From Lama guanicoe (taxonomy: Eukaryota), in contig MU053594.1 in the NCBI GenBank assembly GCA_013239625.1, positions 2,422,127 through 2,486,126 of the forward strand: DNA of 64,000 nt, in the 5' to 3' direction. Positions 1 through 64,000 of this stretch are shown one piece after another. The notes beneath the pieces are model-generated. The model did no database searches and was not told the origin of the DNA. It saw only the letters and a program-made list of their open reading frames with translations. The stretch's first letter is position 1, and every line of letters begins with the position of its first letter. The position numbers and the translations under genes are program-made.

Positions 1-2410
1 TTTAGTGTATTATTTATGAAGAGATTTGTCTTCTATGCACTCCTTTGATCTTCACATCAATCTTACAGGAAAATGATGCTTTTTTTCCCCTTCATTTTAC
101 AGAGATGAAACTGAGTCCATAGGAATTAAGTGACTTTCCCAAGGGCACTGTTGTTAGTAAGTACAAGAGCCTGGTTCCTGTCTTACTCCAGTGCCTGGCT
201 CTTGGACACTATGATATGCTTTTCTTCATAGATTCAGTGGAATGAGAATTGGAGGAATCCAGTGTGGCAAGTCAAGTGACCAATGAGGGCAAAGATAGGA
301 AGTACATGTGGAGAAGGTGGTTTATTTTCTGTCATCTAAATGGATGCTCACAGTTCCATTCCCTGGGTTCAAGGCTGAAATCTAAAGAAAAATTTTTTTG
401 GTTATAAATGTGATGAGACATTGTCATCATACTCAAGATCTCTGAGTATCAGAGGAGGCGCTGGGCTTTGACCATCGAACATCACTGTCACAACACACAT
501 TTGATAAGAATCAGCTGCTTATCTTCATTGTGTTGTACGCAGTACAGTTTGACCTGGAGGCAGAGGGCTGGATAAGATGCTCTCTGGTTGGCTGCCTGCC
601 CTAAGATTCCAGGACTGCTTCTGATGGAAGCCACAAGAGAAGCTGATGTCTCAATCTGCCACTCACCTAGGGAGACTGACCTTCCCTGGAGGAGCACTTC
701 CTTGCTCCTCACCTGGCAGTCTAAGCCCCAGGTGGCCAAGCTGTTGGTCCTTCTGGGGCTTGGCTGCTCCAGCTGTACCCAGGAGCTCAGCTATGCAAAT
801 ACCAATTATGAGTTTGTATTTGTGCCGACCTCACCTTTTGCTTTCAAACCTCCAATACAGAAAGGAATCTGTCTAGGGAATTTGGACAATAATTTTTTTG
901 GCTTGTTATTTACTTGTTTTTTGTTCAAGTGGTGAATTTTATAACTCATAGATATAAACTTTGATTTTAAAAAATATTCCTAGCTTTGTCACAGTTATTT
1001 TTCTAACAACAACAAAAAAAGCACTTTACCTTTGTTAGCTCGTCCACTTTACTTCAATCACTTGATATTCCTAAAATAAGCTGTCGCCCTTCCTGCCTCT
1101 GTATCCTAGACACGCCCTTTCTCTGCTATTGATTCACCTCCAATGCTTAGTTCAAATACTGTATTCTTGGAGAAACCCTCACCATCTAGTCATTCAGAGT
1201 AAATGACCCTGAGCTCCCAAGGCCCATTGAAGGACTCCTTCGACCTCCAGTGAGTCTCAAGGATCCCTGAGAGGAAATTCTTCCCCCTTCAGGAGGTAGG
1301 GAGGCAGGGATTGGGCTTCAAATCCACTGTAAGGACAAACCTGATGGATGAATTGTGTGCCTGTCATATCAGCCCTGAGCAGTCACCCTCTGCTCATCAG
1401 GCTGTCATGTCCTGGGAAACTCCTTTGCAATGGTCAACAGTGTCTGTTTTTGTTCCATAGCTGGATGGAAAGGGTTAAGCAGTTCAACAATTTCCCCATG
1501 GCTTGGTAATTTCTGGAGAATCCTGGCGCATGTAATTTGCATAATGCAGACTTATCTCCTGGATGATGCAGTGCCCTGCAATACCAATGCAAATGAACTG
1601 CAGCTGTATTAACCTCTGAGGCTCGGGGCGGGGGGCTGATTGGACCGCCCCCTGGGAGCCCTTGCAGGAGATCACCCTTCCCCGTCTGGTCCCAGGGATG
1701 CAAAGTACAGACAGAATTTCCTGGGAATTACGCTGAGGGTGATCCTCTCCTCATTTCATCCTGTAGTAACCTCAGCGGTCAGGGTGCGATGTCTGGGACT
1801 GTCTGAGAGCTTGACTGCGAGGTTACATAGATCTGGTCTCACATTCTGGTTCTATCACTTAGTAGTCACGTGACCAAGGGCAGATTGCTTGGTGCCCCCC
1901 CGCCCCAGTTTCCCCATCGATAAAACGGTTCCTCAAAGGATTGCTGTCGGTGGCGCGATATCATATACACACGAGCACCGTGCAGAGAGAAGCAAAGCAG
2001 TTCTCTGTTTATTGATCCTTGTAAAAGAGTTTATATAGGACATGCACGATGTCTGACATTCCATCTAAGTTATAACAATGTTAATATTCTTACGCTATTT
2101 AGGTTTCCAGGCTCCTACAGTAAGCACAGGATGTTACATGATCAAGGACAGATTGAAAGTTCATCACGAAACTTCATTAAGTAGGCCGTCTCTCACCCAG
2201 CCGGTTGTGCCTGTCTTAGGTTGTCCTCCTCTGAGGCTCTTACCCGTCACTGGCCATCCAGCCCTCCATACTGGATACATTAAAATAGGCCATCTCTTAT
2301 CCAGCCGGCTTCGTGACATTTCTCACAGCTTGTTTATCAGTTCAGCCCATGGCTTATTCTCTAGAGCCTTCAGATGGGGGCCTACAATTGCCATGAGGAT
2401 TAGATGAGAT

Positions 2411-2552
2411 GATTTATTTTTTTTTTCAGTTTTCTTTTGGTGGGGAGGTAATTAGGTTTATTTATTTATTTTTAGTGGAGGTACTGGGGATTGAACCCAG
2501 GACCTCCTCATGCTAAGCATCTGCTCTAACACTTTGAGCTATACTCTCCCCC
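2411..2552 (-). mobile_element. tRNA-derived SINE, Vic-1-like (camelid)
   Basis: Reverse complement has a tRNA-like head (tatagctcaaagtgttagagc...cttagcatg...gggttcaatcccc) and an A-rich tail. Target-site duplication tagatgagat at 2401-2410 and 2553-2562. Inserted in a MIR-like relic. Confidence 0.85.
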
Positions 2553-3095
2553 TAGATGAGATAATAAGATGTAACACAATGTACTTAGCCCAGGGCCTGA
2601 TGTCGTGAGTGACTGGTGGCTGTGGTGACGATAAGGAAGAAAACGTGTTGTTAGAGATTGCTCTCCCGAGCCTGTGAGATCTGATGCCACAATGTTCTCC
2701 CTGAATAGGAGACCATCTGCAGTGTCCTAGAAACACGTGGTTCAGCCTCACTGAACTCTGCAGCTCCATCAGGGGTGAGCAGGGGTCCTTCCTGCATGGG
2801 GATCCGCATCCCCTCAGATGATCTGCTGAGGGGTGGAAGTGAGCAAGGGATGACACTGAATCAGAGATTCCACCCCCCTTTCCAGGATAGTCTTAAGATG
2901 CTGTACAAACAGAAAACTGTCCTGTGTCCTTGTGTTCTGGTCAGATTCACTTCTCTGCCAGGCCAGAAACCTCTGGCTCACACAGGCAGAACGGGGCCTC
3001 CACCTGAGGGAGCTGCAACAGCCTAAGCTCCCACCCTTCTGAGTATCTCCCCCTCTGTCTGTAGAATCCTTGCCATTAGAAGCCCCTCTTGTGAG

Positions 3096-3582
3096 TGTAA
3101 CCAAACAGGACCTCATGGGACCTTCTAGGGTCAGACCTCTCCCCCGTGTCCTCTGCTGAGCTCCTCTCTGAAGCACCCAGGTAATAGTATCTTATGTATA
3201 TTTTCTGGATTTTTCAGACGCTAAAAACCACCACCGAAGGGAAGAAGTGAACTACTCGATGGTCAGGAGCACGTGGCCCTCAGACCTGCTGGCACTTCAG
3301 GGTTGATGGTGTTGACCACCCTGTGACTGCGACATCAGCCAATCAAAGAATTGTGCACGAGCTGATCACGTACCTTGCGACCTCCCCCCACCCCCTCAAC
3401 CTCACCTGGCTTTTAAACATACTTCGCCAAAACCCTTCGGGGAGTTCGGGGCTTTCTTGGGCATGAGCCACCCCATCCTCCTTGCTTGGCCCTGCACTAA
3501 ACCTTTCTCTGCTCCAAACTCCAATGTTTCAGTTTGCTTGGCCTCTTGGTTCCTCGGGCACATGAACTTGCCTTCGGTAACA
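3096..3582 (+). mobile_element. Solo endogenous retrovirus LTR (ERV1-like; family not assigned)
   Basis: TGTAACC...GGTAACA termini, flanks tgtgag/tgtggg, internal agccaatc (CCAAT), ttttaaa (TATA-like) and actaaa (degenerate polyA signal) in LTR order. Confidence 0.75.
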
Positions 3583-5139
3583 TGTGGGAGACCCAATGGC
3601 CTCCGTGAACGAGGAAACCTAAGACATGGGCTCACTCCTCTCCATCTCCAGGGAGATTACTGTTTTCTAATCCTGCCTCTTCGGTAGGGGTCTGGGGGTA
3701 GGATCAGAGTCTTGAGCAGGGACCTTGATGTCCCCAGGGAAGACTTAGTGAAGAAGATGGTGCTCTGAATGGCACAGAAGCATCTGAAGCTCCTTGTGTG
3801 ACCAGGAGCACTGAGTACACGGGGGCTGAGGACAGCCTTTTCCCCTTTGAAAGGTCACTTCAGGCTGGTCTTTTCCTTTAGATTTAGGGCTCTTGGATGC
3901 CCTCAGACCAGGAGTCTCTGCTGACCCCAGGTTGGAAGGGCCTGGATGTGATCCCCAGCCTCGGCCCCGCCCTTCACCCCTCCTCCTCCCCGCTGCCCGC
4001 ACCTGCAGGGTAACCCGCAGTAAAAGTTAATGAGTGATTTATTAAGCCCTGTAGGTGACATTCCTGCTATTCGCCCCCCAAATCCAGATGGCTCAAGCCA
4101 TCTTTCATTTTCATTGAGGATTTCATCTTTCATTTTAGGATTTAACAATTCAGAAAACTGATTTTGCTGAGGAGTATGGATTTGGATTTTGTGTATCATG
4201 GAGCAGTTTCTTTGCAAAGGCGTTTCAGGGGAGACTCTTAGGTGTCTGGCGTGGGAGGAAAATTCTGCCCTGCACGTTCCTCTGGGACTGGCTTTCCACC
4301 CAATCAAGATAAGGCAGGTAGAGCCATGGTCAATATTTAATCAGGATACACGGATTCGGCTCTGTAAAGGCAACACTCAGGACTTGTGTTTGCAGGCTCC
4401 AGCTAAGCGCCAAGAAAGTATTAGTCCCTGCCACGTTTTAAGGGCAAAATGACAGAGTTATTTCCCCTAAAGTCAGTCCTGGGAATTCAGATGAATATGC
4501 AGAGCTGTACATCACCCTGGACCCTTGCCTCTTCACAGCCAGGCTGAGGTTTGGGCTGGGCAGGGCTGGGAGGGGCAGAGCCCTGTCCTAACTGGACCAT
4601 CCCAGGCTCCCTTATTGCCCGGAAACTGCTCTGTCCACCTTCCCTGCTCAGCCCGTGCTGGGCACATTCAAACACATGGTGGCCTTGCAGGAAGAAAGAA
4701 ATGCTGTCTTTAGTTCTTATATTTGCCTCTTTCTCTTTCCAAAGGGCTTCTTCTAGGAATTTGGTCTCCCTGGTGGGTGAACTCCCTCCCTCAGAGCCAA
4801 GGGGCTCTGCCACGTTGGGGATAGGATGGTAGATGCTCTGAGGCTGCATCCTGAATCCCCGCCCTGCTTCCATAAACATCTTCTGATGTCAACAGACAAA
4901 TGTTTTCACCCGTGTTCTCCACCTGCCTCTCCTCTTGCATGTCACTTGCCCTTCTGTGTCTTCCCCTTTGGGGTGTGCACATGGGCTCATAAAAGCTCTT
5001 GCTGTTTCCCTGATATAAGTCCTGGAGTTGTGATGAGATACTCTTACTCCCCAGCAGATCTCTGCCAGCTCCAAGGCATACATCACAGCTCCTCACAGGT
5101 CTTTAAGAATAGTAAAAGTTGCCTACAATGATTGGTTGC

Positions 5140-5345
5140 TGTTTATGCTCTAGGCACAGGGTTGAGAGCTTTATCCATGATCCCATTTAATTCTTCATTA
5201 TTCCTCCTGAACTAAGAGTTATTACCAACTTCATTTTACAACTGAAGCTAAAGAGACACAGAGAGGTTAAGTAACTTTTTAAAGGTCACACAGCTATTGA
5301 GTGGTCAAGCCAGGACAGAAATGAAGATCTGCCTGAGTCTACACT
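5140..5345. mobile_element. MIR relic (representative of many MIR fragments in the window)
   Basis: cattttaca...gagacacagagaggttaagtaactttttaaaggtcacacagct is the MIR core. Confidence 0.7.
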
Positions 5346-7041
5346 GCGTCGTTTGCCACCACAACCGCTTCTCTAATGAAAATAATTAAAATCACTTTAG
5401 GTTGAATTTATTAAAATTGTACGAGTAACATATGACTACATTGTTCTTGCGAAAAAATTAAAACTGCTAGTATTTTATCTCCCTGGGGGAATCCCTTTTA
5501 ATGAACATCCCATAGTTTTGGTCATTTCCCCCCACTCAGTGGGTAATCACTCTCCGCTGGACCAATACAATTTCAGACCTTTTCCTATATATTTTCATCC
5601 ACGTAAATATAAACATAGAGAAGACCAGCATTACCTGCTGTTCATTAATACATGGAATCATGCTTACAAGCACCATTCCGGAACTTCTCTCACTTCACAA
5701 TACGTCTAGATCCTCTTTCCCTGTAAGCACAGCTGGTTTATAAATTTCTTGCTACCACTGCTTCAAATTTCACATTATGGGTATATACTGTAGTTTTCTG
5801 GGTTCTTTTTTGGGTCATTCCTCAATTGGTGTACATTTGAGTTGTTATCAAATTTCCATTATCACCATGTTTCAACCAAGATCTTTGAACATAGCTCCTT
5901 GTGCACATTTGTGAGTGTTTTCCTAGGGCAGAAGAAGTAGAATTGCTGTGTGATAGAGTATGCAAATTTAAAATTTTAATAGATACCAGCCAATGATCCT
6001 TCAAAGTGTCTGCGCCAATAAATAACTTCTTAGCAATTGTTACACATACGTCGGGGGAAAGTATTTTCCCTCCAGGGAGGGTAGAAAGAGAAAATGGGCT
6101 TAAATGACTGTGGCACACATACACAGGCAACAGGCAGTGAGCGTCGTGAGCTGTGGCTTCACAGTCAGGCAGGTGACAACTTCTCTGAGCCTCAGTGTTC
6201 ACATCTGCAAAATGGAGCCAATAAGCGCTCTAACTCTAACTGTTGTGAGGCTTAATTGAGACGATGCATGAAAAGCTCACAGCATAATACCATGTACGTA
6301 CGAAGCAGTTGATGACCATTATCCTCAGTTACATGGGAAGGAAAAGAGGTGAGGGGACTTTTCAGGGCTGTCTCATGGTGCGGAGGCTGAAAAGACCTAA
6401 GCAGTTTTGGCAGTGGAGGCTTGACTCTTCCTTGGTGAATTTGACAAACACTCCCTCAGAAGCCCTAAAGCAAAGCTGGTGAGTCCAAGGGTCTCACAGG
6501 GCATGGGGAGCTTCTGGGTTTCCAGATCTGTTTTCCCAGGGACACTGTTCCTCGGGTGACCATCTGTTCCAGCTTGTCCAGGACTAACGGAGTCCCCAGG
6601 AATGTGTGGGGGACTTTGAGTAGTAAAACTGGGGAGGCCTCGAGCAAACTGGGACGAATTAGTCCAGAAAGGCAAGACTTGTCTGCCGCTTGGTCTTGGG
6701 CTGAGTCCAAGCCCAGATGCTTTGGCTCGGACCCACTGGAGTCCAGCCCTGGGCCCGGGCACCTAGCTTTTCCTACCCTGGGCTCAGCGTCATTCTTCCC
6801 TCTGGGCCCTGGCAATTCCATCCCCCTTACCTCCTCGAGGTACACAGTCCTGGATTTTGACTCTGGGAGAGGTTTTTGGTTTATCAGTTGTTCTCATCTG
6901 TACAGCATCAAATGACACACACTGTTCTCTTACAAGGTGCCAGGCAAAGTGCAAAGAACTTTCCGTATCTTAACTCATTACTCCTCACGGCAATCTCATG
7001 AGGTATTATTATTATCTGTATTATCAGGTATTATTTTTTTC

Positions 7042-7092
7042 TGTATTACTCAGAGTTCCCCAGAGAAACAGAACCAACAGATGCCTGCCTGC

Positions 7093-7151
<59 letters not shown>

Positions 7152-7255
7152 GAGAGATGTACTTTAAGGAATTGACTCACATTATTAAGGAGCCTAGCAA
7201 ATCCAAATCTGCTAGTGGGGACAGCAGACCAGAGACCAGAGAAGAGCTGATGAGT
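7042..7255. mobile_element. MLT2/ERVL-like LTR fragment carrying a microsatellite
   Basis: tgtatt...ccagagaaacagaaccaacag...ttaaggaattgactcac...aatccaaatctgc resembles an MLT2 LTR end. Confidence 0.65.
7093..7150. repeat. (CTAT)n tetranucleotide microsatellite, about 14 units
   Basis: Directly visible perfect repeat. Confidence 0.97.
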
Positions 7256-10200
7256 GTGGAAACTGAGGCACAGAGGGATGCTGTAAGCTGCCCAAGGGCA
7301 CGCAGCAGTAAGAAGAGGAGCCAAAGCTTGAGCCCAGGCAATCTCTTCTTCAGGGCCTGTCCCCTAATTACTAGAGTGAACAGCCTTTGTTATACGGGGC
7401 TATTACTGTACCTATGACCTTGCCGAGTTCTCGGGAGGATAAAAAGGAACACGTCACGTGCATGGTGACTAGCAGAGAGGAGGTGGTACTTGCTGCTTCC
7501 CTTCTCCCTGATCTTTCCTGTTGTTAAAAATGAGGCACGTGGCCACAGAGTCTGGTTATTATTACGTTTAGACCCAGACCGCCCATGAGGAACAGAGTTT
7601 TGGCTAAGGGAGCATGTGCCTTATGCGTGCTTGTGATGTTGGACGCTGGTGGCATTGGGGATGCTGGGCTGGCCACCTGCATTCCTCTGTGTGTCTTTAA
7701 ACTGGAGAGGGGGCCAAACCCTTGATCAGCTAGGAGCCTGGAGGGAGATAACAGGGTCTGGGGCGGGCCTGTAAGCCCAGGGCCCTGCAGCCAGCAGGGA
7801 GAGAGGGGCCAGGTGGCTTCAGGGGACTTTGTGAGCCTGCTCTTTGTCCCAGGCTGTGGCCTGGGCATGCACCCAGCCCCTGTCTCTGCTGCCAGGCACC
7901 AAGCACATCGCTAGGATGTGGAACCAGTCAGACGGTGACCCTGAGGCCACCTCGCCTGACCCTCCACCCCAGTTATCAGTCCATCTGACCTAAGACCTGG
8001 GATGAAGTGGTTGAACTGCTGGCTGTGGTATGTGCAGGTGACATTTACACCCAGTCTGTGGCCTGTTGCGCAGGCCCTTGTCAGCTTTTGAGGGGAAGCC
8101 TCCAAAGGCAAAGAGATGGGCTCTGGAACCAGCAGGCTTGGGCTCAAATCTTGGCTGCATTTACAAACTTTGCGACACTGCTCAAGTCACTTTATCTCTC
8201 TAAGCCTCAGTTTCTTCATCTATAAAATGGGGGTAACATGACTGATCTCTGAGTTGGTGGATGGTTCTGTTAAAGGGGCTCACGTCTGTCAAAGAGCGTG
8301 ACACAGGATAGGAGCTCCTTTCTCTCTTCTGCTGGGACTCACCCATCGTCTGATTAAGACATTGGTCCTGAGGCCACCTTCTCTGACCCTCTGCTCTGTC
8401 TTCCTTGAGTCTAGAAGCATCAAGAAGGGCTCAAAGCATCTTTGGCCGGCCTCATACTTGGCGCCTAGGTTTAGAGTGACTGAAAAAGCCAGGCTGGGCT
8501 CCTGGGTTGGGGGCCAGTCTCGGCTGAGACCCACACAGTGGCAACAGTCTCCCCACAGGGAAAGCACCCCAAAGTGCTGGGGCGGCTTCTCGGACATTTC
8601 AGTTTTATCTCCCGGGAATGCGTCCTGGCTGGTTTTGATTGATTTTTTTGGCTTTCAATTTATAGCACATGAATTTTGGAATTCCCAAGCCCTCTAGCCA
8701 ATATGCAAATGGTTTCAATTTGAAGTGTAACAGACAGGTGGAATGAACGCTAGAAAGCCAGCACTTTTTGGTAGTTCCTGCCATAAAGCTGGTCACTAAA
8801 AAGCAAGATTATTTTTTCCTGCAGAAATTATTTGAGCGTCTTCCATCTTATGGCCCTTCCAGGCTGCGGTGTTGAAGAGGGAAACATTTAAGGAGAAAAT
8901 TTTAAGAAGAAGGGATTTTCCCCCCGTTTTTGGGTATGACACATTGTTTTCTGTGGGTTTAGCCAGAGTGGGCTGGGGGCTATGGTTTGGATGATGGTTG
9001 GGTCAATCTTGGATCAGAGAGGAAGATGCCAGGCAGGTCTGGGCCACCTCCCAGAGCTTGTTTTGGTCCCTCCTTGTCTATTTTTCCTTCCTCATGGGCT
9101 CTTTTGGTGGGACACTCTGGCCCTACATAACAGACCCTCACGAAGCAACTGGGATTAAGATAATGGTTAAAAGCATGAGCTTTAGAGATGGACATTCAAA
9201 TCCTTTTTCCACTTCCTGTCCTTGTGACTATGGGTACTTCATTTAACCACCCTAACACTTGAGTACCTGTAAAATGGAAGTAAAAACAGCACCTGTTTCA
9301 TTTTGCCAAGGTGAAATACATAATTATGTAAATCCCACAGTACAGCACATGACACTTTAAAACGTCCTCACTGAATGTTTCATTCTTTGTTTAAAGTATA
9401 ATCAACAAACTTAGGAACTCCAACCCACCAGCAGATGATGGGTCCTATTGTGGTCCTGAATTGTGCTAAGTGTACTGTGGGGAGACAAGAGAAAGACTGG
9501 CCTTATTTCTTGACTCCGAGGAGCTCTGGGAGAGACAGGACTTACACACGAATAGAAAATGATGTGAACAGGGTCTAATAAAATGTTAGGCTGAATGGAG
9601 CCAGTGATGAGAGGAATCGAAATGCAGGCAGAGAGGCTGCTGTGAGAACTGAGAAGGGGCCCAGAGTTTACAGAGCTGGCTTCACAGTCTTTATCACAGC
9701 CCTAGGAGGCAGACATTTTTACTCTCATTTTATTCACCAAAGGGCACTGAGGCTCAGAGACATAAAATATCCCACCCGAGTTCATCCAGGTAGAACTGGC
9801 TAGAGTTGGCGTTGGAGTCTGGATGATGAAGGGTGAGCTTGAGCTGACTTTGAAAGAAGGGTAGGATGTGGAGAGGCCAAGGATGAAGGGGAGCTCTGTT
9901 CCTTGTTTGCTGCTTTAGGGGCCTTGGAACTATGCCCCACGAGGAAGACATTGGAAGGGCTGCCTGCGGCCAGCACTGCGCTTGCCGTGCCTGGCAGGCC
10001 GTGGGCATCAGTACCAGCCAGTCCTGGCAGGTGGAGACCATGTACGGTGCCTGCCTTGCCGCAGCCCAGCAGTGAAACCCGACACATGTCTTGGCCGCCC
10101 AAGGTGCCGGACATTTGCCTTCTTTTGGTGCTGGGCACATTCCATGGCCAAGAGGCCACCTGGGTTGCCTGTCAGGGTAGGTCCACTTCGGGCTGTGTGT

Positions 10201-10549
10201 GCATTGCATTGCTGCCTGTCCTGCGGGTTTTGCATTTTTCAGAGTCTGGCGTGGAGACGCGGGGTCAGGCGTTGGGGGTGCGCTGCCTCGACTGCAGTCC
10301 TTAACAGCAATGAGACGGTTAGTGTCCTGGAACAAACATGGTTCTGGGGTGGGGGGACCTGGCTTTGAATCCTGCCCACCTCCCTTGGTTGCATAACCCG
10401 GGGCAGGGTGCCTCTCCTCTCCTGGCCTCAACTTCCTTTACCATAAAATGGGAATGGTAAAAAGAGACTTATCCTCAGTTTCATTTCGAGTATTAGATAT
10501 TATAAAGAGCCTGATCTACCTTGCTCAGTGCTCCATAAAATTAATAATC

Positions 10550-12282
10550 TTTTTAAACATTAAAAAAAATTTTATTGACTTATAATCGGTTATATTGTAT
10601 CAATTTCTGATGTACAGCATAACATCCTAGTCATGCATATATATATATGTGTGTGTGTACATATATATATATTTGTTTTTATATTCTTTTTCACTAAAGA
10701 TTATTACAAGATATTGAATGTAGTTCCCTGTGCTATACAGAAGAAACTTTTTTAAAATCCATTTTTAGACATAGTGGCTAACATTTCTAAATTTCAAACT
10801 CTCAAATTTATCCCTTCCCACCTCCTTGCCCTGGTAACCATAATATTGTTTACAATGTCTGTGAGTCTGTTTCTATTTTGTAGATGAGTTCATAGTGTCT
10901 TTTTTTTTAGGTTCCACATATGAATGACATCATATGGTATTTTTCTTTATCTTTCTGGCTCACTTCACTTAGAATGACGATTTCTAGGTCCACCCATGTT
11001 GCTGCAAATGGCATTTTATCCTTTTTATGGCTGTGTAGTATTCCATTGCATAAATATACCACAACTTCTGTTGATGGACATTTAAGTTGCTTCTATGTCT
11101 TGACTATTGTATACAGTGCTGCTATGAACATTGGGGTGCATGAATCTTTTTGAATTAGAGTTCCCTCTGGATATATGCTTAGGAGTGGGATTGCTGGATC
11201 ATATGGTAAGTCTATTTTTAGTTTTTTGAAGAATCTCCATACTGTTTTCCCTAATGGCTGCACCAAAATACATTCCCACCAGCAGTGTAGGAGAGTTCCC
11301 TTTCCTCCACATCCTCTCCAGCATTTATCATTCATGGATTTTTGAATGATGGCCATTCTGATTGGTGTGAGGTGATAGTTCATTGTAGTTTTGATTTGCA
11401 TTTCTCTGATAATTAGTGATATTGAGCATTTTTCCATATGCCTATTGGCCATTTGCATGTCTTCATTGGAGAATTGCTTGTTTAGGTCCTCTGCTCATTT
11501 TTTGGATTGGGTTTTTTGATTTTTGGTTATTAAGGTGTATGAGCTGTTTATATATTCTGGAAATTAAGCCTTTGTCAGTCACATCATTTGCAAATATTTT
11601 CTCCCATTCTGTAAGTTGTCACTTTGTTTTGCTTATGGTTTCCTTTGCTGTGCAGAAGCTTATGAGTTTAATTAGGTCCCATTTGTTTATTTTTGCTCTT
11701 ATTTCTATTGCCTGGGTGGACTGTCCTAGGAGAACATTGCTAAGATTTATGTCAGATAATGTTTTGCCTATGTTTTCTTCTAGGATATTAATTGTGTCTT
11801 TTCTTATATTTAAGTCTTAGAGCCATTTTGAGTTTACTTTTGTGTATGGAGTGAGGGAGTGTTCTAACTTCATTGATTTACATGCTTCTATCTAGTTTTC
11901 CCAACACTACTTGCTAAAGAGACTGTCTTTTCTCCATTGTATATTCTTGCCTCCTTTGTTAAAGATTAATTGATCATATATCTGTGGATTTATTTCTGGG
12001 CTCTCTATTCTGTCCTGTTGACCCATATGTCTATTTTTATGCCAATACTATGCTGTTTTGATTACTGTAGATCTGTAATATTGTCTGAAGTCTGGGAGAG
12101 TTATTCATCCAGCTTTGGTCTTTTTCTTCAGTATTGCTTTGGCAATTCTGTGTCTTTTGTGATTCCATATAAATCTTAGGATCATTTGTTCCAGTTCTGT
12201 AAAAAATGCCCTGGGTAATTTGATAGGGATCGCATTAAATCTGTAGATTGCCTTGAGCAGTATGGCCATTTTAACGATGTTG
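10550..12282 (-). mobile_element. 5'-truncated LINE-1 (ORF2 C-terminus and 3' UTR)
   Basis: ORF 11093..11458 (-) [21 protein letters not shown]...[26 protein letters not shown]...PYDPAIPLL is the L1 ORF2 Cys-rich C-terminus. Short flanking repeat aataatc at 10543 and 12283. Confidence 0.95.
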
Positions 12283-12529
12283 AATAATCATTATTTTTAA
12301 TGGTAATCACTGCTTCTGGAATATTGAGAGTTCTGAGCTCCAAAATAGTGCTTAGAAGGGAGTGAGCAGAGTTGAATACAAGAGGGTGGTGGGAGTTTGC
12401 CACAATATCTTGCTTCCTTGGACTTGGAAAGCCCCAGTTTCAAATTCCAAACTGTATGAGGGAACTTGAACTGAGGTTGAGCTTGCAGAAATCCTGTGTT
12501 TCACCAGATTGCTCAAAAAGGGCTGTGTG

Positions 12530-13307
12530 AAGGATAAATGCTGGAGAGGCTGTGGGGAAAAGGGACCCCTCCTACACTGCTGGTGGGAATGTAGTTTTGT
12601 GCAGCCACTGTAGAAAACAGTATGGAGATCCCTCCAAAAACTAAAAATAGACCTACCATATGATCCAGCAATCCCACTCCTGGGCATATATCCAGAGGGA
12701 ACCTTAATTCAAAAAGATACATGCACCCCAATGTTCATAGCAGCACTGTATACAATAGTCAAGACATAGAAGCAACTTAAATGTTCATCAACAGAAGTTG
12801 TGGTATATTTATGCAATGGAATACTACTCAGCCATAAAAAGGATAAAATAATGCCATTTGCAGCAACATAGATGGACCTGGAGATTGTCATTCTAAGTAA
12901 ATTAAGCCAGAAAGAGAAAGAAAAATGCCCTATGATATCACTTACATGTGGAATCTAAAAAAAAACAGACAAATGAACTTATTTGCAAAATAGTAAGACT
13001 CTCAGACACAGAGAACAAACTTGTGGGTAGGGAGGGGGATGGAAGGGGATAAATTGGGAATTAGAGATTTTCAGATACTAACTGATATCTATAGAATAGG
13101 TAAACAACAAGTTCATGCTGTATAGCACAGGGAACTATATTCGATATCTCATAGTAACTTCTGGTGAAAAAGAATATGAAAATGAATATATGTATATTCA
13201 TGTATGACTGAAGCATTGTGTTGTACACTAGAAACTGACACAACATTGTAAACTGACTATACTTCAAAAAATATTTATATATATCTACACACAAAGAATA
13301 AAAAGAG
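12530..13307 (+). mobile_element. 5'-truncated LINE-1 (3' end), inverted relative to the previous copy
   Basis: L1 ORF2 end plus 3' UTR; 13-bp target-site duplication aaagggctgtgtg at 12517-12529 and 13308-13320. Confidence 0.93.
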
Positions 13308-16300
13308 AAAGGGCTGTGTGTTGGTGATAAAACTTTGCCCTGACAAAGTCTCTGTGGAGCCGGAATTAGGTTTAAGGAGAGTTTAGCTCAAACTTATCAC
13401 CCGGGAGGGAGCCATCACAACCCAACTGTGCAAATGCGTGTGAATGTTTCTCGTCCATCACATCCAGCTTAGTAGACAGAGAACCAGGATGTGTCAGACA
13501 TATCTGGGTTTAAACTGTAGCTTGTCACTGGGTGACCTGGGGCGAGGTCCTCCACTTCTCTCTGTCCCCTTCTCAGGCCAGGAGGGCTGCATTCCTCTGC
13601 TCCTTTCTTTCCCTTGGCATTTACAAGGGCCCTGTGAGGTTGGCGTGATGACGATTGATTATTGAGCAAACAAGCTAGGTCACTTAAGTGACTTGCCCAA
13701 AATCACTAGTCTAAGAAACCCAGAGAACAAGGTGTTCCACCAGCCTTGAGCCTCATGTCTTAGAAACCTCATCCAGCTCCCCTGGGACCCTCTGGAAGAA
13801 GTTCTGGGTCAGGGGTCCAGTTTGAGATCTTGAGCTCTTCCTTTGGCTTCTTTATCACTACGTTTTTCCAAACGGAATTCCTGTCCTCTGGTGATACTGA
13901 CTGGATGTTTGCATAGTGTATCTCTGAGAATCATCTCAGGTTTAAACTCTGCCATTTTATGAGAAGTTGGCTAATTATATGAGGCACCAGTTGTATGCAA
14001 CATGGAGCAGATAGGGGAGATTGACTATTTCAGGGAGTTGTAAAAATTCTCTAGACTGCTATTGCCAAAAAAAAAAAAAAGAGCTCTAAAATGGACTGCA
14101 GGGTGGTTCTACAGAGACATTTCGGGGGAGGGGAAGTCTGGCTTTATGAAGAGTTATTAAACAATAGTTTAGATTGGCTTGGGGTTTTGAGTTTGATCCA
14201 ATCAGTCTGAAAATCTAAAACCTGGCCAACCAGCCCACTGCTCTGAACCCCCAGTTAGTGAACACAATGTAGAGTTGGGTGAGAGGGTGAAGGTACCTCT
14301 GGTAAATTCAGGATCATTCTCTGAATTTCAAAAAGTGGAATGACCCCTTAGAGGTGGCAGACCTGTGGCTCAAAAAAAATTTTATTTTTCTCCAGGAACA
14401 GAAAGAAGAATTCACAGTGGCTGGAGGAAACGCTGTGGCTTTTGTGGCTGCAACCTTCGCACTGTTTTCTTCACATGGCCTTGCGCTCGTCCGCAGGAAT
14501 ATGGGGACTGCCAGGGAGGAAAAGGAGCCCCATGGTGGACTGCACTCAGCTGGGAGGAGCAGATTTCTGCAAATCAAGCTGTGGGGGTTCTGAGACCCCT
14601 TTTTAATCTTGCCCAGCTCCCATCTTGGGGAGAGGGAAGGAAGAGCCCCACTCCACTTGGGGAGGTGAGGGTGGAGAAAGGGAGGCAGGAAACGGTTGCA
14701 AGAGTCAGGCTGAGACATGGAGATGCAATGGTTTGATCGACAGGTTTGGAGACATCTGATTAGGTCTTGGGAGCTGGCTGACCTCTTAGCTTCAGCCCTC
14801 CAGCCCCTAGGTAGGTGCCAATCCCCCAGCTTCACAGGCTGTAAGGGAAGTGAGTAGAGGACCACCAAGCATCCTCAGAGTCTGCCTTGAAGAAAAGGTA
14901 ACCCAGTTCTGCCCTTTCCAGGACCGCAAGCTGCCAAACCCATCGAATCTCCCTTCGAGTGTCTGCCTCTTCTTCCTGGCTCGTGCGGTGTGCTGTTCTG
15001 TTTTCCGGAGGGAGTCAGGAGGCATCCCACAGCGGACATTTCTAGCATCCTCACGTTTATTCTCTTTCTTTTTAATCAGCACTTGAGACAAGTGTTTGGA
15101 AGAGAGCCCTTGCTTTTTCTTTCTCTGCCTCTCGTCCCTTCACTCTCATGCTCTTGCTCTCTCTCTCCTTCCATTAATTTCTCCTTTTCTTCTTCGTGAC
15201 TCCCTTTCCCCTTCCTTTTTTTGATGCACTGATTTTGGTCCCTACCTCTAACAGTCTTGCCTCCTTAACAGAACTGTGGGCTCCCTGAGGCCAGGGACCA
15301 CGGCCTGAACTTGCACCCAACGTGGCAGACGCCAGAACTTTCCTGAGACATTTGTCAGGGTGGTTCTCTGTGAGGCTGTGTCCTTCCTGGACTGTGACTG
15401 CTGCAGAGACCAAGGCATGAGTGCCACCTTTCCTCTCCAAGCCCTCTTGGGCTGCTTTCTTGGACTGGGGCGCCAGTGCCACTGGGGCAGCTTTTGTAGC
15501 TGATGGTGGCTTGTCCCCACCTTGGATGTCCTCCGCCAGTCCTGTCTTCAGCCCAGTGTCACATCCACAACTTCCTGTTTCTACTGTCTAGATTATTTTT
15601 CAGCAGCAGAAAAGGTGTTGGGTAGCAATTAGGCAAATCTAAAGTTCCCTGTTCTCTGCCTTTCTTTATTCCTCTGCTGGCAACAAAATCCTTAGTCGCT
15701 GGAAAAACTAAAAAATTTCTGAGCCATAAGTGTCTGGCTCAGGCTGTCTGAAAAATAACACAAACCAAATAAAAAATGAATTTGTCGACTCTCCTCGTAA
15801 GATTTCATTGCAGACAAACATATATCATTATCCAACTCGAAGGACAAACTCTTGGCTTTTCATTGTTACAGATTGTGACCCCAATGCAGAAATACATGAA
15901 AGTCAGAGGTCAAAAGCCTCCATGGAAGGGTTTGACTGAAACCTTAAAGTTCAACAGCTGATGCCAATGGTGCCCTTGCCAGGGACCAGGTTATCTGCTT
16001 CATGTGCATATTCACCCAGTCCCTCAAACAATCCCAGGGGGCAAGTATTATTTTTATGCCCATTTTGCAGGTGGGAAAACTGGGGCTTTGGGAAGGTGAA
16101 GTAGTTTAGCCAAACTAATGTATCTAGAGATTCAAAGCTGGGGTGACTCTGGTTGGTGCATACATTCTTAGTCCAGACATTGCACCACCTCCAAAAGGAA
16201 GTTCAGGGTCAAGTTTAGAACGTTTTCAGAAATCAGGCCCTGGAGTGAGGCAATCCAACCTAGGATGAATTCTCAGATGAATGAGTCATCCCAAGAGGAT

Positions 16301-19300
16301 GACTATGGTTACCTCTGTTGTATATGTTGGGGTCCCTTAGACTAGCCCTAAAAAGTATGCTCTTTACTTCCGGACATCATTCCGACAACTTGCGTAGCTG
16401 CCACCAGGGGAACAAGCATCTTGGTCCCCCGCTACTCAGAGTGTGGAGGAGAGGCCAGCCGTGCCAGCGTTGGCTGGGAGCCTGGTGGAAACGCGGGCAC
16501 AATCTCCACTCTCACGCGAGCCCCCGGTGGCCCATGTGCACGTGCAGTGAGATGGGTTCAGTCTTGGCTTGCGGCTGTGTTAACCTAAGCCGTTGGATTT
16601 TTCCCAAGCGCTGAAGGAAGAGCTAACTGATCCATAATTCAATCCATCCATTTTTCTAAAGGGACACAGCGTTTTATCATTTAGAAAATATTTAACCACC
16701 CATGATGGAACTGATAACGATGACCAGCTGGTAAGAAGCGACCATTTAAAAACATGTCTGTTAAACAGTGAAGTTCACCTGAGTCCAGATATCTGGCCCC
16801 CCACCCACTGAACACCAGTTGTTTTCATTCTAACACTTAGAGACCTTCCGAGTCACTCCACAGGATCAGGTCCTTGAAGATGGCTCAACAAAAGCATTTC
16901 GCCACCTGTGTGCACTTACTAGCGAGAACAATGATGGCAAGCACTCATTAGTCCTTCTACTTGGAGGCAATAGTGCGTTACTTCTATTTCTATTATTTTT
17001 TTGTTTGGTACTTTGATTTTTGCATCTTTTCTGATTTATTTTGTGGAAGAGATTTGCATATAGGACTGTGAGGTTTTGTCGACAGGGACGATCTTAATCA
17101 CCTTTCCATCTGCAGAGAGCCCGGGGTAGCGTTTTATATGCAGTAGTTGCACAGTAAATGTCTTTGGAATGTGGGACAGCCCAGCCAGCAACTCCAACCT
17201 CTCCCCAGGAACGCTTCTTAAAGGGGTCTTTTTATTTTTCTTTCATTAAAGATAAAAGTTTCATGGCATCACTTGAAACAAGGCAGTTTCCTTGTAGAGG
17301 CCATGATAATATCTGACCAAAAGTCTCTTAGTTTTTTCTTTCTTCTGTGCCCTGTCTTACCCCACAGCTTTCCAATTCAGCCTTTTGCTGTCAGTCAGAG
17401 AGGCCTTCATTCCGTTGCTGGGCAACGCTGAGTTGTTGTCCACGGGTGAAGAGTGTGTCAGTAGTGTGACCCTCGGGAGAATTCTGTTCTGGAAGCACCT
17501 AGGACCTCTCCCAGCCAAAGGAGGCTATAGGCTAGGAGATTAGACAGATTTAAGTTTGAATTACACTCCTCTGACTTACTGGCGTGGGCATATGACTCAA
17601 TCTTCCTGAATTTTAGTTTTCTCAGCTATAAAATGGGGCAACAATACCTACCCCCAATGGTTGGTTAATGGGGACCAAACAAGATAGTGGCAGGTAAGGT
17701 GGCCTAGCAGACACAAAACAACTGAGGACCTACATCTGCAGGGGTGACCAGCTGAAATCCGCAAAATCATGGCTTCCTCCGAAAGTGCAGAGAGAACAGA
17801 AAGACCAGATAGTCAGGGGAGTCTTTTCCAAAAGAGTGAATGTGACTCTTCTTGGATGTCTGTGCCACTGACGATGCTCTAATGATCTCCATTCTCTCCA
17901 AGACGGGATGGCTGCTTGTCTCAGTGTCTTAGAGAATTTGGAAAGGTCTTGTATGATCTGCCCATGCAGTGGGACCTGAATTCCTGACACCTGGCATGAG
18001 CTCTTTTTTTTTTTTTTTTAACATTGAAGTAGAATTGACCTGTAACACCATCAGTTCCAGGTGCACGAATAGTGATTCTCCATTTCTATACATTACAAAA
18101 TGATCACTACAATAAGTCTACTTACCGTCTGTCACCACGCAAAGTTATTACAATGTTATTGACCGTATTTCCCACACTGTACATTACAGCCCTGTGACTA
18201 GCATGAGCTCCTTTGATCAACACCAAAAGAACAGCATCCCGCAAGTTGTTCCCAGGATGAAACCAATTTTGAAGAGCTCTTCTGAATGAATAGGTGTTAC
18301 TCCCGTGATCTGTGTGCTTTGGTCACTGAATTGTAGCCCAGAGAGGTTAAGGCACTTGTCCAATATCACAGAGCAAGTAAGGGGTAGAACCGGGAATCAA
18401 ACCTAGGTCTGTCTGGCCCCAGAGCTCATAAGTCTGGGCTGTGTTGCTTTGTGTCTGGGAAGCTGGATTCCCAGCTCCTCCCTTCTTGCTGCAGGAAGAG
18501 GCACAGAAGCGAATGCTCCTTTCTCCCACTTGCAGGAGTGGGAGGGAACACCGAGGCCCAGGCTCCACATGGCTAACCAGATCGGAAGGCTCAGTTCTGT
18601 CCTGCCCAGGGGGCCTCCTCCAGCTCATCATCCAGTTCCTGCTGCCCCGCCAGGGAGAGGCTCTGTGCCAGCGTGGGGAGGCAAATCATCGGGAAAGGCC
18701 ATCCGAGCCCATTGTCGCTTTGATCCTTCCTGCGAAGTGCTGGTGACACAGAGAAAACCTCAGCCTCGTCGTCTTATGCACAAAGTTCTGCTGAGAGTGC
18801 TTAAAACTCTTGAAAGAGAACAGGACCACAGGGAGACTGTCCAGCAGTGGATCTGTGTCCAGCTCTGCTTACTCAGCCTGTGGCAGAGAGACCAGAGGCT
18901 CAGGCCACCCTGGCTCCTCAAAACCAGCTCAAGACTGGCTGGAGCCGGCGTGCTGAGCAGGGGTGGTCAGGAGGGGAGCTGGATCAGGAGCTCCAGGTCC
19001 TAACCTGCCACACCCATCTCTGCAGATCCTCAACCACTGCCACTGCCCTGAGCCCAGACTTCTGTTAAAGTCTAGATGGATGTACTGGCTTTATTTTTAT
19101 TTCAGGTGAAGGAAACATGCAAAGAGATTTCCTCAGGCAGGTGAGGTGTTCAGGCTGAGAAAGGAACGGGCTAGAACCATCTCACCTGCATGGGGCCCGC
19201 CACCTTCCATGACCCCCTAGATGGGCTGGGTTGGAAAGATGGAGCAGTTGGAGGCTCAGCGTGAAGGAGCAGGCTACTATAGAAGGAAGAAAAGTTTCTG

Positions 19301-20614
19301 TGGCTTCCTCAGGTCAGAAAGCACATAAAATGGAGACACAGAGCCCCACAGAAAGTAGGCGAGCGCTCCCACCTGCCTGGCTCAGTGCCTCAGTGGAGGT
19401 GGGAAAACTGCTCCCCAGAGAGAGCATGGCAGGAGGTCATGGGAACAAGTCTGACTACGTGTCGCAGCCACTGAAAGTCCCTTTGCAACATGAAGGAGCA
19501 AAAGGAGCTGCACAGGGAGATGGTCAAAGGATACAAGAATATCTACGTGATGTCAAGCCCATGATCCTCACAGACTGGGATTCTCTGATAATAATGGGGA
19601 ACATGAAGGAAGCTTACTATTGGCCAGGGTCCACGCTTTTAATGAATTCTTAAAAAATGTCCTGATGAGGTTTGAAGGGCTACCAAAGGTTGTTTTTTCT
19701 GTTTATCCCTTAAGGGGACCTAAATGATTAGACACACGTCCCCTCTGCCTCTTGCTACCCACTCGTCAGCACTTTCTCAGCAGCTGGTCGTTGACCTATA
19801 ACAGCTTTACGTGCAGTAAAGAGCTTCCCTCCAGAAAGACGATCGTGTCCTTGGACAATTCCCTTTGCCGCTCCAGACTCAGTTTCCCCACCTGTGGAAT
19901 GAGGGTTGGGTTGGTTGGATGAAACCACTAGTTCTCCACCCTGACTGTGCATTGGAATCATCTGGGGGAGTTTTTAAAACACACTAAGGCTTGTTTCATA
20001 GACACCCTCACACACCAACAACACATAAATGCGTGCATGTAAAAATGTGAACACGGCATCAGATCTGTGGTCCAGTTAACAGCATCGTACCAGTGCTACT
20101 TTCCTTATTGTGTGCTCTTGTGCTGTAGTGATTTACGACGTCAGTCTCCGTTGAGGGAAGTTGGGTGAGGGGCTCAGAGGACTCTTAGTGCTATTTTTGC
20201 AACTTCCTGTAATTTTAAAACACGGAATTCAAAGAAAATTACTATTGCCCAAATTCCACCCCAGAGATTGTGATTCGTTGGCCTGGGGCTTGGACACTGT
20301 GTTTTATAACCTCCCCAGGTGATTGTGACACACAGCCAGGGTCGAGAACTCCTCTGGGTCCCCTTCCAGCTCTAACATGTTATCAGCAAAATAAATCTCA
20401 ACCTTTCTTGAAACTACTTAAATGTTCAACTTGTGGGGGTAAATTTTTTTTAAGGTTATTACCTGCTGTGTAAAACTTCCTTTTATGTGTCTTAAAGTCA
20501 CCCCTTGTCTATGTGACTCAAGCTCTAGACGCCTTCGCTCTTAAGCTCTGTCAGCCTCTAACTGTATCTTGCAACTTCTTCTTTCTTTTTCTTTCTGTCT
20601 CTTCCTTCCTTTCT

Positions 20615-21452
20615 TTCTTTTTATTGATGTACAGTCGATTTGCAATGTTGTGTTAATTTCTGGTGTACAGCATAGTGATTCAGTTGTACAGATATATTCC
20701 TTTTCATATTCTTTTTCATTATAGGCTGTTACAAGATATTGAATATAATTCCCTGTGCTATACAGTTGGACCTTGTTGTCTATCTATTTTGTGTATAGTA
20801 GTTAGTAACTGCAAATCCTGGACTCTCACAACTTATCCCTCTCCACCCCCTTTCCCCGTTGGTAACCATCAGTTTGTTTTCTGTGTCTGTCATTCTGTTT
20901 CTATTTTGTAAATAAGTTCATTTGTGTCATTTTTTACAATTCCACATGTAAGTGATAACATATGGTGTTTTTCTTTCTCTTTCTGGCTTATTTGATTTAG
21001 TATAACATTCTACAGGTCCATCCATGTTGTTGCAAATGGCATTGTTTTATTCTTTTTTATGGCTGAGTAGTATTCCGTTGTATAAATATACCACATCTTC
21101 TTTATCCAGTCATCTGTCAATGGACATTTAGTTTGCTTCCTTGTCTTGGCTATTGTAAATAGTGCTGCTATGAATATTGGGGTGCATGTATCTTTTCAAA
21201 TTAGAGTTTCTTCCAGATATATGCCCAGGAGTGGGGTTGCTGGATCATATGGTAAGTCTATTTTTAGTTTTTTAAGGGATCTCCATACTGTTTTCCATAG
21301 TGGCTGATTCCATAGTGACCAAACTACATTCCCACCAACAGTGTAGGAGGGTTCCCTTTTCTCCACACCCTCTCCAGCATTTATGGTTTGTGGACTTTTG
21401 AACGATGGCCACTCTGACCAGCGGGAGATGATTCCCCATTGTAGTTTTGATT
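20615..21452 (-). mobile_element. 5'-truncated LINE-1 (3' end)
   Basis: ORF 21272..21514 (-) [42 protein letters not shown]1 3' UTR; T-rich tail near 20570-20620. Confidence 0.92.
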
Positions 21453-22303
21453 TGGAACTGCTGCTTCTGATTGATGCCCTTTTCTATGATTCTCGCCTGT
21501 GCCATGGCTGCCACTCACTGGCTGCAGATCATTTTCTGTTTGCCTTGGACCACGAGCCCCTGCATTAGATGCTGCCAGCTCAGCCCAGGTCTCAGCAGAT
21601 AGGGGTGAATTGGGCAGGTTTCCCTTTAAAGTCTCTTCACTTTATCCTCTGTACTTCCACCTGAAGCTCAATGGAGAACCAGACTTTCCTGAACCATTGG
21701 GCTTCACCAGCAGGAATTACAATGTAGGAGGGGAAAGATTCACACACACCAGTTCTTATTCTAGATCCCCTGTCCTCTGATGAGCCCTCTTACCAGAGAA
21801 CCCCTCCTTCTTTGCACAGCCACAGTGAAATTCTTACTCTTCCCATCTTTAGGGGGAGTGTCACCCACAAACTGGTCTCTTCTGTTCATCAGGGCAATCC
21901 TAGGACTTGAGTCACCCCCACAGAGCTCTTCTCAAAATCTGGCTTATTCAACCATGAATTACACAGTGCAGGAAGAGGGTGGGCTTCGGGAGGTCAACCC
22001 CAGGTGAGTTTTGACACTCCAGGGCTAGTCCTGACAGGAGAAAGGCAAGTATATCCTCCTTCCTCCTGATTACCCACGTGGCAGTGAATGGGTACACACA
22101 TGCCACACACTTTCCAAAGACCAACTGCTTGTTCTCTGTCCATAGTAAGCTAAATGGACACAGATTCTGGCCCTCCATGAGTCTGAAGCTTCATTTTTAT
22201 GCAGAGCTGTGTCCTCCCAGATTTGTTCATCCTTCAGCACCTACATCTTGCTTGGAGGCCAGTTGGAGCGTAGAAAACGGGCTCACTTTCCCTGCCTTTT
22301 AAA

Positions 22304-22456
22304 AAAATACTTAATTTATTTATTACTCAATTATTTTATTTTGGCGGGGTAGGGAGGTAATTAGGTTTAATATTATTTAGAGGAGGTACTGGGGCCTGAA
22401 CCCAGGACCTCATGCATGCTAAGCACCCACTCTACCACTGAGCGAGGCCCTCTCCC
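22304..22456 (-). mobile_element. tRNA-derived SINE, Vic-1-like
   Basis: Same family; flanked by direct repeat cact(t/a)tccctgccttttaaa at 22284-22303 and 22457-22476. Confidence 0.85.
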
Positions 22457-23685
22457 CACTATCCCTGCCTTTTAAAGCACAGAGCCACGTAGCCCTGGAC
22501 GTCCCCCCACCCCCTTGCCACACTAAAAATCTAGCCACTAGGGGTTTGAGATACCCCCGCCCTGCCCCCACCAGACCAAATCTCATTTCTTAGGCCAGGC
22601 ATCTACATCCCTTCATTTGTAAGAGGAAGGGAGGCAGGGTGAGGGTTAACTTTCCCCAGCAGCCCTGCCACGATGTGCAGCATCTTTGTAGGGTTTGAGG
22701 ATTTAGAGACGATGGCAAGTTTGTGTTTATTTTCGTCTATGATGTTCACAATTTTCATCGGCTTTGATTCTAACTCTTTTTGGCCTTCATCTTTCTAGAC
22801 TGAATAATGATTTGGAAAAACATTCTCTATCAAAAAACATCGCTGAGCTGCCGCCCCCCGCCCCATCCCCGCCCCTGGCTCCATCACTGCAAATACCCTT
22901 ATCTAGCTTTGCTCTCTCATGACCACCTGCAGTTTCAGGCCAGCTGCCAAATGGCATGGCTCTGGGCCATCGCTTCAGGTAATAGTTTCCAAATGTTTCC
23001 TACTTTAAACTTTTGTCTCTTATCTCTCTCAGGCTTTAAGGCTTGACCCCTAATGTGAATTTCTCTAGATTTTGAAAATCAGTCCGTGCCCATCCTCCCA
23101 GTCTTCAATTTTTAAAATCTGCATCCTTTTTTAAACTTGGGAGTGGGCTTTGAAGGCATGTAATCAGTCTTGCACACAGTAAGCACATAATGAGTATTCT
23201 GTTTTATTAATCTTTCTAACGGTTCCAGATAACAAAATTGTTCATTCGTTCTAACTTCCACTTATAATCACATTAAATGCCTCTGTGGTATGAGGAACTG
23301 GCTATTGGTGTACAGGTGCAGATCCACAAGTGACTTTTAAGGCAAAAGACCAAATGCCAAATAGATTGTAACTCCAGGTATACTGCATGGAAAGTCTACT
23401 GAGACTGTTGGGAGTTCTGCCTGTGGCATCAGATAACCCGACTGGAGAGCCCTTATCCTGACTTACAGGTCATATGACCTTGGGCAAGTTATTGCATCTC
23501 TCCCGGCCGCTGTTTTATCACTGAGAAAAATGAAAGCCATAATTGTATCTGTCCCGTGTGCTTGTGTGAGGATTACATGAGATAGTGTCCACTGGCCTGG
23601 CCTGCAGAAAGAGTTCAGTCTGCGTGAGCTACCATTATTGTCCTTCTAGGTTACTATTTGTGAACAATCCAGACATTGAATATCA

Positions 23686-23880
23686 GTGTTTCTCAAGTGT
23701 GGCTGGAGGACCATTTACAGCAGAGTCAACTTAGGCACATTTAAAGTGACTGGAGCCTGGGCCCGACCACAGACTTACTGATGGCACTTTCTCACACTGA
23801 TGCATGAGCACCTGAATTTTATCCAAATTCCCAGACGTAGGCTGATGAGAAGCATTTGAGATTGTCTCAGTGTTGCTGCT
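23686..23880. mobile_element. MER5-like hAT DNA transposon relic
   Basis: cagtgtttctcaagtgtgg...cagagtcaac...tttgag ends typical of MER5. Confidence 0.55.
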
Positions 23881-24125
23881 GGGCTCGTGAGCCACGTGGC
23901 GTGAGCTGTAATGGTGAAGAGACTGGGTGGGCTGTGTCCACCGACTTTGCAACGTACCAGGCGATCTGTGGCCCAAATGTCTGCAATGTTTCTTAAAGAC
24001 CATTTGAAGGTGAAGTTAGTCATTGTAATGCACAGTAGCTCCTGTCTCACATTTTGAAATGAGTCTTTTCTTTTCATGCTAGACTTAGGAAAATACTAAG
24101 GGGCTTGTGAAGAAAGAACAAAAGA

Positions 24126-24295
24126 GGGGAGGCTATAGCTCAAGTGGTAGAGTGCATACTTAGCATGCTTGAGGTCCTGGGTTCAATACCCAGTACCTCC
24201 TCTAAAAAGAAATAAAAACCTAATTACCTCCCCCCACCAAGATAAAATAAAATAAAATGATACAATAGTAAATGAATAAAATATTAAAAAAAAAA
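24126..24295 (+). mobile_element. tRNA-derived SINE, Vic-1-like
   Basis: ggggaggctatagctcaagtggtagagtgcatacttagcatgcttgaggtcctgggttcaataccc followed by cctaattacctcccc and an A-rich tail. Confidence 0.88.
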
Positions 24296-25609
24296 GAAGA
24301 ACAAGAAACTGGGAGGTGGGATGTGATCTCTGGGAGAGCTGCAAGATCACTGACTCAGAAGGCAGAGGATAGAAGTGGGGCACGAAAATAAAAAAAAGCA
24401 TGACATCCAGGAAAGAGAGATTTTGGTGCCAAACGCTGGACATCTGTGAGTATTCTGCTCTTTGCCCCTTTGGGACAGTGGCTGGGGGTGGGGTGGAGTG
24501 TGTGCAGAGGCTTTGGGTTGGGTGAACAGACACTAGTTGACAACGGGCCAGTTCGGTTTGGTTCTAAACTATTACAAATTTAGTTTTATTGGCATCCTAG
24601 AAAGGCAGGAATTGTTCTGGTGCCCTGGCACATCTGTCCCAGGAGGCAGGTACCAGCTTGTCCTTGTTTGCCCGAGCCTTAGTGGAGTCTCCAGGGAGGC
24701 GACAGTCGGTCGGTGTCCTTTGAAAACAAATCTGTCTCCTGGTAGAAAGAGGCCCACGGAGGTGGTGGTTGGTCAGCTTCTTCCCCTTGGCTCCCAAAGT
24801 GGGGGACGCTGGCCGCTCTTGTGCGTGGCCGCTTGATATCCTGTGGACAGTCCGACCCATCTGGGGAGCTCTGACTACTTGTGATGGGGACACAGCTTTG
24901 TGTGTGCTGGGAAGCTGGGGTTTAGTGGAGGCTAAGACTCAGGTTCCTGAGCAGTCTTTCACAAGTGGGAACTCCAACTTTTCGTCAGGGGAGAGTAGGA
25001 AGCACCACTTTGGTGTTTTTCAGACCCAAGCTCAGGAACTTACTGGCTGGGTGACATGGGGCTGGTGACTTAACTTCTCTGAGCGTCCAACTCCCCATTT
25101 TGCTATCAATGTTGTTGTGAAGATTGAATGAGATGCTGTGTAAGAAAACCCGCAGACAATTCTGGCACATGGGAAGGGCTCAGAGAATGGTAGCTGGGCC
25201 AGTGCCCATGGTACCAGGATTGCTGCTATTGCGCTGAACCTTAGGTCGTAGAAAATGTCCCCCAGACGTCACTGCAGGGATGAAGTCCTGTACCTTAATG
25301 TCCTTAGCAAACAGCATTTAACAGTATAGCCTAGCAGAGATAGCTTAAGTAACTCCTCACCACCTTGAAAGACAGTTGGCCTTATTCAAATAAATTGATC
25401 AGAGGAAGTAAATATTGAACTCAGTTGTAAACAGCATGGTCAGTCCTATAAATCAGTCTGTAAACATAAGTGATGCCTACTGAGGGACCTAAAGCAGAAA
25501 TTCAGAAAGAAAAAGTAGCAAATAATTCGAAGCCTTTTGTTGCATCAGCTGCATGGGAGCTCTCAAGAGAAAGAAGATGAAGTATTGGCCCCCAAATTTT
25601 ACAAAACAG

Positions 25610-25793
25610 TAATTTTGGTCATTTCTTGTTTTTAATTCATCTTTGTTGTTGTTGTGTTTGTTTTTTTGTGTGTGTGTGTGTGGGGGGGAGGTAATTAGGT
25701 CTATTTATTTTTAGAGGAGATACCAGGGATTGAACCTAGGACCTCATGCATGCTAAGCATGCACTCTGCCACTTGAGCTATACCCTCCCCCCC
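25610..25793 (-). mobile_element. tRNA-derived SINE, Vic-1-like
   Basis: Same family; target-site duplication ttacaaaacag at 25599-25609 and 25794-25804. Confidence 0.85.
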
Positions 25794-25917
25794 TTACAAA
25801 ACAGGATTTCAGAAATGAAAAGACTTATCTACAGGTTAACATTGCTGTGGAAAAGATGTACTTTTTGGTCAAATGAACCTTTCATGGACTACTGTTAGAG
25901 ATGAGAAACTCATGATT

Positions 25918-26069
25918 TTCTTTGTTCGTTTTAAATTTTTTTAGAGGGAGGAATAATTAGGTTTATGTATTTATTTATTTATTTATTTAATGGAGGTACT
26001 GGGGATTGAACCCAGGACCTGGTGCACGCTAAGCACACACTCTACCACTGAGCTATACCCTCCCCCACC
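25918..26069 (-). mobile_element. tRNA-derived SINE, Vic-1-like
   Basis: Same family; imperfect target-site duplication gagaaactcatgatt / gaaaaactcacgatt. Confidence 0.85.
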
Positions 26070-26353
26070 GAAAAACTCACGATTCATAAATATCTTTCTC
26101 TGATGTTGCTCTAAGATGTTAGAGGGGAGGCTGACTTTCCCTCCTTGACAGTTAGAGCTGTGTCTGCCTTCCAGCCCCACAGGAGCCAAGGCACCTCACC
26201 ACGTTAAGACGGTTTCCAATTCATTAACTAGTGAGAGTAAATACCAAAGTCTAATTCGTGATTTCCGGAATTAGTTGACATGATTCAAAGCAATCGGGAA
26301 AAGACTATTGGAAAATTAGAAAAGAAAAGCCAACTTTAAATAATACAAAATTA

Positions 26354-26359
26354 TTTATT
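26354..26359 (-). terminator. Candidate polyadenylation signal of POU2AF3 (AATAAA)
   Basis: tttatt on the plus strand, about 275 nt downstream of the stop codon, followed on the minus strand by U-rich sequence. Confidence 0.65.
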
Positions 26360-26633
26360 GGTTTAAAAAAAAACTGGAATTTGTTCGTTACACAGAAAAC
26401 TATTGAACGTTCCCTATAAAACCTTTAACGGTAACATACATAGGAGAAGTGGCACTATGACTGCGTGTGAGGACGTCATACTAATGTCTAAATTAGTGTC
26501 AGAACATCGAACATGGTGACCTGTAAACTGTGCCTGTGACATCTGGTTAGTAGGTTGCGTAGATCAAGTCGCCATCTCGAGGTGGTAAAAAAAAGATGCA
26601 AGTTCGCCATGTCCCAAGTTAATGTAATTTCTA

Positions 26634-27005
26634 TTAACTATAGCAGATGTCCCAGTTGGCTCCCCTCTGATAGAAATCACTGGTGGCTGCTGCTGAGGGA
26701 GCGAAGTTCCCATAGTCTGTGCTGGGGTGGGAAAAATACTCTGAAACTCTGAAGGGGTCCAAGTGCTCTGCCTCACAGGAAGCACAGCAGCAGACGGAGG
26801 CGGTGGCAGAGGAGAAGGGGTCGCACTGAGTGTGCGAGGGCAGGTGAGGGTAGGAGCAGTCTTCTGAGGAATAGCCACAGTTCCTGGTGTCCAGAGAAGG
26901 GGGAGAGTTGTAATTCTCCGGAGCATATGAAGGGAGCTGAGCAGGAGAGTAACTGTAGTCTAAGGATCCAGAGAGTGTGGAGGAATCCGAAGACGATCCT
27001 GGGGT
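26634..27005 (-). CDS. POU2AF3: POU2AF3 exon 5 (last coding exon)
   Basis: ttttcatctctctag|ACCCCAGGA...TATAGTTAA; 123 codons plus TAA; TPGSSSDSSTLSGSLDYSYSPAQLPSYAPENY...CCCASCEAEHLD...NWDICYS*. Confidence 0.95.
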   Translation of the reverse strand, partial: TPGSSSDSSTLSGSLDYSYSPAQLPSYAPENYNSPPSLDTRNCGYSSEDCSYPHLPSHTQCDPFSSATASVCCCASCEAEHLDPFRVSEYFSHPSTDYGNFAPSAAATSDFYQRGANWDICYS

Positions 27006-30000
27006 CTAGAGAGATGAAAACCAAGGAACAAAAAAAGCTTGATAACTTAGACAGGATTAAAAGAACTGAATAGAGTGGATTTATGAATGCCGAGTAAGAA
27101 CATTAAGGGAAAAAAAAAAAAAGAAAGAAAGAAAGAAAAAGAAAAGCACAACAAAACACCCAGCCCAAGTCTGCAGAAGTAATTTTAATTGCTGACTGCG
27201 TGATTTCATGACACCACCTTCTGTGTTTACCTATTTCTTTCCCAACAATAAATTGTCTTGCTTCACTGGCTTCCTTTGTTATAAGCATACTTTAGAGGAT
27301 GCTTTGCTCTTAAACCACAAACTCCCATTGTGCTTCAAGTCACCTGCACCTCAAATCCTGCTCTGTGCCACATTATGAGCTGCAGGTGGCACTGTGGATG
27401 TTCCTCCACACCCTTGACTGTGGAGAACAAGGTGAACAGGCACAGGTAGAACCGGGATCTTCACTGAGCCAGCGCCTGGGAGACTCCAAGACTAGAAACT
27501 ACTGCTATGGTCACCAAAGTCTTGTCCCCGGCTTCCTCCTGAGCAGGTCTACAATCGTTACTGAAAAAGCCTACCTTGGAAGCTGGAAGAGAACTGGATG
27601 ATCGGGGCCCTGTATGCACATCCTGTGGGTTTAATTTCCTATCCCCCTAAAATTTAGTCAGATACGTACCCAGACTTTTGACAAACCAAAAGAAAAAAGT
27701 ATTTACATTAGAAAATTCACTTTTTAAGGTTTAAAAATATATATATATATATATGAGTATCTAAAAGACATCTTCAACCATTGGTATCTACTAATGGAAA
27801 TTTTACTCCATTTTAAGTGATAACACATTTTCAGATATTTAAGGTCCATGAAGAACAATGAGTTCAAATGTTTTCAACTATTAGGGATTCATTTCTTTAC
27901 CCACCATCTCAGACCCAAGTAAGTTCTTGTGCTTATATCAGATCAAGACAACTAGTCAGCAGAGCCGATTCAGTGTTAAAGTAAAACCGAAAATACTTTT
28001 ATCAGGTGACAGTTTGTACTGCATCAACACAACCTTAGTTCCATTTTCTAGAACTCAAAAATCCAAGGGCCATTGTTTAAATCACTGATTGCCAGTGAGT
28101 AGATGCCTGAACTTTACAGTTTGAAAACATTAAGTGACTATTGCTGGGAAACCTCTTTTTATTGCCACACACCAACGTACTTGGGAGTAGCCGACTTGGG
28201 AAATCATAATTACGTGTTTTTGCCTTTCAATGTGTGGCTATTTTTAACTCCATTGAGTTTTAAATGGTTCTTTGCTTGTTTCCTGGATGATTTCCTTGTT
28301 GATATGGTTTGTATATCTCACGAGATGATGCAAACTCTCTGCCCGACAGTAAGCAATCATAGGTTTTGTAAAGGACTGAGATAAATTACCAGGCTCTGGT
28401 TAAAGCAGAAAGGGGCAGCCTGGAAGCTGTCTGGGAAATAGTGTGGAGTACTTTGCATGGAATTGAGCGAAGGGTCCGGGTGTGTCTCTGACTGAAGGTA
28501 GGAATCAAAGATCTGGTCGAGGCAGTTTGGGTTTTCTTCACAAGAAACACAACTGGAAAATTCTTGGGGCTGGAAATAATTGGGCGTGGAGGGAACTGGT
28601 TCAGGCTCAAAATACAGTCCTGGAAGAAAAAGGAAAAGAGAGGTTTTTGTTTAACAATTGCACTTACAGATTTGAGTGGAGTTCTACTCTATGTTCTGAT
28701 ATTTACGATACTTAGGGGAAAAGGGGGCTTATGAAGTTCTAAAACCAAAGAAAATAGGCAAGCAATTTGGATTTTTCAGTTGCCTTAGCTAATTCAAGTC
28801 CCCGTGAAATAAACCTAGTTAATTATCTAGAAACTGGCTATAAGGGTGGCTAAGACAAAGGAAAAGAATAGTGATCCGGCCTCTGTCCGACAGTCAAATA
28901 ATAGCTCAAACTTCCACCTTCCACTTTCTGTAAAAGCATCAATGCCCAGCCCCTATCTGCAGTCCCAGTGAACCCCAGCTCTCAGAAGTAACTTCCAGAG
29001 TGGTTTGAGGCTTTAAGAAAACTTCCAAAAGTGAAGGATGGGAAAGAACTCTCTTGACCTAGGGTTAATGCTTTCCTAAACTTTTCACACTTACTCAGTA
29101 ACTTAATTTTTGAGGAATATTATAAATGGCAACGCAAAGCATGAATATGGAGACCGAGAACGCAGAGTACAAGTTAGTACTACTTGTTTCATATTATCAA
29201 AAGCAAGGATGTTATGTCAACCTGATCGTGGAATTAATGCCTGTTGTTAATGTCAAACAGGAATCGTTCTAAACACATGACACCTTTTCCATTTTAAAAT
29301 TAAGAGGCCCCATTTCTGAGTATTACCCTTAAATGCACAAAGAAGACAGGTTTCAAGTATGTCCTTCAGAGGGACGACAGAACACAGGAGGTTTTGAAGT
29401 CTTGAGGCTCCTTTAAGATTTAAGTTAAAGTGGCACGTTCGGTGGGGAGCTCCCAGGAGCACAGGTTTCCTCACATAAGACCTCTTTAATCTCTCAGCTG
29501 TTGAGTGGCATAGGTAGGAGTGTTTATGTAATAGACTTATTTGTAATGGGCTGAGAAAACTTGCACCTGTTGGAACTGCTTTCTGGGAAGAGAGAAAGGA
29601 AAGGGGAAGGAAGCCCCTGTCAGCTGGGAGCTAAAGGAAACCAGAGCCGAGGCATTATTCTAGGGCCTTGGGATGTCTGTATCCATCTAATAGTGCCCTA
29701 ACAAAGATAACAGCTTTCTGAAAACAGGTTTCTGATCTCTTAATCCAGTTTGGTTACCTGGAGGTGAGGACCTGGAACAAAAGTGAAGAGTAAGCTTTGG
29801 GACAGAGCAGACAGTTCCAAAGTGAGGACACAGTTTTGCACTTGTTTCCCTGCTGGGCTAGTGTTTGGAGTCACTATGCCTTTTTTCACCTTCTGATTGG
29901 TTGGATTCCAATTAAATGGTGGTGCCTTTCCTAACCCCTGAATCAAGTACTGAAAGACTCTCGAGATGGACTTCTTGGAAGAGTTTTTGAGGGAATCATC

Positions 30001-33000
30001 GGGTTGGCTGTACTGACCTGCAGGAGATGGTGGGACTGGGTCTGAAAGGTGGACACTGTTGCCTCCGGACAGCTGTCAAAGCGAGAAAATGACCACAAAG
30101 CAAAGTGAAATAAAAGTTCTTTAAAGGGAAAGCTAAGACATTTTGACGTGAACTCTGTTGCCTTCTGCTCTAAGGTAAGCCAGATTTTTTTCTTCTAAAA
30201 ATCCCTTGCTCTTGTGAGATACAACCAATGCTATATTTTATTCAGGTTCAATTTGTAGTTTTGTTTGGGGATTTTCTTCCCCTAATGTCAGAGTCTCCCA
30301 CTTACATTGTAAAGGTTATTAATCTTGATAAAAATGAATTTAAATGGTTTTTACAGTACAGAAATGAACAGTTCAAGAAAACTCTGTAAATAATATAGTG
30401 TTTTATTAAATCATTTAATTTAAAATTAATAAGGACTAACATTTATTTAGTCTCAACTATCTATAACTTAGTCAGTCATTTTCCTCAGAATTTTCATATA
30501 CTATCTGGCGGCTTATAGGCTTAGGAATTTGTTTTCCCCCCAAAAACACAATGCCTAACTTTTTGTTAATCCTGGAGAGCTAAAAATATCCACCTGTTCT
30601 TACTAGCTATGAAATACTGAAACAGAAAATATTTTCATAAAGTTGTTGTCGGTGAACTAGAGCATATCTATGTTTAGTTAGTGGTTGGTAAATACTTCAC
30701 CTCTTTGTAGTTTTTTTTTTTACTGTTTTCTGTAAAAGTTGCTTTTTTCACTACTACAGTTAAATACATCAAGTTTATAAGACTGTTCTTTTTAACTTCA
30801 AAGTAAAGCAGCCTGTACTTTCCGATTAAGTTGATAATTGTACTAACCGAATAATTTTTTTTTTTTTTTTTTAGGTTTTGGGTGGTGGCTTTAAAGTTTA
30901 AAGGGCCCAGCATTGCTGTGAGAGTCTGTCCTGGGAAGCAGCGCTCACCACACCTCTCTCCTGCCTTCCAGGGTACACTCACTCCTGCACGCCGGACCAT
31001 GGGGAGCCTGCAGTCAGCCGCTGCTGGAACGGGAGGTGGTGTTAATTTTGAAAACGATCCATGCTGTAATGTCATGAACCAGGAAGCTGGAATCCTTCAG
31101 CAGCTCTTTATGCAAATATTTGGCTGCAGCCTGAGCTCAAGCACTTGGAAGGAGTGGGTTTTAAAAACTCGGCTTCATTGTAGAGCTTTCATTAAGCCCG
31201 TTCCTCCCCCGAAACGGGCGTTTTAGGCTTCCCAGGTTATCTCCCTCAGGTATGTTTACAATATCTTACTTGATAAAATCTTTCTAGTCCTGGGTTCACT
31301 TTACTTTGCTCCAAGAATACAAAGAAAGAGTCCTGTCTCTTAGGTTTTGAACAGCATAAAAATCCACAATCTACCATTTACAAAAATACATAAAGGCTAT
31401 TTAAAAAATTAATGGTAAAAGAAGAGTAAACTGTATCTTCTGATGTGCACTAACTCAAGTTTCCTTTTACCCTAAAGGTAAAAGAGTTGTGTATGTGTGT
31501 ATAGGTATGTGTGTAGGGCTGTTGGTAAATTGATCTGGCCGAAGTAAGTTTTAAAATCAAATTTCCAAATCTAGCACGCACATGTTTCTGCTGGCACTGT
31601 TTGAGACCCTAATATTTGTTTCAATCTATAACTCCCATTCATGACTGCCTTCTTAAACTTTCAAATTGTGGATACCACTCTGACTTCATAACATACTATG
31701 GTAAATTTCTTCTTGCTTTGTATATTTCATTAAGTCTCTCCTTGGCTTAGAGCTTCCCAGAGACATCCTTCAACCACAGAACAAACTGAAGTTCATCTCT
31801 GTTAAACCAGAAGCAGGCATATACCATCCCCTGCTACCTGCCCTCCATGCCTCCTCATCAGTAGACTTCACAGCTCTCCTAGAATCCCGACTCCTTCTGA
31901 TGGTCCCTGGAGAGGGATTTTACATCTGGCTCTTGTAATTAAATCATCTTTGTGTTACACCTCCGTGCCTGTGTGGACCTGGGTGGATATACTCTTCTAG
32001 GAAGCAAAGTAGGGTCGGCTTTGCTCTGCATGGTCCTGCAAGGAGGCACTGGTTCAGAAGCTCTGCTTATTTCTTACGGGGGAATCCAGATAAACTTAGA
32101 TAAGTCAAACTGCTCCAGGGAACAGATACTGGTCAGATACATGAGTGAAATGTTACACTCTTGCTTTTGTTCCAGCAGCTAGGAAACGGGAACAGTGGCC
32201 AAACCAACCTGTAAGAGGCCAAGAGTATTAAAATTGCCAGTGTGCAAAGGGGACTTCCCCAAGTGCAGCTGGAGCAGAATTCTACCAGGAATCAAAGCTC
32301 CTTAACGAAAGATTACATTTGGTTAGAAACGTCTTGATTTTTTTTTAAATACCACTAGTGTTTGCCAGTTCCCTTGTTTCTGGTTTTATTAATTTTATAA
32401 TAATCTCTGAACTGAAGAGGTCAGTGGTTGAGGCTACCACCCCTGCTCAGCACAGCTGGATCCACAGAAAGATGAATTTAGGGAGCCAATAGGTGGGAAG
32501 TTTTTTTTTTTTTTAATATTAAGACTAAGAAGACCTTGGTTCTACTTTTTGCTCTACCATTAGTAATTACAAAACATTGAACTTCAGCTGTAATAGAGGC
32601 ATACAAATCCCTGGTCTACTTACCTGGCTTGGTTGTTGTAAGAACTAAAAGAAATAGTGTGCAAAAGTGCTTTAAAAGAACCACTGGAAAACCCTCTATA
32701 ACTGGAAGGAAGTTTGATGGTGTTAGCTGAAATTGTACATATGGAGCTATTGACTTTACATCCAGCAAATGTAAACTTTGTGCTGGTGTGAGCTGGCTGT
32801 AATAGGGCAAACTCACACCAGAACTCTAAACTCTGAGCAAAGCGTGTAAATGAACATGACTAACTGGCTTTCAATCCCTGGTTGTAATTTTCTTTTAGCT
32901 GCTTTTCCCAAATAGTAATAATGGCAGCTAACATGGCTCGAGCACTTACTAAGTGGAAAGCACTCTTCTAAGTGCTTATGTGCAATAACTTAATTTAATC

Positions 33001-35994
33001 CTCACAAAATCCCATTGTCTCCAGTTTCAAGATCAGGATAATGAGACATGAGAGACTGAGTAACTTGCTGGAGGAGATACACCATGGAAGAGGTTTGAAC
33101 CCAGTCCACTGGTTCTAGAATCTGTGTTCACCACTCCTACAGCATCTGCCTTTTCCCACAAAGGCCCGTTTCATGAAGTCGGGCTTTGTACACAAACAGC
33201 ACCAGACACAAAAACTGTTATGGGACAGATGCCAAAAAGCTGGAGACAGGACCAACCCTAACACTGGCAATACGAACCCCATCCGCCATATCCGATGTCC
33301 ACACCGAAACCAACCCAAAGGCAACTGCGTGATCAAGGGCTCTCAGCCATGAATCGCTCTCTCTTGGAGGATAACCCCACCTAGTTTATTTGATTCTGCT
33401 TCTGCCCTGAGCCCTCTTGGTAATACTCTCTGTTTTAGGATGTCCAAAAGTGGTAGGGTACCCTTATGACTGCTCAGATCAATCTCGTAATAACCTGGAA
33501 CTGCTTAAGGCTTCATAACATCTTAAGGAGGTGGTTCTATATTCCAAGGTGTCTCCTCTGAGGCTATAGGGCCCCTTTCAGCTGGGGAATTTCAGTGCCT
33601 GGTGATTCACAGATCAATGACCTCGGAGGCTGGATTTCAGAAGAATGAGGAAGGACAGGACATGTTCCATGGAGAGTCTCTCCTTGAAAGGCTCCCTAAC
33701 ATGAAGCTTCTGGGAGAGATTTTCTTTGCATGTGTGAGGGCACATACACTGTCTTCCTACAGAATAGCAGCCTACCTACTGCTGGCTGCTCCTTTCCCTG
33801 CACTGGACCAACACGCCCGTATACTCAACTATGATCAGTGAGGGATGGGATCCCCCAAATCCTGAGCCCCACAACATGCCCCACCTGTTCTTTGTGGCTT
33901 CTGGTGGTGAACTAGGATGAAGGGTGGTGGGTACAGAAATGATAAGAACAGCTGAGGAAGGCCAGGTCGAGGGTGGTGACTGGGGCCTACGGTGGCCCCC
34001 TACACCTTCCCAGACACAGGGCTGAATGAGCTGAACACGAGCTGGGAGGAAGTGAAGGGTTCATGCTTACGGTTCCCCCTGAGGCTGCCTGGTGTGCCCT
34101 TCTCTGCTGCAGCAGCTCCTTCACCGTGATCTTCACCCGGACACCTTGATACACCTTAGGTTTTTCTGGGGAAAGCGAGCTGAGTCAGTGGTCAAGTGTG
34201 AGATCTGGGTCTCAAGCTGGGGTTGTGGGGGTCTTTGTAAATTATGGCACCGAGGCCAGGCCTCTGGGTCTGGATAATGCAAAGAGGCTGCTAAAGGACA
34301 TGTGGGAGAGAAACCCACATTTCTCAAAGTCGAGAGGATGAAAAGAGACTGTGGGCAGGTTTCAGGGCCCAGTGGAAACAGAACATATGGAAGTCTGGGG
34401 CGACGCACCCCAGGCCGGGCCTGAACCCAAGACCAGTACCAGACAGGTTTTTCTGCTCAGGAATGTGGAGGCCAGTCCAGGGGAGCTCACCTCTCGGCTA
34501 AGTTAGGGGAACCCGGGGTTTTGGCCTGGGAGAGGGTGCTATGCACCTGGGGAGGGGCCGGGCGCCGCTGCAGCTGACCTAGCCCACCCCACCCTGGTGG
34601 AAGTTCTGAGGCCCTTTCTTCTCCGCCAGGCCAGACCTGGTTCCTGGGGGAGGCTCAGACCTCTACGTGCCCTGGGTGCGGAATCCAGCCCAGGGGCAAG
34701 CACTGGACAGATGGCGTTTGGCCAGCCTTGTCCTTGGGCCGGTGAGGGGCCCACTAGACTGACCCCAGTAAAGGCACCAGGCCCGAGATCTCCCTCCCTC
34801 CGGTCTCTTTCTTCTGCCTCCTCTCCCTCGCCCCCTTTCTCCGCCTTTCCCGCTCTCCATCTTTCCCTCCTCCCTCCTTGGGCCCGGCTCCTGCTCGCCC
34901 CTCTTCCCGTCTCTCCCCACCCCCTCCCTCTCTGGCGCAGGCTTTTCTCGGCGGCGCCCGGAGACTCCGAGTCGAGTCCGCGCAGCGAGAGCTCCAGGGA
35001 GGTGTGCAGGGCGGCCGAGGACAGCGCTCTCGGCGGGGAGGCCGCCCCCGGAAGGGGCCGCCCCCGGGGCTGGCGGGGCCGGGCTGCCCGGCTCGCGGGA
35101 GAGGCCGGGCGCGCCCCAGGGGTCGGCGGGGAGGGCGTCCTGCGCGCCGGGAGCGGGGGCAGCCGCGGAGCCGCGGTGAGTAGGTCGGGCCGCGCGGGCG
35201 TTCGCGGGCGACGGGGTGGCCGCGGGAGCCCGGCGCGACTCGGGCCCTGACCTCGACCCGGGAGTGAGCGCGGGGGAGCCGCAAGGGGAGGGGCGGGCTG
35301 CGCGATCGCCTGGGCTCCTGGAGCGACAGTGGCGGGCCGCCAGCGCCTCGCCTGGTCACTGCGGAGACCGCAGCAGAACGGCAGGGACCCCCCGGGCCGC
35401 GACCCGGGACCTAGGGATCTCCCCGGGAACGGAGATCGCGCTGCTCGGTGCCCAGACCCAGAGAATCCCGCGCCTGGCCCGCAGGACCCGGGCCGCGCCC
35501 TCTCTCCGCGGTCCAGCGTCTCTCCGCGACTTCCTCGCGGAGCCCACGGCCCCGCGGGCAGCGGGTGCGGCCCCGGATCGCACGGGGGCTGCCACGGCTC
35601 AGCTCCGCGCGGCCGGAGCGCCCGGCTCCCTTCCCGGGCTCACCGTGAGCCTCTAGCTCCCCCCGCCGCCGCCGCCGCTGGGCGCGCAGAGTCCGCGCCG
35701 CGAAGTCCCAGGGTCACAGCTGTGGCCAAGCGAGAGGGGGCTGGTGGACTGGGGTACGCGGACGGCCTCAGCGGCCAACTCGGCCTCTGGGCCTCTGCCC
35801 TCGGGAGCAGGCGCCAAGTGGGAGCGGCCACCGCGTGCCCCGTGCCCTCTCGGGATCCCCCGGCTCAGACTTGCATGCCCTGACTTTGTGCCTCTCTGTT
35901 CCATGCAGGAAAAGACGTGGGAATGCACCTGGATCCAAACGCCCCTCGCCCGCGTGACCCTTCCCCAAGGAGAAGCAGCCGAGTTACCCGACAT
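26634..35994 (-). CDS. POU2AF3: POU class 2 homeobox associating factor 3 (COLCA2 / OCA-T2), complete 5-exon CDS, 252 aa
   Basis: Manual splicing on the minus strand: 7+95+55+230+372 = 759 nt. All introns are GT-AG with consistent phases (1,0,1,0). Protein MSEKPKVYQGVRVKITVKELLQQRRAHQAASGGTLSGGNSVHLSDPVPPSPAGLYFEPEP...DFYQRGANWDICYS* matches the recalled human POU2AF3/COLCA2 along its length. Confidence 0.96.
28390..28619 (-). CDS. POU2AF3: POU2AF3 exon 4
   Basis: ttttcttccag|GACTGTAT...AGCCTG|gtaatt; 230 nt; (G)LYFEPEPVPSTPNYFQPQEFSSCVSCEENPNCLDQIFDSYLQSETHPDPSLNSMQSTPHYFPDSFQAAPFCFNQSL. Confidence 0.95.
30018..30072 (-). CDS. POU2AF3: POU2AF3 exon 3
   Basis: ttttctcgctttgacag|CTGTCC...CCTGCAG|gtcagt; 55 nt; LSGGNSVHLSDPVPPSPA(G). 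Confidence 0.93.
32920..33125. mobile_element. MIR relic in POU2AF3 intron 2
   Basis: gagcacttac...ttctaagtgctt...atttaatcctcaca...tgagtaacttgc...tttgaacccag. Confidence 0.65.
34071..34165 (-). CDS. POU2AF3: POU2AF3 exon 2, OCA (POU-binding) motif
   Basis: ctttccccag|AAAAACCTAAGGTGTATCAAGGTGTCCGGGTGAAG...GGAACC|gtaagc encodes (E)KPKVYQGVRVKITVKELLQQRRAHQAASGGT. YQGVRVK..VKELL is the OCA-B family signature. Confidence 0.97.
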
Positions 35995-36000
35995 CGTGGA
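34900..36000. promoter_or_regulatory. CpG island over POU2AF3 exon 1 / intron 1; probable bidirectional promoter region (COLCA1/COLCA2-type)
   Basis: Very high GC and CpG density with many GC boxes; sits at the 5' end of POU2AF3. Boundaries approximate. Confidence 0.85.
35988..35994 (-). CDS. POU2AF3: POU2AF3 coding exon 1 (ATG TCG G)
   Basis: Minus strand reads tccacgATGTCGG|gtaact: A at -3, GT donor, phase 1. Joined to exon 2 it gives M-S-E-K-P-K. Confidence 0.85.
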
Positions 36001-39000
36001 CAGCAGAGGCTGGGCCGGTGGCTGGATGCTGCAGCTGCAGGGACTCAGCGCCTAGGAGGGGCTCCTGTGCAGGGACAGAAGCAGAGATGCAACATTTTTA
36101 AAGTTTCACAAAGCATCCAGCTGCACCCAGGTTCCTGGAGCAGGAGACAAACAGAATTAATGTTTTATACCTTCGGGTATAGGTTTGAGTTTTTTCCCCC
36201 TCATGCCAAGTATTTAAAACCTCTAGAAACCCATGATTTGACAATCAATGATTGCGCGATACTTTCAATTTGAATATTCAAAGGCTTAACAAAATGGACT
36301 ATCTTCTGCAGAAATCCTGCACACAGGCACCCCACAGAGAGTCCACAGAAACAGGGAGTGAGACCCCTTTGGGTCCTGGCCCTTGCTTTTATGGTATTTT
36401 GAGCATTTTGCCCACCTTCCCCCAGACAGAGCAGGAGTCCTCAAAGATGCTCTGTATTTCTGCCTCAAAGGCAGCTCCGGGAGCCTGGGGTGACTCAGGC
36501 TGCCCTTCGTGACCACCTGAGCCAGGCTAGCAGGGCTGACTGATTCCCACCTCCCCAGTCTCCATTTTAAGGGAAAATCTCTGATTTTAGGGGAGTGAAT
36601 ATGGCAGCTGGTGGGTCTGGCCCTGCAAGGAGTCACTCAGGGCCGCCGGTTGCAGGCCAGAGGCCTGCAGAGGCCTTAGTTCTGCGCCTCGTGTGCTTCC
36701 GGCCCCGCCTGGCCACGTGCTGGCTTCCCTCCCCTTTCTTCCGCTCTCTGCTGGGGCTCCAGACACTGGGGTTTTAGTACAGGATCCCTGCCCACTAAGA
36801 CCCTTTGCTCCTCCCCACGGAGCTGGGGATGCCTGTGGGGCCTCACCCTCTAGCGAGTTTCTGAGGCTGGTGTTTTGTCACTATGAAGTCCCCATTTCTC
36901 TGCTCTTTTTCCCTCTGGAGCCACCCCTGCCTTTTTGCTGCAGGAGCATGTGCTGAGAAAGGTTGGTAAGCTGACTCCTGCTCGTTTTAGCTAAAAGGAT
37001 GTGGATTTGTGTTCAGGCCTTCACACTTTGGATGAGAGGTGGGAGGGGTTTGAGGTCAGGCTGCGCCCTCAGTCCAGGCCTGCACCCCTCACAGATGACC
37101 TGGGATTGTGCTGGGTTATGTCCTCCAAGCACCTGCTGCACCTCTTCTGTATGATTTGGAAGCTTGAGCAGACAGGAGTGGTCCAGAGAGGGAGTGGGTG
37201 CCGGGCCAGATCCTCTCCTGGTCCCCAAGGGCAGGGGCAGCACCAGAAAATGAAGAGGCAGGGCGGGGTTCCCTTCCCAGATAAGCCAAGTCGTTCCCAT
37301 GTTGCCAGGCCAGATGCAGGTGATAGGCCCCTGTTCTTTGTTCCCTGAGTTCTCTGAGATGCAAAAAGTAGAGTTGAGCCCCACATTCAGAAGAATACCT
37401 GAATGCCCTGGAATGTGTCCGATGCAGGATGGAGCACACAGAGACGGGAGAAATGGGCTCTCTGGGAATGCCAGGACACCAGAGTCTCTGACTGATCAGC
37501 ATTGCTTGGCAACTGAAGCCACATCTCTGGATGAGGGGAACAGGGCTGGGAACACTTGAGGTGGCACGTGGCAGGAGATCTGGGGTGTGTTTGTCCCCAG
37601 CCCAGCTGGAATCTGTCAACTTCTGCAGCCTCTTTCTTCAAAGGCACTGGGCCTGTGTCCTGAGTTTCCCTGACAGACCTTAGGACCAGACTCTTGAGGA
37701 GAGGAAGGACTCCGGGAGTTCAGAGAGCCCCTGTGTCCTTTCTCCCTGCCCTGCTGTGCACGGACAGCGCTCCTTCTGAAGGAACAGCGGGCAGAAGAGC
37801 ACAGAATTAAGGAGGGGCTCTTGTTCTCCTAACTTCTTCCATAACTTCTTTACTCTTCTCGCCTCCTTTTTGTTCTATCTTATTTTTTAGTTTGCTTTTA
37901 AAAACCTTCCTCTTTACCCTTTGGCCTTTCTGTTAATTTTTTGCCAGGTTTCTTTCTCTTTCTCTTCTTGTCATTACTTCCCTCCATTTCTCACCTGCAT
38001 TGCTGTTTTTCTTCCCAGCTTTCTACATGTAGTGGGGATGGACAGGGATGGCAGGAGGCCACTGAGTTAGTTCCCTTGACAACATCATTGAAATTGATGC
38101 TGCTGATTGGCTGCCCTTTGGAGAAGGTGGCAGGGCAGGGTGAGAGATGAGCTCCTTAGAAGTCACGGGGTCTGTAGGGACAGCATAGACCTATTTGTCC
38201 CTTCCCTCCAGCAGCCTCTGCCAAACCAGGGCAGCAGTTCTGGGGGCTTCTGTGACAGCCCCCACCACTGGGATGGCTGTTCCAGTGCTGTTGCTAGCCA
38301 GCGGCTTCAGAACCTGTGTTTCCTTAGTCCCGAGCCTTGTTTTGAGAAAGAAGCCCCCCGCCCCCCGCCCAGTTTTTAGCACAACATGAAGGAGTTTGGT
38401 TCCTGCTGTTTGTATAATTGCAAGGCCCCAGCACAGGTATTTAAGAGCCAAATGCCACGCTTGTGGGTATGAGGGCGGATCCTCCTAAACTGCTTTCTGT
38501 GAATCCTCCTTATGGATCTACAAGTGTCATGAGGCCTGAGAGCCCATAGAATGGGATGTTCCTCACAGACTTAAAAGTTTGTCTTTTATTGTTTACTGCA
38601 TGTCAGGTACAGTATTGTATAGCCTCCTCATTTTGCAGATGAGAAAACAGGCTCAGAGGGAAGAGCAGCTGCACCAAGATGACTGCGCACACACATGGCA
38701 GGATTGGGAATCGAATGCCGATAAACCTGATACTAAACCCTTACTCTTAACTGTCATTGTTGTCTTCCTGATCTTTTATAGCGGATGTTTTCAAACATGT
38801 TTTGTTTTTAATGAAGTATAGTCGGTTTACAATGTTGTGCTAATTTCTGGTGTACAGCATAGTGTTTCAGTTATATGTATATATAAAACTTTTTTGACTT
38901 CAACCCACACTAAGAAATTCATTTGACATGTTCACATACTAAATCTATAACAATATTTATATGTTTACAAAGCAAACTTGTCAGGGAACAATGCATACCT

Positions 39001-42000
39001 ATGTACATGAGGCATTCTGAACTGTTCTGTTCCATCTTTTCCATCTCATTCTATTTATGGAGAATTTATGTTGGCTGGGAGTCACTAAGATAATGTAATG
39101 ACCCACTAATGCGTTGCGACTAACATTGGGAAATATTGCCTGTGAGACTTGCAAACCCACTGGTCAGTGTTGTGCTCCGGGACGAGGTGTGCTGGCTACT
39201 CTACTGTTTGGGTGTGTCAGGAGGCTAAGACAGGGCAGCTTACCGATTGGAGGGTGGTCTGTAAACATGGGTCACCGGAACCAAACAGAGAAGAGACTGG
39301 CTGGGGGTGGGGAGCAATTCATTATGCTAATGACAGTTTGTACTTCTCCGACTGGGAACTCTTCTTTCTTGGGGGGGGCATTGTCACTTCCAGGGTGTCT
39401 GCCTATAGTTCCTGATCATCTCTTGGGGGTTTTAATAAAAGTCTGAAAGAAAATATGGGCTTTTAATAGGCTCACTTGCTTCAAACTATCACGTGGAGTT
39501 CTGATTTTGGGATGTTGGGATTTTTGAGGGGCTGAGACAGACTTAGGGTGCTTTTTCCAACATCCCTGTTGGTGGTCGTCTGGTCCAGGCTCCCTCCACT
39601 GCCTGGCTGAGCAGCCAGCCCATCAATGAGTGTGGAGGAAGTGGAAGCTCACTGTTTGTCAGGCAGCCTGTTCCACTGTTGGACGGCTTTGAATAGAATG
39701 ATAACGGTTGAGCCCAAATCCAGTGAGGTCTATTAGTTGAGCACCGTCTACGTCCCAGGCATGGTATCAAGCACCAGGAATACAAAGACAGACAAGCCCT
39801 GCTTTCTGTCACCAACTGCTTGGTGAGAAACACGGAAGACCTGTTCTCCCGCGTCACACCACTGCTCCTCCATCGTGGGTTTGTTTGGTTCATTCATTGG
39901 TTCTTTCATTCATCCATTCAACAAGCAGATACTGCTTATCTGCTCTGACCAGGCCCAGTGCTAAGCCTGAAGAAGTTATCGTGCCCCCTTCCACCCCCAC
40001 CACAAGCCTTTTCTTTTGGGGGTTCACCATCTGTAGTTTCTCTAGTTCTTTGGGTATTATAGTATTTCAGATCTCTGGGCCACTGAGCTCAGAAACCCTT
40101 TCGTTTGTCTTTGACCTTCTTAAAGTTCCTTAACATCAGAATCATGGGAATAGAACTCATTTCCTTTTAAAGCTTTAAACTGAATATTTAAACTGAAATT
40201 TTTTGGCAGGCTTTTGTATGCAAATGACACTGCAGAGCCTTATAATTTTCCCCCAAAGTAGGAGGTTTTATTAAGTTAGACACATTAGACTCATGAATAT
40301 GAAAAGACTTTCAGTATAAGGAAAAAAGGGAGTTTATTCCCTACAAATTTGACTACAGCTCTACATTCTTCTTATTAATGCAAACTTCTTTTGTCATTTT
40401 GACTGGGGGACACTGTTACCAAACCTTGTGGGAAATATCAAGTTCCAAAAATTTGAAGGAAACAAGTACTTACTGGGCGCACTGTGAATGTTTGGTTCGT
40501 ATGAAAATGACTAGGAAAACTATTAGATGATGGCATTTAATGACCTGTGGTAAATCCATCTCCTCCAATAAAACGTATTCAGAGATTTTACTTTAAGAGG
40601 CTTCCCTGGGGAATGAGCACTTGATAGTTGATCGTTTAAATAAGGATGATGCCATCAGATGCTGCTTGAAAAGTCTTTTACTTAAAATATTTCTATTATG
40701 CAAGTTTTAAGGCATACAAAAACATAAGGATTTCTGTGATAAAAGTCTTTGAATATATTATCAAGCTTAAGAAATAAGTGATCTTTCCTTTATGAGTAAA
40801 CTATTAAGACTTAAACTTCTGGATTTTTCTACTCGAGATACTTGATTAGGAGAGGAGGTTAGCAGGAGTGGCTATCAATTTTCCTAATTTGAAGAGCTAA
40901 TTTTTAGATATTATTTGTTTTGTACACATTTTTTCCCCCTTTTGGAACTGGTACTTGGGGTTTTTTTTGTTTTTTGTTGCTATTTTCCTTTTGGCTTGTA
41001 ATATACTGACAATGAAATTGCATATTGCAAATCCACACATGTTATTTATCAGAGATTATGATTAGAGGACACTTTTCTATCAGAGATCAAATATAACACA
41101 GTGTCATCATTTACAAGTAATTACAGAAGATTTTCTTCTTATTTATAACCTGATCTTATTTATTTAACCTGATCTTTGGGAATTCTAATTCCTGATCTAT
41201 TTGTCATAATTGTTTTAATCACACCAGAGGTAATACCAAACATTGACTTTTATTCATAAGACTTCTTAGCAATATATTATAGTTTACGTAGATACTAAGT
41301 GACTATATAAACATTTTTCTGTGCTACTTCAAAGTTTCAGTAATTTTCCTTCTAAAAGACATTTGAAAAGTAAAATGAATCATCATACATATTTTACCAC
41401 TAAAGCTGTCTCCAACTCTCAGGATTTGCAAAAACTATGACTATGTTAAATACTAAACATGCTGAAATCTTTCTTGTGCATCAGAAATGTCACCCACAGT
41501 GTGAGAGTCTAAATAGTTATTCATCTTTGTGGTATAATCTTCACTCAATTTAACAAAGATTTACTGAGCACCTACAGCATGCTGGGCACTAAGCCAGGTG
41601 CTTAGGACACAGAACTGAGACAGCCAGGAGTCCTGCCCTTGATGAGTCTAGTTAGAGAATCTTGTTTTGCCAGGATGTACGGTTTTGCATTTAAGCTCTT
41701 GAACATCAATAGTTATCGAATATAGTGTTTAAGGTGAACAGTGAAATATTGTTTTGACTGAGAGGATACCTTGGATAGAACCCAATGACAGGGCATAAAG
41801 AAAGAGTATCATTTTGTTATGTAACGTAACTTAAACCTTGGACATCAATTGTTATTTTAGTTCATTAAATATAATTGATGCTTTATTTCTTATGAATGTA
41901 TTATTTAGATTTACATATTAAAATGGATCACAAAGATACTAGTAATACCTTTATATATGTATACATATATATGTATGTAAATATATATTCACTATTGGGG

Positions 42001-44830
42001 TGAGTCATTCTTTTCCCTTTGTGGAGTTTTTTGTAGCACACTTTGGAAGCCTTCCCCTACCACAAGAGTGCCATCATGTTGTATTGTTAACTGATAATAT
42101 GGTGCTCATTTAAGAGTATTTATTAAATACACAAGGTAAAGCTATGATTTTTCTCCTCTCATTCTTTGAAGTTTGTGTAACACTGTAAGAGAAATACAGA
42201 CGTTTTCAACCACATACTATCATGTCTGTTTCCAGTGATTTATGGGACGACTGCCTGTATTGTAGCTTTTGCACGGGCAAGCTTTGCTTTCCACCGTTTG
42301 TGGACATGGTCATCTGGGTAGCTTTCTTTAACTCGGACTTGACATCACCATCTCTGCTCATGTTAAACCTTAAAAGACCTGAGAGAGATGGCCGTTTTAA
42401 ACCTGAGCTCTTACCTTTTCTCCGGCTTCCCCAGGAAAGCTGTGAGCCTGAGCAGAGCAGGTTTAAGGAAGGAGCGGGAGAGGAGAATGTGTTTTTTTTT
42501 TTTTAATGCTGGCATTGTGCATTATTACAACAAAGTGCGGTTAGTCCCTGGCAAGCAGTAGGAAATAGAGAGTACTTGAATGAGAAATGAGATAGGGAAA
42601 TAGAATTAATTTCCTTGTCATAAGGTTGTAGTTTGGTTTCACTTTTTAACAAAGTATTGTAAATTCCCAGAACAACAACACAGAACCAAATTAAAATATG
42701 TGCAATGTATGACTGGGATATTGTGCTTCATACCAGAGAAACACACATTGTAATTGACTGTACTTCAATAAACTATATATATACAATGTAGCAACACGTT
42801 GTCCAGCTAAATAGAACTCTTAAAAATCATTTATAGTTTAGAGTTACCAGCACCGCTCCCCACTGCTCCTGCCCCTTTACACCAGAGGACTGGGATGGCT
42901 ACTAGACAGACTATGGACCTATGTATGTCTCCTTTTTTTTTATAAACTAAATTTGTCAAACACTTTGAAAGGGCCTGGATGCTCTGAGAAGAAGGTAGCT
43001 ACCACTGGTTACTGAGCTTTACTTACCTGAGAGCCAGCACATCCTCAGGCTGTGACAAGATGGACACAATAGGTGAGCAGATAGCAACAAACTTAGAGAA
43101 ATAAGCATGCCTACGTTTAGTGTTATAATCAAACAAAAGGTAAAGATATACGAACACGTACGTATGATTTACACAACTCTTAGTGTTGTGTGTCACTTAG
43201 TAACACATTATTATACATTTTATACAACCAGTCTAGAAAAGTGACTTTGCAACTCTTCCTTGTGAAGGCCCCTGAAAGCAGAGAGAGGGCCCGATCTCTT
43301 CTTTCTGATTTGGGGACTGCCATCCAGGTGGTTGTGAGGCTGGATGACGGATGACACTGCAAAGCATCCTAGCAGTCGGGACTAAGGGCTCAAGTCTCAT
43401 CAGACTGAAGACAAGCAGCTCTCTCTCCTCCACGGTAGACGCTGCCCCCTTCCATTGAGGAGCTAATATTGAGCAAAGCCAAGTCAGCCTGTAAAAGGGA
43501 GCCGTGGGAGGGAAGGAGCAGGCAGGGGACCTGGGAGAGTGCAGCCCAGCCCTGCAGACCACCAGTCCTCCTTGGTCTGCTTCTCCAGGGCTGTCCTCCC
43601 TGGAAGGAGCTGAGGGGTGCGAGGAAGCCTCTTATTCAAGTATTCCCTGTGAGCACTCCACAAATTAGGAGTGTGTTTGCTTAACCAGACTATACCCTTG
43701 AAGGCCTGGAAAAGAAAGAATATTAATTACTCACTTCTAAATGTGAATTAATACCCCTGTTTGACTTTCTAGACTCCTATCTAGAGCATGGGACACTGTC
43801 ACAGGGGATGTAATGGAGACTGAATTGAGGGGTTTTGGGGCCTCCAGAAGATGGAGAGAAAAAGACTGGGTCACAGGGGGACTCACGGGGTCAGAAAAAT
43901 GTGATCAAGGGAATAAAGAACATAAGGTGGTATAAAATAAGAGGAAGATCGTGGGTATAACGTCTGAGCCTTGACTCAAGCTTTGCAAAGTCAAAGTGTG
44001 TGCAAGACATTTATGATGGGCTCAGCCTGCAGACAGGCACACTGCTTGGTAGGAATTACTGTGGGAAGTTAATTGGCGAAGGAATCCACACCAATCAAAC
44101 TTACACGAGACAGATTGATGCTTTGGATGTCAGTTTCTTCATTTATACACAGTTAAGAACTATACATTTCTGACCAATGAACAACCAACAAGGTCTTACT
44201 TCAAAGAGAAGAGGCTGTGTGTGTGTACACTTGACAAAATGTCCTTCTCCAAAGCCCCTTTGCTTCTTGGTGTTCTGTGGTCTGTCATTTCTTGCCGACA
44301 GCCCAGTCCTGCTCTCTGTGTTTTCCTTACAAGGCATGCATTCTTACTTGATCGTGGAATGTTCATTTTATTCATGTACTCTGATAACTGTAGGTTTATT
44401 CCATCAGAGAGACAATCTCTAGCTTAATTAAGTCTGCCATTGATCAAAGAAAGCTTTTGGCCTCTGTTGTTTGTTGGATTAGCCTAAGTATTGGACACCC
44501 TGGGCTTTAGGGCAGTCAAAATTATGAATTTATGAAGCTGTAGGGTCCTGACTTCGTCCTATTTTAAAGACAATAAAGCATTTATATGTGGCGCCATATT
44601 TGTTACTTGCAAGTTATTATTTGTTACTTATTATTTGCAAGTTACCGTAAGGAGAGAAATGTATATAGTGCTTCACGCTTTAAAGCCACGTGGTATAAAA
44701 TGAGTTTAGTTTTATATGCTCTAATCTGTATTATAGCCTATACATTCTCTTTCACAGAAGAACACCCACAGTTCAGAACTAAGAAAAATTGGACAGGAAA
44801 ATCGGTATGTTTTATGATCTGCGTAAAGTT

Positions 44831-44836
44831 TTTAAT
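44831..44836 (-). terminator. Candidate polyadenylation signal of POU2AF2 (ATTAAA)
   Basis: tttaat on the plus strand, about 310 nt after the stop. A GU-rich tract (tgtgggtgttcttctgtg) follows downstream on the minus strand. Confidence 0.5.
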
Positions 44837-45145
44837 GTAGTTTAAGATAAAAATATCAGTGCTAAAATGATAGGTACTTGAAAGCAAACAGAAGATTCAG
44901 AATGCAGTGACTTACTAAGCTTCCCCAGAGATCTTACTGTCAGGTTTTCTAGCTAGAATTTACATTGTGGTGTGTTTCAGTGGAGGGATGGTGGGGAGAA
45001 TCCCAAATAAAGGCCACCATCCATTAACAAAAGGCAGCGTGATGGCTTATCCTGAAAATCCCATTTTCGCCAAGCGGCCACACCACAACAATCCGTGAAT
45101 ACAGAAACCAACTTAAAGAAATGCACAGAAGTCCTCTGGTGCCCT

Positions 45146-45547
45146 TCAGTAAGCTCTGCGGCACTCGTACGCCCCCCAGGTCAGGCTTCCATCTTCTTTG
45201 GTCCATGGAGAAGGGTCCTGGAGGGCAGAGGTGTCTGCCCCCTCGTCTGGGGAGAAGGGCCCCACCTTGGGTGGTGGGTCATTGGACATCGTCATGAAAG
45301 AGGTGAAGGGGTAGGGGGCCGGGGTGGGGTACCCCTGCGTGTGGTACAGATCCTCCAGTGCGTGCAGTGAGTAGGGCTGAACCCCAGCCAGGGGGGCCCC
45401 CCAGCTCGAGCTCCGGTGCTGGGCGGTGCTCCCCAACTCCAGCTGGGAGAGGCAGCTCGTGCTGGGGGCCAGGCTCTGCAGGGCGTCGGCTGGCACGGGG
45501 TCTGGCTGGCTGAGGCCTTCCGGCACTGTCTGTTCCCACGAGTCCCT
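45146..45547 (-). CDS. POU2AF2: POU2AF2 last coding exon
   Basis: ctttccatcctcctcag|AGGGACTCGTGG...; RDSWEQTVPEGLSQPDP...YECRRAY*; overlaps ORF-track 45146..45526. Confidence 0.95.
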   Translation of the reverse strand, partial: RDSWEQTVPEGLSQPDPVPADALQSLAPSTSCLSQLELGSTAQHRSSSWGAPLAGVQPYSLHALEDLYHTQGYPTPAPYPFTSFMTMSNDPPPKVGPFSPDEGADTSALQDPSPWTKEDGSLTWGAYECRRAY

Positions 45548-48500
45548 CTGAGGAGGATGGAAAGATCACTGAGGTTAGTCATCAGGTGGCAGTCTGATGG
45601 GGACAGATTTCCTTCCCAACGTGGGGTGCTGCTGGCCCATGGTTTCTAGAGCAGACTGGGTGTCCTCCCTCTGCTGTCCGAAGCCTCCTTGCCAGGCAGC
45701 TTTCCCCTCTGGTGTGTGAAGTGAAAGTTTTAGTTCCTGTCTTAATTTAGAATTAGATTTATCTCTATCTCTCCATGTCTACCTACCTACCTACCTACCT
45801 ATCGAGTCCATTCCCTAGAAGACAATATTAAATGAATAAAACGTGAAAATAATAAACCGAACATTTAGACGGCATTTCATCATTCACTCCTGGAAGGGGT
45901 AAGCCTCTAAACTGCTCAGTGGGCTTCTAAGCCAACTAGGAAGGCTACCCTGCCCTCAGTGAGCAGAGGTAGGAGCCTCGCAGGCTGGGAGCTGGGAAGA
46001 TTTGGGCTTGGTTCATGGCTGGGCCACTTACCGCCTTTCTGACTCTGAGTACCTCAGTTTGTTCATCTGTAAAATGGGGCTTTAGTAACTATATCCTTAA
46101 TTGTTGCAAATATTAAATGAGCATATAAGTTACGGCTGGCGTAGATACTCAGTAATGTTAATTACCACTCTCCCAAGTCCTGTTTTGTCTAAAATCCCAT
46201 CTTCAGAGATTCATTCCTTTGTGGTTAAGGGCTTTACAGTTTTGTATAAGAAAGTTATTAGTATTCTTCTTTATGAACTCACCTCACGAAAGACTGAGAG
46301 AGAACAAGAAGAGGTTAGAAAACTGAGGGGTCCTGAGGGAGGTTAGGGGGTCGGAGGAGAGAGGCATCCAGATGCACCTGCCCTGGCTGACAGTCTAGCT
46401 GTGTCTGAGAGGTGACTTCATGGTTCTTCCTTTACGTGCAGGACGAGAGATGGGGAAGCATCTGGTAACATCGTTAGCGTACTAATAAAATGGATATAAA
46501 TCCTATTTGATTAGTCGTCCCCGCCTACACGTCTGGCTCGAGCCTCCTGCGGCCTTGGCGGGCACGGATCTTCCAGGAAGGCTCCCCGGGCGAGGGTCCC
46601 GGCGGAGCGGCGGGTCCTGCCACCTCCGGGGCAGCGCGAGCCGCCGCGGGGGTCTCCAGGGCAGGCACCCTCGGCCTCGGCCCGGCTGGCTGCCGGGGGA
46701 GCCCCGATCTCAGTCACCGCACCCCAGCCCCACACCAAGCCTCCGCCTCCTCTCTCACCAGCACGAAGTGCGCGGACTCGCCGGGGAAGGGCGGCGGCAG
46801 CAGCGGCGGCAGGGCCGAGGCGCCGAACAGGGCGCCGCCGCCGGGGCTCAGGGCGGCGGGCCGGTGGTCCCCGCAGGGCTCCGGGAAGCCGGGGTCCAGG
46901 AGCGCCGCGTGGCCCTGCCCTGCCGCGGGCTCGCAGGCGAAGGGCTTCGCCACGCCCGGGCTGCAGGCGTCGCTGGCAAACTGCTTAGTGCTGTGGAAGT
47001 CCGAGTCCGACAGGAAGGACCTCCGGACGCCGTAGTAACCGGACATCACCGGCGAACCTGCTGCCAGGGGAAAGACACAGCGGCCAGGACTTCCTCAGAG
47101 GAGCTCAAGGCGGCTCTGCTGCAGCCGAGCCCCTCCACGTGTGAAACGGCGTATCTAACGCAGGCCCGACTCCGAGGCCAACGGATAAATAGATGCATGT
47201 CTGGAGGAGCGTTAAATACAGCGACGTTACCTCCTTGACCTGCGCCAGCCCCAATAACTGACAGGTTTAAAGCCTGCTCTGCCTTTGAGATGAGTTCACT
47301 TTAGAAGATGCACTAGCTGTTCAGCCAGTCTCAGACTTGTACTTTTGCTGTGCACTTTCTCTGTGCCAGAAGGAACTGGGCTTAAAGAGATACAATATGA
47401 ATCCCTTAGCATTTACATTTTATTTAACGAAGCATCTTTTTCACAGTTTCTGAGTTCTGACCCCACAGACGTAGGACCGTTAACAAGAGGCTGCGTCTGG
47501 GACATGGTATCTGAGATTCGGTATCTCTAGGTAAGGTGAGACTGTGACCTCACCCCAAATCAGAGGCAGATTGTATTCTTCTATTTCTTTGTATACTGAC
47601 CTTTAACACCGTGTCTTGTACCTCGCAGGCACCAGAAATGGTCTGCTTGCTTTGTTTCTGTGAATCCACGTTTGAGGATCACAGAAAATGTGTTTTCTGG
47701 CTATGATGAGTCTGGTGTTGTTTGATGCCCTCTCGTGGCCATACCGGGTCCCTCACTCAGCTCACCTGGACACTGCAAGCTTGAGAAAGAGATGCCTGGC
47801 ACAGAAAGTTCCCTGGGGTGGAAACCGGGGGATGAAACTGGAAAGAATCTCATTGAGGGCAAAGCCAGTGAAACAGTCCCAGAGGAGAAGAGATGTGTTT
47901 TCTAAGACTTTCTGAGTCCGTAGTTCAGTTGTAGCGGGAAACCCTTCATCATTTAGAACATGTTCAGGGGCGTAGACTCAAGGTCTGTGAAACTGATTTT
48001 TTCAGACCTGGTGGTAGGTGTGGCTTACACCCTGAGGTCGCAAAAACGAGGCTGAGCTGGGAGGAAGACTCAGGTGCTTTTCCTTCTCACCTTCCCCTAA
48101 CCACCGTGGACCACTTCTGAGCTTTGTCCTTGCCCACCCTGCCCACTTGTCCTCAGGGAGAGGAGACAGACTCATTAAGATCATTTTTGTTATCCCGACT
48201 CACTGGCACATTACTCTACACACACAGCACTTTGGCTCCTGCCACCTGATGTGGCACTTCGTGTGGTGCTCACGACTTTCTCACCTGAGTTACAGCCCTC
48301 TTTTCAGCCAACCTGCAGGCTCCATGGGGCACAGCTTGTGTCTTACACATTTTCTGTAAGCCCAGTAGTGTAATACTGTGGTCAACAGTTACATGTAAAT
48401 GTATTCATTCATTCAGAGAAAATTAAAATTCCTCGTGGATATTTACCGCACAATTCTACCCACTCCACTTTCATCTAAAATCCTATAACCCCCAACTGCT

Positions 48501-49543
48501 CATGAATTTGAAATCTGTAGTTAGAGGTTTCATCATAAGCATATTCCTCTAGAAAAAAAAATCTGTGCAAGTGAAAATTAATATCAATAAATAAGGTTTT
48601 GTTTCACACCACAAATTTATAGCCACAACAGTGGTTAAGGCTGAGAACAGAATGAAGAATAAGTAAACAAGTCTTCCAGGATCTCATGTCTGCATTTCCA
48701 ATTTCCAAGTTAAAAAACACAAAGAAAAAAAAAACCCTTCTGCTCTCTTAAGCGTGTCTTTTTCTCTTTAAAAGGAGGAAGAGATGGTAAGAGAAGCTGC
48801 GGAATTTTCTTCTTTAGAAGGGAGCAGATACAACCAGGTTCCAGCGACAAAGTACAGTTGAGAAACACAGCATAGAGACATTTAGATACGTGGCATCTTC
48901 TCGTGCTTTTATTCCTTTCCCTTATCCGGCTCTGAAAATGATCAAACTTACTGAGAAAGCCTATGCTATTTCTGAGTTTGAGACCTGAAAGGAATGTGTG
49001 TGTATGTGCGCGCGCGTGCATACATGTATGAGAGTGCTCCAAACTATTATTAAGAATGCTCTTTTTCCATCCCTATAGGAGTATTTAATGAGACATATGT
49101 ATTAAAATGAATGTAAGATGGTTAACTAAGTGCCTGGCATATAGAAAGCACCAATAAATGGTAGTTCCTCCATCTGCCCACAGATCTCTCTCTGTTTGTT
49201 CTAAAGCCAGTGCATAGTCTATCAGGCCATAGGGATAGAATTTTAGACTTTTTAAATGGTATCAAGGATCTAATGCTATTACTTCTGCCCAGTAAACTTA
49301 CACTAGATAGAATGCATTCTAAATTCGAAAATGACTGAGTGAGGTCTGCCTTCCCTGATTTTATATTTAAAAAATAAATATTTTAAAGCAACAAAATTTT
49401 GAAAGTGCTGTAAGGCAGCTATGAAATAATGGAAACCAAAATGCCTGATTTAAATTCAAAAGGGAGGGAGGTGATTGCCCCTTGAGGGGCGGTAACTCAC
49501 CTGGCATCGGGACGAATGGAGACTGAGAGGAACTGACACTGCC
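45146..49543 (-). CDS. POU2AF2: POU class 2 homeobox associating factor 2 (C11orf53 / OCA-T1), 3' three coding exons (5'-partial, 247 aa in window)
   Basis: Spliced 43+299+402 nt gives GSVSSSQSPFVPMPGSPVMSGYYGVRRSFLSDSDFH...WTKEDGSLTWGAYECRRAY*, matching the recalled human C11orf53. The upstream OCA-motif exon was not found in the window. Confidence 0.95.
45778..45801. repeat. (CCTA)n microsatellite in a POU2AF2 intron
   Basis: tctacctacctacctacctaccta. Confidence 0.85.
46510..47230. promoter_or_regulatory. Intragenic CpG island over the POU2AF2 penultimate exon
   Basis: Dense CpG/GC block extending into both flanking introns, within otherwise AT-rich sequence. Confidence 0.75.
46759..47057 (-). 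CDS. POU2AF2: POU2AF2 penultimate coding exon
   Basis: ctttcccctggcagcag|GTTCGCCG...GTGCTG|gtgaga; 299 nt; overlaps ORF-track 46714..47049 (SGYYGVRRSFLSDSDFH...PGESAHFVL). Confidence 0.95.
49501..49543 (-). CDS. POU2AF2: POU2AF2 small internal exon (GSVSSSQSPFVPMP-G)
   Basis: ccccctctgtcttccag|GGCAGTGTC...ATGCCAG|gtgagt; 43 nt; phase 0 to 1. Confidence 0.92.
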
Positions 49544-50084
49544 CTGGAAGACAGAGGGGGCACGAATGTTTTCTTCTTTAGTTGCAAGGTTGAATTAAAA
49601 AAAAGATTAAATATACATTTTACAAGCTTTATTTTCTGATTCTAAGAAATATTTGGGGAGAGGTTAGTTTTGGGGGAGCAGTCAACTGAGAGTTAAAAAA
49701 GCAAGTACTAAGAGAACAAACTTTTACAAGGGACAAAGAGAAACCAAAGTTTTAGATTCTGGTAAATATGCTAAAAAGCCCAGGCTACATGAAATGAAAT
49801 AATTTACCCTATTTTTTTACTGTCCATGTTAATATCCCTCATCAAGTATATATCAACGATTTACAAACATCCATCCATCCATATGCACAGAAATATGGTT
49901 GTTTGGCTTCAACATTCAATGGCTACTTTTTAAATTGTCCATCTCCACATAGAGTGGAAGCTTGACCGTGACTCGTCCTCAGTGTCATGAAGAGAACATG
50001 ATTCATGGTAAACACAATAAAAATATGTGAGAGAAAGAGACAGCCCTCAAAGAACCCGCAGTTTCATGAGCATGGAAGGTTGAG

Positions 50085-50875
50085 GTCTACTGGTTGAATT
50101 ATGTCCCCTGAAAAGGTGTACTGAAGACCTAATTACCAGTCCCCGTGAGTGTGAACTTATTTGGAAATCGGATCTTTGAAGATGTAACTAGTTCAATTAA
50201 AAATGAGGACATACTGGAGTATTGTGGACCCCAAATCCATGACTGGTGTCCTTATAAGAAAAGGAGAGAGACACAGACATAGACACAGAGGGGAGAAGGC
50301 GGTGTGAAGAAAGAGGCAGAGATCTGAGAGATACAACTTCAAACTGAGGAACATTAAGGCTTGCCAGCAACCACCAGAAGCTAGAAAGTGGCAAGGAAGG
50401 GTGCTCTCCCAGAGCCTGCACAGGGAGCCTGGCCCTGCCTACAGCTTGATTTTGGACTTCCAGTTTCCAGAATTGTAAGACAACAATTTTCTATTGTTTT
50501 AAAAAGAAAAGGTATATATATATATAATATATATATATATATTATATATATATATACATACACACATACACACACACACATATACACACACATATGCATG
50601 CATACACACATAGGTATACATACATACACATATATACACACACACGTATACATACACATACACACGTATACATACATACACACGTATCCATCCATATATA
50701 TATATATGTAACTGAATCTACTTTGTGATACACCTGAAATTAACAGAACATTGTAAATCAAGTATTAAAAAAATTGATTCAGTTAAAAAAACTCAACAAA
50801 ACAAAACAAAATTTCTATTTTTTAAGCCACCTTGTTTGTAGGAATTTGTTACTGCAGCCCCGGGGCACTCATACA
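50085..50875 (+). mobile_element. MLT1-type (MaLR) LTR interrupted by a TA/CA microsatellite and a short L1 3'-end fragment
   Basis: tgaattatgtcccc...ttatttggaaat...cttataaga...gccagcaaccaccagaagctag...ttttaagccacc...tttgttactgcagccc are MLT1 hallmarks. The insertion at about 50500-50810 is flanked by a repeated atttctatt-like motif. Confidence 0.8.
50512..50710. repeat. Compound (TA)n/(CA)n/(TACA)n microsatellite
   Basis: Directly visible. Confidence 0.95.
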
Positions 50876-51487
50876 AGGAGTGACTGGTGATGGAGCAGAC
50901 GATTCCCGGCAGTGTAAGAAGTGGCCCTGTGGAGGACAGATGGGGTGAAGGGGACACCTAAGCTCGTACTAGGGATGGGGTGGGGAACACATCCTGGAGG
51001 AGGTGATGCCTAAGCGGACCTCTGAAGGATGGATATCCAGGTGTTTAGGTCTTAAAATATACAAATGCAAATTCTGGCTCCAAGAGGCCCAGGAACAAAG
51101 TTATGTGGAAAATGGAGTTGTTGTAAAAGTTTAAAGAGTCTGAAACACCTAGTTTTTTGAATTTGAACTCTTAGTCCTGACCCTAATAATCCTACAGATT
51201 CTCAAGAGTTGGAAGAGATTTTTCTAGAAGGTCTCATTCAACCACAAGTCAATGCTGAAATCCTCTCCATATTAACACTGGGTGTGTTCAGCCTCTAGTC
51301 GTAAACTCAGCACCCTCTGAGAAAGCCTATTTCTTCTTTGGAGACCTCTGACTGCTACAAAGTAGGTTGAAAAGAGTCATGTTCTTAATTCCAAACTCCT
51401 CTGTCCATACAAAATAAGTTAAACCCTTCTTCCATACGTATCTCTTCAAATATTTGGAGGTAACCCATCAATTCCCAACTCTCTTGA

Positions 51488-51842
51488 TCAGTCTGGGCTG
51501 CTGTAACAAATACCACAGAGTTGGCGGCTTAAACTACAGACATTTCTCCCAGTTCTGGAGGCGGGAAGTCTGAGATCAGGATGCCAGCACGGTCGGGTTC
51601 TTGGTGGAGGTCTCCTCCTTGCTTGCCATCATCTTGCTGTGTCTTCAGGTGGCAGAAAGAGAGATCATCTTTTCCATGTGTCTCTTCTTATAAGGGCACT
51701 AATCCCATTCATGAGGGCTTCACCCTCACGGATCTAATTACCTCCATAAAGGTCCCATCTCCAAATACCATCACCCTGGGGATTAGGAGTTTAACATGAA
51801 TTAAAAGGGGTGGTGGTCAATACAAACGTTCATCCATAGCAC
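51488..51842 (-). mobile_element. MLT1A/MST-like MaLR LTR
   Basis: gggctgctgtaacaaataccac...gttctggaggc..gaagtctgagatcagg...cttataagggcactaatcccattcatgagggc...ccaaataccatcac. Confidence 0.8.
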
Positions 51843-52799
51843 CAAACTGGAATTCTCACTTCTCCAGGCAAAATATCCTCCAACCCCTCAGAAGGAGCAT
51901 AATATTTGAGAGTGAAAACCCTGGAACCAGAGTGCCTGTGTTTGAATCCCAGCTCTGCCTCTTATTAGCTGTGTGATCTTGGGCACCTGAAGATTAAGCG
52001 TGATCTTACATGTCGAGCCCTTAGGACAGTTCCCGGCATAGAGTAAGGAGGATATAAATGTTAGCTATTATCTTAGACATTGTTATGTCTCTTCAAATTG
52101 ATGGTGTATTCCTCTAAACATGTTTTCCTGTTGAATAAGTGAACACTTTCAAATGGCAGAGGGGAACTCTGGGCAGAGGTGGGTGTAGGCCAGGGCACTG
52201 TAATGTTTTGCAGGGGAAGGGAAGAGGCAGTGATTAACTGCAGTTAATCACTCTGATTAACTCAAACGTGTGTTAGAGCACATTGTCCCCTGTTGCCAGG
52301 GCCTATGTCATCCATTGTTTCCCTTCAACTTCCAGCTCTGTCTGGCCAGGTCTTTCCTCAAAGGCCAGTGCTTGGGTCTGCTTCCTCCGGCTTCTTCCGC
52401 CTCAGCCTCCTTTCCCAGGGTAAGTCGGGCGCGGAAGGCTGGTAGCTGTCCTGGGTGCTGCCCGGGCAGACACCCTGTTGCTCTTCTCCCATGTTCTCTC
52501 CTGGCTTGCTCCCCTTAAACTGCTCTGGCCAAGGCTGGGGCCAGGAGGAAGGCTTCTGTGAGCTGTGGTACACCTGCCCAATTTGATGGACAGAAGTATC
52601 TGTCAGCACCTGTCAGCCCTGCATTAGCTGGTCCAGCTCTGCCCGAGGCTCAGACAAAGCTCAGCCTGTGCTGACAGACCTTTCAGCTCCTTCAGCCACT
52701 AACAATGCCACCGACAATCTTCTTACACGCCTTCTCCTTCTTCCGCCCAATTTTAAATATTACTGTCGAATTGCCAGCACTGTACCCTCCCCAGCCCAA

Positions 52800-54250
52800 T
52801 TTTGATACCTGAAGACTCTACAAAGCTTTCACAATGACATGCTTAGTGGTTTTTTCTTTATTATTTGATGAAAAGAAGGCTCTTGTGTTCATTTCTCTTA
52901 CATAATTTTGCCCTTCACCTGCTGTGGAAATTACACATTCTATTTCCATTCTTTATGGTTACTCATAAAATTTTACCTTGCGTATTTAACAAAGCCTACA
53001 AGCAATATCTTAAACCTCCCACCAACAGACAAAATCCTGAGGACGTTAACTACTATTGCTCCTCTTCTAAGTTACATGAGTATGTATTTCCTTATATTTT
53101 AGCTTGTTTTTTTTTTTAAATTAAATCTCCACAAATTAGACATCATAATTACTTTCATCATTTTATTAAGTATAACTGCATTAGATTTACTCACATGTTC
53201 CTCATTTTCTTTGCTTACTTGTCTTCCAAAGTTTTTTTCTAGATTCATTTTCCTTCTTCTGAAATAATCCTTTAGAAAATTCCTTTTGTTGTAGGCAGTG
53301 CTGGTGGTAAACTGTTTTCATTTTTCTTTTATCTGAAAATAACTTTTCTTTTGCCCTTGTTCCTAAAAGATACATAGTTTTTCTGGGTCTACAATTGTAA
53401 CTGTACAGTTATTCTCTTCTCAGCACTTTAAGTATCACTCCACTGTCTTTCCGCTTCCATGACTGCTATTGAGAAGTTTGCTATTAAGTTTACAGGGACT
53501 CTTTGTGACAATCTTTTTTTCTTTTCTGACTACTTTTTAACATACTCCCTTTGTCTTTAAGGTTCTTCCAAGTTCACCTCATTCTATCTTGAGGTAGATT
53601 TTTAGAGATTTATTTTGCTTCGTATATGATGTGCTTCTTGTGGCTGGGGATTCATGTCTTACATAAGCTCTGGGAGAGTTTCAACCATCCTCTCCTTAAA
53701 TATTGCCTTGTCTGGATTCTCCCTGTTCTCTCCTTCTGGTACTTTGTTTAGATGTATCTTAAACATTTTACTTTTATCCTCTGTATATCCTTTACATTTC
53801 ATTACCTTCTCTATATCCATGATTCTCTCTTCTATATTTCAGTATAGATTAGTATAGATTTTTTTTCAGATTTACATTCAGTTCACTAATTCCTTCTTCA
53901 ACTATAGCTAATTTGCTGTTTAACACAGACATTTAATTTTTTTAGTGTCAATAATTACATAGTTTTTTCATTTCTTTAGATTCCATTTGGCTTTTAAAAA
54001 ATTGGCTTGGTTTTGTGTTGCATCCTCATTATTTATGTTATTGTATATTTTGTATTTGGTGATTCTAATATCTGAAAGTCCTGGGAATTTAACTTTATTG
54101 TTTATTCTGGCTCTCATTCCTAGTGATTTGTTTCCATATGTGTTGAGTGATCTTGGGTTGAAACTCGTATCTGGCTGACCTTAACCTGTCAAAATCTGAG
54201 GTCTTAAATTGAGGCTGTGTTCCTCCAGAAGATTTATGTTTCTATTTCTT
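52800..54250 (-). mobile_element. Ancient, highly diverged LINE-1 (L1M-like) fragment
   Basis: Long T-rich stretch with motifs such as ctgctattgagaagtttgct and tctgggagagtttcaaccat..ttaaatatt. Boundaries approximate. Confidence 0.55.
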
Positions 54251-55159
54251 GGGAAGCAACTCTCTTCCAGGTTCCCCAGGTTAATCCTGAGTCCCAAGTT
54301 CAACTTTCCAATTGTGGCAAAATCAGCTCAAGGACCAGTTTTCATGCATCAAGCTAATTTGGACACCTGTCCTTTGGGGAAGTCTGCCTTTCTGGTGTGA
54401 TCAACGCTCATCATTCAATGTCCTTATTTCTGCTTAAACAGTTCCCCCACCTCCCATGCCAATGCTCAACTCAGTCCCCTCAACCTGCCCCACTCCCAGC
54501 TTTGGAGATTTCCCTTACTTCCTGACAGCTCAACAAATCAGCAAAATCTGTGTTAGGCAGGATCCACTTTTGCTGTGGGTGGGATCGCCCCACCTCCAGA
54601 CCTTCGACTCTGCCTGAAACAGAATCAAATCCCTAACTATTGAAACTAGATGTGCCTTCCAGATTTTTGCACAGCAGCCTTTATTTTTAACCTTTTATTT
54701 TTCTATGGCTTCCAACTTTTTCCAGCACAGATTTAATTTATAATAAAAGTATTTCATAGGCATGGACTTGTAGTAATTTCATAAACACATTATTAGGCAC
54801 ATGGCCAAATGTGTTATATGTACTACCTCATTTAACTATCACAAGCACCCCAGATGATAAGTAATAGTATTTTCATCTTAATGATGAGGACATTGAAACA
54901 GAGAGAATAACCCAGGTTCCCCTGCAGGTAGGGCTGATGGTGGAGGTGGTGGTGGTGGTAGTGGGTGGGATTAAACAAAGAGCTTTATGGTTTCAGAGCT
55001 TATTTCTTAACTATCACACCATACTACCTTCCAAGAGTTTTAATAACTTAGGAATAAAAGTGGGAAAACATCATAGTTAAAAAAATTAGTGTAAAGGACC
55101 ATTCAGAGAGATCATATAATTATATAAAAGCTCACAAAGAAGATTTAGTGGGATTTATA

Positions 55160-55291
55160 CTTCCACATATATATATATATTCCACATATATTCTATATGT
55201 ATATTCCATATATGTATTCCATATATGTATTCTCTCTCTCTATTATATACATATATATATTCCATATATATACATTCCATATATATATATT
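55160..55291. repeat. Degenerate AT-rich tandem repeat (units of roughly TATATTCCA)
   Basis: Repeated ttccacatata / ttccatatat units are directly visible. Confidence 0.85.
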
Positions 55292-57169
55292 CTTTAGTCC
55301 TTTCATGGATATTCTATTTTGGGGGTGTGTGTCAGCTTTATTAAGATATAATTTACATATAATAAAATTCATAAATTTTAAGCATACATTTTGATGAATT
55401 TTAACCATTTAAACAAATTCCTGTGGCCCACCACCATGATATAAAACATTTCCATCTAATTAATTATTTATAGCTCTAATACGTGCTGTGCCCTCTATGG
55501 TGGCCTGGGAAATATTTAGATGGATAAATAATATAAAAATCAATGGCAACACACAACTTTATTTCATCTCACAGAACACAGAGGAGTTCCAAAGGGCCTA
55601 TAGTGGGACTGGGAAGGAGTTCACTGGACAGATTTCAGAACTGACACCCCAGATTTTATAGGTTGAGAAAGAACAGCCCCGAACATGCATGTGCAGCGTG
55701 TGCACTAGTCATCACACGTGTGTGAAGGGAGAACACGTTCCTTTTCCCTTGTTCAAGATGTTACATTCACTCAGTTGCATCTCACTGTATGAATTCTCCA
55801 GAAGTAATACTGAAATTAATATTGAAAAGCCCATAACTTTTGACCAAGCGAGATGGTATATGATTTTTATTTTGCATACTGCAAACAACAGGATCCTGCA
55901 ATGCCAGGTAGCCAAATTTAGAGGTTTACATTTGAATGAAATTTGCCAGTCTGCAACTTCCTGTAGCTAACACAGCAGCCTCACAGCTGCCCCAAAAGCC
56001 CCTCCATGAAAATGAGTTAATTTGAACTAATAGATCACATGGTAGGAAAGTGATAAGATTAGGCATTTCCCTTGAGTACATTTATAGTCATTTTTATGAC
56101 CCTGTAGTATTTTTAGATGCCAACCTAAGGAATATATTGAAATGTACTAAGGAAGGGTATTCTGAGTAGCCTAAGATTTTTTTCACACTGATGTATACTA
56201 TATTTTTAAAATTCTGATGATAAAGTTTAGAAAATGTCTCTAAACGTAAAGATGTTGCTCCTAATGCTTAAATAATAATCATAACCACTTGTGAATAGCC
56301 AGGATCCCTTTTCAAGGAATTCACAGTACTTTATATATTTAAATTCTTCCTATCTATGATTGGGAAAGAGGTGGAGCTGATGATATGCTGAATATTTTAA
56401 TGGTTTTAGAAAATTAGTAATAATATGTTAATGAATTAGATACACTGTAAGTCACATGATTTTCCTTCAGCTTTGAAAAGAATGTAAAGTCAATGCCAGA
56501 CATAACACAGTTCGCCTTTAAAAGGGTATCTGTGTTGGACGGAATGCCTTCTTTCTTCAGAAGAAAATGGGCATAGAGAATTAGATCCCTCAGTTAATCT
56601 GACAAATATGTGGCAGAACCGAGGGACATTCTGATTGGTGTGAAATCCTATACAGTGACTAAACTATACCAAACCTATTCTAATAAAACTTACTCGTTTT
56701 GCAACGTTTGAAAGAGGTTTTGATTTATGGACCAGTTTTATCTGAATTATACAGTAATTTAATCATAAATAAGAAAGATACTCTATAATGAACAGCAACT
56801 ACGGCTATAAGCATCTGCCATGTGCCAGATGCTTTATATAATGTTATCTTATTACGAAGTAGATATTGCCATCGCAGGTTTACGAAAGAGGAAGCCAAGC
56901 ATCAGAAAAGTTAAGTAATGTGCTTCAAACCACCCACCTAGTAAATTACAAAACTAGGCTTCAAACTGAAACTCTCTGACTCCCAAATTTATGCTTCTTT
57001 AACCTCCCAATGACAAAACAAGAAAGTTCTGTGCACCAGCCCTTCCATCAAACCAAAGATATTTACTGGGCACCTCTGATGTCCTGGGCACAGTGCTGAA
57101 TGTCTCACGTGCAAGAGAAAAATGACCAAAGGGCTTAGATTAGGATCTACTCAGGGACACAAGCCATTT

Positions 57170-57634
57170 GTGCTAGATTAAATATGGCCACAATTACCTT
57201 GCAGCTCCTCCCTTCAGTAAGTGGAGTCAATCCCTCTATCCCTTGAATCTGGGATGGCTTTGACTCATAGAATATGGCAGAAGTGATGCTGTGTGAGTTT
57301 CAGAGTCAAGGCTTCAAGAGAACTTGCTGTTTTCACCTTTGCTTGCTTGAAATGCTGCCTTACGATTTCCTCTTAAGAAAGTCAGGCTAGCCTCCTGGAG
57401 GATGAGGGACTGTGTGGCAGTGAATCCAGACACTCCTGCTGACAGCTAGCACCAACTGCCAGAGGTGGAAGGAGTCATCCTGGACTTCCCAGCATGGCTG
57501 GACCTCAAGCTGAATGCAACTTGCTTGAGTGCACAGAGGTGCACAGCCAACCCACAGAATTGTGAGAAAGAATAAAACATGACTATAAATTACTAAGACT
57601 TAGGTGAGTTCTTATGCAGCAATAAGTAACTGAT
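57170..57634 (+). mobile_element. Old MLT1-type MaLR LTR
   Basis: cccttgaatctgggatggc...agaatatggcagaagtgatgctgtgtgag...cccacagaattgtgaga...aataaa...ttatgcagcaata. Confidence 0.7.
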
Positions 57635-60600
57635 AGAGACATACTCAGCAGAAAGTTGCTTATGGTAGAGAACAGTAGGTACCTAGTTTTCAGGTGCATG
57701 GTCCATGCTCTACGCACTGTAGAAGTCAGAAAATGGGCAAGTCCATGTGCTGAGGATTTAAATTTGGCACTGAAAGATGAGCGGATGCAGAGGAGATGGG
57801 AGCTCCCGGGTGTAAGGAATTTGGTGAGCCAAGTACAGAAGTGGAAACATAGAGTTCGTCTTCAAGGAATAATAAGCAAGTTGATTTGTCCAGAGCAGAA
57901 GTTTCACTTAATTGATTAAATAAAAATGTCTTGTGTGCTTACTAAGCATCAGGAGTGTGGTAATTTCCTGAAATACAACGAGATATTGAAGGCATGGATT
58001 CTATTCTTTGGGAGCAAATGGTTTCATAAAGGAGACAGTTGCATATATATCTATGTCATTGGTACAATAATAAAGGTAAGAGTTGAGGAGACTAGCATTT
58101 CATGAACACTTATTCCATGCCAGACTCTGCGTCAGGCACTTGTCATATCTCAGTGTGTGAATTTTAGTGACAAGTAGCATTTGTGTGCTTCATGTGCTCT
58201 GCAGGGTGCTAAATGATTCACACACATAATCTCATTAAAGCCTTTGCCGTTAACCAAGGAAATACACTGTTGTAAATTGCTGTATCTCTTGATGACAAAT
58301 TGGACAACTCATAGACCATACAAAGGGCTTGTCAAGGTCACAAAGCTGGTGAGTGACATAGGCTGGATTCTAACAGACCTACTCTCACCATGATTTATTG
58401 CAGGTGGGGCTGGGGGTGGGGGTAAGGAGGAGGGTAGGGCTGGAGGTGAGCTGCTGTCTTGAGGGAAGATGACTGTACCCATTATACTCTCGGTGATGTA
58501 TGAGCCCAGTGTTGAAGGATGAAAGGAGATTAGTCAGCAGATAGGATAAGAGTCCTTGTAGCTGGGGAGCAAAGCAAAGTCTCACATGTGTGGACAGCAT
58601 GTCACAGACATGGAAGTGTCTGCAGGAAGGATGAAGAGTGGCTGGAGGTGGGAGTAGGAGTCAGGTCATGAAAAGCTTTTTTGAGCCACACTGGGGAGCT
58701 TGGACTTGGTCTGGTAGCAGGCAGTGGTCCTTTACACGCTTCTTAGCAGCATAGACATGCTGAAAGGGGCATTCTAGGAAATTTAATCTGGGGCTGAGTG
58801 ATGGGTCAGAAATGGTTGGGGTGGGGAGTGAGTGTATGGGTTACTGTAGCTGAACAGACCCACTGATGTGGGTCTGATGGGCTCTCGGGAGGGTGGGGTT
58901 TCAGGAGGCCAGCAGGTGACGTTTACATCCTCCTCTATTTGGCTTTATGTTAGAGCCTGGCAAGGGTTGATACACACCCTGTGGGTGCTCAGAGCTGCTG
59001 GCCACCTGTCTAAGTTGTAGCAGTTCCCAGGGCCCTTGCTCACTCTTCTTTATCACCAACCTCCCCGCTGATACCCGTGTTTGTGAAGAGGGCCCTGGCA
59101 CGTCTTCCTCCTACTGCCCTATTTACAGAAGAAAAAAATCCCTACGTTCTTAAATGATTTAATAGAGCATTGTATAGGTCCAATCGTAAAGCCTGTAAGA
59201 ATTTGTGAGGAAGGAATATTGAAATGTAGATCCTCAAAAACATTTACCTTGCATGTAGAAAGCCTAGATTTACCTCACAAAGAAAGGGCTTACTGGTTTT
59301 ATGCACCTGGTTTCCAGTAGCACCACCTCAGCTGACAGTAGGGACCACGTAATGGACAGAAAATGGAGACGTGGAAGGCTTCCTGCCTTCAAATGTATGG
59401 AGGTAAAACCAAGACTAAAAGTGACTTGTTTAAATTCCCTCTTGGGGGAAGGGAATTGGAGAACACTAATTTATGCATTTTGTAATAGTGCATGTAAATA
59501 TCTAACACAGATTGTGATGTTTATTAACTTGCTGGAGCAACAGCTTAATTTCCTTTTAATAAAATGTCATAGTAAAATTCTGGAAGATTGCATGTGAGAC
59601 TCTCGGGACGTGGGAGGAAGGGGCTGGTGGGCAGGGGAGGTGAGTCGGCTTCTTTTTCTTTTTTTGTTTTTACTTTATACTGTTTTATAATGTTTGAAGT
59701 TTTACCACATGTTATTTTTATAATTAAAACAACCAGGTAATAAAAGTTAAAATATAGAAATTAGGTCTTATATCTCTACTGCACATATCAAAATTCTAAA
59801 AACCCCCGATACTCCAAGTGTCTTCTATTTCTGGGATATGAACTACTTAATGTCCTTTGGAAAGTAATACTGTTACAGAATTCCACCTTTCTGACAGTTT
59901 CTTGCAGTTTTACTAGTAAAAGTCTTCTGCTTGGCACGAAATTATGTCCACGCTGCCTCCGTGAGAAAGTGATTTCTGTTGCCTAAGTTACAAAATGAAA
60001 CACTTTTCTGTTGTAAACCCTGGGTCTTAGTGTGCCTTTGGAATGCTATTTGTATTTATACAGCTACATTAAAACAACAGGAACCACTGGGATGCATGTT
60101 AATAAATGGTGCTGTGCACTCTGGTCAGAACAGAATCTGCAGAACTTCAGCTTTGCCAGATGGACTCGCTCTGTCTGTTTTCACTGCAAAACCTGATTAT
60201 TTTTGCAAGCTGTGTGAAAGAATTCACCACCAGGAAATATTTTAAATTTCATGACATTAAAAAAAACCCTACAGAACCAATAGAACAGCTGAAAAAATAA
60301 GTCTCTTTCAAAAAGTTTGCCTTTATTCTTATTATTTAAAAAAAAAAGTCTGCAATTGGGAAAGAAGCAGGTGGTTGGGTGGGGAACGTGGACAGCCCTG
60401 GAAATGTGGTTCAGTTCCCTAAACAGGGCAGGACAGTGGGCCAATTAAAGTCAGACAATGGGCCATTTTGAAAGCTTTAGATAAAACATTCATTCAAATG
60501 AATACCAGGGATATAATATGGACTTCTGTATTCAAACATTGGCATTTTGAGTTTACAAGGTATTGCCTGCTCGAAAAATGTTTTTTTTTTTTCTTTTATA

Positions 60601-63600
60601 AGTCTTTCTGGACTCTGGAAGGGGGTTCGTTGGCAACATTAATGAGCAATATGCAAAACACTGTGCCACGGGACTGAGCGAAAGGTGTGGGGGGACGTTC
60701 CCAGGGCAGAAACAGCTTCCCTTTATCAATAACCATGCAAACATTCCGAATGAATGGATCCTTCTGCTGGCAATTCAGAAGAAAGTAGCAAGGGCAAGTG
60801 AGGTGCACTCACTAAGGAAAAATGAGAGTTTCCCTAAGAATTTAATAATCAAACAATGAGAACAGTTACTTCCAGAAAATAAAAAGAAAATTAAAATGAT
60901 ATAAGAAAAGTAAAACATCAGCAAAGCAGGAAGATGCACGTTGGGCTGTCTGGTGCCCATTCGCTGTTCCAGGCAAGAACGAAATTCCTACTAAAGCCAG
61001 AACACTTTGTAGGAAGGATTCATTTATGAGAGTTGAAGATGAAAAATAATCTTTATGGTAAATTTTAAGAGATCATAGAAGAGCATAAGAACTTTTTGTA
61101 ATAGCGGTGGTACAGATACATCACACTTGGATGTCTTCAGAGCTGGGGCTGCCTCTGTCCAAAGCTTATGCTTTCCGACCACGGAGTCAACAGAACATTT
61201 GTGTGCTCTGCTTTTAATTTGACAGTATAGCGAAGGCTGCAAGGGCTGTAATTTCTTCCTTTTAAATTGATGTAGGGCCAACTCCCTAAATTCAATTTCG
61301 GTATTAGTAAAGGCTTCCACCTGTCTTTAGCATGGAATAGAAAAAACCGCCCAGAAATGAGACCATTGGTGGTTCCTCCTCGCCCCATCTTTTCCTATAT
61401 GTTCATAAGAAGGTAAGAGCTTAAGATTATAAGAGCTTAAGGAGATTACTCTCCCCTTCCCTTAGTGGCTATTGAGTATACACATGACTCTTCAGCAAGT
61501 ACAACTGAGAGAGAGTGCTGGATACCACCTAGGGTGTAAAAGCATTTAAGAGACAGAGTTGACCAGAGTCAGCAGGTCAACTGAGCTGGTAAGCTCTGCA
61601 TTGCACTAGGCTCGGGGACCTCTTCCAGCCTTGGAAAGGGGGCTGATAAGATCGCTTCCCCCTCGAGTGGGAGGAGTGGCATTCTCCATCCTGTCCCAGG
61701 AGCGAGCCGTGCGATCCCAGCCCCTCAAGTCAGCTCTGCACATTCAGAAAAGAAATCGTACTTCAGCCAAAGGCATGGCAGGACAGTAAGCTTCAGGCAA
61801 GAAGAGGTCTGAGTGAAATGGGTTGGGCAAAGCAGGCCCTAGACTGCTCTAAAACAGCTGCAAAGTGTCTTCTGCAAGGTCAGTGTGGTGTGCTGTCACT
61901 CTGGCTCTGGAAATGCCTTCCTCTTGTACAGGGAGGGCCAGGTACCATGAAGAGCCCAAGAGACCAGGGGTCCGGGGGTGGTGGGGAACAGCAGAGAGGC
62001 AGTATACTCTGGAAGCGGGTTCTGGGACGGGACCAGAGACAGATTCTAGAAGGAAATGAGAAATTTCTGTGTCTAGGTTCTTCTAAGGTGTCTGGGTATC
62101 ACAGGAGGAGAAGATCCTGGCTCTGATTTGGGCTGGATGTGGCATCATCTGAGCCGTCTACGGAATCACTGCAGGGACAGGCAGGGAGACAGACGGTGGC
62201 TGAGAGGGAGTGAATTCATGATGGGGTCCAGCACCACGTGGGGTGAGCAGAGCACTGAGCAGAGGACCTGAAGCAAAGTGGGTATTCCGAAGCTCATCCT
62301 TCCTTGGACCAGAAATGAAAATATAAGAAGACAATACATTGGGTAAAATAAAAACTGAGGAGTCCAGCGAACGTGGGTCCAAGTCTAAGCTGCACCGATT
62401 TCTACCTGATTCTTAGTTTCTTCATCTGAAAAGTAGGTAATGAGCGTCACCCTCTTAAGGCTATGGAGGGAACGCCAAAGACAGCCGGGGTGACGGAAGG
62501 GGACTCAGGCCTAGAAGTCACCTCACTGCCCGACTCATGCCCGTCTTTGGCCGGATGTCAAAGGCCATTTTCACTGCACGCAATTGTTCTTCTGCTTCAC
62601 GTAATTTGTTTCCTGTTGCCTATTTCCCTTGCAGACTCCACCTGCAAAATTCTAGTTGAACTAGAAGAAAGGAGATTTCTCTTTCTCAGAATAAAAAAGA
62701 GGTTACAGTGTGGTCTTGAGTGGACCCCTCAGGATGAGGGTGGAGTGGAACCCGTTCTGGGGTCTGGAAGACCAGCAAGTCAGAAAGGTAGACAGCGGAG
62801 CCCAGAGGGCAGAAGGGGGCCATGGAAACGCTGTGCAGGCTGGTGCCCTCCCATCTTACCACTCATAATATTATATGATCCTTTGTAATTGAGGAAACAT
62901 AGGCTTAAAAAAGGAACTCGTTAGGTCAGTAAATTGGTGGCAAATCCTGATCAAAAGGTTCAGACTTTTATTTCCTTCTTCCTGCCATTTGAAGTTGGTG
63001 TTTTCATAAAACAGCCGTCCAAAGAGGGAACTATAACACCCGGTTTGCTATCCAGGACTGCTTATGTCTTTGGATATTTGTGACCGCAGAATGGGAGCAC
63101 TTGAATCTATTTTAATGAAGCGCGACAAGTTGGAGCTGTGACTGTAGCTAGCCTGTCCTGAAGAATGAAGGAGGAAGGCATTGTTGAGTCAGAGTGAAAA
63201 TAAGGTTGCTCACTGTAGCTTCTGCTGTCTTGCTTCATTTGCTCAGAGTGAACCAACTCTTCAAATCTACAAAAGTCACCCAGTGGCTTTATATCTATCA
63301 CATTAGAGCGGGTAGTAATGGAGACAGAAGCATCTAGTTCCCAAGGCTGCTGTTCAGCACTCACCACCACCTGGGGTTACCTGCCTTTGCACAACCCACG
63401 TACATGGTAACAATTATCAAAGGCTACCGTGCTCCGAGGACTGTCGAAACCACCAAAGCTGCCATCTGCTGAACACTTACAACTGTGCCAAAGGCTTCTT
63501 ATACCTTATCTAATTTAATTTTCATGACACGTCTCTGGTGGGTATCACTCTCCCCACGTACATGGAAGGAAAGCGAAGTCCAGAGAAGTCCAACCACTTT

Positions 63601-64000
63601 CACACAATAGAGTCAGATTCTCAGTCTGTCAGGCTCCAGAACCCAGGTTCTTAACCGTTCTATCACACTGCTGTTCCGCCCGGGCTGGAGGCTCCAAACG
63701 GAACAAACGGAAATAGCAAGAATTTATTAGCCAGTTGGGAGAGAGATTTAAGACAACAAGCAGTGATAGTGCATACACAGTATTAAATAGCAATTATACT
63801 GACTGAGTACAGACCACGTGCAAAGCCCTTGACAAGCCCTAACCCTAATGATCACCTTGCAAGGCAGGTAGTAATACCCCCTTTTGGCAGCAACAGTAAA
63901 AGACCTTTACGGTCACCATGTAGTTGGCAAACAGAAGAGCTGGGATCAGAGTGCAGACTCTTCCCCACGCCATGCTGCTTGTGTGTTAGATGAGAAATGT

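Follow-up and report, generated by a model that had tools for sequence, protein, structure and literature searches.

The tandem genes POU2AF3 (OCA-T2) and POU2AF2 (OCA-T1) in a South American camelid and a predicted 252-residue OCA-T2 with an N-terminal OCA peptide

The window, that is, the whole 64-kb stretch of DNA that was analysed, carries on its minus strand a complete five-exon POU2AF3 (OCA-T2) gene, which runs from 35994 to 26634 and encodes 252 aa. POU2AF2 (OCA-T1) is represented on the same strand by its three final coding exons, from 49543 to 45146, which encode 247 aa and the stop. The two genes are adjacent, the stop codon of POU2AF2 being 9.2 kb away from the start codon of POU2AF3, and as in the known pair POU2AF2 (C11orf53) lies directly upstream of POU2AF3 on the same strand. 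The features are listed below; the splice sites of both gene models are predicted and rest on homology.

49501..49543, minus strand: POU2AF2 coding exon, 43 nt, exact match to residues 87-101 of alpaca protein P0095
46759..47057, minus strand: POU2AF2 coding exon, 299 nt, inside the CpG island 46201-47400; PF17721 E 7.9e-46
45146..45547, minus strand: POU2AF2 last coding exon, 402 nt with the stop; PF17721 E 3.4e-60; 100% identical to alpaca P0095
34601..36100, no strand: CpG island spanning POU2AF3 exon 1 and intron 1; GC 0.73, CpG observed/expected 0.79
35988..35994, minus strand: 7-nt first coding piece of POU2AF3, from the ATG at 35994 to the donor at 35988
34764..34860, minus strand: candidate alternative POU2AF3 first coding exon, ATG at 34860 and phase-1 donor at 34764, which would lengthen the protein by 32 residues ahead of the OCA exon
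34071..34165, minus strand: POU2AF3 coding exon 2, 95 nt, with the OCA peptide; 31/31 to PDB 9PFN chain B; PF09310 E 1.2e-5
30018..30072, minus strand: POU2AF3 coding exon 3, 55 nt, GT-AG; exact match to alpaca records P0001 and P0002
28390..28619, minus strand: POU2AF3 coding exon 4, 230 nt, GT-AG; exact match to alpaca records P0001 and P0002
26634..27005, minus strand: POU2AF3 last coding exon, 372 nt with the stop; 100% to Vicugna pacos proteins and 98% to Camelus
26354..26359, minus strand: candidate poly(A) signal AATAAA, the first after the POU2AF3 stop, 275 nt downstream

A preliminary description of this DNA had claimed two spliced genes on one strand, and the exons of both are indeed open, in frame and bounded by GT-AG on the minus strand. 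All six introns of the two models are GT-AG and in frame (6/6). The four POU2AF3 junctions that had been named (35988/34165, 34071/30072, 30018/28619 and 28390/27005) are real GT-AG pairs in the sequence that keep the frame, with phases 1-0-1-0, and the phases of the last three introns, 0, 1 and 0, are common to POU2AF3 and POU2AF2. The identity given to the genes was also correct, as seen from the matches to PF17721, from the match of the OCA peptide to 9PFN chain B and from the alignments with alpaca, camel and human orthologs. In POU2AF2 the PF17721 matches score 157.7 and 204.7 bits (cut-off 25) and jointly take up profile positions 1-233; the three exons cover residues 41-288 of human POU2AF2 (NP_940900.2, 288 aa), with identities of 188/247 to human and 208/247 to sheep. 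POU2AF3 aligns with its orthologs at full length, over about 251-252 aa and without frame breaks, and in the species compared at full length the identity is 245/252 in Bactrian camel, 212/252 in pig, 200/251 in gorilla and 166/250 in rat. The last exons of both genes are 100% identical to annotated alpaca proteins. That one or both genes is a pseudogene or a chance match is so improbable as to be negligible: we found no point in its favor, and against it stand eight exons without a stop or a frameshift, canonical splice sites and 66-97% identity to orthologs.

The OCA peptide of POU2AF3 lies at about 34151-34110, in the 95-nt exon, and a search of the entire window in six frames gives it as the single match to the OCA motif pattern of PMC9576728. 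This exon is identical at 31 of 31 positions to the OCA-T2 peptide crystallised in PDB 9PFN, while the comparison is weaker for the paralogs, OCA-T1 (E 4e-5) and OCA-B (E 7e-5). The PF09310 profile gives the lone 31-aa exon 25.1 bits, against a curated cut-off of 25.7. POU2AF1 (OCA-B, OBF-1; PF09310; PDB 1CQT chain I), with which POU2AF3 has the OCA peptide in common, is a paralog and the B-cell coactivator of POU2F1 and POU2F2. None of the 57 ORFs of at least 90 aa in positions 1-26000 matches PF09310; the single match among these ORFs is a weak one to rve_3, below the cut-off. Rfam gave no matches in the scanned positions 27000-64000, the tandem repeats are simple repeats only (18 rows), and octamer sites are commoner than expected, 11 as compared with 3.

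The preliminary description had placed the OCA peptide in a 95-nt exon after a 7-nt coding exon, and the residue numbering bears this out. The residues that contact DNA and POU2F3 are given in PMC12755459 as V11, V17, K18, L20, L21, R24 and R25, and in the 252-aa model all seven are found at the published numbers, which they reach only when the 7-nt first exon is included. Of 94 POU2AF3-like homologs, 24 share the start of this model, and in 25 full-length orthologs, a set that was chosen for this start, 27 of the 29 residues at the N-terminus do not vary. There are six short ATG-donor candidates in 45100-34166, and the conserved start results from only one of them. An in-frame stop is located 57 nt upstream of the ATG at 35994, which makes this the first usable ATG of that exon; two other ATGs, which may be in the transcript, lie farther upstream at 36116 and 36095. 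The same start is also seen in proteins from Logan contigs (P0027, P0230), whose length, about 1.1-1.4 kb, makes it probable that they are spliced transcripts. Among 24 sequencing runs listed for this DNA, 18 contain part of 26300-36200 and 7 of the 18 are recorded as RNA; neither their shares nor their sample labels, four of which read reproductive system, count as evidence here. The 35988/34165 splice is a prediction from homology; by a rough weight table, the donors of POU2AF3 exons 1 and 2 score 2.5 and -0.1, and the other four donors score higher, 3.0-8.1. Since there is no ATG between the upstream stop and the OCA motif in that frame, an ATG-based ORF scan misses the peptide. The earlier remark that the genes are largely hidden from the ORF track is right for the small 5' exons but not for the large exons of both genes, which lie in stop-to-stop ORFs of 97-139 aa.

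The same 252-aa protein, with the same start and OCA peptide, is already annotated in Bactrian camel (Camelus bactrianus XP_074212977.1; POU2AF3/OCA-T2/COLCA2, PDB 9PFN and 9PFO), from which the present model differs by scattered substitutions in the C-terminal part only, and the value that had been attached to it as a full-length camelid model was thus overstated. The worry that automated annotation might go wrong here was justified in so far as both alpaca records (XP_031531380.1, 360 aa, and XP_072809919.1, 668 aa and marked low quality) have an N-terminus that looks wrong; these records, however, are too long and keep the OCA exon rather than being truncated. Among nine named camelid POU2AF3 records, seven have a wrong long N-terminus and one is truncated. 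The source of the false N-termini in alpaca and camel models is the long GC-rich open frames of the CpG island, to which the N-termini of the long models P0002, P0004, P0005 and P0160 were mapped. We consider it very improbable that the true camelid proteins are the long alpaca models of 360 or 668 aa. They are RefSeq records, and P0001 shares donor 35988 and has a plausible acceptor at 36064; however, the two models agree neither with one another nor with any of the camel models, P0002 is of low quality and changes frame in the window at 35857/35855 and 35709/35707, the first Met of P0001 is unmatched in the window although the match is exact from residue 2 on, and the extensions are translated GC-rich island.

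A different N-terminus within the same gene would be obtained if the main camelid OCA-T2 were a 282-aa protein with a 32-residue basic extension that starts at ATG 34860 in the CpG island and is spliced from donor 34764, alone or beside the 252-aa form. Of the ten intron-1 donors that score above 1, only 34764 is preceded by an ATG in the frame that a phase-1 join requires, and the gorilla, snub-nosed monkey, marmoset and blue whale models (P0060, P0061, P0044 and P0028) appear to take their first exon from the 34764-34860 region. In human colon the interaction domain is in two of six transcripts, according to bioRxiv 10.1101/2023.08.24.554659. But donor 34764 is weak (1.2), the primate and whale models use a frame unlike that of the extension from 34860, so that the extension is not conserved as a protein, and the other N-termini each recur in at most 3 of 94 homologs as against 24 for the short start. 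We regard the 282-aa protein as unlikely to be the main form, and it is compatible with the 252-aa form. The main full-length OCA-T2 would be the 252-aa protein from ATG 35994, with a first coding exon of 7 nt.

By analogy with human and mouse, the N-terminal OCA peptide of this protein would lie along octamer DNA with its helix docked on the POU-specific domain of POU2F3, whose place may be taken by another class 2 POU factor, and the Ser/Pro-rich C-terminal part would activate transcription. Transcripts that skip the OCA exon or start after it would give short non-binding forms. PMC9576728 documents the OCA motif and a C-terminal activation domain (aa 26-251) for OCA-T2, and PMC12755459 gives OCA-B the same binding mode as OCA-T2. 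Octamer-dependent binding of POU2F3 and C-terminal transactivation are predicted here from the identity with the crystallised peptide and from these two papers. Taken together, we think it highly probable that the window, which comes from a South American camelid, alpaca or one of its near relatives, holds intact one-to-one orthologs of POU2AF3 and POU2AF2 that were placed in tandem by an ancient duplication, with a coactivator mechanism of the human and mouse type and with the 252-aa protein from ATG 35994 as the main OCA-T2. A tuft-cell function of the camelid pair would be borrowed from human and mouse. It is possible, though we doubt it, that the main site of OCA-T2 action in camelids is not the tuft cell but, for instance, the male reproductive tract or the goblet cell, where its partner would be a different class 2 POU factor. 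Two preprints report that in the mouse Pou2af3 knockout colonic tuft cells are not reduced and males are infertile, that mouse Pou2af3 expression is diffuse in goblet cells (both bioRxiv 10.1101/2023.08.24.554659) and that tuft cells of the mouse small intestine have low Pou2af3 (bioRxiv 10.1101/2022.10.19.512785). Against this, OCA-T2 binds POU2F3 in crystals and is needed by a tuft-like cancer line, as reported in PMC9576728 and PMC12755459, and the question touches tissue and not the identity of the gene or its molecular mechanism. Among the matches listed in the literature on a link of POU2AF3 with infertility, none named the gene.

In POU2AF2, about 40 N-terminal residues, the OCA motif among them, lie outside the window; no OCA-T1 motif exon was found in 49544-64000, and the motif is present in alpaca protein P0095. 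The 43-nt exon contains the Met that starts the 235-aa form without the motif. Alpaca record XP_031531381.1 is short of about 46 residues that the 299-nt exon encodes here.

The two neighboring paralogs have intron phases in common, and a transcript that reads through from one to the other could therefore be spliced without loss of frame. It is conceivable, but at long odds, that the locus makes a read-through protein with two OCA peptides, that of OCA-T1 followed by the whole of OCA-T2, through phase-1 donor 49501 and phase-1 acceptor 34165, and such a protein would be bivalent and could bridge two POU2F3-octamer sites. A two-motif protein formed by a different junction is found in four RefSeq model records from two eared seals:

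XP_027436945.1, XP_027436946.1, XP_025749134.2 and XP_073759817.1: Zalophus and Callorhinus models

This lead rests on the automated seal models and is hypothetical for this species. The junction of the seal type was rejected here: among acceptors upstream of the start, the best one lies at 36064, 70 nt off and out of frame, and the in-frame stop lies 57 nt upstream. Neither gene was named among the matches listed in the literature on read-through transcripts.

The genes, the motif, the mechanism and the crystal structure have already been published, and both genes are named in alpaca; no paper on these genes with alpaca or camel as the study species was among the matches listed. One alpaca gene model gains a cleaner start, and otherwise there is little beyond curation. 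Among the leads, only the possible read-through protein with two motifs has a wider reach, and if read-through were real, conserved and regulated, the locus would be the source of a third, unrecognised coactivator. The present model would correct two alpaca OCA-T2 records with false long N-termini and the one OCA-T1 record with the missing residues, and these corrections would be useful for gene cloning and for work on tuft cells, parasite immunity and male fertility in camelids.

Both spliced genes that the preliminary description had proposed on one strand could be reconstructed, each open to a stop codon, and at every POU2AF3 junction that it had proposed AG precedes and GT follows the exon. 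A six-frame search gave a single match to the OCA peptide, the N-terminal segment that binds POU factors on octamer DNA, on the minus strand near 34151. The coding exons of the two genes are as follows.

35994-35988, minus strand, POU2AF3 (OCA-T2) first coding exon
34165-34071, minus strand, POU2AF3 second coding exon
30072-30018, minus strand, POU2AF3 third coding exon
28619-28390, minus strand, POU2AF3 fourth coding exon
27005-26634, minus strand, POU2AF3 last coding exon
49543-49501, 47057-46759 and 45547-45146, minus strand, last three coding exons of POU2AF2 (OCA-T1), 247 amino acids and a stop

The joined translation of the POU2AF3 exons (759 nt; introns of 1822, 3998, 1398 and 1384 nt) has 252 amino acids and a stop. 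The idea that these genes are largely hidden from the ORF track held for the small 5' exons, which are absent from it, but not for the large exons of both genes, which are visible as stop-to-stop ORFs.

The translated 95-nt exon is identical at 31 of 31 residues to chain B of PDB 9PFN (POU2AF3) and is far less similar to the OCA-T1 (9PFP) and OCA-B (1CQT) peptides. In a Pfam scan of six exon translations, one matched PF09310 at 25.1 bits, slightly below the cut-off, two matched PF17721 far above it, and three had no match. The last exon of POU2AF3 retrieved 94 proteins, all of at least 217 amino acids, with two Vicugna pacos records on top at 100%, followed by Camelus at 98%; that of POU2AF2 retrieved 61, all of at least 234 amino acids, with Vicugna pacos best at 100%. 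Thus, by 9PFN, Pfam and the camelid matches, both genes had been named correctly, and they are already known. Because the last exons match Vicugna pacos at 100%, the window is placed, on sequence grounds, in alpaca or a close South American relative; single-position differences from the alpaca records lie in non-conserved 5' parts. The whole POU2AF3 protein is identical to those of Bactrian camel, pig, gorilla and rat at 245/252, 212/252, 200/251 and 166/250 residues, respectively. In its otherwise variable activation region there is a conserved Cys cluster at residues ~201-209 (C201, C203 and C206 nearly invariant), and the C-terminal five residues are conserved, with D248, Y251 and S252 invariant.

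The POU2AF2 part is identical to human at 188/247 residues and to sheep at 208/247. Human POU2AF2 has 288 residues and the alignment begins at its residue 41, which leaves the first 40, OCA motif included, beyond the window. Translation from the Met that the window has in the 43-nt exon would yield an OCA-T1 of 235 aa without the motif. The 299-nt exon has a tandem CAGCAG acceptor (47060-47057, minus), whose first AG, if used, adds one residue. Human POU2AF2 has a 3'UTR element (PMC12781889, available in part).

Among six short ATG-plus-donor candidates from 45100 to 34166, only ATG 35994 gives the conserved POU2AF3 start; 57 nt upstream there is an in-frame stop. When the 7-nt exon is included, V11, V17, K18, L20, L21, R24 and R25 are numbered as the contacts in the available part of the OCA-T2 crystal paper (PMC12755459), and all seven are conserved. 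The same start occurs in 24 of the 94 homologues; in 49 the motif sits deeper in the protein, and 21 are without it. Any other N-terminus recurs at most 3 times. This set covers proteins of at least 217 aa, and shortened forms exist: in one primate cluster, 7 of 15 listed proteins have 154 aa. Across 25 orthologs picked for having this start (mean column identity 79%), 27 of the first 29 residues are invariant. The putative 7-nt-exon junction 35988/34165 has homology as its sole support.

Nine named camelid POU2AF3 records were seen in these searches. One, Camelus bactrianus XP_074212977.1, follows the same gene model as the 252-aa one here, one (Camelus dromedarius KAB1255042.1) lacks the OCA exon, and seven keep it behind a longer or partial N-terminus, three of these using the same ATG with the donor read through. 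The N-terminal extensions map to a CpG island at 34601-36100. In the one alpaca POU2AF2 record seen, the motif is present and ~46 residues of the 299-nt exon are absent. The concern about automated annotation is therefore valid for alpaca, although the models are mostly too long instead of truncated, and the value claimed for a camelid gene model was overstated because the right one is already public. Other features around the start are these.

34860-34764, minus strand, within the CpG island, candidate for an alternative first coding exon; models of primates and whales read this region in another frame
36116 and 36095, minus strand, upstream ATGs out of frame, opening a 23-codon frame that ends before the POU2AF3 start
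36064 and 36134, minus strand, upstream acceptor-like sites with pyrimidine tracts

If transcribed, the 36116/36095 frame is a possible uORF; the DNA around it is conserved, since similar peptides begin the armadillo, otter and loris models (P0022, P0034, P0043), with differing frames. In the alpaca POU2AF3 model P0001 an exon at ~37216-37133 is spliced to 36064; some transcripts may thus have the 7-nt coding exon as an internal one.

In both genes the three 3'-most introns are of phases 0, 1 and 0, as a tandem duplication would lead one to expect; for POU2AF2 the first of these values is deduced from the 43-nt exon beginning in phase 0. Cross-gene splices, e.g. 49501 to 34165, would therefore be in frame. 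Two OCA motifs were found in 1 of 202 proteins examined, whose 15-member cluster has four such records, the automated RefSeq models P0020, P0204, P0205 and P0213 from Zalophus californianus and Callorhinus ursinus. In these, the exon with the OCA-T1 motif is spliced to sequence that immediately precedes the OCA-T2 start. A stop and a mismatch in frame rule out a junction of that type in this window. The literature on read-through transcripts, as partly available, yielded no paper describing this POU2AF2-POU2AF3 two-motif protein, and it is very improbable that the locus makes a functional two-motif read-through coactivator.

No PF09310 match was found among 57 ORFs of at least 90 aa in 1-26000, so POU2AF1 (OCA-B) probably lies beyond the left edge. 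The flanking sequence holds the following.

793, 1535, 1587, 5960, 8703, 11394, 11451, 17052, 31110, 40218 and 51065, perfect octamers
10661-11398, 12528-13271 and 20620-21454, mutually similar repeats of ~700 bp (79-84% identity)
2419-2552, 22331-22459, 24126-24257 and 25681-26068, dispersed repeat family of ~100 bp
3906-4340, minus strand, weak match to rve_3 (integrase core) with E 7.4e-4 and 19.7 bits, below the cut-off of 26.5, which may reflect chance or the remnant of an LTR element

The 11 octamers compare with 3.0 ± 1.9 expected from 100 dinucleotide shuffles, none of which reached 11, and with 2.5-3.3 under Markov orders 1-4, an enrichment measured within the window against these models and not a genome-wide baseline; 24 of 14,113 comparable 8-mers reach 11 occurrences. 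The repeat containing two octamer sites is presumably a LINE-1 fragment. We take the reading frames of the three ~700-bp repeats to resemble LINE-1 ORF2; the Pfam scan of 1-26000 gave this no support. The stretch 793-1594 holds three octamers and may be an enhancer situated between POU2AF3 and the place where POU2AF1 is expected. An earlier proposal already has POU2F3 and POU2AF2 bound at these genes in a feedback loop (bioRxiv 10.1101/2023.08.24.554659, in part); the available part of PMC10920751 contains no statement of such binding or feedback.

According to the available portions of the papers cited here, binding to POU2F3 goes through the OCA motif, and activation of a GAL4 reporter maps to aa 26-251 in the C-terminal part (PMC9576728). 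The peptide runs as a coil along octamer DNA, folds into a helix against the POU-specific domain and needs adenine at position 5 (PMC12755459). In human sarcomas EWSR1 is fused to POU2AF3 exon 2 (PMC11932835). Motif-less short isoforms of both genes tune tuft-cell number in mouse (bioRxiv 10.1101/2022.10.19.512785). Because mouse OCA-T2 knockouts kept their colonic tuft cells and the males were infertile (bioRxiv 10.1101/2023.08.24.554659), a simple tuft-cell label for OCA-T2 is disfavoured.
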